From NCBI GenBank assembly GCA_963660485.1, contig CAVKYH010000006.1, forward strand, positions 522 to 64,521: a stretch of 64,000 bases of DNA, written 5' to 3'. Origin of the DNA: a bacterium (GTDB lineage: Bacteria > Bacteroidota > Bacteroidia > Bacteroidales > Bacteroidaceae). Position 1 is the stretch's first letter. Every line of letters starts with the position of its first letter. The position numbers were made by a program, and so were the translations under genes. The notes below the pieces were generated by a model. That model saw nothing but the letters and a program-made list of their open reading frames with translations, ran no database searches and was not told where the DNA came from. Positions 1-64,000 of the stretch are shown piece by piece.

Positions 1-768
1 TACTATCTCGGCGCGCACATCGGCATCGGTAAATATCATAACCCTCAGAGGGTGGGCCAAAAGTATTCCCGCCGTGGCAAAAACAAGCATCAACGGCTGG
101 AAATTGTCTGCCAAAAACACTCCGAACACAATAGAAAATAGCAAAAGGTTGAGAAACGGCAGAAAATCGTTTTTCTGCCAAAATCTGTCGCAACTTATTT
201 TTTTCACGTTTATCGGCGCGCGAAACGGGACTCTTATCCTGCCTACAATAATCATCGACAGCAAAATCATTCCCATGCTCGTGGCGAGCACAACGTCGAA
301 ACTGCCCCACGACATCAAACAAAACGATGCCGCCATGCCCAACGGAATTCCCGCCAAGGCTATCCAGGCAAAATAATAATCCGAAACAGTGCGTTTTTCC
401 GAGACAGTGAGGTCGTTTAGCATTGTGCTGCCAAGCGCTACCTGCGCCACTCCGCAAAGCATACCCTCACCAAAACGCACAAGCGACGATATTGCCAAAC
501 TTTGCCACTGAAACAGCACTGCCGAAAGCAACAACAAAAGAAACAGAGACATTCTGTAAACGCTCTTGCGCTGAAAACGGGCCACGAAATACGAGCTGAA
601 CGGCCCTAAAACAAACAAGCCCGCCACAAAAGACGACAACGCCAGCGCAAGGACGCGCATGTCTGCTTCGCCGGCAATTCCCTTGAAAACAAGAGCCCCG
701 AATTGCATGAACACAGCGGCTACAAAAATAAAATTCGCAATACAAATTCTCAACAAAACGCCATTCAT
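1..768 (-). CDS. MFS-type transporter, first 256 codons (C-terminus lies beyond the left window edge)
   Basis: Absent from the ORF track because no stop lies inside the window. The + strand triplets 1-3, 4-6 .. 766-768 contain no tta/cta/tca, and cat at 766-768 gives ATG. The translation MNGVLLRICIANFIFVAAVFMQFGALVF..LGPFSSYFVARFQRKSVYRMSLFLLLLL.. is a run of hydrophobic helices with an MFS-like basic loop. It supersedes track ORFs 74..376(+) and 467..745(-). Confidence 0.55.
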   Translation of the reverse strand, partial: MNGVLLRICIANFIFVAAVFMQFGALVFKGIAGEADMRVLALALSSFVAGLFVLGPFSSYFVARFQRKSVYRMSLFLLLLLSAVLFQWQSLAISSLVRFGEGMLCGVAQVALGSTMLNDLTVSEKRTVSDYYFAWIALAGIPLGMAASFCLMSWGSFDVVLATSMGMILLSMIIVGRIRVPFRAPINVKKISCDRFWQKNDFLPFLNLLLFSIVFGVFLADNFQPLMLVFATAGILLAHPLRVMIFTDADVRAEIV

Positions 769-795
769 AGCCGCCACTCCCTATTTGTTTTTATG

Positions 796-1617
796 TTAAT
801 ACTGTTCCGATTCGTTGGGAAAGTCTCCGCTTTTTACATCGTCTGAATATTTCTTCACGGCATCGGTTATCACCGTGAAAAGATCCGCATATCGGCGCAA
901 AAATTTCGGAGCAAATCCGTTGTTCATGCCCAACATGTCCTGCAAAACAAGCACTTGGCCGTCAACATCTCCGCCTGCGCCGATTCCTATAACGGGTATC
1001 GTGAGAGTTTTAGCCACTTTTGAAGCAAGCGAAGCGGGAATCTTTTCGAGCACAACGGCAAAGCAGCCGGCTTTCTCCAGTTCCTGCGCGTCTTCCAGCA
1101 GTTTCTGCGCCTCCGCTTCCTCTTTTGCGCGCAAACCATAGCCGCCGAATTTGTGGAAACTTTGGGGAGTGAGCCCCAGATGTCCCATAACGGGCACGCC
1201 GGCATCGACCATAGCGCTTATTGCCGGCACAAGGCGTTTGCCACCTTCGAGCTTGACGGCGCTGCAACCCGTTTCTTTCAGAATACGTATGGCATTGTCA
1301 ACCGCACAATCGGCATTCGACTGATAAGAACCGAAAGGCATGTCGCAAACTACCATTGCGTGTTTCGTGCCTCTCACCACGCTGCGCGCGTAGACTATCA
1401 TTTCGTCAATTGTAATGGGAAGTGTGGTGTCGTAACCTGCCATAACATTTGCGGCAGAGTCTCCCACAAGAATCATATCCACTCCGCCGGCATCTACAAG
1501 GCTTGCCATCGTTACGTCATAGGCTGTGAGCATGGAAATCTTCTTTCCCTCGCTCTTCATCTTGAGTATGCGTTGCACCGTAACGGGTCGTGTGTCGTCT
1601 GATATGTAATTTGCCAT
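796..1617 (-). CDS. panB: 3-methyl-2-oxobutanoate hydroxymethyltransferase (pantothenate biosynthesis)
   Basis: 273-aa ORF. KISMLTAYD, DMILVGDS and VKLEGG blocks are typical of PanB. Confidence 0.9.
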   Translation of the reverse strand: MANYISDDTRPVTVQRILKMKSEGKKISMLTAYDVTMASLVDAGGVDMILVGDSAANVMAGYDTTLPITIDEMIVYARSVVRGTKHAMVVCDMPFGSYQSNADCAVDNAIRILKETGCSAVKLEGGKRLVPAISAMVDAGVPVMGHLGLTPQSFHKFGGYGLRAKEEAEAQKLLEDAQELEKAGCFAVVLEKIPASLASKVAKTLTIPVIGIGAGGDVDGQVLVLQDMLGMNNGFAPKFLRRYADLFTVITDAVKKYSDDVKSGDFPNESEQY

Positions 1618-1692
1618 AACTTCGCTTTGTTTTCGTACAGACGAAACGGGTTGTTATTGCAAATAAGCCTGTTCCCCTGCACTTTCAAGGTG

Positions 1693-1700
1693 CAAAATTA
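1693..1700 (-). promoter_or_regulatory. candidate Bacteroidota -7 box (TAnnTTTG) for panB
   Basis: + strand caaaatta = TAATTTTG on the minus strand, 76 nt upstream of the panB ATG. Confidence 0.35.
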
Positions 1701-1709
1701 CTAAAATCC

Positions 1710-2372
1710 CTACTTTCCGCAAAAATTGTCGCGGAAAACCTTGTCGGCGTCCTCGGGTGTAAATCCCTCGAAATTCGGGATTACGATGTCGCTATAGGTT
1801 CCCACAATTTCTGCGGGGTTTGTTGTGGAAAGTCCAACGACCATTGCGCCCGACGCAGCCCCCGCTTTCAATCCGTTAATGGAATCTTCGATTACGATAC
1901 ACTCTTGCGGCGCAAATCCAAAGTATCTTGCAGCCGTGATATAGCAATCTGGTGAAGGTTTCGACTCTTGGCAGTCTTCCGAGGTGAAGATTCGGTCGAA
2001 CATTCCCTGTATTTCGGGACGCGCCTTGTACACAAAATTCATCTTGTCTCGGTTGGAGCTCGTGGCAACTGCGGTTTTTACTCCCGCCTCTCTCAGACTG
2101 TCAACAAATTTCTCCACTCCGGGCACATAAGGATAGGTCATTTTTTCCTGAAATTCGTTGAGTTCTCTCCTTATATTCTTTCTGTCCTCCTCGTTCGGGA
2201 AATAGCGGTTAAAAACTTCCACAAGCGTGTTACCTTTGAGCATCTGGGCAAAACCTTTGACCTCCGGAATATATTTGCGGTTGATTTCGTCCCAAAACAC
2301 GGTGTATTGATCTTCCGTATCAACCACGACTCCGTCAAAATCAAAGAGTACGGCTTTGAATTTATACTTCAT
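1710..2372 (-). CDS. HAD-IA family hydrolase (beta-phosphoglucomutase-like)
   Basis: 220 aa. HAD motif I at the N-terminus (LFDFDGVVVDTE), ATSS (motif II) and EDSINGLKAGAASG (motif IV region). Confidence 0.8.
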   Translation of the reverse strand: MKYKFKAVLFDFDGVVVDTEDQYTVFWDEINRKYIPEVKGFAQMLKGNTLVEVFNRYFPNEEDRKNIRRELNEFQEKMTYPYVPGVEKFVDSLREAGVKTAVATSSNRDKMNFVYKARPEIQGMFDRIFTSEDCQESKPSPDCYITAARYFGFAPQECIVIEDSINGLKAGAASGAMVVGLSTTNPAEIVGTYSDIVIPNFEGFTPEDADKVFRDNFCGK

Positions 2373-2392
2373 AAGATGATGTTTGTTGGGTG

Positions 2393-2400
2393 CAAAGTTA
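2393..2400 (-). promoter_or_regulatory. candidate -7 box for the HAD hydrolase gene
   Basis: + strand caaagtta = TAACTTTG on the minus strand, 21 nt upstream of ATG 2372. Confidence 0.45.
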
Positions 2401-2416
2401 CTAATTCTTTTTGTCA

Positions 2417-2536
2417 GAAAAACTACAAGCCATATCGTTAAAAACGATGTCTGACGTTATTTAAATATGTCTGACATCATTTAAACAATGTCTGATATTA
2501 TTCAAATAATGTCTGACTTCGTTTTTGCGATATCCG
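2417..2536. repeat. 21-nt modular repeat, copy 1 (E-type array)
   Basis: GAAAAACTACAAGCCATATCGTTAAAAACG followed by 4 direct units. ATGTCTGA starts at 2447, 2467, 2488 and 2509 (20/21/21-nt spacing) with linkers TTATTTAAAT / CATTTAAACA / TTATTCAAATA. Ends GTTTTTGCGATATCCG. Lies between the divergent HAD and GH3 genes. Confidence 0.85.
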
Positions 2537-2659
2537 CACAACGATTTCTGGCAAGAAATATACTGTTTTCAACAAGCCCCGCATACCATAAAAAACGCCA
2601 TGGCGAACGTACCAGGAAATACTTTGTCCCTCACATCGCAATGTTATTTGGCTTAATGC

Positions 2660-2667
2660 TAATTTTG
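2660..2667 (+). promoter_or_regulatory. candidate -7 box for the GH3 gene
   Basis: TAATTTTG, 36 nt upstream of ATG 2703. Confidence 0.45.
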
Positions 2668-2702
2668 CATCAAACTATATCCGTACAAAAACTTATTGCA
2701 AC

Positions 2703-5198
2703 ATGAAACTTCACATCATGATAGCAACGGCGGCATTCTTTTTCAGCCCGCTGTTTTCCCAAGCCCAACCTTTGGTGGAAATATCAGCCAAAGACGTAAA
2801 CCGCGCCAAGGAGTTGGTAGCCCAAATGACGCTCGACGAAAAAATATCACTGATCAGCGGAAACTCCGACGGCATGTCGCTGCGCGCCATACCGCGCCTG
2901 GGAATTCCTGCATTGCAGATGCACGACGGGCCACAGGGTATCGGACAAGGTATAAAGGGAGTATTCTTTCCCTGCGGCATGCTCACAGCCGCGACATGGG
3001 ACCGCAACATGGCGAAACTCGTGGGCGAAAGTCTGGCAACCGACTTCAAGGCCCACAACACCGATGTGATTCTCGGTCCGGGCGTAAACATTTACCGCGC
3101 CACGCTATGCGGCAGAAACTTTGAATACTTCGGCGAAGACCCTTACCTTGCAAGCGAAACGGCAAAGCAGTATATCATCGGGGTACAAAGCAAAGGTGTG
3201 ATTGCTACTATCAAACATTTTGCGGCAAACAACATGGAATGGGGACGAAACTATGTAAACTCAAACGTAGACCTCCGCACTCTGAACGAAATATATCTCG
3301 CAACTTTCCGAAAAGCTGTAAAAGAAGCCAAAGTGGGTGCCGTAATGGACAGCTACAACCTGCTCTACGGAATACACACCACCGAAAGCCGTTACCTTAA
3401 TATTGATTTGCTTAGAAAGGAATGGGGATTCAAGGGAATTGTCATGAGCGATTGGGGAGCCGTACATTCCACAGTGGCAACGGCCAACGGAGGGCTTGAT
3501 CTCGAGATGCCGACTTCGGAATACTGGAAAAACGAACTCGTAAAAGACGCAATGAGCAAGGGATTGGTTTCAGAAGCAACGATAAACGAGAAAGTGCAGC
3601 ACATACTGCAAACAATGAGCGCTTTCGGCGTGCTCGACAAAGATTCCACGAGAAACAACGAAAACTACGAGAAACAAAAACTCTCCGAGCTCAAAGCTGC
3701 GGCGCTCAAAATCGCAGAAAACGGAATCACCTTGCTTAAAAACGAAAACGACATACTGCCGCTGGGAAAACAAAAGTTCGTGGTGCTCGGACCAAATGCC
3801 GACAAAATAGCACGAGGCGGCGGAAGCGGACAAGTAAACTACTATTCCGCCGTTACGCCGTGGGAGGGAATTCGAAAGACATTCGGCAAACAAGCTACAT
3901 TGTTGGCTGACGGGGACTACAAGGCCGCATTGCCGAAAAATGCTTTCAAACCTGAGAAAAACTCCACGCAATATGGTTTCAAAGCCGAGTATTTCGGAAA
4001 CAAAACCCTCGGGGGCACGCCTATCGCTACGCGCATGGAGGAACAGCCATATATGGACAACAATACAAAACTGCCCGACGGATTGCAAACCACAGACTAT
4101 TCCGTGAGATGGACGGGCGTTTTTGAGGCACAGGAAACGGGCATCGTTTTCTTTGAACTCGCCGGAGACGACGGCTATCGGCTTTTCGTTGACAACAAAC
4201 AGGTTTGCGACGAATGGAGAGACCAGGCCACGAAAAAGACAACTTATTGCCTCGACGCCGAAAAGGGCAAAACCTACGACATAAGGGTGGAATATTACCA
4301 GGGAACGGGCGACAGAATTTTCAAGTTCGCTCCCTACGTAACCAACTACGCCAAAATGGACGCACAACTTCAGAATTTCAATACGGCAGTGGTATGCGTG
4401 GGATTTGATACCGACACCGAAACCGAAGGAAGCGACCGCACGTTCAATCTTCCCTTTGGCCAGGACGAACTTATAAAACATGTGGCGCAAAAGGTGGGGA
4501 ATGTTGTGGTTGTAATCAATTCTGGCGGCGGCATAGACTTCAAACCTTGGATTTATAAGGTAAAGGGCGTGATTATGTCGTGGTATCCGGGACAGGAAGG
4601 CGGAACTGCGCTTGCCAATATCCTTTGCGGAAAAGTTAATCCGAGCGGGAAACTGCCTATGTCGATAGAGAAAAAATGGGAAGACAATCCTGCGCACAAC
4701 GACTTCTACTCCTCAGGCGAATCAAACGAGATAACATACAACGAAGGTCTGTTCTACGGCTACCGAGGATACGAAAGAGAAGGAAAAAGCGTGATGTTCC
4801 CCTTCGGATTCGGCTTGAGCTACACCTCGTTTGCCTATTCCGACATCAAGACAGCAAACATCGGCAAAAACAGAGTGCGTATCACTTTCAAGGTAAGAAA
4901 CATGGGACAACGCGCAGGCGCTGAAGTGGCGCAGCTATACGTCAGGCCGCTCACGCCGTCGGTTGTGCGCCCTATAAAGGAGCTTAAAGGATACGAGAAA
5001 GTGTATCTTGAAAAAGGCGAAACCAAAACCGTTACAATAAATCTCTACGAAGACGCGTTTTCATACTACGACGTCAACACCGAAGGCTTTGTGGTAGATT
5101 CGGGAGACTATCAAATTCTCGTAGGGCCTTATTCCGACGACCTGCCGCTGCAAACCAACGTGAAAATAAACGCCCTGACAAGCGCAACAAGCAATTAA
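2703..5198 (+). CDS. GH3 beta-glucosidase with inserted PA14 domain, signal peptide
   Basis: 831 aa. N-terminal signal-like MKLHIMIATAAFFFSPLFSQA and GH3 blocks (GPGVNIYR, KHFAANN, VMSDWGA). A PA14-like segment follows (YFGNKTLGG..VRWTGVFEA..GDDGYRLFVDNKQV) and then the C-terminal GH3 domains. Confidence 0.9.
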   Translation: MKLHIMIATAAFFFSPLFSQAQPLVEISAKDVNRAKELVAQMTLDEKISLISGNSDGMSLRAIPRLGIPALQMHDGPQGIGQGIKGVFFPCGMLTAATWDRNMAKLVGESLATDFKAHNTDVILGPGVNIYRATLCGRNFEYFGEDPYLASETAKQYIIGVQSKGVIATIKHFAANNMEWGRNYVNSNVDLRTLNEIYLATFRKAVKEAKVGAVMDSYNLLYGIHTTESRYLNIDLLRKEWGFKGIVMSDWGAVHSTVATANGGLDLEMPTSEYWKNELVKDAMSKGLVSEATINEKVQHILQTMSAFGVLDKDSTRNNENYEKQKLSELKAAALKIAENGITLLKNENDILPLGKQKFVVLGPNADKIARGGGSGQVNYYSAVTPWEGIRKTFGKQATLLADGDYKAALPKNAFKPEKNSTQYGFKAEYFGNKTLGGTPIATRMEEQPYMDNNTKLPDGLQTTDYSVRWTGVFEAQETGIVFFELAGDDGYRLFVDNKQVCDEWRDQATKKTTYCLDAEKGKTYDIRVEYYQGTGDRIFKFAPYVTNYAKMDAQLQNFNTAVVCVGFDTDTETEGSDRTFNLPFGQDELIKHVAQKVGNVVVVINSGGGIDFKPWIYKVKGVIMSWYPGQEGGTALANILCGKVNPSGKLPMSIEKKWEDNPAHNDFYSSGESNEITYNEGLFYGYRGYEREGKSVMFPFGFGLSYTSFAYSDIKTANIGKNRVRITFKVRNMGQRAGAEVAQLYVRPLTPSVVRPIKELKGYEKVYLEKGETKTVTINLYEDAFSYYDVNTEGFVVDSGDYQILVGPYSDDLPLQTNVKINALTSATSN

Positions 5199-5225
5199 AA
5201 ACCAAACATTCCAAATATCAACAAA

Positions 5226-5384
5226 ATGACATCTACTATCACCTACATAATATTGGCTATAATTGCCGTTGCAGCCGTTGTTTTAATCGTGAAAAAGCTT
5301 ACCGGCTGCCTGATAAAGATTGTGGTTGCAATAATAGCGCTTGCCGCATTGACGCTCGCCTATTTCCATTTCTTCGCAAGCTGA
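5226..5384 (+). CDS. possible small two-helix membrane protein (52 aa)
   Basis: ATG at 5226, TGA at 5382-5384. Translation MTSTITYIILAIIAVAAVVLIVKKLTGCLIKIVVAIIALAALTLAYFHFFAS has two hydrophobic helices around a KK turn. It is below the 60-aa cutoff of the ORF track, and there is no homology evidence. Confidence 0.3.
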   Translation: MTSTITYIILAIIAVAAVVLIVKKLTGCLIKIVVAIIALAALTLAYFHFFAS

Positions 5385-5471
5385 AAACATCTTTTCTGTA
5401 TCGCTTTCAGATGATGCGACAACCTTGCCCACAACACGGCAAAGGCATACACAAAATTCTGTCATACTCAT

Positions 5472-5516
5472 AAAAAATCCGGCGGGCCAAAATGTGCCTG
5501 CCGGATTGTATTTTCT
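5472..5516. terminator. bidirectional hairpin terminator between the GH3/small-ORF unit and the 5703..6095 gene
   Basis: ATCCGGCGGGC (5477-5487) pairs with GCCTGCCGGAT (5496-5506) with one mismatch. There is an A-run upstream (a T-run on the minus strand) and TTGTATTTT downstream. Confidence 0.5.
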
Positions 5517-5535
5517 GCCCCGAAAATCCCATGTC

Positions 5536-5653
5536 ATAAAAACGTTTTCGCATCTCGAAAAAACTACACGGCATCTCGTAAAAATTCCAAGGCATCTAAT
5601 TTAAATTCCGACGCATCTAATTCAAATTAGATGCGTCGGAATTTTCGCAAAAA
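5536..5653. repeat. 21-nt modular repeat, copy 2 (T-T-C-A-A')
   Basis: GCATCT at 5550, 5571, 5592 and 5613 (exact 21-nt phase). CCGACGCATCTAATTCAAATTAGATGCGTCGG is a 32-nt palindrome with one linker mismatch. Confidence 0.9.
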
Positions 5654-5702
5654 TAAATGTTTGTTTTTCAGCAACATACAAAGAGAGAAAAATCCGCGTT
5701 TT

Positions 5703-6095
5703 CTACTCTCCGCCAATGAGCATCATAGCTTCGTCGCGCAATGCCGGAGGCAACTCAATGCGCCGGCGGCGAAGACTTTCAAGCCACAAGGCAACTTCCT
5801 CGGGTTTTAGTCCTTCGAGAATCTCTTCAAAAATTTCCAACTGCTCATCGGTATATTCTTCGGGGCTTTTTCCGGCAAGCGCATCAAGTTCGTCGTCGTT
5901 GAAATCGGTATCTGCGGCAGTTTCCGCCTCAAGCACTTTCGACGCCGCGCATACATCAAAGCACGTTCCGCACTGCTCGTTGCAATCGCCGGGCTTTTCT
6001 TTTTGCGGAATGCGGTCGAAAGGATTACGGCGTATGTAAACAGCAAAGACAACAATGCCCGCAAGAAGCAGAACCACAAGTATTATCGGAAACAT
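5703..6095 (-). CDS. hypothetical single-pass membrane protein with Cys cluster and acidic C-terminal half
   Basis: 130 aa. N-terminal TM helix (MFPIILVVLLLAGIVVFAVYI), then CNEQCGTCFDVC, then a D/E-rich tail. The stop of this gene lies 11 nt from the aroA start, so the two are probably co-transcribed. Confidence 0.5.
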   Translation of the reverse strand: MFPIILVVLLLAGIVVFAVYIRRNPFDRIPQKEKPGDCNEQCGTCFDVCAASKVLEAETAADTDFNDDELDALAGKSPEEYTDEQLEIFEEILEGLKPEEVALWLESLRRRRIELPPALRDEAMMLIGGE

Positions 6096-6106
6096 AACCG
6101 TAGGTT

Positions 6107-7354
6107 TTACAATTCTTCGACGTTAAAACCCACCGCGCGCAGGTCGTCCCAGTAACGGGGATAGGACTTGCACACCACTTCCGGGTTTTCGATGCGAATC
6201 TCCCCCGTCTTGATGCAAAGAGGAGCGATGCTCATTGCCATGCGATGGTCGTCGTAGGTTTTTATCACGGCATCTTTTTGCGCATCACAGCGTTCGCCGT
6301 CCCAATACATCGTGCCGTCGGGCAAATCTCTCACCACGTATCCCAGTTTTGCCAGTTCGGTTTCAAGAGCTGCGATGCGGTCGGTTTCCTTTACGCGAAG
6401 ATTTGAAAGCCCAGCAAACCTAAACCGTATTCCCAAGCCGCAGCACGTCGCCACAAAGGTTTGCGCCAAATCGGGCTCGCCGCCCAAATCAAGCTCCAAG
6501 GCATCTGTTTCAGCCCATTCGCCTTTGCAGATTTTCGCACTGCCGTTGGAAAACGAAGTTTCTACGCCAAGTTTCCGAAAATAATCCATTCCTTTTGAAT
6601 CTCCCTGCAAGCTGTTTTCATACAATGCAGGAAGCAGGAACGCGGAATGCGCATCTTGTGTCAACGCCATCAGTTCATACCAATACGACGCGGCACTCCA
6701 GTCGCTTTCCACCGTATATGGTTTTGCCGAATAGCCACCCTGCTCCACCGTTATCGTATCCACGGCGGTCCATTCGGCTTTCGCGCCAAACGACCTCATA
6801 AGTTCGAGCGTCATGTTGATATATGGGCGCGACGCAATGGTGCCGTTGAGCGTGAGACGAAGCCCGCCGTTCAAACAAGGGGCTATCATGAGCAAAGCAG
6901 ATATATATTGCGAACTTACGTCGGCAGGCAGAGAAATTTCGCCGCCGTGCATCGTGGCTCCGCCAACGCGAAGCGGAGGAAATCCGTCGGCTTTTGCGTA
7001 TTCGATGTCAGCCCCCAAATTGCGCAATGCCTCAACGAGTATCGTTATGGGGCGTTGCTGCATTCGCGCCGAGCCAGTGATTGTGCGCCGCAAGGGCTGC
7101 AAACTGAAATAAGCCGTGAGAAAACGCATCGCTGTGCCCGCGCCGTGAACATCAACCGGCATCTCGGCATTGTTTCCATTGGCAAGGGCAGCAATCATTA
7201 CCGCCGTGTCGTCGCACTCGGCGAGGTTGGAAATCTCTTGCGGCACACGCGAAAGCGCATTTATGACAAGCACACGATTCGAAAGGCTTTTGGAGGCCGG
7301 AAGAACCACTTTTTTTACACCGAAACCCTTTGGCGGAGTAAGTTTATAGATCAT
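6107..7354 (-). CDS. aroA: 3-phosphoshikimate 1-carboxyvinyltransferase (EPSP synthase)
   Basis: The track ORF runs to 7564, but its first 70 codons are antisense to the tRNA gene. The start is set at ATG 7354 (MIYKLTPPKG..). EPSPS blocks include LPASKSLSNR, GTAMRFL, KETDRI and DHRMAMS. Confidence 0.9.
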   Translation of the reverse strand: MIYKLTPPKGFGVKKVVLPASKSLSNRVLVINALSRVPQEISNLAECDDTAVMIAALANGNNAEMPVDVHGAGTAMRFLTAYFSLQPLRRTITGSARMQQRPITILVEALRNLGADIEYAKADGFPPLRVGGATMHGGEISLPADVSSQYISALLMIAPCLNGGLRLTLNGTIASRPYINMTLELMRSFGAKAEWTAVDTITVEQGGYSAKPYTVESDWSAASYWYELMALTQDAHSAFLLPALYENSLQGDSKGMDYFRKLGVETSFSNGSAKICKGEWAETDALELDLGGEPDLAQTFVATCCGLGIRFRFAGLSNLRVKETDRIAALETELAKLGYVVRDLPDGTMYWDGERCDAQKDAVIKTYDDHRMAMSIAPLCIKTGEIRIENPEVVCKSYPRYWDDLRAVGFNVEEL

Positions 7355-7381
7355 TTTCAAGCGTAATTTCGTTTTGTTCGG

Positions 7382-7389
7382 CAAAAATA
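7382..7389 (-). promoter_or_regulatory. candidate -7 box for aroA
   Basis: + strand caaaaata = TATTTTTG on the minus strand, 28 nt upstream of ATG 7354. Confidence 0.45.
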
Positions 7390-7423
7390 TTGATTTATTT
7401 TTTGATATGTCAGAAAAACGCCA

Positions 7424-7431
7424 TACATTTG
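7424..7431 (+). promoter_or_regulatory. candidate -7 box for tRNA-Pro
   Basis: TACATTTG, 64 nt upstream of the mature tRNA 5' end. Confidence 0.4.
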
Positions 7432-7494
7432 CACTCGCAAACGCGAAAAGGCCGCAAGGCGTGAAAACGTTCTCGGTCTTTACCCAAGCAAAAG

Positions 7495-7569
7495 CGGGGT
7501 GTAGCTCAGTCCGGTTAGAGTACACGTCTGGGGGGCGCGAGGTCGCTGGTTCGAATCCAGTCACCCCGA
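7495..7569 (+). tRNA. tRNA-Pro (anticodon GGG)
   Basis: 75-nt cloverleaf read by eye. Acceptor CGGGGTG/CACCCCG with discriminator A, D arm GCTC..GAGT, anticodon arm CACGT-CTGGGGG-GCGCG (one A.C mismatch), T arm GCTGG-TTCGAAT-CCAGT. No encoded CCA. Confidence 0.8.
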
Positions 7570-7576
7570 CTTCAAA

Positions 7577-7616
7577 AAAGCACGACTTTCAAAAGCCGTG
7601 CTTTTTTGTTTTTTCA
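7577..7616 (+). terminator. rho-independent terminator after tRNA-Pro
   Basis: AAAGCACG .. CGTGCTTT 8-bp stem, followed by TTTGTTTTTT. Confidence 0.65.
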
Positions 7617-7685
7617 ACTCCCGTCAAAAGATTTCTTCCTACATATATTATCTTGTTGACACAGAATAAATTAAAAACAATGCAA

Positions 7686-7809
7686 GATATCGAAAAAACT
7701 CCAAGGCATATCGTAAAAACAATGTCTGACATTGTTTGAATAATGTCTGACATCGTTTAAATAATATCAGACATCGTTTGAATAATATCTGACATTGGAA
7801 AAACGATAT
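7686..7809. repeat. 21-nt modular repeat, copy 3 (C-like terminal unit + 4 E-type units)
   Basis: CCAAGGCATATCGTAAAAACA, then ATGTCTGACATTGTTTGAATA, ATGTCTGACATCGTTTAAATA, ATATCAGACATCGTTTGAATA and ATATCTGACATTGGAAAAACG. Confidence 0.85.
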
Positions 7810-7868
7810 TGGGAGAAGAAAAAACGGGACGAAAAATGCTGCAATTTTCAGCCGTCCGCAATGATTTT

Positions 7869-9857
7869 CTACCGCTTCGACTGCGCCTGACACTTCATTC
7901 CCTCTTGCTGATATGCCGAAAAGGGAAAAGTAAGACAGGCTGTGCCGTCCATAGTTGGCTCGTTGGTGGAATAGTCGTGGGTGCTGTCGTGATAAACCCG
8001 GTCGCCGGGCTGAAATTCCTCGTAATTGTTTCCCCCTTCTGTGCTTATGCCCAAAAGACTGTTGAAGATAGTGGAATAAACCGGCCCGTCAACCAATCCG
8101 CCAAGGGTGTTGCCGAGTTTGTATTTGATAATGAACGAATGGGGTTGGGTGGGGAAAACGCCGTGTTGCGGAAAACCTGCAATCATACTCACTCCCCACG
8201 GATTGCAACCGAGGAGCCAGTCGCGCAGAGCGCCTTCCATTTCTTCAAACTCCCTGTCGCCCGTGAGTTGGCGGTAGAGAATGCATTGGGTAAGCATTGC
8301 CGTGGTGAGATTGTTTGAGCACCAAATTCCGGGAATGCCGTAAAGAAATGGCGTGTGCCTTGCCTTTTCCCACGTGCGCATTATTCCCGAGCGCAGATTG
8401 CGCACAAACTCCGCCGCAAGGTTTTTGCCGCCTTCTTTGGCAAGCAGATAATGCCCCATGTTCATGAACGGATACCATTGGTAGTGTCTCGCGCTGTCGG
8501 CTCCCATCCAAGGCGTTACGGGCTCGCGCCGCGCATATTCCACAGCCTCTTTCATATAGTTTTCGTCGCCCGTCTGATGAAACAGTTCCATTGCCGCCAG
8601 TTCCATGTCGTCAGTCCAGTTGTCTTCCTCGTAGATGTAGGGCGACAAAACCGATGCCGTTTGACACACACCGGGTTTCGCCTTTCCGGTGAGGTATGCC
8701 GCGCGGGCTTTCGCGCCTATCTTTGCGGCGAAATCGGGATAAAACGGCGCGAGAACCTTTGAGCCGAGGGCAAAGTCGGACGCAAATTTCCCTGCCGTGC
8801 TTGCCACTCCCGTGGTGTTGTTTTTCAGTCCGTGTTTGCCGCGTTGTTGTGGTTCTCCCGAACAATACCAAACGGGACGATAACTGCCTTTGCCCCACCC
8901 GTAATCGGCTTTGTCGTCATGAGGCAGGCGCATGCCTATATGATCGCGGTCGTCGGCTATCTGGTTGTACATCTCGCCCGGCGCAGGATTCATCTTGTCG
9001 AGCCAAAGAAGCCCCCAATAAATTTCATCTACGATATCGGGAATCCCGTTAGCGCCTGGAGTTCCATCGGCTCTATGAGTGTCGCCAAACGATGTTGGGT
9101 TTTGTATATACGCAAACATCATCTGGTAGATTGCATTTGCGGAGGTGGTGGTATATTGCAGGCAATCGGACGCGTCATGCCAACCGCCGCGCACATCGAT
9201 GCGCGTGCTGTCTTTGCGGAGCGGTTTGCCGTCGGACGCAAGCCTTACACTGCCGTCGGGATTTATGGCATTGCAAAAACCTACTACCATTCCGTCGTAA
9301 ACATGACAACTGTCGCGCAAAAAAGGATTCCAGCCGCAGCGTTGTTGCCGCATATAGTTGAGCACAAAATCGGCTGCGCCGTTGTAAACATCGTTGGAAA
9401 TTTTGAAGCTTGGGGAAGCGGAAAAACGAGGTCTGACATAATTTAAATTCCGGGCCACCAAATTTAAATTAGATGCGTCGGAGTTTTTACGAGATGCCTT
9501 GTATTTTTTTCGCTCTTTGTTTTCTTTCAGAAAAACCCTTATATAATATTGTCCTTGTGCTTGGAAATCACTGAAATTCAGGCGTGCCGTTGTTTTCATT
9601 CGCCCCATTTCGCCGGTTTCAACTATATATGGTTTGTGCGCCGTGCCTTGTTTTTTGTTTTTCCCGGTATAGACCGCTTTTTGCGTGGCAGCGTCAACGA
9701 TTTCAAAGCGCACGATTTCGGCTTTTTCCTCGCTCATAAACACCGCCACCTTAGTTGCCGACGGCAGATAGCCGAGTAGGTTTATCCTAATCCACGAACC
9801 GGCACACGACATCTGAATTGCCATAGCCGAAAACAGTATGGTAAAAAAATATTTCAT
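7869..9857 (-). CDS. GH9 glycoside hydrolase with N-terminal Ig-like domain, carrying an in-frame repeat insertion
   Basis: 662 aa. Signal peptide, Ig-like N-domain (IRINLLGYLPSATKVAVF) and GH9 blocks (GGWHDASDCLQY, YHDSTHDYSTNEPTMDGTA). Residues about 108-146 (..KKYKASRKNSDASNLNLVARNLNYVRPRFS) are encoded by repeat copy 4. Confidence 0.85.
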   Translation of the reverse strand: MKYFFTILFSAMAIQMSCAGSWIRINLLGYLPSATKVAVFMSEEKAEIVRFEIVDAATQKAVYTGKNKKQGTAHKPYIVETGEMGRMKTTARLNFSDFQAQGQYYIRVFLKENKERKKYKASRKNSDASNLNLVARNLNYVRPRFSASPSFKISNDVYNGAADFVLNYMRQQRCGWNPFLRDSCHVYDGMVVGFCNAINPDGSVRLASDGKPLRKDSTRIDVRGGWHDASDCLQYTTTSANAIYQMMFAYIQNPTSFGDTHRADGTPGANGIPDIVDEIYWGLLWLDKMNPAPGEMYNQIADDRDHIGMRLPHDDKADYGWGKGSYRPVWYCSGEPQQRGKHGLKNNTTGVASTAGKFASDFALGSKVLAPFYPDFAAKIGAKARAAYLTGKAKPGVCQTASVLSPYIYEEDNWTDDMELAAMELFHQTGDENYMKEAVEYARREPVTPWMGADSARHYQWYPFMNMGHYLLAKEGGKNLAAEFVRNLRSGIMRTWEKARHTPFLYGIPGIWCSNNLTTAMLTQCILYRQLTGDREFEEMEGALRDWLLGCNPWGVSMIAGFPQHGVFPTQPHSFIIKYKLGNTLGGLVDGPVYSTIFNSLLGISTEGGNNYEEFQPGDRVYHDSTHDYSTNEPTMDGTACLTFPFSAYQQEGMKCQAQSKR
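9421..9512. repeat. 21-nt modular repeat, copy 4 (D/E-B-A'-T'), located inside the GH9 coding sequence
   Basis: GAAAAACGAGGTCTGACATAATTTAAATTCCGGGCCACCAAATTTAAATTAGATGCGTCGGAGTTTTTACGAGATGCCTTGTATTTTTTTCG. On the minus strand it reads in frame as ..KKYKASRKNSDASNLNLVARNLNYVRPRFS.. Confidence 0.9.
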
Positions 9858-9896
9858 GGTGAAGTTTTTTTAAGACGCTTGCCTTTCCCGCGCAGA

Positions 9897-12800
9897 CTAT
9901 TGTATGTCATACCATTCCGAGTCGTCATCGTCCTGGTTGTCGTTGTCGGGATAAGTATTCTCGTCATCGTTTTGCTGCTCTGCGTTCTCGTCGTCATCAT
10001 TTGCGTTGGAGGGCAAATCATCTTCCGACTGATATATGTCAACCTGCTTGTCGAGCTGAAGTTCTGGCTTAATCTTCAACGGAGCAAAGGTCTTGTCGTA
10101 GAATTTCAAGTAATCGGCAATGCTTATGTCCACTCCAAGTTTTTCCATATTGGCTTTTGATATCACGATGAGCTTTGCGTGGGCAAGATGTACGCGCATT
10201 GGTTTTTCGTTGTAGAGCAACTGTGCGTAGGAGTGCGCTTCGTCGAAACTATTGAAGCCTTTCACAATCATTTCGCCGAGACCTTCCTGCACCGTTTGTT
10301 CCATTTCGAAATTACGAACTGCGAAATTAGTGAAATTATACCGCGCCACGTCGTAAAGCAATTGGTTCTCGTCGACCGAATCTACGGGATAGGCAATAAT
10401 TACATTGAAATCGGTGTTGCGTTCCGGCGAAAGTTGTTTTGCAAGTTCTATGGAATCGAGCACAGCTGCGTCGCCTTTGCTACGACGTGTCCAGAGAGAG
10501 CCGAGATCATAGACGCCGGAGCCCGGAACACGCCCTTCTTTCAAACCTTTGAGCATCGACTGCGCAAGAGGAGTGATTTCGTTTTGAGGATAATCCTTCA
10601 CAACTTTTTCCAAACGCTCGCGGAACACATCGCGCCGCCCCTCGCCCAAATTTGAAAGCGCATCGAGGAAAAGGAACTTGGCGCGGTTTTCACCTTCGGG
10701 GTAACGTTCCTGCGAAACCTTGGCATTCTTCAAAACTTCTCCCGTGTTGCCGCTGCGGAAAGCGTTGTAGGTGGCAGCATATAGCGAATCCTCCATTTGT
10801 TTGCCGTATTTCGCGTCGAATTCAAAGTTCGGATCCGTAATCATCTTTGTCATCTTGTCGTCGGCATACTTTTGCACGAGCGCGTTCTTGTACAGCTGTG
10901 CAAGATCGTCGTGTCCCATTTGCGATTCGAGCAGGAACAGTTGATACAATACGTCGTTCATTTTTTCGTATTCCGGATAATCGGTGTAAACGCGCGTGAG
11001 AGTTTTTTCGGCAAGCGGCAGATTGTTCAGTTTATCTTTCTCAATTACTCCCGCCGCGTGCAGATTTTCCATAATCTTCTTGTTGCTTTCTGCAATTTGT
11101 TCGGGCGTGGAGGGAAGTTGTTTGAGATAATATTCGCGTGTCAGCTTTTCGTTGTCATTGTCTTTGTCGGCTTTTTTCTCTTTCTTGTCGTCTTTTTTCG
11201 CCGAAGCCGTATCGTTTGCCGCCTGTGCCTTGGAATCCACGGAATCCTTGTTTGCCACCGGTTTTTCGGCGGTTTCTTCGTCGCCCTCTCCCATGTCGTT
11301 TGGCGTAGAAAGCCCCTTGTCCGAACGGCGCCAGTTGTCAGCCAACTCACGTTCGCCCCATTGCCGCGCAAAAGCCTCCTTGCCGCTTGTTACTGCCTGC
11401 GGATTGTAAAAATACCAGGCTTTGCCGTCGCTTTGTTGGGTTTGTTGGGTTGTAGTTGAGGTATCGTTTTTTTTGTCTTGGTTCGACTGGTTTCTAACGC
11501 CCGTAGCGCCTTTATTTCCTGCGGCAGCGGCTTTTTTACGTTCCTCGCGCAGGCGTTTTTTCTCCATTTCGATTGCCTGGTCAAAGACTTTGTTTTGCTC
11601 CGTTGCCGGCATTTTTGCAAGAGCCTGCACACTGTCTTGCGCATATACCACGGCGGTATGCGGTTCTAGCTCTGAGATTATTTTGCTGCGCGTCTGTATG
11701 CTGTCGTAGTCCTTTCTTTCTTTGCTAATCATGCCGAGGGCTTTGCTGTAGCAGCGTTTGGCCGACGTGAAATCGTTGCGCGAATAATAGATGCTCGCGA
11801 GTTTCAAAAGCAGTGCGCCCTTCTCCACTCCGCTCCGCGTGGATTTTGAAACACCTTTCTCATAGGCTTCCACGGCTTTGTTGGTATCGTTTTGTGCAAG
11901 GAGAATGTTTCCGATTGCATAGTATATTTGGTCGCAATACTTCACGTTTTTCGATTTCTTGGCCATGCGGTTGAGGCGCGAAAGCATTGCCTTGCTTTTT
12001 CCTTTGCTCACAACTTCGGCTTGAAGCACACGGGCGTTGAGCTGTACTTCATAGGGCGGACTTTGTCGCACTACTTTCGAAAGGGACTTGTAGGCGAGTT
12101 TACGGTCGCCCTCAAGGTTGTAAATCTGTGCGAGAAGGAAATACAGTCGTGCCTTTGCCACTGCTCCTTTTGCGTGGCTGGCCATATCTTTTATGTAAGG
12201 CAACGCCTCTTTGTATTTCTGCTGGCGCGCATAATAGTCGGCATACGAAGCATTCAGGGCGTGGCGCGCCGAATGGGGCACACTGTCGCGTCCTATCTTG
12301 TTGCGGAAAATATCCTCGGCGTCGTAAAACCAATTGAGTTCGGAATAGCAGGTTGCAAGCCAGGCGCGGCTTTCGGCAAGTACGTCGGGCTCTGCCGCAT
12401 ATAGCCTGTTGATGTACGAGAATGTAGATGCCGCTTCAACGAATTCGCCTTTGTGGAATTGCGAAATGCCCATAAGCATCCATGCGTTCTTCAAAAACGG
12501 GTTGTATTCTCTTTTGGCGAGTTTTTGCTTTTGTTTCGGAGTGCGTTTGCGGGCGCGGTTTACTTTGGGCTTGCGTTTTATTGAATGGTTCTTGATTGCT
12601 TTTTCGCATTTCTCTATTGCCGTATTGAAATTGCTCTTTCCCAATTCGGCTGTGCTCTTGTTGCTCACCGCGAAAACGGGCAACATTTCGGTGTAGTTGT
12701 CTTTGTTTCCTTGGTTCTGCGCCAGAATACCCTCTTTGTAGGCTTCGTGTCCGTTGAAATAGGTATTGTATCTTGCGGTAAACGAATGATAGAAACGCGT

Positions 12801-12998
12801 CATGGGCGTATTTTGGCTCGTGGTGCACGAAGCCAGCAATCCCACGGCCATTATTACCGTATATATATATAATGCGTAGCGTTTCACTTTATATCGGTTG
12901 CATTGAGCCGCATCTGCGACAAGACACAATTTATTTTCTAACGCCTGCATGCCGCCGATTATTGCATTGCGCCCCATATTTTTTAAGTTTGAGCGCAT
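9897..12998 (-). CDS. large TPR lipoprotein, PorW/SprE-like (type IX secretion associated) by N-terminal motif
   Basis: 1033-aa ORF. A lipobox-like LLASC follows a hydrophobic stretch, so the real start is probably an internal Met (aa 8 or 17). FYHSFTARYNTYFNGHEAYKEG..KDNYTEMLPVF resembles my recollection of the SprE/PorW N-terminus. Multiple TPR-like helices, a central K/E-rich low-complexity block and a D/N/E-rich tail. The family assignment is from memory only. Confidence 0.6.
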   Translation of the reverse strand: MRSNLKNMGRNAIIGGMQALENKLCLVADAAQCNRYKVKRYALYIYTVIMAVGLLASCTTSQNTPMTRFYHSFTARYNTYFNGHEAYKEGILAQNQGNKDNYTEMLPVFAVSNKSTAELGKSNFNTAIEKCEKAIKNHSIKRKPKVNRARKRTPKQKQKLAKREYNPFLKNAWMLMGISQFHKGEFVEAASTFSYINRLYAAEPDVLAESRAWLATCYSELNWFYDAEDIFRNKIGRDSVPHSARHALNASYADYYARQQKYKEALPYIKDMASHAKGAVAKARLYFLLAQIYNLEGDRKLAYKSLSKVVRQSPPYEVQLNARVLQAEVVSKGKSKAMLSRLNRMAKKSKNVKYCDQIYYAIGNILLAQNDTNKAVEAYEKGVSKSTRSGVEKGALLLKLASIYYSRNDFTSAKRCYSKALGMISKERKDYDSIQTRSKIISELEPHTAVVYAQDSVQALAKMPATEQNKVFDQAIEMEKKRLREERKKAAAAGNKGATGVRNQSNQDKKNDTSTTTQQTQQSDGKAWYFYNPQAVTSGKEAFARQWGERELADNWRRSDKGLSTPNDMGEGDEETAEKPVANKDSVDSKAQAANDTASAKKDDKKEKKADKDNDNEKLTREYYLKQLPSTPEQIAESNKKIMENLHAAGVIEKDKLNNLPLAEKTLTRVYTDYPEYEKMNDVLYQLFLLESQMGHDDLAQLYKNALVQKYADDKMTKMITDPNFEFDAKYGKQMEDSLYAATYNAFRSGNTGEVLKNAKVSQERYPEGENRAKFLFLDALSNLGEGRRDVFRERLEKVVKDYPQNEITPLAQSMLKGLKEGRVPGSGVYDLGSLWTRRSKGDAAVLDSIELAKQLSPERNTDFNVIIAYPVDSVDENQLLYDVARYNFTNFAVRNFEMEQTVQEGLGEMIVKGFNSFDEAHSYAQLLYNEKPMRVHLAHAKLIVISKANMEKLGVDISIADYLKFYDKTFAPLKIKPELQLDKQVDIYQSEDDLPSNANDDDENAEQQNDDENTYPDNDNQDDDDSEWYDIQ

Positions 12999-13037
12999 AC
13001 TTTCAGCCGCATTCCAGGTGCTGAAAAAAGGGCATTT

Positions 13038-13136
13038 GATATCGTTTTTACGAGGTCAGACCTAATTTAAATTCCGGGCCACCAAATTTAAATTAGATGG
13101 CCCGGAGTTTTTGCGAGATGCCGTGTAGTTTTTCCG
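13038..13136. repeat. 21-nt modular repeat, copy 5 (D-B-B'variant-T')
   Basis: GATATCGTTTTTACG AGGTCAGACCTAATTTAAATT CCGGGCCACCAAATTTAAATT AGATGGCCCGGAGTTTTTGCG AGATGCCGTGTAGTTTTTCCG. Confidence 0.9.
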
Positions 13137-13379
13137 CATAGGCAAACGAGTGTTGTTTCTTGGGATTTCAATTTGTATTTCAAGCCGTTACGCAATTATT
13201 TCGGAGCATTCCGCATTTCCGCAGAAAGACGGGCTGCAAACGGCAACGTTTTCCAGTTTTTCAACGCCCATTATATCCGATATAAAGTTGGGCTTTTTAA
13301 TTTTATTGACAAACGAAGCCTTGAAATCAACTATTTTTATTTTCTTTGCAAAGCATAACTTACAAAAACCTACAACCAT

Positions 13380-15587
13380 ATGAAGAAAACATTCCTTGCA
13401 GCTTCGTTTTTCATGGCTTGGGGCATCTGCGCCAACGCACAGATAACCGTTGACAACGTGAAAATGAAACTTGGCGACAACGCAGAGTGGAAAAATCCCG
13501 CCCTGAACGACAACGATTGGAAAGCAACGGCGTTTGACCGCACTGACCTTAGAAAAGACGACACCTATGCTTGGTATAGAATAAGATTTACGCTCCCGAA
13601 ATCCCTGCTTAGTTCGTCCGACCTAAAAGAATATGTGAGATTCTACCTCGGGAAATTCGACGATGTGGACGAAACTTATCTCAACGGCACACTTATCGGC
13701 AAAATGGGGCGTATGGTCAACGACCCCAAAGGATATGAGAGCGCCTGGGACGTGGAGCGCGTTTACGATGTGCCGACATCGAGCAAATTGCTCAAATGGG
13801 ACGAGGAAAATGTGATAGCCGTGAGAGTTTTCAACAAGAGCGGCGACGGCGGCATGACCAATGGTCCTGTCAAGGTGCTTGTGCCGAGTCTTATCGACTG
13901 TATGAGTTTTTCCGTAGGACACTCCACTGTGAAAGGCAAGGAATATTGCACCGTTGAAATGGGCAACAGCGCAAAAACAGCCCAGAAAGGAAAACTCTTT
14001 ATCGTGAAGAAAGATATCGAAAACGGCAATACGATAAGCAGCATAGAGCAAAATGTGAACGTGAAAGGCAAGAGCTCGCGAACAATCAGCCTGCCCGTAA
14101 ACGACAAGGCCATGGCGCGCTACCAGATAACCTATCAAGACAACGCAACAGGACGTACTCTTTCGGGCAAATACATTCCGCGATATATTCTAACGCCCGA
14201 AACTCCCGAGAAACCGGTTATAAATGCAGCTATGCGCTTTGGCGTGCGCCCAGGCTCGCCTATCATTTACCGCATACCCGTTTCAGGCGTGCGCCCAATG
14301 AAGTTTGAAGTAACAAAACTGCCTGACGGAGTGAAACTCGACCGCGAAAACGGAATATTGTCGGGCAGCTTGCAGTCGAGAGGCGAATACACCATGACCA
14401 TAAAGGCCGAAAACGCAAAGGGAAGCGCCGAAAAACAATTCACAATTGTTGTGGGCGACAAGATAGCGCTTACTCCTCCTATGGGCTGGAACAGCTGGAA
14501 TTGCTGGGGGCTTAGCGTTTCGCAGGAAAAGGTGATTTCTTCGGCGCAGGCCATACTTGACAAAGGGCTTGCCGATTATGGTTATTCCTATATCAACGTT
14601 GACGACGCCTGGGAATCGGCAAAACGAAACGACGACGGCACAATTGGCACCAACGACAAGTTTCCCGACATGAAAGGTCTGGGCGACTGGCTTCATTCCC
14701 ACGGTTTCAAATTCGGTATATACTCTTCGCCGGGCCACATAACCTGCGGAGGATATCTTGGCTCCATTGACCACGAAAAACAAGACGCCGAAACCTACAA
14801 CAAATGGGGAGTGGATTATCTGAAATACGACTGGTGTGGATATTCCAAGCGTTATGCTGAAGAAGGAGACCATACAACGCCGGCATTTATAAAGCCCTAC
14901 CTTAAAATGCAATACTATCTGCGCCAACAGCCACGCGACATATTTTATAGCCTTTGCCAGTATGGTATGGCCGATGTTTGGCGTTGGGGAGAATTCGTGG
15001 ACGCAAATTCATGGAGAACCACAGGTGATATCACCGATACCTGGGAATCGATGTACGACATAGGTTTCCGTCGCCAAAAAGACCTTTATCCTTACGCACA
15101 GCCGGGACATTGGAACGACCCCGACATGCTTATTGTGGGCAAGGTGGGCTGGAGTGCAAACCTTCGCGATTCACGTTTGACTGTCGACGAACAATACACG
15201 CATATAAGCCTTTGGTCTTTGCTCGCCTCCAATCTTCTTATCGGTTGCGACGTAGCACAGATGGACGAGTTCACAAAACGTTTGCTTTGCAACAACGAAG
15301 TTATCGCCGTGAACCAAGATATTCTCGGCAAACAGGCTAAGCAGGAAGTTGTTGACAGAGATATTCAAATCTGGAAGCGTGAACTTCACGACGGGAGCTA
15401 TGCTGTGGGAATTTTCAACGTAGGCAATGAGGACGTGAACGTGGATCTTGCAAAATATTTCTCAAAACTCGGCATCAAGAGCCTTAAGAGCGTGCGCGAT
15501 CTTTGGAGACAAAAAGACCTTAGCACGTCAGACGTGAAATACTACCTGCCGTCGCACGGCGTGAAATACATAAAGGTTACTTATTAA
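13380..15587 (+). CDS. GH27 alpha-galactosidase / alpha-N-acetylgalactosaminidase family enzyme with N-terminal accessory domains
   Basis: 735 aa. Signal peptide, a galactose-binding-like N-domain and an Ig-like segment. GH27 core blocks are PPMGWNSWNCWG, YINVDDAW and LKYDWCG. Confidence 0.9.
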   Translation: MKKTFLAASFFMAWGICANAQITVDNVKMKLGDNAEWKNPALNDNDWKATAFDRTDLRKDDTYAWYRIRFTLPKSLLSSSDLKEYVRFYLGKFDDVDETYLNGTLIGKMGRMVNDPKGYESAWDVERVYDVPTSSKLLKWDEENVIAVRVFNKSGDGGMTNGPVKVLVPSLIDCMSFSVGHSTVKGKEYCTVEMGNSAKTAQKGKLFIVKKDIENGNTISSIEQNVNVKGKSSRTISLPVNDKAMARYQITYQDNATGRTLSGKYIPRYILTPETPEKPVINAAMRFGVRPGSPIIYRIPVSGVRPMKFEVTKLPDGVKLDRENGILSGSLQSRGEYTMTIKAENAKGSAEKQFTIVVGDKIALTPPMGWNSWNCWGLSVSQEKVISSAQAILDKGLADYGYSYINVDDAWESAKRNDDGTIGTNDKFPDMKGLGDWLHSHGFKFGIYSSPGHITCGGYLGSIDHEKQDAETYNKWGVDYLKYDWCGYSKRYAEEGDHTTPAFIKPYLKMQYYLRQQPRDIFYSLCQYGMADVWRWGEFVDANSWRTTGDITDTWESMYDIGFRRQKDLYPYAQPGHWNDPDMLIVGKVGWSANLRDSRLTVDEQYTHISLWSLLASNLLIGCDVAQMDEFTKRLLCNNEVIAVNQDILGKQAKQEVVDRDIQIWKRELHDGSYAVGIFNVGNEDVNVDLAKYFSKLGIKSLKSVRDLWRQKDLSTSDVKYYLPSHGVKYIKVTY

Positions 15588-15606
15588 CCTTTGCCAAACA
15601 ACTGAA

Positions 15607-15641
15607 ATACCGGGCTTTGAAATCAAAGTCCGGTATTTTTT
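15607..15641 (+). terminator. rho-independent terminator after the GH27 gene
   Basis: ATACCGGGCTTTGA / TCAAAGTCCGGTAT 14-bp stem (one G.U), followed by TTTTTT. Confidence 0.7.
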
Positions 15642-15656
15642 CGCCCACCTCCTTTT

Positions 15657-15752
15657 TCGCAAAAAACTCCGACGCATCTAATTTAAATTAGATGCGTCGG
15701 AATTTAAATTTGGTGGCCCGGAGTTTTTACAAGATGCCTTGTCTGAAAAACG
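15657..15752. repeat. 21-nt modular repeat, copy 6 (A-A'-B'-T')
   Basis: Perfect 32-nt palindrome CCGACGCATCTAATTTAAATTAGATGCGTCGG at 15669..15700, followed by AATTTAAATT TGGTGGCCCGG AGTTTTTACA AGATGCCTTGT. Confidence 0.92.
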
Positions 15753-15769
15753 GTGTCAAATCTTGTATT

Positions 15770-17179
15770 TCAAAAGTGGCTTGAACCGTCGAAACAATGC
15801 GTGCAAATCTGGCATTTGGGCAGTCCTATCGCCTTCACAAGGTTTTCCACCGTATTGAAACGCAATGTGGTGAGCCCGAGTTTCTGTCTTATTATTTCCA
15901 CCATGCGGTTGTATTGCGGCGAACCGGTTGTGGCGTAAGCTTCAAGGTTTTTGTTCATATCTCCCTCCTCTTCCTGAATTATTCGGCGCGTAATAAGTTC
16001 GAGATCGCTGCGTGAAGAGGTGAATCCTATATAGTTGCAGCCGTAAACAAGTGGGGGGCAGGAAATCCTTACATGGGCTTCGCGAATGCCGCAATCGTAG
16101 AGCATTTTCACATTGTCGCGCAACTGTGTGCCGCGCACAATTGAGTCGTCGCAGAAAAGCACGCTCTTGCCTTTCAGAATGGCTGCATTTGGTATCAGTT
16201 TCATTTTTGCCACAAATTCGCGGCGCGACTGGTTGCTCGGGGTGAAACTTCGCGGCCACGTGGGGGTATATTTCGAAATCGCCCTCTTGTATGGTTTGCC
16301 CATTCCGGCAGCATATCCGTATGCCATGCCTACTCCCGAGTCGGGAATGCCGCATACGCAGTCCACATCGGTATCATCTTCTTTTCCCATGGTCTCGCCG
16401 CAGGTAAATCTCACCTTCTCAACGTTTATATCTTCGTAGGAAGACGTAGGAAAGCCGTAGTAAACCCAAAGAAATGAGCAAATCTGCATTTTTTCGTTGG
16501 GCTTGCGCAACTGTTCCACGCTTTCGGCCGTGATGCTCACAATTTCGCCCGGCCCGATATTGCGCACTTCGGCGTAGCCAAGGTTTGGAAACGCGGTGGT
16601 CTCGCTTGCCACGGCATACGCGCCGTCTTTCTTTCCAAGCACAATGGGCGTGCGTCCCAGTTTGTCGCGTGCCGCAATTATTTTGCCCTCGTCGGTGAGC
16701 AACAGCATGGAGCACGAGCCTTTCACCTTGCGGTAAACGTTTTCTATGCCCTCTGTAATTGTCTTGCCCTGCACTATAAGCAATGCCACAAGCTCTGTCT
16801 GGTTGGTCTTGCCCGAGGAAAGCTCTGCAAAATGCTGCTTGTTTTCCAGCATCTCGCTTTCCAGCTCGTCGATATTGGTAATCTTAGCCACCGTAACGAT
16901 AGCAAACTTTCCGAGGTGAGAGTTTATCACAATTGGCTGCGCATCGCTGTCGCTGATAACGCCAATGCCTGCGTTTCCGCCGAATTTGTCGAGTTCGTCC
17001 TCGAATTTGCTTCTGAAATATGCGTTTTCAAGATTGTGTATGCTTCGCTGAAAACCTGTTTCTTTGGTAAAAGTAGCCATTCCGGCGCGACGTGTGCCGA
17101 GATGGGTGTGATAGTCTGTGCCGTAGAACAAATCGTTTACGCACGGACACATAGATACTGTTCCGAAAAATCCTCCCAT
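15770..17179 (-). CDS. amidophosphoribosyltransferase-like protein (PurF family) lacking the N-terminal Cys nucleophile
   Basis: 469 aa. PRPP-binding loop VLFCDDSIVRGTQL. The N-terminus MGGFFGTVS aligns with the canonical MCGI(V/F)G, with Gly in place of Cys1. Confidence 0.8.
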   Translation of the reverse strand: MGGFFGTVSMCPCVNDLFYGTDYHTHLGTRRAGMATFTKETGFQRSIHNLENAYFRSKFEDELDKFGGNAGIGVISDSDAQPIVINSHLGKFAIVTVAKITNIDELESEMLENKQHFAELSSGKTNQTELVALLIVQGKTITEGIENVYRKVKGSCSMLLLTDEGKIIAARDKLGRTPIVLGKKDGAYAVASETTAFPNLGYAEVRNIGPGEIVSITAESVEQLRKPNEKMQICSFLWVYYGFPTSSYEDINVEKVRFTCGETMGKEDDTDVDCVCGIPDSGVGMAYGYAAGMGKPYKRAISKYTPTWPRSFTPSNQSRREFVAKMKLIPNAAILKGKSVLFCDDSIVRGTQLRDNVKMLYDCGIREAHVRISCPPLVYGCNYIGFTSSRSDLELITRRIIQEEEGDMNKNLEAYATTGSPQYNRMVEIIRQKLGLTTLRFNTVENLVKAIGLPKCQICTHCFDGSSHF

Positions 17180-17213
17180 AAATTTCTGGTTATAATAATG
17201 GTGTAAATGTCAG

Positions 17214-17221
17214 CAAAATTA
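17214..17221 (-). promoter_or_regulatory. candidate -7 box for the PurF-like gene
   Basis: + strand caaaatta = TAATTTTG on the minus strand, 35 nt upstream of ATG 17179. Confidence 0.45.
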
Positions 17222-17410
17222 AAAAAATCCCTAATATTCCGGGCGCATTGCATATATATTATCGCACATCTGCCTCGCCCTACAATGCAAAATGCAACGA
17301 ACCTCGCCCGAAACCGATGCTTTCCCGATATTACGGCATTGGTTTTCCGTTTGTTTTCGCGCCGTTTCTCCCCCACTCCGTCCGGTTGAATTCGAGCCAT
17401 GCAGCATGTA

Positions 17411-17550
17411 GAAAAAACGGCATCTGAGGGCGAAAAAAACTACATCGGACATCGGAAAAACTCCGACGCATCTAATTTAAATTTGGTGGCCCGGAATTTA
17501 AATTAGATGCCTTGGAATTTTTACAAGATGCGCATGCCGTAAAAACGATA
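17411..17550. repeat. 21-nt modular repeat, copy 7 (degenerate T, E-like, A-B'-C'-T')
   Basis: ..ACATCGGACATCGGAAAAACT CCGACGCATCTAATTTAAATT TGGTGGCCCGGAATTTAAATT AGATGCCTTGGAATTTTTACA AGATGCGCATGCCGTAAAAACG. Confidence 0.88.
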
Positions 17551-17692
17551 TTTTATCTATTATAAACGAGCCTTGATTGCAGTCTGAAAAAATCCCGGGA
17601 CATTTACGCAAAACAGCTATGTATTAAGGACATACGGCTATAATTTCTGACAACAGCAGACCTTTTCGAAAATTTCCCGGACATGCTGCAAC

Positions 17693-17723
17693 AAAAATCC
17701 CGCACAGCAAACGCTGCGCGGGA
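17693..17723 (-). terminator. rho-independent terminator after the PBP1A gene
   Basis: Minus strand: TCCCGCGCAGC-GTTT-GCTGTGCGGGA followed by TTTTT. Confidence 0.7.
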
Positions 17724-17749
17724 CAGTTTAATGTATTTATAGCGTGGAA

Positions 17750-20251
17750 TTATCCCACAATATCGTCGAAATTCACCTCTCCGTTGTCGTGTTTTTTCTT
17801 TTTCTTCTTTTCACCGGCAGGTTCTCCCGCTTTGTTCTCACCGCCTTCTGTATGGTTTTCCTCAAGCAGCATGTCGCCCTCGCTGATATCGAACTCCAGG
17901 CTGTCTTTTGCCGCCTGAATGGAATCTTTGCGCGCCTTGGAACGCGGGATATAGTTGCACGAATAACAAGATGGGGAAATCTGCTCCTTGGCTGCGCCGA
18001 ATTTGCGCTGATATTTGGAGAATTGCGAATCGCCAAAGACCGATTGCATGAAATAGCCCACTATCGGGAGCGCCGTGCGGCTTCCCTGGCCGAGCGCACC
18101 CGTGCGGAAGTGAATTGAGCGGTATTCGCCGCCAACCCAAGCGCCTGCCACAAGTCCGGGAGTTACTCCCACAAACCACGCATCGCTATGATTGTTGCTC
18201 GTTCCCGTCTTGCCGCCAAAATCAGTGGTCTTGCGATACGGTCCCACGTATCCTCCGAGCGGCATCGACGTACCTCCGGCGAGGTTCAAGCCACCTTGCA
18301 GCATCTTTTGCATGAAATAGGCCGAACGATATGGGATAGCCTGGTGGCTTTCCTCGGGTGCAGTATAAATTACCTTGCCGTGGCGGTCAACGATTTTGGT
18401 TACAAGCACCGGCTCTCTCTGACGTCCGTCGTTTGCCACCGTGGAATAAGCGTCTACAAGCTCAAGAAGATTCACGTCGCTCGCACCGAGAGAAAGCGAA
18501 GGCGTATCGTCGAGCGGCGACTTTATACCCATGGCGTGAGCAGTCTTGATTACGTTTGAAATTCCTACCTCCTGACCCAAACGCACTGCGATGCTGTTGA
18601 TACTTTGTGCGAAGGCGGAAAGCAGAGGCACACTGTCGCCCGAAAAATTGCCGTTAGCATTCGTAGGAGCCCAACGCACCATTTCGCGTTTCTTGCTGTC
18701 GTAAACATCCATTGCGAAATATTCGTCGCGGCGGCGGTCGCAAGGCGTAATGCCACGGTTCATGGCTTCGGTATATACGAAGAGTTTGAAAGTAGAACCG
18801 GGCTGGCGCATAGCCGTAACCTTGTCGTATTTCCAGGATTTGAAATCGATATCCCCAACCCAGGCTTTCACGTGTCCGTTGTCAGGTTCCATCGCAACCA
18901 AACCCGCATGCATGAATTTCACCATGTAGCGAATGGAGTCCATTGTGGACATTTCCTGCTCCTTTTCTCCGTCGTAGTCGAAAAGTTTTACGGTATGTTT
19001 CTGATTCAGATAGTAAGTAATCGAATCGGAATTGGCGCCGTATTTCTGTTCAAGCTCCTTGTATTGCGCGGTACGCTTTGCGAGATTTTCAATAAAGCCG
19101 GGAATCACATTATGGTTCTCATCTCGCCACGGATCGTCGTTACCCCAGTGGTTTCTGAAGTTTCTCTGTACGTTTTTCATCTGCTTCACGAGGGCTTTCT
19201 CGGCATATTCCTGCATTTTCATATTGAGTGTGGAATATATCTTCAGTCCTGCGCTGTACAGGTCGATACCATTGTCTTTGCACCACTGTTTCAGTTCGTC
19301 GGCCACGGCTTCGCGGAAATACAATGCCTTGCCGTCGTAGGCTGTTTCCACTTTGAAATTCAATTCTATGGGCGTTTGTTTAAGCGAGTCGCACTCCTCT
19401 GCGCTCAGGTGTCCGAGCTTGTGCATATTGTCGAGCACCACGTTGCGGCGTTTCAGGCTGTTTTTCGGATTAAGTCGCGGATTGTAGTAACTCGTGGCCT
19501 TGAGCAGCCCCACAAGTACCGCCGACTGTGTGGCAGACAGGGCGCGGGGCGTAGTGTTGAAGTAAGTTTTTGCAGCAGTCTTGATGCCGTAGGCATTTGA
19601 ACCGAAATCCACGGTATTGGCATACATTGTGAGGATTTCTTCCTTGTCGTAAAACATTTCGAGCTCCACGGCAAGCACCCACTCCTTGCTTTTCATTATC
19701 AATATCTTCAGTCCCGGAACATAGCCGAGCAGACCTGTGGAATATTGTGTGCGCACACGGAACATGTTTTTCACCAATTGCTGCGTAATGGTCGATGCTC
19801 CGCGCGCGTGCCCGTGGAGCATGTCTTTTGCAGCGGCGAAAATGCCGGTAAAGTCTATGCCGTGGTGATGATAGAAACGCTCGTCCTCGGTGTCTATCAA
19901 GGCTTTGAAAAACACGGGGGATATCTCGGAATATTTCACCGGGGTGCGGTTTTCGTTGAAATACTTGCCTATCAGCTGTCCGTCCTCGCTATAAAGTTCC
20001 GAAGCCTCGGAGGTTTCGGGATTCATGATGCTGTGTATCGTGGGAGACTTGCCGAACAGCCAAAGGAAGTTCAGGTTTACCGCAGTGAAGTATATAATCA
20101 CAAAGGCAAAGAACGAGAGTATTCCTGCAATGGTCTTGTACCACCAGGGGCGGCCTTTGAACTGGCCTTTATACCAGTGTCCGAATTGTTTGAACTTCGT
20201 TTTCAGGAATAAAAGCAGCGATTTAATTTTGCTGTCCTTTTTTTTGTTCAT
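17750..20251 (-). CDS. class A penicillin-binding protein (PBP1A-type transglycosylase/transpeptidase)
   Basis: 833 aa. N-terminal TM anchor, glycosyltransferase motif DTEDERFYHHHGID, transpeptidase PGSTFK (SxxK) and KTGT. Lys-rich C-terminal tail. Confidence 0.9.
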   Translation of the reverse strand: MNKKKDSKIKSLLLFLKTKFKQFGHWYKGQFKGRPWWYKTIAGILSFFAFVIIYFTAVNLNFLWLFGKSPTIHSIMNPETSEASELYSEDGQLIGKYFNENRTPVKYSEISPVFFKALIDTEDERFYHHHGIDFTGIFAAAKDMLHGHARGASTITQQLVKNMFRVRTQYSTGLLGYVPGLKILIMKSKEWVLAVELEMFYDKEEILTMYANTVDFGSNAYGIKTAAKTYFNTTPRALSATQSAVLVGLLKATSYYNPRLNPKNSLKRRNVVLDNMHKLGHLSAEECDSLKQTPIELNFKVETAYDGKALYFREAVADELKQWCKDNGIDLYSAGLKIYSTLNMKMQEYAEKALVKQMKNVQRNFRNHWGNDDPWRDENHNVIPGFIENLAKRTAQYKELEQKYGANSDSITYYLNQKHTVKLFDYDGEKEQEMSTMDSIRYMVKFMHAGLVAMEPDNGHVKAWVGDIDFKSWKYDKVTAMRQPGSTFKLFVYTEAMNRGITPCDRRRDEYFAMDVYDSKKREMVRWAPTNANGNFSGDSVPLLSAFAQSINSIAVRLGQEVGISNVIKTAHAMGIKSPLDDTPSLSLGASDVNLLELVDAYSTVANDGRQREPVLVTKIVDRHGKVIYTAPEESHQAIPYRSAYFMQKMLQGGLNLAGGTSMPLGGYVGPYRKTTDFGGKTGTSNNHSDAWFVGVTPGLVAGAWVGGEYRSIHFRTGALGQGSRTALPIVGYFMQSVFGDSQFSKYQRKFGAAKEQISPSCYSCNYIPRSKARKDSIQAAKDSLEFDISEGDMLLEENHTEGGENKAGEPAGEKKKKKKHDNGEVNFDDIVG

Positions 20252-20358
20252 TTTCTTCTATATTATGCTATGACATAGCTGTACATCATTCTGCAAAAGT
20301 AGTAATTAAATGTGAGTTCTGCTAAGTAGTTCCAATTGTTTTTGACATGGTTTGAACT

Positions 20359-20460
20359 GCATGCGCATCTCGTAAAAACTCCGGGCCACCAAATTTAAAT
20401 TCCGACGCATCTAATTTAAATTCCGACGCATCTCGTAAAAACGAAATGCCTTGTAATTTT
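20359..20460. repeat. 21-nt modular repeat, copy 8 (T-B-A-A-T'variant)
   Basis: CATGCGCATCTCGTAAAAACT CCGGGCCACCAAATTTAAATT CCGACGCATCTAATTTAAATT CCGACGCATCTCGTAAAAACG AAATGCCTTGTAATTTT. Confidence 0.9.
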
Positions 20461-20519
20461 CTTCATTTGTATATATCAAATACACAACAACTTACAAACT
20501 CTGCAAAAACTGCGCTTGT

Positions 20520-21464
20520 TCAGCGATTTTGGCAGGTTTGGCTTACTATGAAATCTCGGATTGCGTCAACATCGTCGGGGCAGAACCACGTGATGTCCTC
20601 ATCGCGTTTATACCACGTCAGTTGTTTTTTGGCATAAACGCGGGTATTTTTCTTCATTCTCTCAACAGCTTGCGTCAGGGTGAACTCCCCGTCGAAATAT
20701 TTGAACATCTCGTTGTAGCCAACCGTGTTGAGAGCCGTAAGATGTCGCATGGGGTAAAGCCGGCGAGCCTCTTCGAGCAGCCCGTTCTCCATCATTTTGT
20801 CTACACGTCTGTTGATGCGTTCAAACAAATCGGGGCGCGGCATGTTCAAACCTATCTTTATGGTGCGGAAAGGGCGTACCTTCACGTTTCTAACGCGAAA
20901 CGATGTGTAGGTCTTGCCTGTGGCGTGGCATATTTCAAGGGCATGAACCACGCGGCGCGGATTCTTCAAATCCACAATGGCATGGTATTCCGGATCAAGG
21001 CTCCGCAGTTCTTCGCCCAACGCCTGCAAGCCTTCCGCCTCCAAACGCCGGCGCATCTCTGTGCGTATGTCATCGGGAATCGTGGGTATATCGTCGATAC
21101 CTTTCACCACGGCATCGACATACATCATGCTTCCGCCCGAAAGTATAACGTTGTCGTGGGTTGCGTGGAGCATCTCGATGAGTCGCAAAGCATCGGCCTC
21201 GTAACGCGCCGCGCTGTAATAGTCGTGAATCGAGAGGTTGCCCACAAAATAAAAGTCGGCCTGTGAAAGTTCCCGCTCGTCGGGACGCGCCGTGCCTATC
21301 TGCATTTCGCGATAAACCTGGCGCGAGTCGGCATTCACGATTGGCGCGCGAAATATCTGCGCCAACCGTATGCACAAGGCGGTTTTACCTACCGCCGTAG
21401 GGCCTGTAATTACTATCAGATTGCCCAACGGGGAATCAATATCGCGAATCGTCGTCAGCACCAA
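20520..21464 (-). CDS. miaA: tRNA dimethylallyltransferase
   Basis: 314 aa. P-loop GPTAVGKT and typical MiaA blocks (DSRQVYREMQIGTA, GGSMMY). The start overlaps the upstream gene by 29 nt. Confidence 0.9.
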   Translation of the reverse strand: MVLTTIRDIDSPLGNLIVITGPTAVGKTALCIRLAQIFRAPIVNADSRQVYREMQIGTARPDERELSQADFYFVGNLSIHDYYSAARYEADALRLIEMLHATHDNVILSGGSMMYVDAVVKGIDDIPTIPDDIRTEMRRRLEAEGLQALGEELRSLDPEYHAIVDLKNPRRVVHALEICHATGKTYTSFRVRNVKVRPFRTIKIGLNMPRPDLFERINRRVDKMMENGLLEEARRLYPMRHLTALNTVGYNEMFKYFDGEFTLTQAVERMKKNTRVYAKKQLTWYKRDEDITWFCPDDVDAIRDFIVSQTCQNR

Positions 21465-22011
21465 AAGGTGTGTCGCTTATATCAAGCCCCTCGTTGCCCA
21501 GTTCCTCGTCGTCAAATCCCTCGGAACCGTAGAAATCCTCTCCGGTAAAGTTCTCGTCGCCCGCCTGAGCCTTCTTGCCCTTCTTGGGTGCGGGCTCCTC
21601 AATGAGTATCTCCTGCGGCGCATCGCCGATGCTGCGTGTGATTTCGGCAGCATCAAGGTTCTTGCCCGGAATCATCTCTTTCAGTTCGATATAGAACGCA
21701 CGGTTGTTAAACGTGTCGAAGATGAATTTCAAGCGCATAGGCACATCGTCCAACAAACTGCGCAAAGAGGTTTTCTCCATCGTGTACACATCCTCATCAT
21801 AAGAGGAAAAGCCCATGTCTTCACGCGTTATCTCGCAAACTTTCTCCCACTCGTCGTCGGTGATATAGAAACTCGTCATCTGGTCGTCGGAGTATTTGCA
21901 CGTACCAAGTATTGCCTGGCAAAAATCGAGGAATGTGGCATCGGCATCAATGCGTATCTCACGAAAAAACTCGTCAACCTCGTCGCTTACAATGGTGAAT
22001 CTGAAAATCAT
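21436..22011 (-). CDS. conserved hypothetical acidic protein (possibly pRiA4b ORF-3-like fold)
   Basis: 191 aa, intact ORF packed between lpxA and miaA. Acidic D/E-rich C-terminus. The fold suggestion is from memory of the family pattern and is weak. Confidence 0.55.
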   Translation of the reverse strand: MIFRFTIVSDEVDEFFREIRIDADATFLDFCQAILGTCKYSDDQMTSFYITDDEWEKVCEITREDMGFSSYDEDVYTMEKTSLRSLLDDVPMRLKFIFDTFNNRAFYIELKEMIPGKNLDAAEITRSIGDAPQEILIEEPAPKKGKKAQAGDENFTGEDFYGSEGFDDEELGNEGLDISDTPFGADDDSRY

Positions 22012-22041
22012 GTCAAATATGCTTGCGCCCTCCTTGCGGCA

Positions 22042-22815
22042 TTATTTAATGATACCGCGCTTGGCGGTCTCCACAAAGTTTATGATATAGACAATCTCCT
22101 TTGTCATCGGAAGTTTGTTCTTTATCTCCTCAATGCTCTCGTTGCGCAGTTTTCCGCTCTGGTAGAGCAGACGATACGCCTCGTGAATGTTTTCGATAGT
22201 CTCGTTTGTAAATCCGCGGCGGCGCAGTCCCACTACATTCAGTCCCTGATATGCGGCAGGCTCGCGGGCTACCATTATATACGGCGGGATATCCTGGCTG
22301 AAGCGCGTGCCCCCGCCAATCATAACATATCCGCCCACGTGGCAAAACTGGTGTATCAAAACATTCGCGCTTATAACAGCATAATCATCTATTATCACTT
22401 CTCCTGCGATTTTGGTGGAGTTTCCGATGATACAGCCACTGCCCAAAGTTACATCGTGAGCCACATGCACTCCCTCCATAAGCAGATTGTCAGACCCGAC
22501 AATGGTCCGTCCCTTTGAAGCTGTGCCTCTGTTTATTGTAACATTCTCGCGGATTTTATTGTTGTCGCCCACAATTGCCGTGGTCTCCTCTCCGCGAAAT
22601 TTCAAATCCTGCGGAACGGCGCTGATAACGGCTCCCGGGAAAATTGTATTGCCGTTTCCGATGCGCGCACCGCTCAACACGGTAACACTGTTCATCAGAA
22701 TATTGTTGTCGCCTATTTCCACATTTTTGTCAATGTAACAAAATGCTCCGATCTCGCAATTCTTTCCGATTTTAGCCTCGGGATCGATAAAAGCCAAGGG
22801 ACTTATTTTACTCAT
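22042..22815 (-). CDS. lpxA: acyl-ACP--UDP-N-acetylglucosamine O-acyltransferase
   Basis: 257 aa. Left-handed beta-helix hexapeptide repeats and an LpxA-type C-terminal helical domain. Sits in the lpxD-lpxC/fabZ-lpxA cluster. Confidence 0.9.
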   Translation of the reverse strand: MSKISPLAFIDPEAKIGKNCEIGAFCYIDKNVEIGDNNILMNSVTVLSGARIGNGNTIFPGAVISAVPQDLKFRGEETTAIVGDNNKIRENVTINRGTASKGRTIVGSDNLLMEGVHVAHDVTLGSGCIIGNSTKIAGEVIIDDYAVISANVLIHQFCHVGGYVMIGGGTRFSQDIPPYIMVAREPAAYQGLNVVGLRRRGFTNETIENIHEAYRLLYQSGKLRNESIEEIKNKLPMTKEIVYIINFVETAKRGIIK

Positions 22816-22836
22816 TATGGCTGGGATTTGGGATTA

Positions 22837-24222
22837 TCACTTATTCTTTACGATTTGCGCGGTGAAAGTTGCTTCGCAGACTATTTGTTCGCCGACAAAC
22901 ACGAAACCTTTCATCGATGAAACTCCATGGCGCACGGGCGCGAGCAGACGTACGTTGAATATCAGCGTATCTCCCGGCACTACCTTGCGGCGGAATTTCA
23001 CATCGTCGATTTTCATGAAATACGTGCTCCAACGTTCGGGCTCGTCCACGGTACTAAGTACGAGCAAACCGCCGGCCTGTGCCATTGCTTCCACTTGCAA
23101 AACGCCCGGCATCACGGGTTCCTGCGGAAAATGTCCGGTGAAGAACGGCTCGTTTGAGGTTACGTTTTTAACGGCTACGATCTGGTTTGAACCCATAGCG
23201 ATTACTTTGTCAACAAGCTGCATGGGATAACGATGGGGAAGCAGTTGTCGTATGCGGTTAACGTCCATAATCGGTTCTTCGTTGGGATCGTATGTAGGCG
23301 CTTGTACTTCGTGTGCGCGTATCTCGCGTCGCAATTCACGAGCAAACTTGTTGTTGATAGTATGTCCGGGGCGTGTAGCAATTATTCTGCCTTTTATCGG
23401 ACGTCCTACAAGGGCCATGTCGCCAACTATGTCAAGAAGTTTATGGCGTGCGGGCTCGTTTGCCCATTTCAGGGGGCGGTGTGAAATAAATCCGAGCTTT
23501 GTAGCATCGCGGCGCGGCAGTTTCATATCATCGGCTATCTGGTCAAGGCGTTCCTGGCTCAGTTCCTGTTCGTAAATAACTATGGCATTGTCGAGATCGC
23601 CTCCCTTTATCAATCCGGCTTTAAGCAGCGGCTCCACTTCGCGCATGAATACAAACGTGCGTGCAGAGGATACTTCCTTAGTGAAGTCGGAGAGGCTGTT
23701 AAGGGTAGCAAACTGGCTCGAAAACCACTTGGATTCGTAGGAAATCATTGCCGTTATGCTGAATTCTTCATCGGGCAGGATTATAACCGAAGAGCCTGTT
23801 TCCTTGTCGTAGACTTCTATTTTTTTCTTTATGATGTAGTAATCTTTGGGGGCAGCCTGTTCTTTAATTCCCACGCGCAATATATTTTCCACGAAAGGCT
23901 CCGAAGAACCGTCGAGAATGGGGAATTCCGGGCCGTTCACCTGCATGAGGCAGTTGTCGATGCCCAGGGCGTAAAGCGCAGCCATGGCGTGTTCGATTGT
24001 AGAGCAGCGGGCGTCGCCTTTTGCTACCACGGTGCCGCGCGTTGTCTCCACCACGTTTTCGGCTATTGCGTTGATTATCGGTTCACCTTCGAGATCTATT
24101 CTCTGTATCTTGTAGCCGGTATTTTCTGCTGCGGGATTGAAAGTTACGGTAAGGTTCAAACCTGTATGCAGTCCCTTTCCGTAGAGAGAGAAGCTGCCGT
24201 TCAGTGTTGTTTGTTTGAGCAT
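22837..24222 (-). CDS. lpxC: bifunctional UDP-3-O-acyl-GlcNAc deacetylase / 3-hydroxyacyl-ACP dehydratase
   Basis: 461 aa. LpxC N-terminal half (GKGLHTG, TIEHAMAAL) fused to a FabZ hot-dog half (LPHRYPMQLVD, FFTGHFP). This fusion is typical of Bacteroidota. Confidence 0.9.
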   Translation of the reverse strand: MLKQTTLNGSFSLYGKGLHTGLNLTVTFNPAAENTGYKIQRIDLEGEPIINAIAENVVETTRGTVVAKGDARCSTIEHAMAALYALGIDNCLMQVNGPEFPILDGSSEPFVENILRVGIKEQAAPKDYYIIKKKIEVYDKETGSSVIILPDEEFSITAMISYESKWFSSQFATLNSLSDFTKEVSSARTFVFMREVEPLLKAGLIKGGDLDNAIVIYEQELSQERLDQIADDMKLPRRDATKLGFISHRPLKWANEPARHKLLDIVGDMALVGRPIKGRIIATRPGHTINNKFARELRREIRAHEVQAPTYDPNEEPIMDVNRIRQLLPHRYPMQLVDKVIAMGSNQIVAVKNVTSNEPFFTGHFPQEPVMPGVLQVEAMAQAGGLLVLSTVDEPERWSTYFMKIDDVKFRRKVVPGDTLIFNVRLLAPVRHGVSSMKGFVFVGEQIVCEATFTAQIVKNK

Positions 24223-24227
24223 GATAT

Positions 24228-25274
24228 TTATTTTTCTTTATTGTCGTTATTGAGTTTGTCCATTTGTTTTTGCAGATCATTGACCTGCTTGTAAATTTCG
24301 GGGAGATTGCGGAACACAGCCGAGGCTTTGGCAAAACGCCTTGCGTCGATAGCGGGCGAGCCGAGCACAGTCTGTCCTTCCTTGAGTATTGTGCCGGCAA
24401 TGCCTGCCTGTGCGCCCGAATGGGTATGGGACGCAATTTTCGCGTGTCCGGTTATACCCACTTGTCCGCCAAACATGCACCATTCGCCTATCTTTGTAGA
24501 ACCGGCCACTCCCACTTGCGCCGACATCACGGTGTTTGCGCCAATTATGTCGTTGTGGGCAATTTGTACAAGGTTGTCGAGTTTCACGCCGTTGCCTATC
24601 TTGGTTGTTCCCATCATGGAGCGGTCCACGCAGGTGTTTGCTCCTATTTCCACGTTGTCGCCTATTTCCACGTTGCCTATCTGCGGAATTTTTTCGTAAC
24701 CGTCGGGAGTCGGTGCAAAACCGAATCCGTCGGCACCTATCACGCAGCCGGAATGGAGAATGACGTTTGCGCCTATTTTGCAGCCGTGATAAATCGAGAC
24801 GTTGGGATAGATGATGCAGCCTTCGCCTATCGTGCTGCCTTCTTCAACGGTTACGTTGGCATATATCTGCGTTCCGTCGCCCACTGTTACCCCGTCGCCG
24901 ATGTAGGCAAGCGGAGCGATGTAGACGTCCTTGCCTATCTTTGCGGTTTCGCTCACGTATGCGCGGTCGCTCACGCCTTTGCGTTTGGGTTTGCTCTGCT
25001 CATAGAGATTCAGGAGCCTTGCCACGGCCTCGCGCGGGTCTTTCACGCGAACGAGGGTTGCCTTGGGCGTTTGCGCTGGTTTGAAATCCTCCGGCACAAG
25101 CACGATGCTGGCATCGGTTTCATACACAAAATTTTCAAACTCTTTGGCGTAAAAAAATGTAAGTGCGCCACTTTGGGCTGTTTCTATGTTGGAAAACGTG
25201 CTTACTGCGGCATTCTCGTTTCCCTCAACCTTTCCGCCGAGATAGGCGGCTATCTGTTGGGCTGTAAATTCCAT
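24228..25274 (-). CDS. lpxD: UDP-3-O-(3-hydroxymyristoyl)glucosamine N-acyltransferase
   Basis: Start set at [14 protein letters not shown] (ATG 25274) rather than the track start 25295. Hexapeptide-repeat beta-helix throughout. Confidence 0.9.
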
Positions 25275-25342
25275 TCTGTTATAAGATTTCCCCATATTTG
25301 TCCCCTACTGTCAAAGCAAGGGTATAATACGTATCATTATTG

Positions 25343-25350
25343 CAAAAATA
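25343..25350 (-). promoter_or_regulatory. candidate -7 box for the lpxD-lpxC/fabZ-lpxA string
   Basis: + strand caaaaata = TATTTTTG on the minus strand, about 70 nt upstream of ATG 25274. Confidence 0.4.
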
Positions 25351-25529
25351 CAAAGCAAAAACCATATAACCCAATGTTGACACGGTTTTTTAGGGGCGTC
25401 TTGAATTTTATGACTTAGTTTTTAGGAAAAAACGTGCCAGGACACGTGTAGGAAAGATTGATGCGCGCAGATTTTCTCCCTATTCTCCAACTACGAAAAT
25501 TGGCTCTCGAAAAGCCCGTTTTCTACCCC

Positions 25530-25618
25530 GAAAAAACTACACGGCATCTCGTAAAAACTCCAAGGCATCTAATTTAAATTCCGACGCATCTAATTTAAAT
25601 TAGGTCAGACCTCGTTTT
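25530..25618. repeat. 21-nt modular repeat, copy 9 (T-C-A-D)
   Basis: GAAAAAACT ACACGGCATCTCGTAAAAACT CCAAGGCATCTAATTTAAATT CCGACGCATCTAATTTAAATT AGGTCAGACCTCGTTTTGG. Confidence 0.9.
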
Positions 25619-25695
25619 GGGGGTATTTCCTGTTATTTTTCCTCCGTATGTTTCAAGGTGAAAATCAACGGATTCCTGCCAAAAGGAAAAGACAC

Positions 25696-25725
25696 AAAAA
25701 AGCCGCGCAAACATTGGGGCGCGGC
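25696..25725 (-). terminator. rho-independent terminator after mutL
   Basis: Minus strand: GCCGCGC..loop..GCGCGGC followed by TTTTTT. Confidence 0.6.
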
Positions 25726-25763
25726 AGTAGGGGCATTGCTGTTTTCCGAAACCTTATGTGGTG

Positions 25764-27578
25764 TCAGGAAAACATGCTCTCGATTTTACTCTGGGGCATT
25801 ATAGCCACAATAGTTTTGCCGTCGGGGGTATATTTCGGCGTGGTGGTGGCAAACAGCTCGTCTATCATCTTGTTCATCTCCTTGTTCGACAGCGGCGAAT
25901 CGTAGGGAATTGCCGCATGCTGGGCAAGCACAAGGGCTATATGCTTGTCAACTTCTTCCTTAATCTTTGTCTGCCCCGCGCTTTCCTCCAACACATCGCG
26001 CAAAAGCTCTGTGGCGTTGAGTTTCTCGGTTCCTGCCGGCAATCCGTTGATTGCAAAACTGCCGTCGCCAAGGTCGGAGAGGTCGAAACCGGCTGCCACA
26101 ATTTCGTTTGCCATTGCAGCGAGCGTGGTGCGCTCCTGAGTGTTGAGCTGCACGAGTTCCGGGAAAATGATGCGCTCGCTTGCCGCCTTGCGCTCCGACA
26201 AGTTTTTGAGGAAACGCTCATATAATATGCGTATGTGGGCGCGATGCTGGTCGATAAACATCAGTCCCGACGGCATGGCGGTTACAATGTAGCGCTTCTT
26301 GTATTGATAGTGCTCCAAGGTATGACCTTCGGCAGAATTTGCTCCGGTTTCCTCCACGGCAGGTGCGGCTGTTTTTTCCTGCGACGGCATATCGTTACGC
26401 CGGGTTATGCCGTCGAAAAGTTTTTGCCAATTGCGCGGCGCAGCAGGTCGGGATACCTCCGCCGACTGAAAGGGATTGTAGTCTCCGGAAAAGGTAACTT
26501 TAGGCTGTTCCACGTTCTTGCTGCGCGGATCATACACGGGAATTCCCAGAGGATTGTCGCCCTCTTCAAAATTAAGCTCCGGCACAGCATTAAACTTGCC
26601 CACAGATTCTTTCACCGCCGCCATGAGTATTTGAAACACCGCCTGCTCGTCCTCGAATTTGATTTCGGCTTTCGTGGGGTGGATATTGACGTCGATGCGC
26701 GCGGGATCAATGTCGAAATAAACAAAGAAACTCACTTGTTCGTCGGCGGGAATCAGCCGCTCATAGGCAAGCATCACGGCTTTGCCGAAATAAGGGTGGC
26801 GCATGTAGCGGCCGTTCACGAAGAAAAACTGTTTGCTGCCTTTTTTACGCGCACTCTCGGGCGTTCCAACAAAGCCCTTGATTTTTACAATCGACGTGTC
26901 AACTTCTATATGCAGCAGCTGTTGGTTCATGCGCTTGCCAAACACGTCGGCTATGCGTTGCAGGCAAGACCCCGCCGGCAAATCGTGCACCAAAGTATCG
27001 TTGTTGTATAAAGAGAAGCGCACCTCGGGGTGAGCCAAAACTATCTTCTCGAATTCAGTGATGATGTTGTTGAACTCTGTCTGGTTTGACTTCAAGAATC
27101 TGCGCCTTGCCGGAATATTGAAAAACAAGTTCTTTACCAAGAAATTCGCACCCACATCACACGCCACCGGTTGTTGGTCGGTTACTTTAGAACCCTCGAT
27201 TGACAAGCTCACGCCAAGTTTGCTGTCTGCCATACGTGTGCGCAATTCCACCTGGGCCACGGCGGCAATCGAAGGCAAAGCCTCGCCACGGAATCCCATG
27301 GTGTGGAGACTGAAAAGGTCGGCAGCTTTGCTGATCTTTGATGTGGCATGACGCTCAAACGCCAAACGCGCATCGGTTTCGCTCATGCCGCAACCGTTGT
27401 CCACAACTTGAATGCACGTTTTACCGGCATCGGTTATAAGAACATCGATCTTGGTGGCTCCTGCATCAAGTGCATTTTCCACGAGTTCCTTTACCACCGA
27501 AGCGGGACGCTGTATAACCTCTCCGGCAGCAATCTGGTTTGCCACCGAGTCGGGAAGTAGATGTATGATATCCGGCAT
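25764..27578 (-). CDS. mutL: DNA mismatch repair endonuclease MutL
   Basis: 604 aa. GHKL ATPase N-terminus (IAAGEVIQRPASVVKELVENALDAGA) and a MutL C-terminal dimerisation domain. Confidence 0.9.
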   Translation of the reverse strand: MPDIIHLLPDSVANQIAAGEVIQRPASVVKELVENALDAGATKIDVLITDAGKTCIQVVDNGCGMSETDARLAFERHATSKISKAADLFSLHTMGFRGEALPSIAAVAQVELRTRMADSKLGVSLSIEGSKVTDQQPVACDVGANFLVKNLFFNIPARRRFLKSNQTEFNNIITEFEKIVLAHPEVRFSLYNNDTLVHDLPAGSCLQRIADVFGKRMNQQLLHIEVDTSIVKIKGFVGTPESARKKGSKQFFFVNGRYMRHPYFGKAVMLAYERLIPADEQVSFFVYFDIDPARIDVNIHPTKAEIKFEDEQAVFQILMAAVKESVGKFNAVPELNFEEGDNPLGIPVYDPRSKNVEQPKVTFSGDYNPFQSAEVSRPAAPRNWQKLFDGITRRNDMPSQEKTAAPAVEETGANSAEGHTLEHYQYKKRYIVTAMPSGLMFIDQHRAHIRILYERFLKNLSERKAASERIIFPELVQLNTQERTTLAAMANEIVAAGFDLSDLGDGSFAINGLPAGTEKLNATELLRDVLEESAGQTKIKEEVDKHIALVLAQHAAIPYDSPLSNKEMNKMIDELFATTTPKYTPDGKTIVAIMPQSKIESMFS

Positions 27579-27635
27579 ATTGTGTTTGCAATAGGGTGAA
27601 TCGAGGCGGCAAAGCCACCAAGGGCAACGGCGCGA

Positions 27636-29333
27636 CTATTTGCCGGTTGCGTTGCCGAGTTTCTTTTTGGCAATCTCAGAGAGCGTTTGCAAAGGAGCCT
27701 GACGTCTCACAGTTTCGCGCAGTTCCTTTCCTTCGCCTTTCTCTTTCCATACAAAAATATCGTCCTTGTTTTTGGGGCGGATATAGTCGAACCACGCAAA
27801 ATTCTTGAGGAACAATTGATCTTCGGGCGCAAGTTTCAAAGGATACATCGTGCCGTTTGCCGGAGCACTCCAAATATGATGCATCTTCCGGTCTTTCATA
27901 TACATTCTTAGCTCGGAGGTCTGCATGCGGTTGAGCCCGATCATCGTGCTGTCGCTGTCGTAAGGATAATAAGCCACGTCAACATTACCCACAACCTTGC
28001 TCCACGAAAGTTTCCCGTCATCAAAATACGCAAACATCTCGCGCCCCGCAACTTGATTGAAGTTGGCGCTGTCGAGTTGCTGCGCGAGCAAAGTTTGTCT
28101 TATCACATGAACGCTGTCTAAGGACGAATCGCTCATGAACGCCTGTATTTCCTCGCCAAGCAGCTGCTGATTGTTGTTCCAGACTATGGGATTGCCATAC
28201 ATAGTCATCTTCTTTTCCTTGGAGTCGTATTTCAGCGAATCGCAAACGCTCTGCACATCTACGCGAAAGGCTCTCGCTTTATGGTAGCCGTGTATCAAAC
28301 GAAATACACTGTCGGTGCGGATATTATAGGTGAATATCTTGAACGTATCGGCGTGCATATAAAGAGTGTCGGGCGAGGAATAGTCGCGCACAACGGCGTT
28401 ATTGGTTGCCATGGCGTATCCCGTGGTATCATCATACTCGCAATAATCGCCCGTGAGCAGGTTTTTGTTTCCTTTGTCGTTGTAAATGATATTACGATAA
28501 GCACGCATTTTTCCGTTCTTCTTGTCGTAATACATACTGTCGCCCGTCATAGTGCTGTTGCCGTTGATTACAACCGAACGGTCGAACAGTTCGGCGTAAT
28601 CTTTAGCCGTGTCATAATACCCACGTTCGGTGTAGATTTTATTACCGTCGCTGGTGATGTTTGAAGGTCCTACAATATGAGTGAGTTTAGTGAGCGTGTT
28701 GTAATGAAGGGTATCGGAGGTGAGAACAAAACGGTCGTTCGTAAGCTTTACGTGGTAGTTGAACACCGCCTCACGGGTTTGCGGCGAATACTCTCCCCAA
28801 TCGGAAACGAGAACATTCTTGCCATCATAAAGTTTTCCGCCGTCAAAAAAATAGCCAAGGTTGTAAAGTTTGTCGTAGTTCAAACTGTCGGTAACAAGTA
28901 GCGTTCCGCGATGTTTAAGATGCACGTTCTTCCGCGCCTGGGCTATCTGGGCATCACCATCATACTTGAGATAATCACCGGTAAGCGACAAAGTGTCTCC
29001 CTGAACCATCTTAACGTTGCTGAAAGCCTCAAAGGAATTCGAAGCCTTGTAATAGTATGCGCTGTCGCAGAATAGTTTTATATTGCCATGGTTGAACTGC
29101 ACATTGCCATTGAGTATGTTGGCATTAGGGTTCTTCATCATGTCATAATGCAAGAGATCGGCATGCACAAGAACGATGCGTTCCCCTTTTTGACGCTTCG
29201 TATCCTTTTTTACAGGCTTGGTAGTAGCCGCGCCAACGGTAGTAAAAGCAACAAACAAAAGTAAAATGAGGCACAAACTGCAAAAATGCGATCTGTGCCT
29301 TGATAACATGCTACATATATTGCGTTGTATCAT
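27636..29333 (-). CDS. OstA/LptD-N-like repeat protein (outer-membrane biogenesis associated)
   Basis: Start placed at ATG 29333, which forms an ATGA overlap with the upstream stop (29330-29332). A signal-like hydrophobic segment is followed by repeated OstA-like beta-jellyroll-type sequence. Confidence 0.6.
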   Translation of the reverse strand: MIQRNICSMLSRHRSHFCSLCLILLLFVAFTTVGAATTKPVKKDTKRQKGERIVLVHADLLHYDMMKNPNANILNGNVQFNHGNIKLFCDSAYYYKASNSFEAFSNVKMVQGDTLSLTGDYLKYDGDAQIAQARKNVHLKHRGTLLVTDSLNYDKLYNLGYFFDGGKLYDGKNVLVSDWGEYSPQTREAVFNYHVKLTNDRFVLTSDTLHYNTLTKLTHIVGPSNITSDGNKIYTERGYYDTAKDYAELFDRSVVINGNSTMTGDSMYYDKKNGKMRAYRNIIYNDKGNKNLLTGDYCEYDDTTGYAMATNNAVVRDYSSPDTLYMHADTFKIFTYNIRTDSVFRLIHGYHKARAFRVDVQSVCDSLKYDSKEKKMTMYGNPIVWNNNQQLLGEEIQAFMSDSSLDSVHVIRQTLLAQQLDSANFNQVAGREMFAYFDDGKLSWSKVVGNVDVAYYPYDSDSTMIGLNRMQTSELRMYMKDRKMHHIWSAPANGTMYPLKLAPEDQLFLKNFAWFDYIRPKNKDDIFVWKEKGEGKELRETVRRQAPLQTLSEIAKKKLGNATGK

Positions 29334-30706
29334 TTTTTTACCCAACCTGGATAACGGAAATCGCAATCTCGCCATTCCGGTTTAATACTTATATATGTTG
29401 TTTTCTGCTTGTCGCGAATCCAATCATCGATCACCTTGTTTTGCTCTTGGGTTACGAGAATATTCTGCAAGGTTTGGAAATCCTCTGTCATCGAAGCGTA
29501 GTGTTCTTCGTTGCGGTCGGTCAATTTTACTATCGCACAAACTTGCTGGCCTTTCTTGGTAGTCATAGAGAATGGCTTGGAAATTTCGCCGGGCTTCATA
29601 GTGCTCACAACCTTAGCCACATCTTGCGGAAGATCTCGGAGTTCAAACCACTGAGTCATTCCGGCACGTGGATTGTTTGCCGATACGCTTTTCCCCATTA
29701 TGCCACGGTTGTTACGAGTGTCTTTATCGTCTGAATAAACCACGGCATCTTCAAACGAGAACTTGCCGTCGCGGATATCTGTAGCGATGGAATCGAGACG
29801 GGATAGGCATGCCTTTACTGCGGCATCGCTTACTACCGGTTTCTTGAGTATATGCCGTACGCGTATTTTATCACCTCGGCGATCTATCAACTGTATTATA
29901 TGATAACCAAATTCGGTCTTGACAATACGTGATACCTTCTTGGGATCCGTAAGTGAGAAAGCAACGTTCGCAAATTCAGGAACAAGTTCGCCTTTACCCA
30001 TATACGGCAATTCTCCTCCGTTTCGACGCGTACCTTCGTCCTCGCTGTACATCATGGCAAGGGTTGCAAAATCACTTTCACCCGATGTAATTCGTTTGGT
30101 ATAGTCGCGCAATTCATTTTCGATATGTTCCATTTCTTCGCGGCTCACTTCGGGTGTGTTCGTTATTATCTGCACTTCGTATCGAGTAGGGATAAGAGGC
30201 AAACTATCTTGGGGCACATTTTTAAAATAGTTCCTCACCTCGGCAGGAGTAACCTTTACGTCGGCAGCAATCTTGCGTTTCACTTCCTCCACGACTGACA
30301 TCTTTTTGAGCTGCTCCATTGTCTGCTGGCGTATCTGGGTCATTGGCTTACGCATATACTCTTCCAGTTTTTCCTTAGAGCCAGCCATCTGAATCATATA
30401 GTTCAAACGGTATTCCAATTCCTGCAACACATCACCGTCTTTCACTTCAATGCTGTCTATAAGCGCTTGATGTAAAAACAATTTCTGTATTGCCATTTGC
30501 TCAGGTATCACGCAGCGCGGATTACCTTCCGTGGCCTCGCCGTTAACTTCGGAAACAAGTCGCTGTTCCTCCACTTCGGATTTGAATATCGGCTCATCGC
30601 CCACCACCCAAATCACTTCGTCGATAACGTTATTGTTTTGTGCGAACGCTGTTGCCGGCAAAATCACAGCCGATACGTACAGCAGAATTTTTCTTAGCTT
30701 ATTCAT
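29330..30706 (-). CDS. SurA-like periplasmic chaperone / parvulin-type peptidyl-prolyl isomerase
   Basis: Start set at MNKLRKILLYVSAVILPATAFA (ATG 30706). Parvulin block FGYHIIQLIDRRG. Confidence 0.8.
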   Translation of the reverse strand: MNKLRKILLYVSAVILPATAFAQNNNVIDEVIWVVGDEPIFKSEVEEQRLVSEVNGEATEGNPRCVIPEQMAIQKLFLHQALIDSIEVKDGDVLQELEYRLNYMIQMAGSKEKLEEYMRKPMTQIRQQTMEQLKKMSVVEEVKRKIAADVKVTPAEVRNYFKNVPQDSLPLIPTRYEVQIITNTPEVSREEMEHIENELRDYTKRITSGESDFATLAMMYSEDEGTRRNGGELPYMGKGELVPEFANVAFSLTDPKKVSRIVKTEFGYHIIQLIDRRGDKIRVRHILKKPVVSDAAVKACLSRLDSIATDIRDGKFSFEDAVVYSDDKDTRNNRGIMGKSVSANNPRAGMTQWFELRDLPQDVAKVVSTMKPGEISKPFSMTTKKGQQVCAIVKLTDRNEEHYASMTEDFQTLQNILVTQEQNKVIDDWIRDKQKTTYISIKPEWRDCDFRYPGWVKK

Positions 30707-30734
30707 TCTGTTTTTTTCAATTAACGGAATTCCC

Positions 30735-32156
30735 TTATTGTTCACGGCTCACGGTTTCCACCACATCGTCGTTAACCTTTACGCTGCTTTTTTCACGCAA
30801 CTGCTTAATCCATTCCTTTTCCTTGTAGTCTTGATAGTCGCTGGTAACTTGCGCTTTCACATCTGCGAGTTCTTCGGGAGATTTCTTCAGCAGTTTGCCT
30901 TCCATTCCGAGATAAGGGAAATGCTTTGAGTTGGGGATTTTCACACTGTCGTTCTTAAATATATATTTGTCGACAATACGATTTTCTCCTTCTTTCCAAA
31001 TGCCATGCGACACCATTACTTTTTCCTTTCCTCCGGTATTGAAACGCTTTTTTATCTCACCGTTCCAATCTTTTCCCGCATATTTTTTAAGCACAGCCTT
31101 CACTTCTTTTACAAGTGCCTCTTCTGTGGTGTGAAACACGAAGCCTTTGTATCGCGGCGAATCCCATTGGTAGTTTTTCTTGTTTTTCTTGAAAAACGCC
31201 TCCTGGCCTTTCACGTCTTTTTCAGCCTTATCCCATACCTCCTGTTTGGTAATGTTGTAAGCCAAAAGCCCCTCGCGATAATCTTGGGTTACATATTTCA
31301 ATGTAGCATCGTCGTTTTCGTGTTCTTTCTCTATTTGATCGAGCACTTCATCGCGTGTCTTTCCGCCCGAAGCCTTTACAAGTTTCTCCACAGCATGGTT
31401 GAAAACCATCTGCAGCAAACCTTGTGGGTTGAGAATCTTTATAAGTTCGTCTTTCTTCTGTTCGTAAGGCTGCAATTTGGCCCGCGCGCGCATCAATACT
31501 ATATGATAGCCTGCCGTTGACTCGAATGGTTCTGACATTTCGCCCGCCTTGAGCGCGTAGCATTTGTCTTCAAACTCTTTGAGTGTCGCCCCAGGACCAA
31601 TGTCGGGCAATTCGCCGCCGCGACGTGCCGAAGCAATATCCTGCGAGCATGCCTTGGCCACTTCTGCAAAGTCGGCGCCGCTTTTCAAAACGCTGTAAAT
31701 AGAATCTATCTTGACTTTGGCCTCTGCTTTCTGCTTGTCGCTGGCTTTTTGCGGCACAGAGACAAACACATGCGAGACGCTAAGGATATCCGAATCCTTG
31801 AGCTGCGTCTTCATTCGGTCGTAAATCGAACGCACGATGGAATCTTCAAATTGCGTATCGGTAACATATTTCGTCAGCAGGTCGTTGCGATAAGTGGCAA
31901 ACTCCTGGCGGAATTCCTTTGCGGTATCTATACGTTGCTTGAGCGCTTCCGCTATTTTCAGGCGGTAGTTTATATACAGATCCACATATTCCTTTACGCT
32001 TGTACCCGATGCCTTGTTGCGGTTGTAAGCACGTTCAAATTCCGAACGCGCCACATTGTTGCCGTTGATGGTCATCACCACGGGATCGTTGGCATTTTGT
32101 GCATATCCACACACACTTGCCAACACTAAGAGCAGTATTCCTCCGATGCGTTTCAT
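30735..32156 (-). CDS. parvulin-type peptidyl-prolyl isomerase (PpiC/SurA family)
   Basis: Start set at MKRIGGILLLVLASVCGYA (ATG 32156). Parvulin block GELPDIGPG..AGYHIVLMRAR. Confidence 0.75.
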   Translation of the reverse strand: MKRIGGILLLVLASVCGYAQNANDPVVMTINGNNVARSEFERAYNRNKASGTSVKEYVDLYINYRLKIAEALKQRIDTAKEFRQEFATYRNDLLTKYVTDTQFEDSIVRSIYDRMKTQLKDSDILSVSHVFVSVPQKASDKQKAEAKVKIDSIYSVLKSGADFAEVAKACSQDIASARRGGELPDIGPGATLKEFEDKCYALKAGEMSEPFESTAGYHIVLMRARAKLQPYEQKKDELIKILNPQGLLQMVFNHAVEKLVKASGGKTRDEVLDQIEKEHENDDATLKYVTQDYREGLLAYNITKQEVWDKAEKDVKGQEAFFKKNKKNYQWDSPRYKGFVFHTTEEALVKEVKAVLKKYAGKDWNGEIKKRFNTGGKEKVMVSHGIWKEGENRIVDKYIFKNDSVKIPNSKHFPYLGMEGKLLKKSPEELADVKAQVTSDYQDYKEKEWIKQLREKSSVKVNDDVVETVSREQ

Positions 32157-32191
32157 ATCAGCATTATTAATGATGCGCCGCCTTTCCGGCA

Positions 32192-33688
<1,497 letters not shown>

Positions 33689-33698
33689 TTATTGCGCA

Positions 33699-33706
33699 CA
33701 AATTTA
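33699..33706 (-). promoter_or_regulatory. candidate -7 box for guaB
   Basis: + strand caaattta = TAAATTTG on the minus strand, 23 nt upstream of ATG 33676. Confidence 0.45.
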
Positions 33707-33939
33707 CTCAAAATATTCGATACCCCATAACTACCGCCGCGTTTTTAACCTAATCTAACACCACTTTATATTTATCTCCACCCCACAACGCGCCAATCAT
33801 AATGTTTTTGGTATTCACGCCATGCAAATCCGCGCACACGGGAGCAGTTTTTCCGTCAGAAAAAACTGCAAAAACCACTCTTCACACATACTTTTTCATT
33901 CCCATTTCAGGCTAATTACAAACGCACAAATATTGCCCG

Positions 33940-34050
33940 AAAAAAGACATCGGATATCGGAAAAACGATGTCAGACATAATTTAAACGATGTCTGACATA
34001 ATTTAAATTACAAGGCATCTCGTAAAAACAAGATGCCTTGTAATTTTTCG
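33940..34050. repeat. 21-nt modular repeat, copy 10 (E'-E-T-T', chimeric)
   Basis: ..CGGATATCGGAAAAACG ATGTCAGACATAATTTAAACG ATGTCTGACATAATTTAAATT ACAAGGCATCTCGTAAAAACA AGATGCCTTGTAATTTTTCG. T and T' form a perfect 11-bp stem (34010..34041). Confidence 0.9.
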
Positions 34051-34150
34051 ATGCAAGCACAAGCGTTTCCGCAACAAGCCAACAATCTGTTTTACAAGCG
34101 TTTCTAAAAGTAACAGCACAAACCATGAAATCCACGGCAAAAGCATGAGC

Positions 34151-34186
34151 AAAATAAAAATCGGGGCGGCATTTTGCCGTCCCGAT
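34151..34186 (-). terminator. rho-independent terminator after groEL
   Basis: Minus strand: ATCGGGACGGC-AAAAT-GCCGCCCCGAT followed by TTTTTATTTT. Confidence 0.7.
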
Positions 34187-34237
34187 TTCTCGGTATAAAG
34201 TGTTACAAATGTTTTGTTTTCTTCGCTACATCGCGGA

Positions 34238-35890
<1,653 letters not shown>

Positions 35891-35899
35891 TTAAACATA

Positions 35900-36172
35900 T
35901 TATGCCAAAATAGCGAGAACGTCGCTCTGGCGCATGATGAGATATTTTTCATCGCCAATTTCGATTTCTGTGCCTGCGTATTTGCCGAAGAGCACTTGGT
36001 CGCCGGCTTTGAGCACCATTTTTTCGTCTTTAGTGCCTTCACCTGCAGCTACAACTTCGCCTTTCAACGGTTTTTCCTTAGCTGTATCGGGAATAATGAT
36101 ACCTGCCACAGTTTTCTCCTCAGCCTTTGCGGGAGCAATCAGAACTCTGTCTGCCAATGGTTTAATGTTCAT
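35900..36172 (-). CDS. groS: co-chaperonin GroES
   Basis: 90 aa, [12 protein letters not shown].., located 30 nt upstream of groEL. Confidence 0.95.
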
Positions 36173-36448
36173 GTCTTTATTATTTTAAGTAATTTCTATT
36201 TGTTGTTTGTTGGTCAACGCCGCTAATGCAACGTCTTCTGCTAAGGATAAAGCCAAAAGCGTGCCAAACTCTATATGGATATAGCAAAAAAGGAAAAATA
36301 TTTTTCTCCATAGCATGACAGACATTGACGGCCGTGTCATTTTATGACAAAATGTCATAACGTCGTTCTTGCATGGCACAACATCGTGTCTACACCGCTC
36401 CCAAATGCCCAAGCAGAGGCATATTATATATAATGTATATCATAGGAA

Positions 36449-36566
36449 TTTTACGTTGCCGCATCTCGTAAAAATTCCAAGGCATCTAATTTAAATTCCG
36501 ACGCATCTAATTTAAATTACATGGCCCGGAGTTTTTTCGATATCAGGACACGTTTTTTACGGCATC
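36449..36566. repeat. 21-nt modular repeat, copy 11 (T-C-A-B'variant + degenerate end)
   Basis: TTGCCGCATCTCGTAAAAATT CCAAGGCATCTAATTTAAATT CCGACGCATCTAATTTAAATT ACATGGCCCGGAGTTTTTTCG ATATCAGGACACGTTTTTTACGGCATC. Confidence 0.88.
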
Positions 36567-36755
36567 AAATCTCGACAACACTACAACTATACGCCATTAT
36601 AATATATGCTTCACACAGCCCCGTTTCACCGCAAAACTTCGCGAAGCAACTTCATTTTACCCGAAAATGGTGATAGCAAATCATTATTTGTAGTGATTGC
36701 GCGAAAAGGGGATACTTGCCAACTTTGCACACAGAAACTCATTAGAATTTTTATT

Positions 36756-37250
36756 ATGAAGAAAACAATTGTAGTTTACGGCTCTTCCACAGGAAACTGT
36801 GAGGGCATCGCACAGAAAATAGCAGGAAAACTCGGTTGCGAGGCTATAGATGTGAACAGTTTGAACGCAGACGTCATTAATGCCAACGACAACCTGATTC
36901 TCGGCACTTCCACATGGGGAGCAGGCGACATGCAAGACGACTGGTACGACGGCGTGAAGGTTTTGAAGGCTGCCGGATTGAGCGGAAAGACCGTGGCAAT
37001 TTTCGGCTGCGGCGACGGCGAATCGTATTCCGACACATTCTGCGGCGGAATGGCAGAACTGCGCGATGCAGCGCAGGAAGCAGGCGCCAACATCATAGGC
37101 GCGGTTTCCACCGAAGGATATACTTTTGACGACTCGGCAGCTGTGGACGGCGACAAATTCCTTGGACTCGCTCTTGACGAGGACAACGAAAGCGACAAAA
37201 CCGACGAGCGCATAGAAAACTGGGTAGCAGAAATCACACCTCAACTATAA
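36756..37250 (+). CDS. long-chain flavodoxin
   Basis: Start set at ATG 36756 (MKKTIVVYGSSTGNCEGIAQKIA, an FMN phosphate loop). The track ORF begins 150 nt earlier with non-flavodoxin sequence. Confidence 0.85.
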   Translation: MKKTIVVYGSSTGNCEGIAQKIAGKLGCEAIDVNSLNADVINANDNLILGTSTWGAGDMQDDWYDGVKVLKAAGLSGKTVAIFGCGDGESYSDTFCGGMAELRDAAQEAGANIIGAVSTEGYTFDDSAAVDGDKFLGLALDEDNESDKTDERIENWVAEITPQL

Positions 37251-37255
37251 TTTCA

Positions 37256-37651
37256 ATGCAAACGGTGCAGAAAACAGAGGCAATGCCTGCCGACATGAAA
37301 GTGCTGGTGAACCATATCTACGAATTCAAGAAAGGAGTGCGAAAAATGGTATTGTTCACCTGCAACAGCTGTTATGAAGAATATGCCAAGGGGAAACTCG
37401 AGAAAAACGGCATAGACTATTTCACACAGCCCGTGGGAAACGGGAAAATAAATCTGTTTTTCGGACGGGGAGAATGCATCGAAGCGGCAAAATTGCTTGT
37501 CAACAGACCTATTAGCATGCTTACCCCCGAAGAAGATTTCATTCTCGGCACACTTCTGGGCTATGACGTATGCACCGAATGCGAACGATATTGCAAATTC
37601 AAGCGACGCGGCAGCAAATGCGCCGCAAAAGCCGAGCAGCCCGAGGCATAG
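37256..37651 (+). CDS. small Cys-containing protein, DUF2023-like (flavodoxin-adjacent)
   Basis: 131 aa, starting 5 nt after the flavodoxin stop. The family name is from memory of the flavodoxin-adjacent gene in Bacteroides and is unverified. Confidence 0.5.
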   Translation: MQTVQKTEAMPADMKVLVNHIYEFKKGVRKMVLFTCNSCYEEYAKGKLEKNGIDYFTQPVGNGKINLFFGRGECIEAAKLLVNRPISMLTPEEDFILGTLLGYDVCTECERYCKFKRRGSKCAAKAEQPEA

Positions 37652-37695
37652 CCGCAGGCCTACGACAGAAACAATATTTTCTTGGACTATAAACG

Positions 37696-37730
37696 AACAA
37701 CCCCGCGCCTGACATAGACGCGGGGTTGTT
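37696..37730. terminator. shared hairpin between the convergent DUF2023-like gene and alaS
   Basis: AACAACCCCGCG (37696-37707) and CGCGGGGTTGTT (37719-37730) form a perfect 12-bp stem. The flanking U-tracts are weak. Confidence 0.5.
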
Positions 37731-37747
37731 ATATATCGTAAATACGA

Positions 37748-40369
37748 TTACAGATTTGCCAATTCCAAAGCTTTGTCAACGGCAGCATTAAGTCCGTCAA
37801 CATTATGACCGCCTGCGGTTGCAAAATGCGGCGCACCGCCTCCACCGCCCTGGATAAGCTTTGCAGCTTCGCGCACAATCTGACCCGCATTCAAATTATG
37901 GTCTTTCACCAAATTTTTGCTTATCATCAGCGTGAGCATAGGCTTGTCATTGCCCGTCGTACCAAGTATGCAGAACAAATTCTCGGGTATCTCCGCCGAA
38001 ATCTTGAACGCCAAATCTTTTGCAGCCTCGGGCGAAATGGGCAATACAGTCTTGATTACCGTTATTCCGCCTCTGTTTTCCGCGCGTTTCACAAGAGCGG
38101 CTTTCATATCCTCCACTTGTTTTTGCATAAACGAGTCAATCTTTTTGTGAAGGTCGCCGTTCTCTTCCACAGTCTTCTTTATTACAGCCGTCAGGTCTTT
38201 TGCGTTGTTGAAAAGCAGGCGCAATCCGTTAAGCAAGTCCTCTTCTTTATACAACAACTCCTCTGCAGCCGCTCCTGTAATGGCTTCAACACGGCGTACA
38301 CCTGCTGCCACAGAACTTTCAGAGACTATATGGAAAAGTCCGATGCGTCCCGTGCTCTTTGCATGGCAACCTCCGCAAAACTCCACGCTATCTCCGAATT
38401 TCACCACGCGCACCTTGTCGCCGTATTTCTCACCGAAAAGCGCAATGGCTCCGAGTTTTTTCGCCTCTTCTATGGGCGTGTCGCGATATTCCTGCAAAGG
38501 AATGTCGGCACGTATGGCAGCGTTTACAATACGTTCGGCCTTGCGCAACTCTTCAGGCGTTACTTTTTGATAATGTGAGAAGTCGAAACGCAGATAATCG
38601 GGCGTAACCAAAGATCCCTTCTGTTCCACGTGATTTCCAAGCACTGTGCGCAAAGCGAAGTCAAGCAAGTGGGTTGCGGTATGGTTTGCCTCGCTGCCTC
38701 GGCGCCAGTTGGTATCGACAACAGCCTTGAACGTTGCTTCGGGGTGCTGCGGAAGTTTGTCTGTAATGTGTAGCGCGAGATTGTTTTCGCGTTTTGTATC
38801 CTTTATCTCTATTGTCTCGAACTCGCTGACCAATTTTCCTTGATCTCCAACCTGTCCGCCCATTTCTGCATAGAAAGGTGTTACGTCCAAGACCAGTTCA
38901 TAATGCGTTTTTTTCTTTTGTGCGACGCTACGATAACGGGTAATATGGCACTCATGTTCGGTGGTGTCCCAACCGACAAAGGTTTCGTTTCCCGGATTTA
39001 CCTCCACCCAGTCGCCGAGTTCCACTTGGGCGGCATTGCGGGCGCGCTGTTTTTGTTTTTGCATCTCTTCGTTGAATCCTTCTTCGTCAACGGTCATGCC
39101 ATTCTCGGTGCAGATCAATTCTGTAAGGTCGAGTGGGAAACCGAATGTGTCGAAAAGCGTGAAAGCCTTGACGCCTTCGATTTGTTGTTTGCCTGCGTTT
39201 TTCGTCTCTGCGATTATGTTGTCGAGCAGGTTGATTCCCGTTGAAAGTGTGCGCAGGAACGCCTCTTCTTCTTCTCTTATCACACGGCCGATAAGCACTT
39301 TCTGCGCCTTCAGCTCGGGATAAGAATCGCCCATTTCCTCAACGAGTGTGGGCACGAGCTTATATATGAATGCTTCTTTCTGATCAAGGAAAGTGTAGGC
39401 GTATCTCACAGCGCGGCGCAAGATACGACGTATCACGTATCCGGCTTTTGCGTTGTCGGGCAACTGCCCGTCGGCTATCGAGAAAGCGATGGCGCGAATA
39501 TGGTCAGCCACCACGCGCATTGCCACGTCGGTTGCCTCGTCTTTTCCATAGGCTTTGCCGCTGATTTCCGCTATTTTTTTGATGATAGGCTGGAATATGT
39601 CGGTATCGTAATTGGAATTCTTGCCTTGGAGCACGCGGCAAAGGCGTTCAAAGCCCATTCCCGTATCGATCACCTTTGCGGGAAGCGGTTCGAGCGAGCC
39701 GTCTGCTTTGCGGTTGTACTGCATGAAAACGAGATTCCATATTTCTATTACGAGCGGGTTGTCTTTGTTTACGAGCGATGCGCCGCTTACTTTTTTCTTG
39801 TCCTCGTCTGAGCGCAAGTCGATATGTATTTCCGAGCACGGGCCGCATGGTCCGGTGTCGCCCATCTCCCAGAAGTTGTCGTGTTTGTTGCCGTCGATTA
39901 TATGGTCTTTGGGGAAATATTTCTCCCAGTATTCAGCAGCTTCATTGTCGCGTTCGAGCCCTTCGGAAGCTGCGCCTTCAAACACGGTTACATAGAGATC
40001 TTTTTTCTCAATCTTGAGCACGTCAACAAGATATTCGTATGCCCAACTGATGACTTCCTTTTTGAAATAGTCTCCGAAGCTCCAGTTTCCGAGCATCTCA
40101 AACATTGTGTGGTGGTAAGTGTCGTGTCCCACTTCTTCAAGGTCGTTGTGCTTTCCGCTCACGCGCAGGCATTTTTGCGAGTCGGTGCAACGGCGGCTCT
40201 TGGGCTCTGCGTTTCCGAGTATAATGTCTTTGAACTGGTTCATTCCCGCGTTGGTAAACATTAGCGTGGGATCGTCTTTCACCACAATGGGAGCGGAAGG
40301 CACTATGAGGTGTCCTTTCGACTCGAAGAACTGTTTGAATGATTCTCTTATTTCGTTTGCTGTCATCAT
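37748..40369 (-). CDS. alaS: alanine--tRNA ligase
   Basis: Start set at [20 protein letters not shown] (ATG 40369 or 40366). A -7 box lies inside the 11-codon extension of the track ORF. Class II core, editing-domain HxxxH (HTATHLL) and a C-terminal DHHA1-like region. Confidence 0.95.
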
Positions 40370-40399
40370 GACTGGATAAATTTCATATATAAAACGTTG

Positions 40400-40407
40400 C
40401 AAAGTTA
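40400..40407 (-). promoter_or_regulatory. candidate -7 box for alaS
   Basis: + strand caaagtta = TAACTTTG on the minus strand, 31 nt upstream of ATG 40369. Back-to-back with the MerR-gene box. Confidence 0.5.
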
Positions 40408-40419
40408 CAGTGTTTTCTT

Positions 40420-40427
40420 TACTTTTG
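40420..40427 (+). promoter_or_regulatory. candidate -7 box for the MerR-family gene
   Basis: TACTTTTG, 34 nt upstream of ATG 40461. Confidence 0.5.
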
Positions 40428-40460
40428 CAAGAACAACATTAGTAAAACTCATTATCCCGT

Positions 40461-40808
40461 ATGGCTTTATCTGCAAACAAAGACTTGAAAATGTACTACT
40501 CCATCAGCGAAGTTGCCCAAAAGTTTGGCGTGTCGGAAACATTGCTCCGCTTTTGGGAGAAGCAGTTTCCGCAGATAAAACCGCGCAAGAGCGGGCGAAA
40601 CATCAGGCAATACAGCAAAGAGGACATTGAGCAAGTGGGGCTGATATACAACCTCGTGAAAGTGCGCGGGCTCAAGCTCGCCGCTGCACGCGAGGCGCTC
40701 AACAAGAACCGCAGCGGTGTGCAGCAGGTTGCCGAAGTGATTACAAAGCTAAAGGCTATCCGCGCCGAACTAATGGATTTGAAGCACGGGCTTACGCAGT
40801 TTGAATAG
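40461..40808 (+). CDS. MerR-family transcriptional regulator
   Basis: 115 aa. MerR HTH YSISEVAQKFGVSETLLRFWEK and a coiled C-terminus. An alternative start is Met11 (40491). Confidence 0.8.
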   Translation: MALSANKDLKMYYSISEVAQKFGVSETLLRFWEKQFPQIKPRKSGRNIRQYSKEDIEQVGLIYNLVKVRGLKLAAAREALNKNRSGVQQVAEVITKLKAIRAELMDLKHGLTQFE

Positions 40809-40865
40809 TCAAGAAGCCTTAAAACATATCCCCAAGCGCATATTTTTCACTCCATTCGCAGTGGG

Positions 40866-40956
40866 GAAAAAACTACACGGCATCTCGTAAAAATTCCGGG
40901 CCACCAAATTTAAATTCCGACGCATCTAATTTAAATTAGGTCTGACCTCGTAAAAA
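40866..40956. repeat. 21-nt modular repeat, copy 12 (T-B-A-D)
   Basis: GAAAAAACT ACACGGCATCTCGTAAAAATT CCGGGCCACCAAATTTAAATT CCGACGCATCTAATTTAAATT AGGTCTGACCTCGTAAAAAGC. Confidence 0.9.
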
Positions 40957-41045
40957 GCATATTTGCACATTGCGAAAACGGCAGCAAATGAGCGGAATGC
41001 ATTAAAGTGTAATCGTCGTTCCTACATGGCTTGAAGCAAAAACAC

Positions 41046-41053
41046 TATCTTTG
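41046..41053 (+). promoter_or_regulatory. candidate -7 box for the MFS gene (very short or absent leader)
   Basis: TATCTTTG ends 8 nt before ATG 41061. Confidence 0.4.
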
Positions 41054-41060
41054 CAAAGAC

Positions 41061-42236
41061 ATGGAAAAACTTTGGAACAAAGATTATTTGCGCGTTATGC
41101 TCGTGAACTTCATGATGTATTTCGCGTTTTATCTACTCACTCCCCTTCTTCCCCTATATCTGAGCGAGAAATTCGGTGCGTCAAACAATATGATAGGCGT
41201 TGTGCTCTCGGGATATGTGGTGGCCGAAATCGTGGCAAGGCTTTTCAGCGGTTTCATAGTTGACAGTTTCGACCGCCGCCACGTGCTTCTGTGGAGCGTA
41301 TCGCTGTTTTTCGTGTTTTTCGGCGGCTACCCCATTGCCGGAACGCTTCTGATGTTTGCCATAGTGAGAACCCTTCACGGCTTGCCCTTTGGCGTGGTAA
41401 CGGTGGCCAACAGCACAGCGGCAATAGACGTGCTGCCCTCGTCAAGACGCAACGAAGGGCTCGGCTTCTACGGCCTGAGCAACAATCTCTCAATGGCAAT
41501 AGCCCCGAGTGCGGGAGTTTTCTTATACAAATGGACAAACAGTTTTGAACTTCTCTTTTGGCTCTCGTTTTTCATAGCCATGGGCGCGCTCGGAGTGGCT
41601 TCCACGATAAACCTTCCCAAACGCGAAATCAAAACCGACAAACGCCCCATCTCGCTCGACCGTTTTTTTCTCACCCGCGCCTGGCTTCTGAGCATCAACA
41701 TCGCATTTTTCGCATTCTCGTGGGGAGTGATGAGCTCCTATATTGCACTCTACAGCAAAAACGTGCTGGGAATAACAAGCGGCACAGGCACATTTTTCAT
41801 GCTAATCTCAACCGGACTGATTGCCTCGCGGCTTCAAGGCGCAAAAGCCCTGCGCCAAGGGAAACTTACCCTTAACGCAGCCGAAGGAGCGTGCATCTCG
41901 CTCATAGCATATTTCATCTTCATAGCATTTCCCTCAACATTCACCTACTACGCTTCGGCATTGCTCCTCGGACTGGGCAACGGACACATCTATCCCGCCT
42001 TTCTAAACATGTTTGTAGGCATGGCACACCACAACGAACGCGGCACGGCAAACTCATCTATACTAATGTCGTGGGGAGTGGGCATGGGAATCGGAATTCT
42101 GTTGGGCGGAATGGTGAGCGGAAGCCATGGCTATCAGGCAGCATTCTGGATGAACTTCGCGGTAAACGCCGCCGGAGTGGTTTTGTTCTTCGCCGCAACG
42201 CGCAAATTCTTCCTCACACGCAAGATAGCGGAATAA
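41061..42236 (+). CDS. MFS transporter
   Basis: The track start 41031 is TTG. The first ATG is 41061 (MEKLWNKDYLRV..). About 12 hydrophobic helices and an MFS motif-A-like GFIVDSFDRRHV. Confidence 0.8.
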   Translation: MEKLWNKDYLRVMLVNFMMYFAFYLLTPLLPLYLSEKFGASNNMIGVVLSGYVVAEIVARLFSGFIVDSFDRRHVLLWSVSLFFVFFGGYPIAGTLLMFAIVRTLHGLPFGVVTVANSTAAIDVLPSSRRNEGLGFYGLSNNLSMAIAPSAGVFLYKWTNSFELLFWLSFFIAMGALGVASTINLPKREIKTDKRPISLDRFFLTRAWLLSINIAFFAFSWGVMSSYIALYSKNVLGITSGTGTFFMLISTGLIASRLQGAKALRQGKLTLNAAEGACISLIAYFIFIAFPSTFTYYASALLLGLGNGHIYPAFLNMFVGMAHHNERGTANSSILMSWGVGMGIGILLGGMVSGSHGYQAAFWMNFAVNAAGVVLFFAATRKFFLTRKIAE

Positions 42237-42357
42237 AAAACGACAGAGAGCCGCAGCAGGCAAACAAACTCTGTTGGGGTTTCGAAAATTACCCATACCG
42301 CAAAGACCATATCACGACAAAAATCGCTATATTCGCACACAAGAAATATAACGACAG

Positions 42358-43908
42358 ATGCAGAACGGAAAACTCCTGTGGGTGGACGACGAAATAGACA
42401 TGCTGCGCGCCCATATCATCTTTCTCGAAAACAAAGGATACAATGTTGACACCGCGACAAACGGCATCGACGCTCTCGACATGTGCAAAGACGGAAACTA
42501 CGACCTTGTAATGCTCGACGAAAACATGCCCGGACTAAGCGGATTGGAGGTGCTCACGCAGATAAAGGAGATACTGCCCGACACACCCGTTGTGATGGTT
42601 ACGAAAAGCGAGGAAGAAGATATTATGAACCAGGCCGTGGGACAGAAAATAGCCGACTATCTAATAAAACCCGTTAACCCTAGCCAGATACTGCTTACGC
42701 TAAAAAAGAATATCCACAAGCGCGAAATTGTGGACGAGGTTACGCAAACGGGATACCGCCAAGAGTTCGCAAAAATAAGCATGCAGATAAACGACTCGCT
42801 TTCCGCCGAAGATTGGACCGATGTGTACAAAAAACTGGTGTATTGGGAACTCGAATTACAGGACACCGGCGGAGCGATGGACGAGATGCTAAAAATGCAA
42901 AAGGAGGAAGCAAACACTGTGTTCGGCAAATTCGTAAAACGAAACTATCTTTCTTGGCTCAAAAGCCCCGAAACACGCCCCTTGATGAGCAATGATTTGT
43001 TCCGCAAGCGCATATTTCCCCTACTCGATGCGGGAAAAAAGGTTTTTCTGATGGTTTTCGACAATTTCAGATACGACCAATGGAGAATGTTGAGCCGCGA
43101 CCTTGCAACCGACTTCACTTTTGACGAAGAATTATACTACAGTATTCTCCCCACCGCCACACAATATGCGCGCAATGCCATATTTTCGGGACTCATGCCC
43201 CTACAAATCGAAGAAATATTCCCAGGACTTTGGGTTGACGAGAACGAAGATGAAGGCAAGAACCTGAAAGAAAAAGAACTTATCGCCACACAGCTGCACA
43301 GGTTCCGCCGCAAAAACACCTATTCCTACAACAAGGTGAACGATTCGCAGGCTGCCGACAAATTTCTCTCACAACTTCCGCAACTCGAGAAGAATGATTT
43401 GAACGTGCTCGTGGTAAATTTCATCGACATACTTTCACACGCACGCACGGAGCAGAAAACGGTGCGCGAACTCGCCTCGGACGAAGCAGCATACCGCAGC
43501 ATAACGCTCTCATGGTTCAGATACAGCGCAATGAAAGAGCTTTTCCGCCAACTGGCTGAGCGCGAATTTACCGTAATAGTAACTACCGACCACGGGAGTA
43601 TCCGTGTAGGACAACCGGCAAAGGTTGTAGGCGACCGCGAAGTGAATACAAATCTGCGCTACAAGCTCGGGAAAAATCTTAAATACAACAACAAGGAAGT
43701 CTTCGAGGTACGCCGTCCCGCCGATGCGCTTCTCCCCTCGCCCAATCTCTCAACTTCTTACATTTTTGCCACAGGCAACAGATTTTTTGCCTATCCCAAC
43801 GATTTCAACCACTATGTAAGATACTACAGCAACACATTCCAACACGGCGGAATCTCAATGGAGGAAATGATTGTGCCCTTTATCACCCTCCATTCCAAAC
43901 GCCGCTGA
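42358..43908 (+). CDS. porX: PorX-like response regulator (receiver domain + PglZ/alkaline-phosphatase-superfamily domain)
   Basis: 516 aa. CheY-like receiver (LLWVDDE..DLVMLDENMPG..IKP) followed by a PglZ-type domain (VVNFIDILSHA, TTDHGS, FQHGGIS). The size, the architecture and (from memory, unverified) a tsaE neighbour match PorX of type IX secretion organisms. Confidence 0.75.
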   Translation: MQNGKLLWVDDEIDMLRAHIIFLENKGYNVDTATNGIDALDMCKDGNYDLVMLDENMPGLSGLEVLTQIKEILPDTPVVMVTKSEEEDIMNQAVGQKIADYLIKPVNPSQILLTLKKNIHKREIVDEVTQTGYRQEFAKISMQINDSLSAEDWTDVYKKLVYWELELQDTGGAMDEMLKMQKEEANTVFGKFVKRNYLSWLKSPETRPLMSNDLFRKRIFPLLDAGKKVFLMVFDNFRYDQWRMLSRDLATDFTFDEELYYSILPTATQYARNAIFSGLMPLQIEEIFPGLWVDENEDEGKNLKEKELIATQLHRFRRKNTYSYNKVNDSQAADKFLSQLPQLEKNDLNVLVVNFIDILSHARTEQKTVRELASDEAAYRSITLSWFRYSAMKELFRQLAEREFTVIVTTDHGSIRVGQPAKVVGDREVNTNLRYKLGKNLKYNNKEVFEVRRPADALLPSPNLSTSYIFATGNRFFAYPNDFNHYVRYYSNTFQHGGISMEEMIVPFITLHSKRR

Positions 43909-43936
43909 AAACAAGCAATACAACATAAAAGGAACA

Positions 43937-44356
43937 ATGGAAATCAAGATAACATCATTAGACAGCATCGAAACTGCAGCAAAGCAATTCGTAGCCCAAA
44001 TGGGCAACCGCAAGATATTCGCCTTTTACGGCAACATGGGAGCGGGCAAAACCACATTCATTCGCGCCATCTGCCGCGAACTCGGCGTTACCGAAGAAGT
44101 AACATCGCCCTCGTTCGCAATAGTAAACGAATACCGCAGCGAGACAACAGGTGCAAGTTTTTTCCATTTCGATTTCTATCGCATAAAGAAGATTGAAGAA
44201 GTTTACGACCTGGGTTACGAAGATTACTTCTACGGCGGCGGAGTAAACTTCATTGAATGGCCGGAACTGATAGAAGACCTCCTGCCCGAAGAAACCGTGA
44301 AAGTATCTATCACAGAAGACATTGACGGAACAAGAACCGTAACGGTTGACGCCTGA
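43937..44356 (+). CDS. tsaE: tRNA threonylcarbamoyladenosine biosynthesis ATPase TsaE
   Basis: Start set at ATG 43937 (MEIKITSLDS..). P-loop YGNMGAGKTTF and the SPSFAIVNEY block. Confidence 0.85.
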   Translation: MEIKITSLDSIETAAKQFVAQMGNRKIFAFYGNMGAGKTTFIRAICRELGVTEEVTSPSFAIVNEYRSETTGASFFHFDFYRIKKIEEVYDLGYEDYFYGGGVNFIEWPELIEDLLPEETVKVSITEDIDGTRTVTVDA

Positions 44357-44365
44357 AACATTGCC

Positions 44366-44480
44366 GAAAAAACTACAAGGCATCTCGTAAAAACTCCGAC
44401 GCATCTAATTTAAATTAGATGCGTCGGAATTTAAATTTGGTGGCCCGGAGTTTTTATGGCATGCCGCATCGTTTTTAAAA
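44366..44480. repeat. 21-nt modular repeat, copy 13 (T-A-A'-B'-degenerate T')
   Basis: GAAAAAACT ACAAGGCATCTCGTAAAAACT, then the perfect 32-nt palindrome CCGACGCATCTAATTTAAATTAGATGCGTCGG at 44396..44427, then AATTTAAATT TGGTGGCCCGG AGTTTTTATG GCATGCCGCATCGTTTTTAAAA. Starts 10 nt after the tsaE stop. Confidence 0.92.
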
Positions 44481-44547
44481 CATCAATTTTGGCTCAAAAA
44501 ACGATGCTCCCCGATTGTACAACACCGGATATTTGGAAAAGTTTGCG

Positions 44548-44555
44548 TACATTTG
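44548..44555 (+). promoter_or_regulatory. candidate -7 box for frr-rsgA
   Basis: TACATTTG, 31 nt upstream of ATG 44586. Confidence 0.5.
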
Positions 44556-44585
44556 CGTAATGTTAAACAGTAAAACCCAGCAACA

Positions 44586-45146
44586 ATGTTTGATGTAAAA
44601 CAATGCCTGAACGACAGCGAGAAAAAAATGTCGCAGTCAGTAAAGCATCTTGAGGAAACATTGGCACGCATACGCGCAGGAAAAGCCAATGTAGAGATTC
44701 TCGACGAAGTGAGAGTGGAGAGCTACGGCACGATGATGCCTCTCAACCAGGTTTCGGCAGTTACCACGCCCGATGCACGCACCATAGCCATTAAGCCATG
44801 GGACAAAAGCATGATGCGCGCCATTGAAAAGGCTATTATCAACTCCAACGTAGGAATCACACCCGACAACAACGGCGAGATTATACGTCTCACCATTCCG
44901 CCTCTCACAGAAGAGCGACGCAAGGAACTTGCAAAGCAGTGCAACAAAGAAGGAGAAGCAGCCAAGGTGGGCATACGCAACATACGCCGTGAGACAATAG
45001 ACAAATTGAAAAAGTCGGTGAAAGACGGTGTGAGCGAGGACAACGAAAAAGATGCGGAACAAAACCTGCAGAAACTTCACGACAAATATGTGAAGCAGGT
45101 GGACGAACTTCTTGCACAAAAGAACAAGGAAATAATGACCGTATAA
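44586..45146 (+). CDS. frr: ribosome recycling factor
   Basis: 186 aa. Full-length RRF pattern (LEETLARIRAGKAN, ITPDNNGEIIRLTIPPLTEERR). Confidence 0.95.
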   Translation: MFDVKQCLNDSEKKMSQSVKHLEETLARIRAGKANVEILDEVRVESYGTMMPLNQVSAVTTPDARTIAIKPWDKSMMRAIEKAIINSNVGITPDNNGEIIRLTIPPLTEERRKELAKQCNKEGEAAKVGIRNIRRETIDKLKKSVKDGVSEDNEKDAEQNLQKLHDKYVKQVDELLAQKNKEIMTV

Positions 45147-45149
45147 GCC

Positions 45150-46079
45150 ATGCGGGGAACCGTTATACGCACGGCGGGAAGCTCTTATCTCGTGCGCACG
45201 GCGGAAAAGGGAGATGTGGAATGCTCTGTGCGCGGAAATTTCCGCCTCAAGGGCATCCGCACCACCAATCCCGTTGCTGTGGGAGACAATGTAGAAATAA
45301 CCATGTCGCCCGAAGGCAGCGGCATGATTGTGGGACTTCTCGACAGAAAGAACTACATCATTCGCAAAGCCACCAACCTTTCAAAGCAAAGCCAGATACT
45401 CGGTGCCAATATAGATCAGGTTCTGCTTTTCGTTACCATTGCACGGCCCGAAACCCTTACCACATTCATCGACCGCTTTATCGCCTCGGCTGAAGCCTAT
45501 GGAGTAGACGTGATACTCGGTTTCAGTAAAATCGACAGCTATTCCCAACAGGAAAACGAGCAGATGAATGCGTTGTCCGAAGTATACCAGAAAATCGGCT
45601 ACCGCACAGTGAAATTCTGCGCCCTCAAAAGCATTTCCCAAGAAGTGATAGAAGTGTTGCGCGGAAAGGTTACACTTATCGCAGGAAACTCCGGAACAGG
45701 AAAATCAACCTTTGTAAACTCGCTCATACCCGACGCCGGCGCAAAAACATCAGAAATTTCCGAAAGCCATCTCACCGGAATGCACACCACAACCGACAGC
45801 CGCATGTATTTTCTTGAGCAAGGCGGAGCGGTAATCGACATTCCCGGAATAAAAGGCTTTGGAACGTTCAATATGAAGCGCGAAGAAGTGAGCCATTACT
45901 TTCGCGAACTGTTTGAAACGGGACACGAATGCCGCTTCAACAATTGCACCCACACCAACGAGCCAGGCTGCGCCGTGAAGCAGGCACTCCAAGAAGGCAA
46001 GATAGCATCTTCGCGCTACGCGTCCTATCTGAATATGCTCGAAGACGGTTGCGAATCGAAATATCGCGAGGCTTATTGA
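45150..46079 (+). CDS. rsgA: ribosome small-subunit-dependent GTPase A
   Basis: 309 aa. OB fold, circularly permuted GTPase (GNSGTGKST) and a C-terminal zinc knuckle CRFNNCTHTNEPGC. Confidence 0.9.
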   Translation: MRGTVIRTAGSSYLVRTAEKGDVECSVRGNFRLKGIRTTNPVAVGDNVEITMSPEGSGMIVGLLDRKNYIIRKATNLSKQSQILGANIDQVLLFVTIARPETLTTFIDRFIASAEAYGVDVILGFSKIDSYSQQENEQMNALSEVYQKIGYRTVKFCALKSISQEVIEVLRGKVTLIAGNSGTGKSTFVNSLIPDAGAKTSEISESHLTGMHTTTDSRMYFLEQGGAVIDIPGIKGFGTFNMKREEVSHYFRELFETGHECRFNNCTHTNEPGCAVKQALQEGKIASSRYASYLNMLEDGCESKYREAY

Positions 46080-46117
46080 GCCTATAAACCTCTAAAAAAA
46101 TCCATAATACAAGAAAA

Positions 46118-47977
46118 ATGAAACCATATAGAATCACAGCCACACTGATGGCGCTGGCAGTCAACGCGTGTGTGCTTGCAGGAAATCCCCAAACGCCCGC
46201 AATCCAAAACATAAAGGTAAAAGGATATCCCGGAACGCGCATCGACCAAATCATCTCAAACCGCGTGATGAAAGAAGACCTTAATCCTTTGGTAGACGTG
46301 TTTGCCACAAAAACCGAAAGCCACCGCTGGCAAACGGAGTTCTGGGGAAAATGGGCAATAGGCGCCTGCGCACTCTACGAATACAACCACGACAAAAACC
46401 TGTACGACCGCATAAAAACTTCGGCCGAGGGAGTGATGAAAAACCAGGACAAAAACGGATACATAGGCAATTATGCGCCCGACAAGCAGCTTAAAGAATG
46501 GGATATCTGGGGACGTAAATATGTGGTGCTCGGACTTCTTGCGTGGCACGACATATCAGGCGACAAAAAAGCTCTGACATCGGCTTGCCGACAAGTGGAT
46601 TTCCTCGTTTCGCAACTGAAGGAAAAAAATCTTTCATTTGTTGAAACCGGAAATTATCGCGGTATGCCAAGCGCTTCGATACTTAATGCCGTTGTCAAGC
46701 TCTACAATAAAACGGGCAACAAGAAGTATCTGCAGCTTTCGGAGCAGATAGCGGAAGAAATGGAGTCGTCAAAAGGTCCGCAAATACTGGCGAAAACCCT
46801 GCAAGGTATACCGTTGGCAGAACGTTTTCCCGCGCAGCAAGCATGGTATAACTTCTACAACGGACAAAAAGCCTACGAAATGATGTCGTGTCTGCAAGGA
46901 TTGCTCGACCTATACCTTGTAAACGGCAACCAATCGCTTCTCGACGGCACCACAAAGGTTGTAGACATGATTATCTCGCAGGAAATCAACATTGCAGGCT
47001 CTGGCGCATCTATGGAATGCTGGTATGGCGGAAAGGCATTGCAGACCCGTCCCTCCGTGCACGAAATGGAAACCTGCGTAACCACTACGTGGATAAATCT
47101 GTTGCGCCGAATGCTGATGATAACGGGCGACGCAAAATATGCCGACCTTATGGAGCAAAGCATATACAATGCGCTTTTTGCGGCATTCAAGGGAGATGCA
47201 TCGCAGATAGACAAATATACGCCGCTCGAGGGAGTGCGCACAATCGGCGAGGAACAATGCGGGCTGCACATCAACTGCTGCAACGCCAACGGGCCGCGCG
47301 GTTTTGCCGCCATACCGCAAACGATGTACACCTTCAAAGACGGCGCAATCAACGTGAACCTTTACGTGGCTTCGGAGGCTGAAATTTCGCTCGGCAACAA
47401 AAAGAATACGGTTACATTGGTACAAGAGGGCGACTATCCGCGCACCGACGAGATGAGCATCAAAGTAAAAACCGCCAAGCCCGCGAAATTCCCGTTGTGT
47501 CTGCGCATTCCGTCATGGGGAAAAGGCACAACGGTGAGCGTGAACGGCGAAAGAGCCGAAGGAACTGCCGTTGACGGATACCTGAAAATAGACCGCGAGT
47601 GGAAAGACGGCGATGCAGTGAAAATCAAGTTCGACATGCCCGCCCGCCTGGTGCGCCAAGACGGTTTCGATGCCATTGTCCGCGGTCCGATAGTGCTTGC
47701 ACGCGACAGCCGCTTCAATCAAGGCGACATCGACGAGGTAGTTTCCATTCCCAACAAAGGCGGAATAGTAGACGTAAAGCCTTGCGACACCCCCTCGTGG
47801 GCGTGGATAAGTTTCAAAGTCCCGGTGATTCTCGGCGTAGACTATATAGACCACGGAAATCCCGTGGAAGTAAATTTCTGCGACTTCTCGTCGGCAGGAA
47901 ACTCTTGGAGCCAGAACGAACGCTACCGCGTATGGTTGCCCGAGGTAAACAATCCCGAAAACATTTTGAAGAAATAA
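46118..47977 (+). CDS. GH127-family (DUF1680) beta-L-arabinofuranosidase-like glycoside hydrolase
   Basis: 619 aa with a signal peptide. Contains the E-x-C (HEMETCV) and CC (INCCNANGPRG) motifs that coordinate zinc and provide the nucleophile in characterised GH127 enzymes. Confidence 0.75.
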   Translation: MKPYRITATLMALAVNACVLAGNPQTPAIQNIKVKGYPGTRIDQIISNRVMKEDLNPLVDVFATKTESHRWQTEFWGKWAIGACALYEYNHDKNLYDRIKTSAEGVMKNQDKNGYIGNYAPDKQLKEWDIWGRKYVVLGLLAWHDISGDKKALTSACRQVDFLVSQLKEKNLSFVETGNYRGMPSASILNAVVKLYNKTGNKKYLQLSEQIAEEMESSKGPQILAKTLQGIPLAERFPAQQAWYNFYNGQKAYEMMSCLQGLLDLYLVNGNQSLLDGTTKVVDMIISQEINIAGSGASMECWYGGKALQTRPSVHEMETCVTTTWINLLRRMLMITGDAKYADLMEQSIYNALFAAFKGDASQIDKYTPLEGVRTIGEEQCGLHINCCNANGPRGFAAIPQTMYTFKDGAINVNLYVASEAEISLGNKKNTVTLVQEGDYPRTDEMSIKVKTAKPAKFPLCLRIPSWGKGTTVSVNGERAEGTAVDGYLKIDREWKDGDAVKIKFDMPARLVRQDGFDAIVRGPIVLARDSRFNQGDIDEVVSIPNKGGIVDVKPCDTPSWAWISFKVPVILGVDYIDHGNPVEVNFCDFSSAGNSWSQNERYRVWLPEVNNPENILKK

Positions 47978-48011
47978 ATCAGAAATCAATCCTTTCGGAA
48001 ACACCCACAAG

Positions 48012-48040
48012 CGCCGGCCGTTTATACGGTCGGCGTTTTT
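48012..48040 (+). terminator. rho-independent terminator after the GH127 gene
   Basis: CGCCGGCCG / CGGTCGGCG stem (one G.U), followed by TTTTT. Confidence 0.6.
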
Positions 48041-48118
48041 CATGCATTCCCACAACTTTTCGCAGAAGTATTTCCGCATTAAAAACAAGCGGAAAACACA
48101 GTCAAAAAACAATAACAG

Positions 48119-48195
48119 GATATCGCAAAAACAATGTCTGATATTATTAAAATAATGTCTGACATCGTTTGAATAATGTCAGATATCGGAAAAAT
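48119..48195. repeat. 21-nt modular repeat, copy 14 (three E-type units)
   Basis: GATATCGCAAAAACA ATGTCTGATATTATTAAAATA ATGTCTGACATCGTTTGAATA ATGTCAGATATCGGAAAAATC. Confidence 0.85.
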
Positions 48196-48334
48196 CATTT
48201 GCCGAGTGATTTTTTGCACGCCTTATTTATATGTCTCCGCAAACCGAAACGGAAATCTTTTTCCGCATGTTTGAAGTATTTTCCCGCTTGTCTGAAGCCC
48301 CATTCCGCGAGCCAAAAACCATGCTGCGCAGGGC

Positions 48335-48428
48335 GAAAAAACTCCGGGCCACCAAATTTAAATTAGATGCGTCGGAATTTAAATTCCGGGCCTTGGAGTT
48401 TTTACGAGATGCCTTGTAGTTTTTAAAA
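48335..48428. repeat. 21-nt modular repeat, copy 15 (B-A'-hybrid-T')
   Basis: GAAAAAACT CCGGGCCACCAAATTTAAATT AGATGCGTCGGAATTTAAATT CCGGGCCTTGGAGTTTTTACG AGATGCCTTGTAGTTTTTAAAA. Confidence 0.9.
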
Positions 48429-48510
48429 CAAAAATCCGGTGAAAGTATTTCAAGCATCTACACTTTCACCGGACCGTTATAATTCCGGAAAATTCGGCAT
48501 CAGAGCCGAA
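48427..48510 (-). terminator. two tandem terminator hairpins after ssb
   Basis: Minus strand: TTCGGC-TCTGAT-GCCGAA + TTTTCC (48487-48510), then a perfect 11-bp stem CCGGTGAAAGT/ACTTTCACCGG (48436-48472) followed by ATTTTTGTTT. Confidence 0.6.
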
Positions 48511-48548
48511 AAATTCCTATCCGTTTCCTTGCTGTATACCCCAGGATT

Positions 48549-48938
48549 TTATTTGTTTGCGCTGCCGTCGCCACCGCCGGGGATAGGATTGTTCTCCTTG
48601 TCGGTGCGGCTGTTCAGCTTCTCTATGTTGCTCACCAATATTTCGGTAACGCTGCGCTGTATTCCGTTCTTGTCGGTATAAGTATTGGTGCGGAGTTGCC
48701 CTTCCACGTAAAGTTTGTCGCCTTTGTGCACATACTTTTCCACAAACTGCGCCGTTTCGCGCCAAGCCACAAGGCGATGCCATTCTGTACGCTCCGGCAC
48801 TTGCGTACCGTTCTTTAATGTATACGCACGCTCCGATGTAGCGAGAGACAATTGCGCCACAGCCATGTTGCTGTCCACATACCGAATTTCGGGCTCGCGC
48901 CCCACATTTCCTATAAGCATTACCTTGTTAAGCGACAT
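48549..48938 (-). CDS. ssb: single-stranded DNA-binding protein (short form without acidic C-terminal tip)
   Basis: 129 aa. OB-fold start MSLNKVMLIGNVGREPEIRY and TEWHRLVAW. The tail ends ..PGGGDGSANK. Confidence 0.85.
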   Translation of the reverse strand: MSLNKVMLIGNVGREPEIRYVDSNMAVAQLSLATSERAYTLKNGTQVPERTEWHRLVAWRETAQFVEKYVHKGDKLYVEGQLRTNTYTDKNGIQRSVTEILVSNIEKLNSRTDKENNPIPGGGDGSANK

Positions 48939-48955
48939 ATCGTTTAGTTTTTGGG

Positions 48956-49414
48956 TTATCTTATTCTGTAGGAATCTCTCACGAGCTTTTCGTCATGACG
49001 AATGCTTCTGTAGGCAATAACCACGAGGATTATCGCAAGCAGAGGGAAGTTCTCGTAAATTTCAATGCTCGGATCGAGTTTCAGATACCTTGCAATGGAT
49101 ATCACACAACTGATGCGGGTGATGTAGTACACAAGCAGTACAAATATTACCCACAAGCACATGCGCATTTGCAGTTTGCGTTTGCGGAACATCGCAATAG
49201 CTGCCGCCGACAAGCCAGCCGCGCCCAACAACATCACACCCATTACGGAATAAAGGTGATTTGAACTGTGGGCGTCGCTCAACGAGAAATTCGACAACGT
49301 AGCAATAGGAAGCCCCGTCTGAGGGTGTTTGAACACTACGGTAAGGCTATACGCCGAAACCACAAGCAGCACAAACGCGGCAAACAAGTATAATGTCTGT
49401 TTCCTTTGTATCAT
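48956..49414 (-). CDS. multi-pass membrane protein (DUF4293-like)
   Basis: 152 aa with 4 hydrophobic helices. Sits between the rpoZ-like gene and ssb, as I recall for Bacteroidota. The family name is unverified. Confidence 0.6.
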   Translation of the reverse strand: MIQRKQTLYLFAAFVLLVVSAYSLTVVFKHPQTGLPIATLSNFSLSDAHSSNHLYSVMGVMLLGAAGLSAAAIAMFRKRKLQMRMCLWVIFVLLVYYITRISCVISIARYLKLDPSIEIYENFPLLAIILVVIAYRSIRHDEKLVRDSYRIR

Positions 49415-49451
49415 TTTCTAAAAGGGGAATTTTCGCAACAATATGCCGCGT

Positions 49452-49787
49452 TTACACAATTCCTTCCTCTCCCGTTGTGGGATTGCGGTAGTACAAACGA
49501 TCGTCAATAAATTCCTGCTCGGCGATAAGCACAGGTTTTGGAAGATGTTCGTAATAGCGGGAAATTTCTATCTGTTCGCGGTTTTCAAAAACCTCGTCAA
49601 GATTTTCGTTGGTCGAAGCGAATTCCTGCAATTTCTTTTGAAGATCATTTTTCATCGCCACCGATATTTGGTTTGCGCGACGCGACATTATTACAACGCT
49701 TTCATAAACATTGTTTGTACCTTTTGCAAAATCAATAATGTTGCGCGTCTGGGTATTGGTAGGCGCATCAATTTTCTTATAATCCAT
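49452..49787 (-). CDS. rpoZ: RNA polymerase omega-subunit-like protein
   Basis: 111 aa. The NVYESVVIMSRRANQI block resembles the Rpb6/omega core. Lies immediately downstream of bamD. Confidence 0.55.
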   Translation of the reverse strand: MDYKKIDAPTNTQTRNIIDFAKGTNNVYESVVIMSRRANQISVAMKNDLQKKLQEFASTNENLDEVFENREQIEISRYYEHLPKPVLIAEQEFIDDRLYYRNPTTGEEGIV

Positions 49788-49819
49788 CTTGTTGAAAAAT
49801 ATATTGTCTTGTAAAAATT

Positions 49820-50752
49820 CTATTGCTCTATTGTTTGTTTTTCGGCCTCTTTGGTTTTGCTTTCAGCTTCTTTTGCTTGCTTTACAGCGCTTTTAGCAGC
49901 AGCCTTTTCCTCTTTTGCCGTTACGGAGATGTCTTTTCTTTGGGTTTTCTCGAAGATTGTTTTTGCTTCTGTCAGATATTTTGATTCCGGGAATTCGTTG
50001 GCAAACGCATAATATTCCTCGGAAGCAGCATCAAGACGCTCGCGTTTCTTCGCTTCCACGCTGTGGGTTGCAAGAAGATACTTTGCGCGCAGCAGCATTA
50101 TGGCGAAATCTTCGCGGCGTTTGGAATAGGGATAATCTCTCATGGCATTTTCTGCTGTGATGATGCATGCCTGATAGTTGTTTCCGCCAAAGGAGCAGTT
50201 TCCAAAGTAGCTGCCGAGGTCGAAATAGGTCTTTGCCGAAAGGTATTCCTTTTCCACGAGTTTGTCCTGCAACTTGAAAATCATGTTTTGCGCATCTTTT
50301 GTGTAGGAACTCTGAGGATATATTTCGAGCATATTCTGGAAAGCCGTTACGGCCTCGTATGTTTCGGTCTGGTCGAGTTTTGGTTCGGGCGTGTTGCAAT
50401 ACAATGACATTGCATTGTAGTATCGTGCGTCCAAGGTGTATATGCCGTTGGTATAGGTTTCGTAGTATTTCTTCAGAAAGTTGGCGGCCGATTCATAATC
50501 CCGCGCCTTGTATGCCGATATTCCGAGGAGATACAAGCTTTCCTCGCCTTTGTCGGTTCCTTTCATCACCGAAATCACATCTTGCAGGAGCACAACGGCT
50601 TTAGTATATTTTCCGTCGGCATAAAACTGCTTTGCAGCCTCGTATTTGTTCAGATAATCTGAATTTTTTAGTATGCTGTTGAATTGTCCGCACGATGTCA
50701 GCATCATTGTTGCCAACAGCGTAAAGGCGAGCATTGTTTTCTTCGAATTCAT
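49820..50752 (-). CDS. bamD: outer membrane protein assembly factor BamD (TPR lipoprotein)
   Basis: Start set at ATG 50752 (MNSKKTMLAFTLLATMMLTSC, a lipobox). TPR-like repeats and a K/E/A-rich C-terminal tail. Confidence 0.75.
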   Translation of the reverse strand: MNSKKTMLAFTLLATMMLTSCGQFNSILKNSDYLNKYEAAKQFYADGKYTKAVVLLQDVISVMKGTDKGEESLYLLGISAYKARDYESAANFLKKYYETYTNGIYTLDARYYNAMSLYCNTPEPKLDQTETYEAVTAFQNMLEIYPQSSYTKDAQNMIFKLQDKLVEKEYLSAKTYFDLGSYFGNCSFGGNNYQACIITAENAMRDYPYSKRREDFAIMLLRAKYLLATHSVEAKKRERLDAASEEYYAFANEFPESKYLTEAKTIFEKTQRKDISVTAKEEKAAAKSAVKQAKEAESKTKEAEKQTIEQ

Positions 50753-50773
50753 AGGGGCACTATATATCGTTTG

Positions 50774-50781
50774 CAAAGTTA
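50774..50781 (-). promoter_or_regulatory. candidate -7 box for bamD
   Basis: + strand caaagtta = TAACTTTG on the minus strand, 22 nt upstream of ATG 50752. Confidence 0.5.
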
Positions 50782-50868
50782 CGAAGAATTATTCATTCGG
50801 CAAGTTAGCAAAACTTAAAGTTAATGTAGCAAGCCTATTGCGGGCTATTTTTTGCAACACGCGATGGC

Positions 50869-50980
50869 GCAAAAACGATGTCTGACATCGGGAAATACGA
50901 GGTCAGACCTAATTTAAATTAGATGCGTCGGAATTTAAATTTGGTGGCCCGGAGTTTTTACGAGATGCCTTGTAGTTTTC
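50869..50980. repeat. 21-nt modular repeat, copy 16 (E-D-A'-B'-T', chimeric)
   Basis: GCAAAAACG ATGTCTGACATCGGGAAATACG AGGTCAGACCTAATTTAAATT AGATGCGTCGGAATTTAAATT TGGTGGCCCGGAGTTTTTACG AGATGCCTTGTAGTTTTC. Confidence 0.9.
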
Positions 50981-51041
50981 GGCATGTCAAAACAAGGGAT
51001 TTCGGGGACGGGAAACGCTCCGCCAACAAGCCGGAAAATTC

Positions 51042-52259
51042 TCAGGAAACGCTTGGCGAAGGTATTTGCCGGCGGCGATATTCCGACGGAGTAACGCCGA
51101 AGCGTTTTTTGAAAGCCTTGCTCATTGCCGGAAGTTCCAGATAGCCCGAACTGAAAGCTATCTCGCTTATTTTTCTATCGGTATTGGATATCTGTTCTGC
51201 GCAATGCAGCAGTTTTTTCTCGCACACCCACGCCGCGAAAGTAGTGTTGAGTTCCTTATAAATGTATTCGCTCAAATCGGCACGCGTTACTCCGAGCGCG
51301 TCGGCTATTTCCTCGATGTTGTTGTTGCTCTTGAATATTGGATTGTTCTCTTCTGAAGCGAGCAAAACGTTTACCTTTTCGAATATCTCGGCAAAGATTC
51401 GTCTCTCTTTCTCAAAAGAAAGTACTTCCTTGATATATCGGTCGTATATAAAGTTGGAACGGACAATTACCACGATTAACAAAGCGCGGGATATCACATG
51501 AAAGGGCAACGACGTGGTGAAATAAGACATCATCATAAGGGTGAGCGTTGTAATATATGCGCACACGCTTATAGTTTCGGCTATCTGTTGCGGACGGGCA
51601 CGGTATTCGCTGCTTTCATATCGGGTTTGGAAACGACTGTAAATGTAAGCCTCTCCCACCATTACCAGCATAATCAGCCAAAGCGATATCATGGCCAAAA
51701 GAAGAAAGATACGGCCATAAACAAGAAAGCTGTGATCGGGCGAAAGGAAGTCGGAAAGGCAACTCATCGGCTCGTAAAAACCCGTTAAGCGGCACACTAT
51801 GCTCACAACAAACAATATCAGCCCGTATTGTCCTATCAAAAACCAGATAAAAATGTTCTTGTAATATTCTCTGCCGAAATAGGCAGATGTCATAACCATG
51901 AAAACCGCCGAAGCAAAGTAGTGGGCGCAGATAGGAATGGAGCAAGCCACCTCGATTCCCCCGTAGGAAAATATCAGAGGCGACATTCCTACTTCTGCAA
52001 TCATTATGATATAAAAAGCAACAAACGACCGGCGACGCAGCTGAAAATCCCTGTCAACAAGCTTGCGCCCCTTGACAATCAATTTCACTGCCATCAATAC
52101 AAGAACAAGCAGCAAAACCGTGTTGACTGCATAAAAAACATTTGTAAGCATCGTCGCAAATCGGTAATCCACTTGCAAATATAACAAAAAAAGTGTCCGG
52201 AAAAAGAATTCCCGGACACATAACCACCATGGCTTTACAATTAATGTAACAACAACCAT
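51042..52259 (-). CDS. membrane-anchored AraC-family transcriptional regulator (about 7 TM helices + C-terminal HTH)
   Basis: 405 aa. The N-terminal ~290 aa hold about seven hydrophobic helices. The C-terminal AraC HTH is IEEIADALGVTRADLSEYI..ISEIAFSSGYLELPAMSKAFKKRFGVTPSEYRR. The start may instead be the internal Met37 (52151). Confidence 0.75.
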   Translation of the reverse strand: MVVVTLIVKPWWLCVREFFFRTLFLLYLQVDYRFATMLTNVFYAVNTVLLLVLVLMAVKLIVKGRKLVDRDFQLRRRSFVAFYIIMIAEVGMSPLIFSYGGIEVACSIPICAHYFASAVFMVMTSAYFGREYYKNIFIWFLIGQYGLILFVVSIVCRLTGFYEPMSCLSDFLSPDHSFLVYGRIFLLLAMISLWLIMLVMVGEAYIYSRFQTRYESSEYRARPQQIAETISVCAYITTLTLMMMSYFTTSLPFHVISRALLIVVIVRSNFIYDRYIKEVLSFEKERRIFAEIFEKVNVLLASEENNPIFKSNNNIEEIADALGVTRADLSEYIYKELNTTFAAWVCEKKLLHCAEQISNTDRKISEIAFSSGYLELPAMSKAFKKRFGVTPSEYRRRQIPSPSVS

Positions 52260-52873
52260 CTGTCAATCCCAAAAGCCATCATGGTTTTGCGAGTTCCAAC
52301 CACATTCCAACCCCAAGAAGCCTCTTCGGAATTTGCAGCCTCGATGTAGCTGCCATATCGCTTAAAACGAAAGGCTCGTCAGTTGCGGCAAGAACAATAT
52401 CGTAGCGCGTTTCGCCAATAACAAACAAAAACGCCGTTTACTCTCATTTAATGCTGCGCTAAACCTATTTCTCGTTGACAACCTTGACTCTTGTTTTTAA
52501 CGCAACAGCAATGCCGCTGCGAACAACAGCAATCTACTGTTTCATTAAGATTTCAATTCTGATAATCTTGGTTGTTTTATTTATAAAATTAGACTCGGGG
52601 CGTTTATCCCCAGGTTTAGTTTTATTCGTTTTGGTATAAGTTTTAATTTAGTACTTTGTGGACTGTCCCACGCACTTAGTGGACCTATTTCTATTTCGGG
52701 TGCAAAAATGCAGTTTTGACTTTCATAAGCATTTGTCAAGACTAAAACATCGGTTGTTATGTCTAAAATAAAACTTGTTTAGCCTTTTTAATCCACCCTG
52801 CGGCATAACTTAAAACATTAAAGAAACCATGAGCAAATTTCGGCGGAAAACGTTATAAATTAATTATTTTTGC

Positions 52874-52881
52874 TATATTTG
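52874..52881 (+). promoter_or_regulatory. candidate -7 box for the LuxR-type membrane regulator
   Basis: TATATTTG, 52 nt upstream of ATG 52933. That ATG is out of frame with the main ORF across the T9 run. Confidence 0.45.
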
Positions 52882-52984
52882 CGGCATATATGAGCATAAA
52901 AAGGCTCTTAACAAATCAAGATTTCCAAACGCATGAAAATTTCTCTGTCCAACAGAATTGCAAATACCCTAAATCTGTTTTTTT

Positions 52985-53941
52985 TTGCGCGAGACTTCGT
53001 TTATAGGAAAGCAGCGCCTCATCACTTTTATAGTTTATATCGTGGTGCTCACCCTTGGCATTACCTGCAACATTGTCGGCATAAGCGGAGTGCGCGACCA
53101 GATGTTCAAATGCATAAACATCATATACCTCGCAATAACCGAAATCTTTTTCGCGCTGTACGTTCTGCGCGTGCTGAAACTCAAGACATGCCTATATATA
53201 TTGACCAACGTGTCCCACATCATGCTTTCGGCGGAAATCCTGCGCTTTGCCTACATCGGCACAAGCTATTCCATGATGCTTGCAATAGCTACATTTGTAT
53301 TGCTGGGGCTTAACATAATCTATTCGCTGGCTTCGTATTTGAAATACAACTCCTACATTCTCTCGGGCACCACTATCGCCGTGTGCAGCATCTGTGTATT
53401 TCTGTTCCACAGCCAAGCCCTCTATTCTTTCTTCACGCTTTTTATAACGTCCTTCGTTATGCTTTCGATTCTTGGTGAACGTTTGGTAGAAAACGTCGGT
53501 TTGCTTGAAAGCGAAAACAGGAAACACAAGCAGGAAGAAGAGGATTTTCTGATGCTTTTCCGTATGAAACGCGAATCCATAAAGGCTTATATACAACTTG
53601 CGCAATCAAGAATGCCTGCCGAGCGTACTTATGAGCTTTTCTCGCAGATGAAACCGTATCAAACCAATAATGTGATTTACAATGTGATTACCTATATGAA
53701 CGAGCGCAGTGTAAATCTCGAAGACATCAAAGACACGCTCCCCGAACTCACATTGTCGGAAATAAAGATATGCCGCCTGGTGTTACAAGATAAGAAACAG
53801 AGCGAAATATGCGGTCTGCTCTGCAAAAGCAAGAGCAACGTAAACACTCACCGTGCGCATATACGCAAAAAACTCGGCATTCCCACCGAAGAAAATCTGA
53901 AAGAGGCCTTACAGCGTATCATCAACAGCCGCAAGAAATAG
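52985..53941 (+). CDS. membrane-anchored LuxR/GerE-family regulator (about 6 TM helices + C-terminal HTH), start uncertain
   Basis: 318-aa track ORF starting at a TTG inside a T9 run. The first in-frame ATG is 53102. An upstream ATG at 52933 is one frame off across the T9 run. C-terminal LuxR HTH: LTLSEIKICRLVLQDKKQSEICGLLCKSKSNVNTHRAHIRKKLG. Confidence 0.7.
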   Translation: MRETSFIGKQRLITFIVYIVVLTLGITCNIVGISGVRDQMFKCINIIYLAITEIFFALYVLRVLKLKTCLYILTNVSHIMLSAEILRFAYIGTSYSMMLAIATFVLLGLNIIYSLASYLKYNSYILSGTTIAVCSICVFLFHSQALYSFFTLFITSFVMLSILGERLVENVGLLESENRKHKQEEEDFLMLFRMKRESIKAYIQLAQSRMPAERTYELFSQMKPYQTNNVIYNVITYMNERSVNLEDIKDTLPELTLSEIKICRLVLQDKKQSEICGLLCKSKSNVNTHRAHIRKKLGIPTEENLKEALQRIINSRKK

Positions 53942-53960
53942 GGCGAATTCACACCAACTG

Positions 53961-54004
53961 CACAAAAACAAAATGTCCGAGCGTTCAGAAGGGCCGCTCG
54001 GACA
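53961..54004 (-). terminator. hairpin with a minus-strand U-tract downstream of the LuxR-type gene (polarity fits a minus-strand transcript)
   Basis: TGTCCGAGCG (53974-53983) and CGCTCGGACA (53995-54004) form a perfect 10-bp stem. On the minus strand it is followed by TTTTGTTTTTGTG. On the + strand it is followed by AAGAAAATAC, with no U-tract. Confidence 0.5.
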
Positions 54005-54391
54005 AAGAAAATACATCGTGTTTCCCTTAATTAAAATAGAGGTTATTAAGATCGTAAATCGACTTGCCTAACTCTTTTCTCACGAATCTCTAAGCTTTAT
54101 TGTTTTTTACGTTGCAAAAATGCCATTTCCCCAAGTATTTTCCTTTGTTATCATGTCGATTTCGGTTATCATGCACAGAATTTTAATTATTTGCCCCTTT
54201 TTGCCCCTATAGTCTATTTTCGCGCCAAATCCACTGATTATCAAACATAACAACCATGCAAAAATCTTATTTTGCCTTAATATCGGTAAAATGGTATACT
54301 AAATCAGAAAAACAAAAACATTTTTTGTTTCCCTCAAAATCAATTGCAGCAAGGACCAAAAGCGCAAGGATTTTTACATGCTTTTGAATGC

Positions 54392-54484
54392 CGAAAAACG
54401 ATATCGGATATCGCAAAAACGATGTCAGACATAATTTAAATAATGTCTGACATCGTTTAAACTAGATGCCTTGGAGTTTTTGCC
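54392..54484. repeat. 21-nt modular repeat, copy 17 (E'-E-C', chimeric)
   Basis: CGAAAAACGATATCGGATATCGCAAAAACG ATGTCAGACATAATTTAAATA ATGTCTGACATCGTTTAAACT AGATGCCTTGGAGTTTTTGCC. Confidence 0.88.
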
Positions 54485-54515
54485 GTAAACCGGCTACTTT
54501 TTCCTCAAAGCGTTA

Positions 54516-56759
54516 TCAACTGATTCTCACCGCCTTTACGATACCTTTGATGCCGAGAAGCGAATTGCAGATTTGCTTCACGTCTGCTGTGTCGTGGAGA
54601 TTGATTGTAATCTCGCTCTCAAAGATACCCGCATCTGTGGTTACCGACAATTTTTTGATGTCGAGATTAAGTTGTTTGTAGATTACCTCGCTAATTGCCA
54701 TCAATATACCCTGCACGTCAATGCCTTTCACATAAATAGTGGCAGGATAGAGATTTATATGGTGCATTTGCCAATCCACAGCCACCACTCTATTGCCGTA
54801 GTTGCTCTTTAACTTTTCAGCCACAGGGCAGTCGCGACGGTGGATAACAAACTCGTTCGACGGGTCGATGTATCCCAGCGCGTCGTCTCCCGGAATAGGG
54901 TGGCAACATTCGGCTATCTTGCAATGCTTGATAGAGTCCTCGTTGAGCATAAACGTCTTTTTTCGGTCTATGCCCTCGATAAACACCTTTTTTATATCGC
55001 TGTTTTCGGCAGATTTGGGTTTGCTGCTGATAAATGGTATAAATTTTCTCCACGACGAAGTCTTTCGTTGCCTTCCTTGTATGAAATCGGCATCGGAATC
55101 ATTGAGAGTGATGCTCTTTTCGCCGAGCGCAAGAAACAGTCCGTCGCGTGTAGGAATTTCGTGGAAACGGCAAAGTTTGTCGATAACGGCGCTGTTGATT
55201 TCAATGTCTTTCTCTTTGAGAAACGCGCGCAGTATTTCTTCGCCCTGCGCCCGTTTCTCGCGTTCGTCGCGGCGCAAAAGGGCGCGTATCTTGCCTTTGG
55301 CCTTTGCCGTGTTGGCATATTGTATCCACTCGGGCTGCACATGCTGCGAACGCGAAGTGAGAATTTCCACCTGATCTCCGCTTTGCAGTTTATGACTGAG
55401 CGGCACAAGTTTATGGTTTACCTTTGCACCGATACAATGACTGCCCAAGAACGAATGTATTGAGAACGCAAAATCAAGAGCAGTGGAGCCCGCCGGCATA
55501 GTCTTGATTTCGCCCTTGGGAGTAAATATCAGAATTTCGTTTGCAAAAAGGTTCAACTTTATGGTATCAAGGAAATCAAGAGTGTCGGGCTGTGGGTCGT
55601 CAAGGATTTCCTTTATCGTATGAAGCCACTTCGACAATTCGTCATCGCTATACTCTTCGCCCGGCGCCTTGTACTTCCAATGGGCTGCCACTCCCTGTTC
55701 GTCGATATCGTCCATGCGTTTGGAGCGAATCTGAACCTCTATCCATTCGCCCCGGTTGCTCATCAGCGTAACGTGGAGCGCCTGGTATCCGTTTGCCTTG
55801 GGGTGGGAAATCCAGTCGCGCAGACGGTCGGGCTGCGGTTTATATATCCCGCAAAGAGCAACATAGATATTGAAACACTCGCTCACCTCCTTGTCGGCCG
55901 CAGTAGGCTCAAAAACGATACGTATAGCCAGAATGTCGTAAATTTCTTCGAAAGTTATGTGCTTGTTCTGCATCTTCTGCCAAATGGAATAGGGCGTTTT
56001 GATGCGGGCAAGTATATGGTATTTCAGTCCGCTCTTGTCGAGCGACTGACGTATGGGCGCAGTAAATTCATTGAAGATTTCTTCGCGCTCCGCCTGCGTT
56101 TTGGCAAGTTTCGACTTGATTTCCTCGTATTCCTGCGGGTGCTCGTAATGAAAACTAAGGTCTTCAAGCTCCATTTTAATCTTGTTCAATCCCAGACGGT
56201 CGGCAAGCGGCGCATATATATAGAGCGTTTCGCCGGCAACCTTGTATTGCTTGCGTGGGAGCATGGAGCTAAGAGTGCGCATATTGTGAAGGCGATCGGC
56301 AATCTTGATTAGAATCACGCGGATATCGTCGCTCATCGTTAGCAGGAGCTTTTTGAATGTCTCGGCCTGCAACGATGCACGTTCGCCAAAGATTCCCCCC
56401 GAAATTTTGGTGAGTCCCTCTACGATGTTTGCCACCTTTGCCCCGAAAAGATTGGATATATCCTCGTTGGTATAGTCGGTATCCTCTTCTACATCATGAA
56501 GAAGCGCTGCGCAAATAGACGTAGAGCCCAACCCAATCTCTTCACAAACAATCTGCGCCACAGCAATTGGGTGCATTATATACGGTTCACCCGAAAGACG
56601 ACGCACACCGCTATGGGCTTTCTTGGCAAAATTGAAAGCCTTGGTGATTACATCAACTTTCTTGCGGTGGTTGGAAGCGAGATACGTGTCGAGCAAATGA
56701 CGGAATGCGTCATTTATCATCTGTTCGTCTTTTTCTGAATTTGGGGGAACGGGAGTCAT
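54516..56759 (-). CDS. relA: bifunctional (p)ppGpp synthetase/hydrolase (RelA/SpoT homologue)
   Basis: 747 aa. HD hydrolase domain (HDVEEDT), RelA/SpoT synthetase domain (YQALHVTL), TGS and C-terminal ACT-like domains. Confidence 0.92.
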   Translation of the reverse strand: MTPVPPNSEKDEQMINDAFRHLLDTYLASNHRKKVDVITKAFNFAKKAHSGVRRLSGEPYIMHPIAVAQIVCEEIGLGSTSICAALLHDVEEDTDYTNEDISNLFGAKVANIVEGLTKISGGIFGERASLQAETFKKLLLTMSDDIRVILIKIADRLHNMRTLSSMLPRKQYKVAGETLYIYAPLADRLGLNKIKMELEDLSFHYEHPQEYEEIKSKLAKTQAEREEIFNEFTAPIRQSLDKSGLKYHILARIKTPYSIWQKMQNKHITFEEIYDILAIRIVFEPTAADKEVSECFNIYVALCGIYKPQPDRLRDWISHPKANGYQALHVTLMSNRGEWIEVQIRSKRMDDIDEQGVAAHWKYKAPGEEYSDDELSKWLHTIKEILDDPQPDTLDFLDTIKLNLFANEILIFTPKGEIKTMPAGSTALDFAFSIHSFLGSHCIGAKVNHKLVPLSHKLQSGDQVEILTSRSQHVQPEWIQYANTAKAKGKIRALLRRDEREKRAQGEEILRAFLKEKDIEINSAVIDKLCRFHEIPTRDGLFLALGEKSITLNDSDADFIQGRQRKTSSWRKFIPFISSKPKSAENSDIKKVFIEGIDRKKTFMLNEDSIKHCKIAECCHPIPGDDALGYIDPSNEFVIHRRDCPVAEKLKSNYGNRVVAVDWQMHHINLYPATIYVKGIDVQGILMAISEVIYKQLNLDIKKLSVTTDAGIFESEITINLHDTADVKQICNSLLGIKGIVKAVRIS

Positions 56760-56766
56760 GACTATC

Positions 56767-58080
56767 TTATTTAACTTTCAATTTTTTGCCTGCGCGAATG
56801 TTGGAACCCTTAATATTATTGAGTCTGCGAAGTTTGCTAACAGTTGTTCCATATTTCTCGGCAATTTCCGAAAGAGTCTGCCCGCTTTTTATCGTTACGC
56901 TCTTGCCGCGCGAACGTCTCGAACGGCGCGAACTGTTGCGGCGTGAACTTGAATAACTCTTGCTGGCAGTTGTAGTCTGCTTGTTCAATTCGCTTTCATC
57001 TACGTCCACAGTCCTACGTTTTGTGAGAAGTTCGCTACTGCGATAGTTGTAGAGCGAATCACCCATGTCAACGAATTTCAACGCAGCCTCGGAGGGCAGA
57101 CGAAGCACACAGTCGTAAGAATTTCCAGGGATTACAGACGTTTTGTATTGGGGATTGAATGCTTTTAACTGCGACATGTCCACACCGCAAACCGATGAAA
57201 TCTGCTCAAAATGGAGATCTTTTCGAACAACCACCGTATCGCTCGCATCCATAAGCTTTGCACGCATCGGACAAATGTTATGCTCGCAATAATAAGCCAT
57301 CACATAATTCGCAGCTATGAACGCCGGAACATAACCACGCGTCTCTTTGGGAAGATATGGGTAAATAGTCCAATAATCCTTGCTTCCTCCGGCACGATGA
57401 ATGGCTTTGTTAAGCGAACTCGGGCCGCAATTATAAGCAGCAATCACAAGATTCCAATCGCCATACACTTTGTAAAGATCGCTTAGGTATTGTGCCGCAG
57501 CAAATGTGGCTTTAATCGGATCACGACGCTCGTCAACAAGACTGTTAATCTTCAAATCATAACGTTTTGCCGTTGCCAGCATAAATTGCCAAAGTCCCGT
57601 TGCACCTTTGCGGCTTACAGCAGAGGGATCAAGCGCACTCTCTATCACGGGAAGGTATTTCAATTCGAGCGGAAGGTTATATAATGCCAACGCCTCCTCG
57701 AAAATCGGAATATAGAAGTTTGACGCGCCGAGCATATACGACACAGAATGCCGCAGACGCCCTGTGTATTGATCAATAAACTTCCTTACAATATTATTAT
57801 ATGGCATTTCCATAATGGAAGGAATGCGCGAAAGTCTGTCAATGTATATACTGTCGGAAAAAACAGGGTTTACGTCTTGCATATTACAGTTGGTGTCGGC
57901 TTCAAGATACTGTGCCGCGTTCCATTGCTGCAAGAGAGTGTCGATATCAAGAGACATTGATTCCGGCATCTCTATTTCCTCGTCTTTTCCAGTCTTTTCG
58001 TCGTGAACGGTAATGTCGTTTTGCGCCTTGACGCCCATTGCCGTCAGGAGCATGATTGCTATTATATATATTTTCTTCAT
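56767..58080 (-). CDS. MltD-like lytic transglycosylase with C-terminal LysM domain
   Basis: 437 aa. Signal peptide, SLT block (ESALDPSAVSRKGATGLWQF) and LysM (VTIKSGQTLSEIAEKYGTTVSKLRRLNNI). Confidence 0.85.
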   Translation of the reverse strand: MKKIYIIAIMLLTAMGVKAQNDITVHDEKTGKDEEIEMPESMSLDIDTLLQQWNAAQYLEADTNCNMQDVNPVFSDSIYIDRLSRIPSIMEMPYNNIVRKFIDQYTGRLRHSVSYMLGASNFYIPIFEEALALYNLPLELKYLPVIESALDPSAVSRKGATGLWQFMLATAKRYDLKINSLVDERRDPIKATFAAAQYLSDLYKVYGDWNLVIAAYNCGPSSLNKAIHRAGGSKDYWTIYPYLPKETRGYVPAFIAANYVMAYYCEHNICPMRAKLMDASDTVVVRKDLHFEQISSVCGVDMSQLKAFNPQYKTSVIPGNSYDCVLRLPSEAALKFVDMGDSLYNYRSSELLTKRRTVDVDESELNKQTTTASKSYSSSRRNSSRRSRRSRGKSVTIKSGQTLSEIAEKYGTTVSKLRRLNNIKGSNIRAGKKLKVK

Positions 58081-58090
58081 AATCTTTGTC

Positions 58091-58867
58091 TTAGAAATTC
58101 AAGCCGCAGCCAATTCCTACGGCAGCAGAATTTTTACTGTTGTGCACGGGAATCACAGTTGGCTTCACGTTAAGACTAAGGTCCTTTGAAATGTCAAACT
58201 GTGAGAGTTGTGCATCTACATATGCGTCAATGACCGACAGAAGATAGACACCTACAAACGAGAATGCCGCATAGTCTCTCCACCGTCGGTAACGGTCTTT
58301 TTTATTCTTGAATATTGTTTTAAATCTATCCTCCAATCCTGTAATATCATAGTTTGGCGGCAGCATATTGGTGTAGCTGTGCGTGTTTGGGTCATCGTCC
58401 ATGATATCTATATAGGCTTGGGAATAATCTTTATACATTTGCTGGTTCCACATCAAGGCGTAAGTGCAGCCAAGAAAGCCTCCGTAGAAAATCGGCAGCT
58501 TCCAATATTTTCTGTTGTAGATTTGTCCGGCTCCGGGAATCACGAGTGCGAGCCAAAGGGCGCGTTTGGGATCGGGCACGAACTTCGGTTTTGGAAGTTT
58601 GCGTTTCAACGCTCCTTTCATAACCGAATCCACTTGCTGTACAATCTTTGTAGAATCATCTGCAAGGGACGCTGCTGTTTTTTCAGCGGCATTTTCTATA
58701 GAATCCCTTTGTTCGATTTTCGGCAATACGCTGTCGGAAAGTATCGGAAGTGTACATGCCGTAGCACTGTCGGCAAGGAAAACGCATAGCACAAGAATTG
58801 CTGCCAGCACGATATTTCGCGGGCAGCAAGTAATTCCGTTTGCCGATGTGTTGAAATTGGTTCTCAC
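58091..58867 (-). CDS. membrane protein (DUF5683-like) downstream of parB
   Basis: 258 aa. 4-nt overlap with the parB stop. Hydrophobic segments and a GAGQIYNRKYWKLP block. The family name is from memory. Confidence 0.55.
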   Translation of the reverse strand: MRTNFNTSANGITCCPRNIVLAAILVLCVFLADSATACTLPILSDSVLPKIEQRDSIENAAEKTAASLADDSTKIVQQVDSVMKGALKRKLPKPKFVPDPKRALWLALVIPGAGQIYNRKYWKLPIFYGGFLGCTYALMWNQQMYKDYSQAYIDIMDDDPNTHSYTNMLPPNYDITGLEDRFKTIFKNKKDRYRRWRDYAAFSFVGVYLLSVIDAYVDAQLSQFDISKDLSLNVKPTVIPVHNSKNSAAVGIGCGLNF

Positions 58868-59757
58868 TTACCTTTGTCGAGCATAGCGATTATCCGTTCC
58901 ATCTCTTCCTGATTACGAAACGGGATAGTGATTTTACCTTTTCCCTGCGGCGAACAGGTCATCTTTACTTTTGTTCCGAAATGGTCTGACAAGTGTTTCT
59001 GCAAAGCGTTGTATTCTTCGTTGTTGTCCTTGTCCCGGCGTGCGCGAATGCGTTTGCCGCCATTGTTAACGTCTTCTCCGCTGTTAAGACGGTTTACAAT
59101 TTCTTCCACCTTTCTCACCGAGAGTCCCTGGCTCTTTATCTCTTCAAACACACGCAACTGTGTGGCGGCGCTAGGCAGTCCCAGCAATGCGCGGGCGTGT
59201 CCCTGGTCGATTACCTTGTTTTTCAAAGCCATTTGCACGGGAGCGGGTAGTTTCAGAAGCCGTAGATAATTGGTTACAGTGGCACGTTTTTTACCCACTT
59301 TCTCGGAGAGTTCTTCTTGTTTCAGTCCGTATTGTTCAATAAGTCCCTGATAAGCGAGCGCAATCTCTATGGGGTTGAGGTCTTCGCGCTGAATGTTTTC
59401 CACGAGAGCCATTTGCATGGTCTTCTCATCGTCGGCGGTGCGTATATATGCCGGCACGGATTTCAGTCCAGCCCTTTGCGCGGCTCTCCATCGGCGTTCT
59501 CCCGCAATAATCTGGTATGAGCCGTCGCCCATGTTTCTCAGCGTAACGGGCTGCACTATTCCCAATTCCCTGATAGAGTCAGCAAGTTCATCGAGCGACT
59601 GTTCGCTAAAATCTCGCCTTGGCTGGTTGGGGTTGGGAACGATAAGATTTACGGCTATCTCGCCTATCGACGAACTGCCCGACGTTTTCACTTCGCCGGT
59701 AGTTATCAGCGCGTCGAGTCCGCGGCCCAATGCTTGATATTTTTTCTGTACTGCCAT
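58864..59757 (-). CDS. parB: chromosome partitioning protein ParB/Spo0J
   Basis: 297 aa. GRGLDALI, the ParB box IVPNPNQPRRDF and an HTH (EELSEKVGKKRATVTNYLRLL). Confidence 0.9.
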   Translation of the reverse strand: MAVQKKYQALGRGLDALITTGEVKTSGSSSIGEIAVNLIVPNPNQPRRDFSEQSLDELADSIRELGIVQPVTLRNMGDGSYQIIAGERRWRAAQRAGLKSVPAYIRTADDEKTMQMALVENIQREDLNPIEIALAYQGLIEQYGLKQEELSEKVGKKRATVTNYLRLLKLPAPVQMALKNKVIDQGHARALLGLPSAATQLRVFEEIKSQGLSVRKVEEIVNRLNSGEDVNNGGKRIRARRDKDNNEEYNALQKHLSDHFGTKVKMTCSPQGKGKITIPFRNQEEMERIIAMLDKGK

Positions 59758-59790
59758 AGATTTCTTGTTTGGAAAACTTATACGTCCCTT

Positions 59791-60558
59791 TTATTTTCTG
59801 TCTTTCTCAATCACATCGCGCGCGAGTTCCAAGTAGCTTTTCGCGCCTATTGATGTGGCATCGTATAGAATGGCCGGAACGCCGTGGCTCGGGGCTTCGC
59901 TCAATTTCACATTGCGCTGTATCACGGTTTTGAACACCAATTCCTGAAAATGTCGGCGCACCTCGTCGTTGATCTGGTTTGCAAGTCTCAGTCGGGAGTC
60001 GTACATCGTGAGCAGGAAGCCTTCGATTTCGAGTGCGGGGTTCAATTTTTTCTTGATTATCTTTATTGTATTGAGCAGTTTGCTTATTCCTTCGAGTGCA
60101 AAGTATTCGCATTGCACAGGAATAATCACGCTGTCGGAGGCAACGAGAGAATTCACCGTGATAAGTCCGAGCGACGGGCTGCAGTCTATCAGAATATAGT
60201 CGTATTCGGAGCGCAGCGGGTCGAGCACCTTTTTCATCAACTTTTCGCGGTTTTCAAAATTGAGCATCTCCACTTCCGCCCCCACAAGGTCGATGTGGCT
60301 CGGCAGAATGTCAAGCCCGTCGATATCTGTGGTGTAGATTGCCTCGTGAACGTCGGTATTGTTCACTATACACTCGTAGATAGAGCAATCCACCTTTCTC
60401 ACGTCAACGCCCAAACCCGACGAAGCATTTGCCTGAGGGTCTGCATCGACGAGCAGGACGGTTTTCTCCAAGGTGGCGAGCGATGCTGCAAGATTCATCG
60501 CCGTTGTGGTTTTTCCCACACCGCCTTTTTGATTTGCTAATGATATTATTTTTCCCAT
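59791..60558 (-). CDS. parA: chromosome partitioning ATPase ParA/Soj
   Basis: 255 aa. Deviant Walker A NQKGGVGKTTT. Confidence 0.92.
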   Translation of the reverse strand: MGKIISLANQKGGVGKTTTAMNLAASLATLEKTVLLVDADPQANASSGLGVDVRKVDCSIYECIVNNTDVHEAIYTTDIDGLDILPSHIDLVGAEVEMLNFENREKLMKKVLDPLRSEYDYILIDCSPSLGLITVNSLVASDSVIIPVQCEYFALEGISKLLNTIKIIKKKLNPALEIEGFLLTMYDSRLRLANQINDEVRRHFQELVFKTVIQRNVKLSEAPSHGVPAILYDATSIGAKSYLELARDVIEKDRK

Positions 60559-60592
60559 ATTAAATGCTATCAGCCATAAGGCTGTGAGTATG

Positions 60593-60600
60593 CAAAAATA
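60593..60600 (-). promoter_or_regulatory. candidate -7 box for parA-parB
   Basis: + strand caaaaata = TATTTTTG on the minus strand, 35 nt upstream of ATG 60558. Confidence 0.45.
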
Positions 60601-60828
60601 AAAAAAATCTTGCAGTCCCCAATCCTCTGCAGTGCTAAATAAACAAAAGGCGCTCCGTAATAATTATGAATTAACAATTTCTACACACCACGAAGCGGAA
60701 TTTGAAACACATGCCCACCGCTGTTGCCGTTTGCCGCATTCCGCCGGCACAAGACGGGATATCTGCCCCCGAAAAAGCGTTTTGGGAAGACCGAAACATG
60801 ATATTGATTTTCACAAGGTTAGAAACGT

Positions 60829-60919
60829 GAAAACGACAAGGCATTTCGTTTAAATTACAAGCCATATTGTTTAAATTATGTCTGACATTGTTTTCGCGAT
60901 ATCCGACATTGCAAAAACA
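60829..60919. repeat. 21-nt modular repeat, copy 18 (degenerate, chimeric)
   Basis: GAAAACG ACAAGGCATTTCGTTTAAATT ACAAGCCATATTGTTTAAATT ATGTCTGACATTGTTTTCGCG ATATCCGACATTGCAAAAACA. Confidence 0.8.
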
Positions 60920-60958
60920 GCGTCTCGCAGCATGCTCCAAACTGTCGGGGGAAAAATG

Positions 60959-60966
60959 TATCTTTG
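60959..60966 (+). promoter_or_regulatory. candidate -7 box for surE-lpxB
   Basis: TATCTTTG, 22 nt upstream of ATG 60988. Confidence 0.5.
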
Positions 60967-60987
60967 CATATAATTTTCAACAAATCA

Positions 60988-61761
60988 ATGAACAGTCAGC
61001 GCAAACTCATACTTATTTCAAACGACGACGGATACCTCGCGCCGGGAATCAACTTGCTAATAAAATGGCTGCGGCCATTGGCCGACCTTGTAGTGGTAGC
61101 CCCCGAAAGCGGACGCTCGGGAGCGGCATGTTCCATTACATCGGCTGTGCCCGTTACCGTCTCGGAAATTCGGAGTGAGGAAGGGCTTAAAATATACGCC
61201 TGCTCCGGCACCCCTACCGACTGTGTGAAACTGGCCTTGCACGACATCGTTCCGCGCCGTCCCGACCTCGTGGTGGGCGGAATAAACCACGGCGACAACG
61301 CATCAATCAACGTTCACTATTCGGGCACACTCGGAGTAGCAATAGAGGGCGCGCTCCACAAAATCAAGGCAGTGGCGTTTTCTTCGTGCAACCACGACAT
61401 AAAAGCCGACCTTTCGGCGCTGAAGCCATACGTTGTGGAAATCACCCAAGCGGCTCTTGAAAACACGATGCCCGAGTTCACTTGTCTCAACGTCAACTTC
61501 CCCGCCCTACCCTCGTTCAACGGCGTGAAGATATGCCGCATGTGCCATAGCCAATGGCTCAACGAATTCAGAAGATGCGATGTAGAAAACTGCGGCACCT
61601 ATTATTTTCTCACCGGCAACTGGACAAACACGGAACCGCAAAGCACCGACACCGACAGCTATGCGCTAGAGCACGGATTTGTGGCCATCACACCCACACA
61701 GATTGACGTTACCGCCCAAAATCTCTTTGACGAAATTAAAAACTGGAACATAGAACGATGA
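60988..61761 (+). CDS. surE: 5'/3'-nucleotidase SurE
   Basis: Start set at ATG 60988 (MNSQRKLILISNDDGY..), because the track start 60964 lies inside the -7 box. SurE blocks SNDDG and GINHGDN. Confidence 0.9.
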   Translation: MNSQRKLILISNDDGYLAPGINLLIKWLRPLADLVVVAPESGRSGAACSITSAVPVTVSEIRSEEGLKIYACSGTPTDCVKLALHDIVPRRPDLVVGGINHGDNASINVHYSGTLGVAIEGALHKIKAVAFSSCNHDIKADLSALKPYVVEITQAALENTMPEFTCLNVNFPALPSFNGVKICRMCHSQWLNEFRRCDVENCGTYYFLTGNWTNTEPQSTDTDSYALEHGFVAITPTQIDVTAQNLFDEIKNWNIER

Positions 61762-62933
61762 AATATTTCCTGATAGCCGGCGAAGCAAGCGGCGACATTC
61801 ACGCCGCAAACCTGATAAACGCCCTGCGCGAGCACGACGGAGAAGCTACATTCTACGCCTACGGCGGAGAACTAATGGAAGCCGCAGGAGCAAAAATGCT
61901 TTGCTACTATCGCGACATTGCTTATATGGGCGTGGTGAGCGTGGCAATGCATGCGCGGACCATTCTGAGAGCAATGAAACGCTGCAAGGAAGAAATCCTG
62001 TCGGTAAACCCCGACGTGGTGGTGCTTGTGGACTATCCGGGATTCAACCTCGCAATTGCGAAATACGTGAAAACCCACACGCAAATCCCCGTATTCTATT
62101 ACATATCGCCGAAGATTTGGGCTTGGCGCGAGAGCCGCATAAAACTGCTGCGGAACTATGTGGACGAAATCTTTTCGATTCTCCCCTTCGAGGTGGAATA
62201 TTTCAGCCGGCGAGGCATGAAGATACACTATGTAGGCAACCCAACGGTAGACGAAGTGGAGGAATTCCAACGCATTCACCTTGCCGACACAATGGAATCC
62301 TTTGCCGAAGAAAACAACCTGAACCCTGCAAAAAAGATAATAGCCATACTTGCCGGCAGCCGCAAACAAGAAATAAACTACAACCTTTGGAAAATGTGCA
62401 CCGCGGCACAAAAGCTCACCCGCAAAGGATATCAACTGGTTATTGCGGGCGCGCCGAATATCGACACGGCCTTGTATCACAAAAACATTCCGGCAGAAAT
62501 GCTGCGCAAGGGCACCGTGAAACTCGTATTCGGCAAAACATATTCACTACTCTCCTTTGCGTCGGCAGCACTCGTAACCTCGGGCACAGCAACCCTCGAA
62601 ACAGCATTGTTCAGAGTGCCGCAAGTGGTTTGCTACTACATTCCCATGGGAAAAACAGTCTCTTTCCTGCGAAAAAAACTGCTCAAAGTGAAATACATAT
62701 CCCTCGTGAACCTAATTGCAGGGCGCGAAGTGGTGAAAGAACTCGTTGCCGACGGAATGAACGTGGAAAACGTAAGCACGGAATTGGAGAAAATCACATT
62801 TTCCGACAGTTGTCGCAACGAAATGTTCAAAGGATATACCGAACTTTCAGGCATTCTCGGCGGAGCTGGTGCCTCGGCAAACGCCGCAAAAGAGATTACG
62901 GAATGCCTGCAACAGCGAATGACTGAAAAATAA
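61758..62933 (+). CDS. lpxB: lipid-A-disaccharide synthase
   Basis: 391 aa. MKYFLIAGEASGDIHAANL.. is a typical LpxB N-terminus. ATGA overlap with the surE stop. Confidence 0.9.
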   Translation: MKYFLIAGEASGDIHAANLINALREHDGEATFYAYGGELMEAAGAKMLCYYRDIAYMGVVSVAMHARTILRAMKRCKEEILSVNPDVVVLVDYPGFNLAIAKYVKTHTQIPVFYYISPKIWAWRESRIKLLRNYVDEIFSILPFEVEYFSRRGMKIHYVGNPTVDEVEEFQRIHLADTMESFAEENNLNPAKKIIAILAGSRKQEINYNLWKMCTAAQKLTRKGYQLVIAGAPNIDTALYHKNIPAEMLRKGTVKLVFGKTYSLLSFASAALVTSGTATLETALFRVPQVVCYYIPMGKTVSFLRKKLLKVKYISLVNLIAGREVVKELVADGMNVENVSTELEKITFSDSCRNEMFKGYTELSGILGGAGASANAAKEITECLQQRMTEK

Positions 62934-63025
62934 ACCGCCGCAGATTTTTTATTTCCCCACAATTCCAGTTTACTTCCACACGCTTCTTGTTTTCACCACA
63001 CGCAAAAAACCCACTTCCTCACGCT

Positions 63026-63116
63026 AAAAAAAACGACAAGGCATCTCGTAAAAACTGCAAGCCATGTAATTTAAATTCCAAGGCATCTAATTCAAATTAC
63101 ATGGCCCGGAATTTTG
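63026..63116. repeat. 21-nt modular repeat, copy 19 (T-variant-C-B'variant)
   Basis: AAAAAAACG ACAAGGCATCTCGTAAAAACT GCAAGCCATGTAATTTAAATT CCAAGGCATCTAATTCAAATT ACATGGCCCGGAATTTTGCCC. Confidence 0.88.
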
Positions 63117-63175
63117 CCCCAAACAAACATACTGAAAATCAGAAGCCTACAAAAGCCGTTTTTAGCAGTAAAAAC

Positions 63176-63209
63176 AGCAAAAACAAAGGGTTCTGCTTTT
63201 GCAAAACCC
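63176..63209 (-). terminator. rho-independent terminator after the exonuclease gene
   Basis: Minus strand: GGGTTTTGC-AAAA-GCAGAACCC (one mismatch) followed by TTTGTTTTTGC. Confidence 0.5.
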
Positions 63210-63235
63210 ATGGCATGAAAAACGCCGTCGCTTTC

Positions 63236-63730
63236 CTACAAAATTTTCCTGGCTATTTCGGCACAAGCCTCAGCATCGGCAAGAGCATTATGGTGATTGG
63301 CAAGAACGTAGCCGCATGCCGCAGCCACGGTTTGCAGTTGATGATTTGACAAGGTGCGCCCGAATTTTCGCCTTGAAGCGCGCAGAGTGCAACAAAAACG
63401 GTAACCGGGATATTTCATATCATATCTTTCAAAAACAGCCTTGAGGCAACTTTCGTCAAACCTGCTGTTGTGAGCCACAAACGGCAGCCCCGCCACACGA
63501 GGCGCGACCTCAGCCCAAACTTCGGGGAAAACCGCCGCATCATCTGTGTCGTCATTCGTAAGCCCATGCACGGAAGTACAAAAATGCGAATAGAAATTTG
63601 GCGAAGGCTTGATAAGTTTGTAAAACTTGTCCACCACCTCGCCGCCACGAACCACAACAACGCCCACACTACAGACACTCGAACGACATTGATTGGCCGT
63701 TTCAAAATCTATTGCCGCAAAATCCGTCAT
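63236..63730 (-). CDS. DEDDh-type 3'-5' exonuclease (DnaQ/epsilon-like domain protein)
   Basis: Start set at ATG 63730 (MTDFAAIDFETAN, Exo I). Exo II is FVAHNSRFDESCL and Exo III is HNALADAEACAEI. Confidence 0.75.
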   Translation of the reverse strand: MTDFAAIDFETANQCRSSVCSVGVVVVRGGEVVDKFYKLIKPSPNFYSHFCTSVHGLTNDDTDDAAVFPEVWAEVAPRVAGLPFVAHNSRFDESCLKAVFERYDMKYPGYRFCCTLRASRRKFGRTLSNHQLQTVAAACGYVLANHHNALADAEACAEIARKIL

Positions 63731-63744
63731 ACGTCCCCCTAAAA

Positions 63745-64000
63745 CTATTTCTTCACAAAACTCTCGTCGGCAACAAGGCTTCCGGCATGAATGAAAACGC
63801 GATGACGCCCGGCAGGAATAGTACTGACACAGAATTTCACGCACCCGTCAACCACATAATCGGACGCAAGAAAAAAAGCATTGTTTCCATAAATTTTTAT
63901 CTGGCAAAACTCGTCTTCGCAATCGGGCAAAAGTATCGTGATAGTGTCGGTTACCGGAGTAACGACATAGTTTGTTTTAGCCACACCGCTTTTCAAGGCG
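63745..64000 (-). CDS. hypothetical protein, probably truncated by the right window edge
   Basis: The frame is open to the window end. The track start at 63996 is a non-ATG codon. No recognisable motif. Confidence 0.3.
   Translation of the reverse strand, partial: ALKSGVAKTNYVVTPVTDTITILLPDCEDEFCQIKIYGNNAFFLASDYVVDGCVKFCVSTIPAGRHRVFIHAGSLVADESFVKK

What the first reader, a model, noticed from the sequence alone, without database searches (positions are those of the whole stretch)
2417..63116. Very dense family of modular repeats built from 21-nt units (11-nt word + AATTTAAATT linker): 19 loci in 64 kb
Seen directly: 19 loci of 77-140 bp, about 2 kb in total. They occupy most intergenic gaps longer than ~80 bp, and one copy lies inside a CDS. 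Each locus is a tandem array of 3-6 units of 21 nt. GCATCT occurs at 5550/5571/5592/5613, and ATGTCTGA at 2447/2467/2488/2509. A unit is an 11-nt GC-rich word followed by a 10-nt AT-rich linker. The linker is the palindrome AATTTAAATT internally and CGTAAAAA(c/t)(t) or its complement at array ends. The words come from a small vocabulary: CCGACGCATCT, CCGGGCCACCA, CCAAGGCATCT, AGGTCAGACCT, ATGTCTGACAT and ACA(A/C)GGCATCT. They are used in either orientation and in shuffled order between loci, for example T-C-A-D, T-B-A-D, A-A'-B'-T' and D-B-A'-T'. Several words are clearly diverged versions of one another (CCGGGCCATCT, CCGGGCCTTGG, ACATGGCCCGG). Inference: this mosaic architecture recalls modular elements such as pneumococcal BOX or enterobacterial BIME/REP, but I do not recognise the sequence as a described family. 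The terminal unit carries GTAG (..GCCTTGTAGTTTTT), the tetranucleotide associated with REP/RAYT recognition in other bacteria. That could be coincidence. The 21-bp period equals two helical turns, so all words in an array face the same side of the helix, as expected for cooperative protein binding. It also equals 7 codons, so unit gain or loss is frame-neutral. Copies sit upstream of promoters, downstream of terminators, and between stop codon and terminator, so no single transcriptional role explains them.
Basis: partly seen in the sequence, partly recalled or inferred. Interest (0 to 1): 0.85.

Follow-up and report, generated by a model that had tools for sequence, protein, structure and literature searches.

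The report
Dense 21-bp modular intergenic repeat family
An uncultured Prevotellaceae-like gut or rumen bacterium carries a short repeat array, built from interchangeable 21-bp modules, in almost every sizeable gap between genes and once in frame inside a cellulase gene; it is a new and unusually dense variant of the known "dispersed bacterial repeat" kind, not a new kind of system.

Summary
The window holds 19 arrays with a strict 21-bp period: an 11-bp word plus a 10-bp AT-rich linker. AATTTAAATT occurs 25 times against 0.4 expected.

- **Placement.** Arrays fill 17 of 19 intergenic gaps of at least 150 bp, in convergent, divergent and co-directional contexts. One array lies in frame in a loop of a GH9 cellulase.
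- **Conservation.** Related genomes have arrays at the same sites, but the content turns over.
- **Turnover.** Changes include whole-unit indels (21 bp, and 189 bp = 9 units), swaps of half-words, words and linkers, and genome-specific word variants. The cellulase insert has at least five structural alleles, including a +7-residue one.
- **Genome-wide copy number.** All 12 contig ends examined in independent assemblies fall inside arrays.
- **Database and literature searches.** Rfam, phage and plasmid records, viral and JGI metagenome contigs, and sequence-string searches of the literature gave no match.

Best reading: a non-autonomous, DNA-level repeat of the REP/BIME, MIRU or BrickBuilt kind. 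It seems to evolve by slippage and by short-patch copying between arrays, helped by the palindromic linkers. A dedicated transposase or binding protein could not be tested. Function is unproven. Other Bacteroidales loci also show 21–22-nt arrays. Novelty: new variant of a known kind. Interest is about 0.6.

The parts
2415..2530 (.). Array 1: T-like unit, four E-type units and a decayed unit. Lies between divergent genes (HAD hydrolase and GH3).
   Evidence: The related genome L140 has one unit fewer at the same site.
5545..5650 (.). Array 2: (CGCATCT)-T-C-A-A'. Convergent gap. A-A' forms a 32-nt perfect palindrome.
   Evidence: L140 has the same core but a swapped linker and word. L141 has about 3 units fewer.
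7670..7810 (.). Array 3: two T/C-like units, four E-type units and decayed units. Lies between a tRNA gene and the 3' end of GH9.
   Evidence: Unit number and words differ in L140 and L141.
9408..9515 (-). Array 4: in frame inside the GH9 cellulase. Read on the minus strand it is T-A-B'-D/E hybrid and encodes ..RKKYKASRKNSDASNLNLVARNLNYVRPRFS..
   Evidence: Absent from orthologues at 66-72% identity. At least 5 structural alleles in close relatives.
7869..9857 (-). GH9 cellulase gene (CelD_N plus Glyco_hydro_9) that hosts array 4.
13032..13140 (.). Array 5: D-B-Bv'-T'. Divergent gap upstream of the alpha-galactosidase gene.
   Evidence: L140 has E-type words at the same site with the same flank GATATCAAATGCCC.
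15655..15756 (.). Array 6: A-A'-B'-T'. Convergent gap, downstream of a terminator-like hairpin.
17430..17545 (.). Array 7: E-like unit, A-B'-C', and a T'-like unit. Co-directional gap.
20360..20465 (.). Array 8: (CGCATCT)-B-A-A-T'. Co-directional gap. No significant fold.
25525..25625 (.). Array 9: T-C-A-D, between lpxD and mutL.
   Evidence: The conspecific L151 lacks exactly the A unit (21 bp). The D centre is A or T among strains.
33945..34055 (.). Array 10: E-like unit, E'-E-T-T'. Two hairpin-forming pairs. Lies between guaB and groEL.
   Evidence: The conspecific L156 lacks one E unit.
36455..36565 (.). Array 11: (CCGCATCT)-C-A-(ACATGGCCCGG) and a decayed unit. Divergent gap.
   Evidence: Structure invariant in 12 conspecific loci.
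40862..40962 (.). Array 12: T-B-A-D. Co-directional gap. No significant fold.
   Evidence: Two MAG contigs end inside it.
44362..44475 (.). Array 13: T-A-A'-B' and a T'-like unit, between tsaE and frr.
   Evidence: Three MAG contigs end inside it.
48110..48200 (.). Array 14: three E-type units. It lies within a 189-bp (9 x 21) segment, 48071-48259, that is present or absent among conspecific strains.
48240..48329 (.). Decayed 21-periodic units (TTTCCGCATGTCTGAAGTA-like) joining arrays 14 and 15.
   Evidence: (TRF 48258-48297).
48330..48432 (.). Array 15: B-A'-Bw-T' (Bw = CCGGGCCTTGG). Convergent gap next to ssb.
   Evidence: B is replaced by CCGGGCCATGT in two conspecific strains.
50866..50985 (.). 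Array 17: E unit, then D-A'-B'-T'. Co-directional gap.
54398..54490 (.). Array 18: E-like unit, E'-E-C'. Convergent gap.
60822..60925 (.). Array 19: T-T-E-E variants. Divergent gap.
63023..63115 (.). Array 20: T-(GCAAGCCATGT)-C-(ACATGGCCCGG). Convergent gap.

Best explanation
These are copies of one family of non-coding, non-autonomous, DNA-level dispersed repeats in an uncultured Prevotellaceae-related Bacteroidales species.

**Anatomy.** Each copy is a short in-phase array of 3-8 units of 21 bp. A unit is an 11-bp word made of two 5-bp half-sites around a central base, followed by a 10-bp AT-rich linker. The linker is the palindrome AATTTAAATT inside arrays and A-tract forms such as CGTAAAAAYT or CGAAAAAACT at the ends.

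**Shown.**
- The family is genome-wide and very dense.
- It sits in intergenic spacers whatever the direction of transcription.
- It is inherited at orthologous positions.
- It changes by gain or loss of whole units and by replacement of half-words, words and linkers with other members of the same small vocabulary. This yields genome-specific word variants, a pattern of concerted evolution.

**Inferred mechanism.**
- Unit-number changes come from replication slippage or unequal exchange between in-phase units.
- Module replacement and word inversion come from short-patch gene conversion or template switching between the many arrays. The linker is its own reverse complement, so every word is flanked by inverted repeats, which should favour such events.
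- New loci, such as the GH9 loop, were seeded by rare insertion events of unknown mechanism.

**Inferred role.** The arrays have no single dedicated transcriptional role and are largely neutral or selfish. Arrays that carry an inverted word pair can fold and may act incidentally as bidirectional hairpins.
For: **Real and far beyond chance.**

**Context-independent placement.** Arrays fill 17 of 19 gaps of at least 150 bp: 6 convergent, 7 co-directional and 4 divergent. One more array is translated in frame.

**Genome-wide copy number.** All 12 contig termini examined in independent short-read assemblies end inside arrays.

**Orthologous retention with changed content.**
- At sites 1-5, compared with L140 and L141, unit counts differ: 4 vs 3, 4 vs 5, and 6 vs 3.
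- At site 5 the window has T-Bv-B'-D where L140 has E-type words, in phase with an identical flank.

**Variation within the species.**
- Exact 21-bp deletions occur in arrays 9 and 10.
- A 189-bp (9 x 21) indel is bounded by a direct repeat inside decayed units.
- A three-base half-word swap CACCA to CATGT sits among almost SNP-free flanks.

**GH9 insert alleles.** T-A-B'-D, T-A*-A-B'-D, T-A*-A*-B'-D, T-A*-A*'-D and an E-type form.

**Genome-specific variants.** A (CCGACGCATCT) against A* (CCGCCGCATCT) is 15:0 in the window, 2:4 in L140 and 0:1 in L141.

**Homogenised cores.** At site 2 the core is 63/63 identical between the window and L140, while flanking intergenic DNA is about 85-89% identical. 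Differences cluster as swaps of whole modules.

**DNA-level symmetry.** Fold z-scores are similar on both strands, and four arrays have no significant fold.

**No match to known RNA families or mobile elements.**

**No transposase among the annotated genes.** The genes scanned against Pfam are housekeeping or glycoside-hydrolase genes. Five ORFs near the right end (58864-63844) were not scanned.
Against: - No event was caught in the act, and donor arrays for the proposed conversions were not identified.
- RecA-type conversion with only 10-20 bp of flanking identity is inefficient. An enzyme-driven, site-specific copy-and-paste process would fit the strict phase at least as well.
- The exactness of 25 linkers and 15 A words could reflect selection for protein binding rather than homogenisation.
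- Retention of arrays at orthologous sites down to 91% protein identity, and their near-saturation of the larger spacers, could mean that they are useful.
- How new loci are seeded is unexplained.
- The sharp preference for a 21-bp period, also seen as 21-22 nt in other Bacteroidales, is not predicted by slippage alone.
Confidence: 0.55

Rival explanations
1. REPIN/RAYT-type system. The units, especially inverted doublets such as A-linker-A', would be non-autonomous single-strand elements copied by a dedicated domesticated HUH/Y1 transposase encoded once elsewhere in the genome. The conserved end AAAAACTACA (GTAG on the other strand) would serve as the guide or cleavage tag.
For: - Copy density, intergenic placement and vertical persistence at orthologous loci match REPIN populations.
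- Genome-specific master variants (A against A*) fit a co-evolving repeat population.
- Many arrays hold hairpin-forming inverted pairs.
- GTAG/CTAC lies in the conserved terminal unit at 8 array ends.
- In-frame intragenic REP clusters encoding 20-30 residues are documented (PMC3733652).
- Bacteroidetes encode a RAYT subclass (2.6) with atypical REPs (PMC6006769).
Against: - Single 11-bp words cannot form hairpins.
- Four arrays, including the in-frame array in the window, have no significant fold.
- GTAG is not at the foot of a stem.
- The listed subclass-2.6 REPs are GC-rich hairpins of 8-10 bp with 3-4-nt loops. None resembles these units and none comes from Bacteroidales.
- All observed polymorphisms are in-phase changes within existing arrays, not new insertions.
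- No Y1 transposase was found among the window proteins scanned against Pfam.
Confidence: 0.18
2. Phased protein-binding platforms. The arrays would be kept because an abundant dimeric or oligomeric DNA-binding protein, such as a nucleoid-associated protein, a condensin loader or a topoisomerase, binds every second helical turn on one face. They would structure or insulate the chromosome, as proposed for BIME sites that bind IHF or gyrase.
For: - The period is strictly 21 bp, two helical turns, and is kept even when the words change.
- Both word and linker have dyad symmetry.
- Canonical modules stay exact while flanks diverge.
- Larger spacers are nearly saturated.
- A 21-22-nt period dominates short tandem repeats in other Bacteroidales loci.
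- Bacteroides AraC-type HTCS (hybrid two-component system) sites are direct repeats 21 bp apart, read as same-face binding (PMC3878776).
Against: - Half-sites share no common sequence beyond a weak MSRWS pattern, and E-type and terminal linkers differ from AATTTAAATT. One sequence-specific protein is therefore hard to fit.
- Overall identity inside arrays between the window and L140 (86%) is no higher than in flanking spacer DNA (85%).
- Whole arrays or units are dispensable among conspecific strains.
- No candidate protein was identified.
Confidence: 0.15
3. Transcript-level elements. The arrays would act mainly as RNA: bidirectional intrinsic terminators, 3'-UTR stabilising hairpins or small RNAs.
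For: - Most arrays fold better than shuffles, with z from -2 to -11.
- A-A' hairpins score as terminator-like at 15668-15701 and 44395-44428.
- Thirteen of the 17 occupied gaps follow at least one gene's 3' end.
- The related BrickBuilt element has promoter activity (PMC4596501).
Against: - Four arrays lie between divergent gene starts and one is translated.
- Folding is equal on both strands and absent in four arrays.
- Separate terminator-like hairpins flank several arrays.
- Terminator and sigma-70 promoter scans show no enrichment over shuffles.
- Rfam gives no match.
Confidence: 0.08
4. Operator arrays of one transcription factor, for example an AraC/HTCS-type regulator that binds direct repeats 21 bp apart.
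For: - Predicted Bacteroides HTCS motifs have 21-bp spacing.
- An AraC-family gene lies next to array 17.
Against: - Arrays flank unrelated housekeeping genes (groEL, frr, mutL, guaB, lpxD, ssb).
- They lie between convergent gene ends and inside a CDS.
- Words occur in either orientation.
Confidence: 0.03

Closest known systems
BrickBuilt minisatellite/MITE of Porphyromonas gingivalis (Klein et al. 2015, PMC4596501)
   Same: - Found in Bacteroidales.
- A dispersed intergenic element whose core is a tandem array of a short unit (23 nt there, 21 nt here), with distinct end modules (leader and tail there, T unit here).
- Copy number of units differs between loci.
- Limited host range.
   Different: - BrickBuilt has 19 copies in 2.3 Mb. 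This family has 19 copies in 64 kb.
- BrickBuilt repeats one 23-nt unit without spacers, up to about 23 times, and has leaders and tails of up to about 300 nt with terminal inverted repeats.
- Here arrays have 3-8 units drawn from a vocabulary of words used in both orientations, joined by a palindromic linker, with very short ends.
- No sequence similarity was seen.
REP/BIME elements and REPIN-RAYT systems of Proteobacteria (PMC3733652, PMC3333891, PMC3116915)
   Same: - Hundreds of short extragenic copies.
- Mosaic clusters of units in alternating orientation joined by a few linker types.
- Vertical persistence and species-specific master sequences.
- Occasional in-frame intragenic clusters encoding 20-30 residues.
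- A GTAG-containing end.
   Different: - REP units are individual stem-loops of 20-40 nt with an unpaired GTAG or CGTC tag and variable spacing.
- Here the unit is a 21-bp module in a strict period, single words cannot fold, and some arrays have no fold at all.
- A cognate RAYT was not found and could not be sought.
MIRU/VNTR loci of Mycobacterium tuberculosis (own knowledge)
   Same: - Dispersed intergenic minisatellites at fixed loci.
- Alleles differ by whole units among strains, and this is usable for typing.
   Different: - MIRU units are 46-100 bp, about 40 loci per genome, direct repeats of one unit.
- They have no word/linker grammar, no orientation flips and far lower density.
Pneumococcal BOX and Neisseria NIME/dRS3 mosaic elements (own knowledge; NIME is mentioned in PMC3733652)
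   Same: - Modular build from a small set of boxes.
- Variable numbers of an internal module between end modules (boxA-boxB(n)-boxC).
- A constant short inverted-repeat element (dRS3) alternates with variable segments in intergenic mosaics.
   Different: - Their modules are 45-150 bp and not in a helical phase.
- They show no half-site recombination.
- They occur in different phyla.
Rickettsia palindromic elements (RPE) and intragenic REPs (PMC3733652)
   Same: In-frame insertion of a repeat into protein-coding genes, tolerated in surface loops.
   Different: - RPEs are single palindromic units of about 100-150 bp.
- Here the insert is a 4-5-unit array with alleles that differ in unit number and word content.
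Operators of Bacteroides AraC-type hybrid two-component regulators (PMC3878776)
   Same: Direct repeats with about 21 bp between centres, read as same-face binding two helical turns apart.
   Different: - Those are two-site operators in promoters of specific polysaccharide utilisation loci.
- These are 3-8-unit arrays in every kind of spacer next to housekeeping genes.

Membership tests
REP/BIME (REPIN-RAYT) | The unit is a 20-40-nt imperfect palindrome that folds on its own into a stem-loop. | tested here: not met
   Single 11-bp words (5+1+5) cannot fold. Only inverted word pairs do. Arrays 4, 8, 9 and 12 have z above about -2.
REP/BIME (REPIN-RAYT) | A conserved unpaired GTAG (or CGTC) tag sits at the foot of the stem. 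| tested here: inconclusive
   GTAG/CTAC lies in the conserved end AAAAACTACA at 8 array ends, but not at a stem foot. CGTC lies inside word A'.
REP/BIME (REPIN-RAYT) | High-copy, mostly extragenic, clustered in mosaics with alternating orientation. | tested here: met
REP/BIME (REPIN-RAYT) | A cognate single-copy Y1 transposase (RAYT) gene flanked by the repeats in the same genome. | not testable with these tools
   Only the window and about 10 kb around its genes could be read. None was found among the window proteins scanned against Pfam; five ORFs near the right end were not scanned.
MITE | Terminal inverted repeats and target-site duplication, with presence/absence of whole copies at otherwise empty sites. 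| tested here: inconclusive
   - T and T' units can sit at both ends (arrays 8, 10, 13), but most arrays have one T end only.
- The one whole-array indel (189 bp) is flanked by a 9-bp direct repeat. It lies in phase inside decayed units and has no inverted ends.
- The GH9 insertion site could not be resolved at the DNA level.
Dispersed minisatellite / VNTR (MIRU-like) | Tandem units at fixed loci, with alleles that differ by whole units among strains. | tested here: met
   21-bp indels occur in arrays 9 and 10. There is a 189-bp indel, a +7-residue GH9 allele, and unit-count differences between species.
BrickBuilt (P. gingivalis) | A 23-nt unit repeated without spacer, between homologous leader and tail segments with terminal inverted repeats. 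| tested here: not met
   The unit here is 21 nt (word plus linker), built from several word types in both orientations, with ends of only 1-2 units. The BrickBuilt sequence itself was not available for alignment.
CRISPR array | Repeats of 24-48 nt separated by unique spacers of similar size, at one or a few loci with cas genes. | tested here: not met
   - The linker is 10 nt and the words are 11 nt.
- Words come from a small recurring vocabulary.
- There are 19 loci in 64 kb.
- No cas gene was found among the scanned proteins.
Known RNA families (Rfam 15) | A match to a curated covariance model. | tested here: not met
   Only a tRNA reached the gathering score. Weak hits on arrays (RnaG, MIR2630) are far below threshold.

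The most novel reading that the evidence does not exclude
The arrays are the product and substrate of an unrecognised, enzyme-driven cassette system. A recombinase or domesticated transposase would recognise the palindromic AT-rich linker and insert, invert or exchange 21-bp modules in phase. The same geometry-constrained machinery would underlie the 21-23-nt intergenic arrays seen across Bacteroidales (Prevotella sp. SUG386, Bacteroides spp., BrickBuilt of P. gingivalis), each lineage with its own words.
Probability: 0.15. Interest if true: 0.85.

Novelty: new variant of a known kind. Interest (0 to 1): 0.6.

Why it matters
**Repeat content of Bacteroidales genomes.** Dispersed short repeats are well studied in Proteobacteria, mycobacteria and pneumococci but hardly at all in Bacteroidales, which dominate gut and rumen communities. 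This family takes up about a quarter of the intergenic DNA in the window.

**Practical consequences.**
- It breaks short-read assemblies at nearly every operon boundary, which directly lowers MAG contiguity for this lineage.
- It offers ready-made VNTR markers for strain tracking.

**Effect on proteins.** An array can live inside an enzyme. GH9 alleles differ by 7-residue cassettes.

**A natural experiment on repeat dynamics.** The very short, strictly phased modules and the visible turnover among public conspecific MAGs could help address how REP-like populations are homogenised and spread.

**Possible wider constraint.** Periods of 21-22 nt dominate short tandem repeats in other Bacteroidales loci. 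This hints at a broader structural or enzymatic constraint that is not yet described.

Tried and rejected
- **Rfam.** Searches at gathering and E-value thresholds gave only a tRNA.
- **Literature by sequence string.** Searches for the linker and five words returned only primers and unrelated constructs.
- **Literature by topic.** A Prevotella intergenic 21-bp repeat search found nothing.
- **Viral contigs.** The linker-N11-linker pattern gave 50 AT-rich chance hits with none of the six words. The T-module 19-mer gave 7 hits, all in a protein-coding context encoding YYKASRKK. A word plus linker gave no hits.
- **JGI metagenome contigs.** A symmetric linker-word-linker pattern gave one unrelated terminator hairpin.
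- **Plasmid and phage records.** BLAST gave no match.
- **GTDB representative genomes.**
  - I used the single genome-contig scan on the alpha-galactosidase. No locus had two or more exact linkers or words.
  - An E-unit profile found the family only in the closest genome, Prevotellaceae bacterium UBA6398, whose alpha-galactosidase is 78% identical.
- **Promoter and terminator scans.** No enrichment over shuffles. Bacteroidetes-type promoters are not covered by the tool.
- **T-unit as an outward promoter.** Orientation relative to flanking gene starts is inconsistent (arrays 12 and 17 point the wrong way), so I dropped the idea.
- **The 189-bp indel as a transposition event.** It has a 9-bp flanking direct repeat but no inverted ends, and it lies in phase within decayed units. 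I read it as unequal exchange.
- **Bacteroidetes RAYT-associated REP list.** Nothing resembles these units.
- **Faster point substitution in arrays than in flanks.** Not seen: 86% against 85% identity.

Full report

Yes. The quoted positions check out. GCATCT is at 5550/5571/5592/5613 and ATGTCTGA at 2447/2467/2488/2509. The palindrome AATTTAAATT occurs 25 times against 0.41 expected; the largest count in 100 shuffles was 2. Tandem Repeats Finder (TRF) reports period 21 at most of the loci.

Matching the six words with up to 2 mismatches gives 19 arrays. A 20th two-word cluster at 49927-49979 looks like chance. Within each array the confidently matched words are 21 nt apart; the only departures are a 1-nt slip in two arrays and two distant 2-mismatch matches.

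Printed in 21-nt register, every array reads as [10-nt linker][11-nt word] repeated 3-8 times. Internal linkers are AATTTAAATT. End linkers are A-tract forms (CGTAAAAAYT, CGAAAAAACT or their complements). A T unit (ACA(A/C)GGCATCT) usually sits at one end, and decayed units sit beyond it.

**2.

Words are composites of two 5-bp half-sites around one central base:
- A = CCGAC-G-CATCT
- B = CCGGG-C-CACCA
- C = CCAAG-G-CATCT
- T = ACAAG-G-CATCT
- D = AGGTC-W-GACCT
- E = ATGTC-W-GACAT

The "diverged" words are recombinants of the same halves: CCGGG-C-CATCT, CCGGG-C-CATGT, CCGGG-C-CTTGG and AGGTC-T-GACAT. Because the linker is its own reverse complement, each word is flanked by inverted repeats.

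Most arrays fold better than shuffles, with z from -2 to -11, and equally on both strands. Arrays 4, 8, 9 and 12 do not. The symmetry is therefore a DNA property, and a hairpin is not a constant feature.

**3. Surroundings**

The window is core chromosome. It carries panB, aroA, groES/EL, alaS, frr, rsgA, ssb, mutL, guaB, lpxA/C/D, lptD, relA/spoT-like and PBP1 genes, plus glycoside hydrolases. No transposase or cas gene was found among the proteins scanned against Pfam. Five ORFs near the right end (58864-63844) were not scanned.

| Measure | Result |
|---|---|
| Gaps of at least 150 bp holding an array | 17 of 19 |
| Context of those 17 gaps | 6 convergent, 7 co-directional, 4 divergent |
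| Shorter gaps holding an array | 0 of 26 |
| Array DNA as share of intergenic DNA | 2,046 of 8,826 bp |

Several arrays lie beside separate terminator-like hairpins. Consensus promoter and terminator scans are not enriched over shuffles.

**4. The copy inside a gene**

ORF 7869-9857(-) is a GH9 cellulase with an N-terminal CelD_N Ig-like domain. Array 4 is read through in frame as ..RKKYKASRKNSDASNLNLVARNLNYVRPRFS...

In an alignment with homologues, proteins at 66-72% identity have no insert at this loop. The 96% and 91% relatives do.

The 90%-identity cluster holds alleles of 662 and 669 residues. The insert has at least five structural forms: T-A-B'-D, T-A*-A-B'-D, T-A*-A*-B'-D, T-A*-A*'-D, and an all-E-type form in the 91% lineage. 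In-frame REP clusters of 20-30 residues are known elsewhere (PMC3733652).

**5. Relatives**

The host is not among the GTDB representative genomes. The nearest is Prevotellaceae bacterium UBA6398, whose alpha-galactosidase is 78% identical. That genome has E-type 21-nt arrays but none of the GC-rich words.

Exact-protein look-ups gave syntenic DNA from two related genomes, L140 (GCA_963617515.1) and L141 (GCA_963637415.1), and from about 14 conspecific MAGs.

Arrays are present at the same sites in all of them, but the content differs.

| Site | Window | Related or conspecific genome |
|---|---|---|
| 1 | 4 E units | L140: 3 E units |
| 2 | 6 units | L141: about 3 units. L140: same 63-nt core with one linker and one word swapped |
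| 5 | T-Bv-B'-D | L140: E-type words, in phase with the identical flank GATATCAAATGCCC |
| Array 9 | with A unit | L151: A unit missing (exactly 21 bp) |
| Array 10 | with E unit | L156: one E unit missing (21 bp) |
| Array 14 | present | five strains lack a 189-bp (9 x 21) segment bounded by the direct repeat TTTCCGCAT inside decayed units |
| Array 15 | B = CCGGGCCACCA | two strains: CCGGGCCATGT, amid almost SNP-free flanks |

Arrays 11, 12, 13, 17 and 18 keep the same unit structure, with at most single-base differences.

Word variants are genome-specific. A against A* (CCGCCGCATCT) is 15:0 in the window, 2:4 in L140 and 0:1 in L141.

Overall identity between the window and L140 is 86% inside arrays and 85% in flanking spacer DNA. 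Inside arrays the differences are clustered as swaps of whole modules.

All 12 contig ends I could examine in independent assemblies fall inside arrays. This is expected only if near-identical copies exist genome-wide.

**6. What it most likely is and how it works**

*Shown:*
- It is a genome-wide, very dense, modular repeat family.
- It is inherited at fixed loci.
- It evolves by whole-unit indels and by module replacement from a shared vocabulary, a pattern of concerted evolution.

*Inferred:*
- Unit-number changes come from slippage or unequal exchange.
- Replacement and inversion of words come from short-patch conversion or template switching between arrays, favoured by the self-complementary linkers.
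- Rare seeding events create new loci, such as the GH9 loop after its split from the 66-72% homologues.

I read it as largely neutral or selfish DNA of the REP/BIME, MIRU or BrickBuilt kind (confidence 0.55).

*Rivals:*

| Rival | Confidence | Main point |
|---|---|---|
| REPIN-RAYT-type system | 0.18 | Not testable here, because only the window and about 10 kb around its genes could be read |
| Phased protein-binding platform | 0.15 | Geometry fits, but half-sites share no common sequence and arrays are dispensable among strains |
| RNA-level role | 0.08 | Contradicted by divergent-gap and in-frame copies and by strand-symmetric, sometimes absent, folding |
| Transcription-factor operator arrays | 0.03 | Contradicted by placement |

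**7. Comparison with known systems**

The closest in the same order is BrickBuilt of P. gingivalis. It is a dispersed intergenic minisatellite of a 23-nt unit with leader and tail modules, at 19 copies per genome (PMC4596501). It differs in unit length, grammar, end size and density.

REP/BIME elements share the mosaic build, density, persistence and intragenic copies. The family fails the defining stem-loop-unit test, and the RAYT test could not be run.

The Bacteroidetes RAYT subclass 2.6 has listed REPs that are small GC-rich hairpins unlike these units (PMC6006769).

MIRU-type VNTR behaviour is met. CRISPR and Rfam families are excluded.

No database or literature search returned this sequence.

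**8. A wider pattern seen in passing**

I ran TRF over the 80 loci fetched with the alpha-galactosidase (1.34 Mb). Among short tandem repeats of period 12-40, periods 21 (11 rows) and 22 (14 rows) are the largest classes apart from period 12 (11 rows), while periods 17, 18, 20 and 23 have none.

The non-coding examples are mostly in Bacteroidales. Prevotella sp. SUG386 has six arrays in 21 kb, again in successive spacers. Other examples come from B. timonensis, B. intestinalis, Bacteroides sp., a Tannerellaceae MAG and several rumen MAGs. Each has its own unit, often with a short palindrome.

Some of these may be HTCS (hybrid two-component system) operators, which are direct repeats 21 bp apart (PMC3878776). 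The loci were all chosen through one glycoside hydrolase, so this needs an unbiased survey.

**9. Verdict**

- The family appears undescribed, but the kind is known: a new variant of a known kind.
- Interest is 0.6. The density, the half-site grammar, the 7-residue cassette polymorphism in an enzyme and the possible order-wide 21-22-nt rule are notable. No new mechanism is demonstrated.

Noticed in passing
L124 7609-7696, 9278-9342, 11587-11657, 14990-15045, 15125-15194, 20355-20563; L057 3401-3584; L059 5816-5990; L062 17687-17800; L068 659-776; L098 9174-9300; L099 19456-19538; L130 1199-1255; L097/L105 11615-11715: Other Bacteroidales loci carry intergenic tandem arrays of 3-9 units with a 21-22-nt period and lineage-specific units, often containing a short palindrome. 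In 1.34 Mb of fetched loci, periods 21 and 22 are among the commonest for short tandem repeats, while periods 17, 18, 20 and 23 have none. Prevotella sp. SUG386 has one such array in nearly every spacer, and the unit CCAAAGGGCCGTAGTGACGACG occurs at two sites.
   Followed up: partly
L058 16634-16744: A rumen Bacteroidaceae MAG has a four-unit, 21-nt array with interleaved inverted words W1-W2-W1'-W2' (AGTGGCTCT, AAGGCTTGG, AGAGCCACT, CCAAGCCTT). The units are joined by AAATATATTTC linkers and bounded by AAAAACTTTTT/AAAAAGTTTT. This is the same architecture as the window family with an unrelated sequence.
   Followed up: no
L153 1-8230 (GCA_963612555.1), corresponding to window 37652-37747 onward: In one conspecific MAG the alaS-merR-MFS side is replaced by two giant ORFs (over 1,360 and 2,300 residues, no Pfam hit on record). 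The junction carries a different array of about 22-nt period with the word ACGCTTCGTTTT.
   Followed up: partly
window 21465-22041 and 52152-52932: These are the only two large intergenic gaps (577 and 781 bp) without an array. Overlapping ORFs have no Pfam hit. A weak sub-threshold Rfam hit (AsdA, 32 bits against a gathering score of 52) lies at 21333-21399.
   Followed up: no
L132-L138 (viral contigs) and window 9478-9500: The T-module 19-mer ACAAGGCATCTCGTAAAAA matches a protein-coding stretch encoding YYKASRKK in seven viral contigs. The in-frame GH9 array encodes the near-identical peptide KYKASRK. This looks like a coincidence of the same DNA word read in the same frame.
   Followed up: partly
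window 9450-9460, 13074-13084 and other B words; L142/L144 array 15: Word B (CCGGGCCACCA) and its variants share the left half CCGGG-C and differ only in the right half (CACCA, CATCT, CATGT, CTTGG). The swap therefore occurs at the word centre, so the module of exchange may be the 10.5-bp half-unit rather than the 21-bp unit.
   Followed up: partly
L146 3163-5817 and L157 5468-8122: In one conspecific MAG (GCA_963588365.1, loci L146 and L157) alaS is called as two ORFs (806 and 63 residues) instead of one of 884. This is a frameshift or an assembly error.
   Followed up: no
window 6107-7564 and 7495-7569: The longest aroA ORF (GTG start, 485 residues) overlaps a tRNA gene on the other strand. 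Relatives call a 425-residue product, so the true start is near 7384.
   Followed up: partly

Follow-up and report, generated by a model that had tools for sequence, protein, structure and literature searches.

A copy of a 21-nt-unit interspersed repeat lies in frame within an intact GH9 glycoside hydrolase gene of a Bacteroidaceae genome

We analyzed a 64,000-nt stretch of DNA (hereafter the window) from a Bacteroidaceae genome (GenBank assembly GCA_963660485.1, contig CAVKYH010000006.1, positions 522 to 64,521) and ~165 kb of DNA from the same lineage. A preliminary description made from the letters alone had claimed that a repeat copy is inserted in frame inside an otherwise intact glycoside hydrolase gene, and this claim held: the open reading frame at 7869..9857(-) runs unbroken across the repeat element and encodes 662 aa (ORF list and translation). 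The features of the gene are as follows.

7869..9857 (-): host gene, 662-aa secreted GH9 glycoside hydrolase (intact ORF; Pfam, AF2 model, Foldseek, dN/dS)
9528..9554 (-): beta-strand before the insert, residues 102-110 (..GQYYIRVFL; AF2/DSSP E102-110, pLDDT ~97)
9426..9518 (-): net gain over orthologues, 31 codons, K114-R144 (KERKKYKASRKNSDASNLNLVARNLNYVRPR), charge ~+8 net (homologue alignment, HMMER, pLDDT)
9426..9511 (-): core of the repeat copy, "K-x-x-D" subclass, four 21-nt units plus 2 nt (86 nt; end-to-end alignment with four copies)
9491..9511 (-): unit K, GAAAAAAA-TACAAGGCATCTC, read as (R)KKYKAS(R) (register from copy alignment, translation)
9470..9490 (-): unit A, GTAAAAAC-TCCGACGCATCTA, read as (R)KNSDAS (altered or present twice in L001 and L003, the 669-aa alleles)
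9449..9469 (-): unit C', ATTTAAAT-TTGGTGGCCCGGA, read as NLNLVAR (copy alignment)
9426..9448 (-): unit D, ATTTAAAT-TATGTCAGACCTCGT, read as NLNYVRPR (copy alignment)
9399..9425 (-): last Ig-like strand, after the insert, residues 145-153 (FSASPSFKI; AF2/DSSP E145-147, E151-153)

The host protein has the domains, motifs and fold of a GH9 enzyme. An N-terminal signal-like helix (a signal peptide as called by eye) is followed by a CelD_N Ig-like domain (residues 20-108; 4e-19, 69.5 bits against a cut-off of 24.6) and a Glyco_hydro_9 catalytic domain (residues 158-644; 1.5e-63, 216 bits against a cut-off of 27.7), both Pfam models on which we based GH9 membership scoring above their gathering thresholds. 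The motifs GGWHDASDCLQY and NEPTMDG, described earlier as intact, are present at columns invariant in 36 homologues. At such columns also lie D228/D231 (GGWHDASD) and E633 (TNEPTMDG), which we take to be the catalytic Asp pair (DAxD) and the catalytic Glu (NEP/NEV motif) of GH9. An AF2 model built on an alignment of 54 sequences, including diverse representatives, has a mean pLDDT of 90.9 over the whole protein and consists of an (alpha/alpha)6 barrel and an Ig-like beta-sandwich; its best Foldseek matches are the Ig+GH9 structures 3x17, 6dht and 1clc (probability 1.00, TM 0.74-0.80 on the target). An AlphaFold run on 36 near-identical sequences (pLDDT 45) was set aside, and the matches of a PDB sequence search were too remote for placing the loop.

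Alignment with homologues delimits the extra segment. Residues Y104 and S148 are separated by 43 residues in the window protein and by 8-13 (in one case 22) in 84 homologues, and the sampled lineage carries either 43 or 50. In a HMMER search of 1.84 billion representatives, the alignment of nearly all full-length homologues breaks in two at residues ~110-146, and the segment is missing from all homologues outside the lineage. The element's share of the protein, first put at residues 108-146, thereby narrows to K114-R144 when counted as residues extra to orthologues. The same insertion, at the same codon and with collinear flanks, is present in ~20 sequences drawn from independent assemblies at NCBI and ENA, which answers the question of an assembly artefact raised at the outset. 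The comparison with orthologues thus bears out an insertion but yielded no strain with an empty site: none was found among the ~20 close relatives (the 20 cluster members listed are all 662 or 669 aa) or in genome contigs, where the sole close species (L003) is also filled and other homologues share at most 69% identity. Scans of JGI metagenomes with a lineage-specific 31-mer and a repeat 21-mer gave no match to the lineage. Carried by all sampled relatives at dS values of up to 0.6, the insertion is old and predates their split.

The insert falls at a position where added residues may be tolerated. As the preliminary description had proposed, the AF2 model shows it as a loop joining two Ig-like domain strands, specifically the last two, and as a low-confidence excursion (pLDDT 43-72 vs. 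97-98 for the flanking strands) with no ordered structure, and S148 and F151 in the strand that follows are invariant among homologues. The loop is presumably solvent-exposed. Two other lineage-specific insertions in the same protein (residues ~66-80 and ~194-214) were considered as element-derived, an idea that we rejected because nothing beyond chance-level 12-14-mers emerged when the element-masked window was compared with all copies by BLAST. A weak repeat match between 9244-9280 and 60882-60918 had drawn attention to the second.

The inserted DNA is a member of a repeat family with copies elsewhere in the window. Positions 9426-9511 align end to end with 25530-25615, 40867-40952, 13045-13130 (reverse complement) and 50893-50978 (reverse complement), and in this five-copy alignment similarity ends sharply on both sides; the limits first given as 9421-9512 were correct to within a few bases. 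Over 88 nt, 9426-9513 is 90% identical to intergenic 13050-13137, and a 19-mer of the in-gene copy matches 15 times where 0.03 matches are expected. With 86 nt, the core is not divisible by three (seven further bases are needed for the net gain of 93 nt), so keeping the reading frame was not automatic for the first insertion, only for later changes by whole units. Relevant intergenic copies, listed without strand, are the following.

5536..5650: intergenic copy, the orthologue of which in L083 is the likely donor of a 49-nt conversion tract (allele comparison)
7671..7818: intergenic copy with ATGTCWGACAT units, just 3' of the GH9 stop codon (unit content differs in the L001 and L002 orthologues)
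13023..13144: closest intergenic copy, between a TPR gene and an alpha-galactosidase gene (90% identity; RNA folding z -3.7 to -5)
25509..25640: intergenic K-x-x-D copy (copy alignment)
40861..40951: intergenic K-x-x-D copy (copy alignment)
50867..50990: intergenic K-x-x-D copy with one extra unit (copy alignment)

The units of the family are 21 nt long and combine an A/T tract of 7-8 nt with a core of 12-13 nt; they form mosaics of four to seven units per locus with cores in both orientations. Its autocorrelation gives nine hits at a lag of 21 and none at 19, 20, 22 or 23. Copies occur about once per 3.5-5 kb, a complete genome would be expected to contain about 600-900, and 18 of the 19 in the window are intergenic, the GH9 copy being the only one in a coding sequence. 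Extending the search for in-gene copies to the 165 kb of lineage DNA, we found that 1/34 detected copies runs through a long ORF; the remaining ~30 are intergenic with unrelated flanks. The seven-codon unit and its N-L-N reading frame, recognized at first inspection, are real, as is the same peptide in the ORFs 48227..48457(-) and 50923..51144(+) (NYKASRKNSKARNLNSDASNLNLVARSFF and MRRNLNLVARSF, respectively). The frame had also been called stop-free, which is true of the spacer but not of whole copies, only 8/114 copy-by-frame combinations being open. Unit D contains TAT in the window allele and TAC in the other in-gene alleles, where a stop codon, TAG, stands in all four intergenic copies of the K-x-x-D subclass. 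This difference may be a trait of the copy that inserted; repair of TAG after insertion is possible but not demonstrable, as ATGTCAGAC-type units exist elsewhere (e.g., 33991-34009).

Two features of a MITE were not found in the K-x-x-D copies. The GAAAAAACTACAAGGCATCTCG at their start and the AGGTCWGACCTCGT at their end are no complements of each other, so they have no terminal inverted repeats, and no direct repeat indicative of a target-site duplication flanks any of the five aligned copies. Some copies outside this subclass have K and K' at their two ends. No transposase was found among the genes scanned in ~165 kb of lineage DNA, and an Rfam comparison gave no match to the element, its sole hit being a tRNA. 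Many intergenic copies are predicted to fold strongly as RNA (z -4 to -11), with hairpins only where a unit faces its inverse across ATTTAAAT. The in-gene copy forms no stable palindromic hairpin (z 0.02 over 126 nt and -1.2 over 110 nt), and other in-gene alleles range from -0.9 to -2.2. The missing hairpin as a sign of selection on the mRNA is not supported, since other, intergenic K-x-x-D copies (40861, 20351 and 25509) fold equally weakly. A peptide search for other host proteins returned only spurious ORFs of 45-121 aa and was uninformative because it missed GH9 itself.

Substitution rates indicate that the GH9 gene is functional and has been under strong purifying selection since the insertion. 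Outside the insert dN/dS is 0.06-0.075 at dS 0.20-0.62 (150-170 synonymous differences), with 0.12-0.18 in the Ig-like domain and 0.05-0.06 in the catalytic domain. Within the insert it is 0.35-0.78; the inserted sequence is demonstrably unconstrained apart from staying open. The protein that contains the insert is probably made and active. Six alleles among related genomes differ by whole 21-nt (7-codon) units, and all six are stop-free.

Window: K-A-C'-D, 662 aa
L001: K-A*-A-C'-D, 669 aa
L003: K-A-A*-C'-D, 669 aa
L085: K-A-C'-D
L083: K-A*-A'(inverted)-D
L002: other cores; peptide KACKNNKAYQKNNIGPFLNDNRYYLKNIGHC, unrelated to the window-type peptide

A tract of 49 nt in the L083 in-gene copy matches, base for base, another copy at a distance of 3.8 kb. 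The sequence at the junction of this tract is unique within the sampled DNA, and conversion from that nearby copy is indicated. Orthologous intergenic copies show the same type of unit turnover between relatives. The scarcity of stop-free combinations, the single copy in a long ORF among 34 and the restriction of TAG to intergenic K-x-x-D copies together suggest a filter by selection.

We consider it very probable that a repeat copy of ~86-93 nt was inserted in frame into a turn of GH9, was tolerated there and is still evolving by units and conversion. A copy of this lineage-specific interspersed repeat would have entered the codons of the turn between the last two CelD_N beta-strands, in the only orientation and frame in which the A/T tracts read as K-N or N-L-N and the cores as S-D-A-S, L-V-A-R and the like. 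Since the in-gene copy is stop-free in that frame, the gene would have stayed open, and GH9 would have gained a basic, low-complexity loop of 31 residues. The turn is a length-variable, presumably exposed spot, so the enzyme would tolerate added residues. While the sampled relatives diverged, purifying selection would have preserved the remainder of the protein and kept the insert open. The insert itself would evolve as intergenic copies do, with whole units gained, lost or swapped and with conversion from other copies. Because a unit is exactly seven codons, such changes leave the frame intact, and selection would remove any variant that acquires a stop. The comparisons above directly show the insertion and its frame, the selection that acts on the host gene, the relaxed constraint within the insert, the turnover of units and the conversion tract; the copy probably arrived by the same process through which the family spread. 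The likeliest reading of the insert is that of a tolerated passenger rather than an adaptation.

One alternative is that the loop has been co-opted as a useful, deliberately variable surface feature, changed in seven-residue steps by conversion from hundreds of intergenic copies, for example for substrate or cell-surface binding via its +8 charge or for evasion of phages or antibodies. Whole-unit differences among six alleles of close relatives (one with a clear conversion tract), retention of the insert through dS ~0.5-0.6 with no empty allele among the relatives sampled, and the strongly basic peptide of window-type alleles are all consistent with this idea. However, the dN/dS of the insert is that of relaxed, not positive, selection; the L002 peptide is unrelated, so no property beyond openness is conserved; intergenic copies turn over alike, which makes the in-gene variation the family's normal behavior; the modeled insert lacks ordered structure; and one gene is affected in 165 kb. 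We therefore regard co-option as improbable. That the 21-nt repeat represents an undescribed class of element acting as an open-frame loop cassette, with the GH9 loop kept variable by conversion in heptapeptide steps, is a similarly improbable extension; if true, it would be a natural system for diversifying a protein heptapeptide by heptapeptide.

Short-read assemblies are classically prone to error at abundant repeats, and the high density of this family would suit a repeat mis-joined into the GH9 contig, or else the gene could be a dying one or a pseudogene that is still open. The agreement of ~20 sequences from independent assemblies and samples, the low dN/dS over 150-170 synonymous differences, the invariant catalytic motifs and a model that is confident outside the insert all speak against this reading, which we judge very improbable and close to refuted. 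Least credible, and refuted by the alignments, is that no repeat was inserted, whether through native expansion of a loop that does vary in length in the family (one homologue has 22 residues), chance resemblance of low-complexity sequence to the repeat or descent of the family from the GH9 gene, given the unit-by-unit match of 86 nt to four intergenic copies, the 90% identity to one of them, the excess of 19-mer matches, the lack of the segment in all homologues outside the lineage and the unrelated flanks of ~30 other, intergenic copies.

The event is of a known kind, also seen with Rickettsia palindromic elements (RPEs) and intragenic REPs, in a repeat family for which we found no description in the literature searched and which is apparently undescribed. 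RPEs, palindromes of ~100-150 bp, are found within coding sequences with the frame preserved (Ogata et al. 2000, summarized in PMC10969869), nearly half of the copies of some families lying in ORFs (PMC10969869). The analogy drawn in the preliminary description fits in outcome, a short non-coding-type interspersed repeat in frame in a conserved gene, at a fold-compatible site, as a passenger peptide in a host gene under selection. It does not extend to membership or frequency: the phylum differs, the gene content here being that of Bacteroidales, the GH9 copy is non-palindromic (z -1.2 to 0) and made of 21-nt units, the share in ORFs is only 1/19 in the window and 1/34 in the lineage, and RPE peptides are conserved within a family whereas the alleles here encode differing peptides.

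Intragenic REPs of the GTAG and CGTC super-families form clusters that encode 43-82 aa (Di Nocera et al. 2013, PMC3733652). The 21-nt family resembles REP/BIME arrays in its abundant, mostly extragenic mosaic clusters with both orientations, in occasional in-gene copies that add residues with no evident target duplication, and in a K' unit that ends in GTAG and an A unit that has CGTC (A'). A REP unit, however, is a 20-40-nt hairpin with an unpaired tag at one end, a stem of 5-13 bp and a loop of 2-20 nt (PMC3733652). Its tag lies outside the stem, whereas both tetranucleotides lie inside pairing segments here, and the strict 21-nt period with phased A/T tracts is a further difference; the survey reported no GTAG REPs for Bacteroidetes (PMC3733652). 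BrickBuilt, a minisatellite-MITE of Porphyromonas gingivalis (Klein et al. 2015, PMC4596501), is likewise a Bacteroidales repeat, assembled from short tandem bricks that each span about two helical turns and found at many intergenic sites with brick numbers that vary between copies and strains. Its 23-nt bricks are direct, with a leader and tail that have inverted-repeat ends, and its 19 copies per genome are all intergenic (PMC4596501), whereas the present family has 21-nt units in both orientations and no leader or tail, is roughly 10-40 times denser and has one copy in a gene, which places it outside BrickBuilt. Intragenic ERIC, BOX and cyanobacterial MITEs are small open-frame repeats fused in frame to host ORFs (PMC10969869), as here, but have terminal inverted repeats and often target duplications, neither of which was found in K-x-x-D copies.

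Selfish repeats that survive in frame in genes are known from Rickettsia and REP-rich proteobacteria, and our literature searches found no such description for gut Bacteroidales. The present case is unusually well resolved by comparison alone, which gives an insertion older than the split of the sampled relatives, a constrained host, an unconstrained insert, an allelic series and one conversion, and it illustrates that a repeat unit of whole codons can persist and keep changing within a gene. The larger question is the repeat family itself, in which A/T tracts recur in phase at intervals of two helical turns, cores are mosaic and there is one copy per 3.5-5 kb. A periodicity detector had also flagged 3935-4005 in a GH3 gene and 11469-11560 in the TPR gene; these A/T-phased stretches have no significant similarity to the family and were treated as chance. 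The site in the GH9 Ig-like domain accepts 31-38 extra residues and may serve loop engineering; tryptic peptides expected to span the junctions of the insert include NSDASNLNLVAR and YVRPR-FSASPSFK.

The GH9 gene, 7869..9857(-), is one uninterrupted reading frame of 662 aa with two Pfam domains (CelD_N, residues 20-108; Glyco_hydro_9, residues 158-644). As the preliminary description had claimed, this frame runs through a genuine copy of the repeat family and leaves the catalytic motifs intact: GGWHDASDCLQY and TNEPTMDG are both found, and their Asp and Glu columns are invariant among 36 aligned homologues. Comparison with orthologues also bears out its claim that the segment is an insertion. 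Beyond the lineage, the nearest homologues (~70% identical, 837-909 aa, with an additional C-terminal PF01522 domain) read YYIKV-LSSGGETR-SEIFPIN where the window protein reads YYIRV-FLKEN KERKKYKASRKNSDASNLNLVARNLNYVRPR FSA-SPSFKISN. Between anchors Y104 and S148 there are 43 residues in the window protein and 50 in P0001, of the same lineage, compared with 8-13 (22 in one case) in 84 homologues across two alignments. When 1.84 billion representative proteins were searched, almost every full-length homologue aligned as two separate segments, the later one beginning at query residues 138-153, with alignments interrupted at the insert. In net terms the gene has gained 31 codons, K114-R144 (9426..9518).

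Core of the in-gene copy
9426-9511, minus strand: core of the repeat copy within the GH9 gene

Four other copies, at 25530, 40867, 13045(rc) and 50893(rc), have the same 'K-x-x-D' layout of 21-nt units. All five can be aligned along their full 86 nt with abrupt edges (GAAAAAAC... and ...GACCTCGT), and none shows a terminal inverted repeat or target duplication. Since 86 nt is not divisible by 3, a gain of 93 nt requires seven extra bases, which could be A/T-tract bases from the ends or flanking codons that were reshaped.

The preliminary description placed the insert between two strands of the Ig-like domain, and an AlphaFold model agrees. A shallow alignment gave a discarded model (pLDDT 45), and a 54-sequence alignment including diverse representatives gave a usable one (mean pLDDT 90.9, pTM 0.91) resembling the Ig-like + GH9 crystal structures 3x17, BoGH9A 6dht and CelD 1clc (TM 0.74-0.80 on target). 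Confident strands flank the insert (102-110, then 145-147 and 151-153; pLDDT blocks 97-98), while pLDDT falls to 72, 56 and 43 across residues 111-144, with a tentative helix at 114-126 and coil after it. The model thus suggests an excursion from the turn joining the final two Ig-like strands, and we infer its exposure and its distance from the active site.

Cluster members and their contigs revealed six forms of the insert, all in frame and without stops.

Forms of the insert, with the length of each protein (letters denote repeat units)
Window type: K-A-C'-D, 662 aa
L001: K-A*-A-C'-D, 669 aa
L003: K-A-A*-C'-D, 669 aa
L085: K-A-C'-D, in the L001 background, 662 aa
L083/L084: K-A*-A'(inverted)-D, 662 aa
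L002 cluster: ATATCGGAC / GATAACCGATAT cores, 662 aa

Strains lacking the segment, which the preliminary description had proposed to look for, did not appear among cluster members: lengths are 662 or 669 aa, and no member examined has the empty-site length of ~630 aa. In relative L083, 49 nt of the in-gene copy, AAAACTCCGCCGCATCTAATTTTTACGAGATGCGTCGGAATTTAAATTA, are identical to an intergenic copy 3.8 kb downstream (L083:6371-6419 and L083:10191-10239), and the junction sequence of this tract has no other occurrence in the lineage DNA examined. The simplest reading is ectopic gene conversion, in which case the tract would be direct evidence of sequence exchange between family copies by this route. 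Orthologous intergenic copies show unit turnover of the same sort, so the in-gene copy behaves as any copy does, but must stay open.

The insert is older than the split of the three sequenced relatives, because all three carry it.

Divergence of the GH9 gene outside and within the insert
Window vs L001 (97% aa identity): dS outside 0.20; dN/dS outside 0.075; dN/dS insert 0.35
Window vs L002 (91% aa identity): dS outside 0.51; dN/dS outside 0.073; dN/dS insert 0.78
L001 vs L002: dS outside 0.62; dN/dS outside 0.060; dN/dS insert 0.67

Regionally, dN/dS over the three comparisons is 0.12-0.18 for the Ig-like domain and 0.05-0.06 for the catalytic domain. These values point to strong purifying selection on the host protein and an insert sequence nearly free to vary, and suggest that the gene has been functional ever since the insertion.

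We consider it very probable that an old repeat insertion, stop-free through frame and chance, sits in a tolerant turn of variable length and has been kept as a passenger. Because 21 nt equals seven codons, changes by whole units leave the frame intact and would let the insert go on varying. It is unlikely that the loop was co-opted as a useful or deliberately variable feature, as openness is the sole conserved property of the insert. Far less credible is an artefact or pseudogene, which independent assemblies and the dN/dS values contradict. Least plausible of all, given the alignments, is a native loop with a chance resemblance to the repeat.

Staying open is uncommon for these elements: 8/114 copy-by-frame combinations (19 copies) are stop-free. 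The spacer ATTTAAAT leaves one open frame per strand, and inverted units introduce TAG. The four intergenic K-x-x-D copies each have exactly one stop in the GH9 frame, the TAG of AAT-TAG-GTC, where in-gene alleles have TAT or TAC; this difference may have been present when the copy inserted or may have arisen later. The preliminary description proposed scanning the genome for further copies in coding sequence. An automatic census, covering ~165 kb of lineage DNA only, found 34 copies, with a long ORF running through the GH9 copy alone, and no other element-derived DNA in genes came up in a masked BLAST of the window. Since the window is ~90% coding, this scarcity is a strong deficit, which could reflect selection or targeting.

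Over 88 nt the in-gene copy (9426-9513) shares 90% identity with intergenic 13050-13137, and a 19-mer from it occurs 15 times in the window (0.03 expected, 3 mismatches allowed). The family has 19 loci there, 18 of them intergenic, with flanking genes divergent, convergent and tandem alike; it is present in nearly all intergenic regions >200 nt. Written in register, each copy comprises 4-7 units of exactly 21 nt, each an A/T tract of 7-8 nt followed by a GC-richer core of 12-13 nt; autocorrelation detects lag 21 in 9 segments and lags 19, 20, 22 and 23 in none. Along a copy, A-tracts (GAAAAAAC, GTAAAAAC) give way to ATTTAAAT and then to T-tracts (GTTTTTAC, GTTTTTTC), and cores draw, in both orientations, on a small vocabulary (CCGACGCATCT/AGATGCGTCGG, CCAAGGCATCT, CCGGGCCACCA/TGGTGGCCCGG, GGTCWGACC, ATGTCWGACAT, ACAAGGCATCTCG). 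At all 19 loci (e.g. 15650-15760, 44345-44480, 33933-34060) the tract spacing is exactly 21 nt (two helical turns), and with the polarity switch this layout is expected to curve the DNA intrinsically or to form a phased array for protein binding. Many copies form strong hairpins at unit-inverse junctions (RNA folding z -4 to -11), and a subclass with only direct units folds weakly. The outermost K' unit ends ...CCTTGTAG, then a T-tract (48398-48423, 50954-50979, 13106-13131). GTAG is the tetranucleotide tag of REPs cleaved by RAYT transposases. At this position the in-gene copy (9491-9511) has ATAC in place of CTAC, and L002 and L003 have CAAC.

Among loci compared, family words are confined to the lineage (window, L001, L003, L083-L094). 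Cores in L002, whose GH9 protein is 91% identical, differ partly from the family's, and the family is absent from Bacteroidales loci with GH9 58-69% identical. Rfam has no match to the element, and full-text literature searches found no description of a Bacteroidales element of this kind. RPEs (about half of copies in some families), ERIC, BOX and cyanobacterial MITEs are established cases of in-frame insertion (PMC10969869), as are GTAG/CGTC REPs, some clusters of which encode 43-82 aa (PMC3733652). By analogy, the GH9 insertion appears to work like these cases, yet to belong to none. The repeat differs from RPEs in palindrome and frequency, from MITEs in TIRs and TSDs, and from the nearest described element, the P. 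gingivalis minisatellite-MITE BrickBuilt, in the latter's 23-nt unit, leader and tail; its likeness to REP/BIME clusters is limited to mosaicism and extragenic bias, the tag geometry being ambiguous.

Several observations concern the host gene and its surroundings. PF01522, a polysaccharide deacetylase domain of ~200 aa, is a C-terminal fusion in all homologues at ~66-73% identity (P0003-P0120). In this lineage the gene stops at 7869, directly behind the GH9 domain, and downstream, towards 7569, come a repeat copy (7671-7818) and then a tRNA; the deacetylase domain was lost or never gained, and a stand-alone PF01522 gene lies elsewhere in the lineage (L090:13546-14490). The tRNA gene, 7495-7569(+) (54 bits in Rfam), sits between the GH9 and EPSP synthase genes, and the first ~60 residues of mechanical ORF 6107..7564(-) are reverse translation of it and its surroundings, outside EPSP synthase proper. 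Two more lineage-specific GH9 insertions, at residues ~66-80 (9620-9670) and ~194-214 (9215-9280), add 9 and 16 residues relative to ~70% orthologues; repeat derivation was rejected, similarity to the family being undetectable. A periodicity detector also flagged coding stretches in a TPR gene (11469-11560, encoding a K/E/R-rich linker) and a GH3 gene (3935-4005), with A/T tracts roughly 21 nt apart; neither has significant family similarity, and both were treated as chance.

Among the relatives, a GH127-like locus (L089:10128-12583 / L094:1-2197) comprises two adjacent ORFs with a 4-nt overlap (450 aa without Pfam matches; 368 aa with GH127 middle-domain matches), and a repeat copy lies just past the downstream stop. 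The 'cleanbin' MAG records L003, L007, L057 and L081 carry Bacteroidales-type GH9 under the titles Christensenellaceae, Eggerthellaceae, Agathobacter rectalis or Oscillospiraceae, labels that look unreliable. In a Bacteroides sp. MAG (L065:17625-17730), palindromic units (ACATCTCGCGTGCTGAGAT...) form another, different array with a 21-nt period, a hint that 21-nt modular repeats may be more widespread in Bacteroidales.
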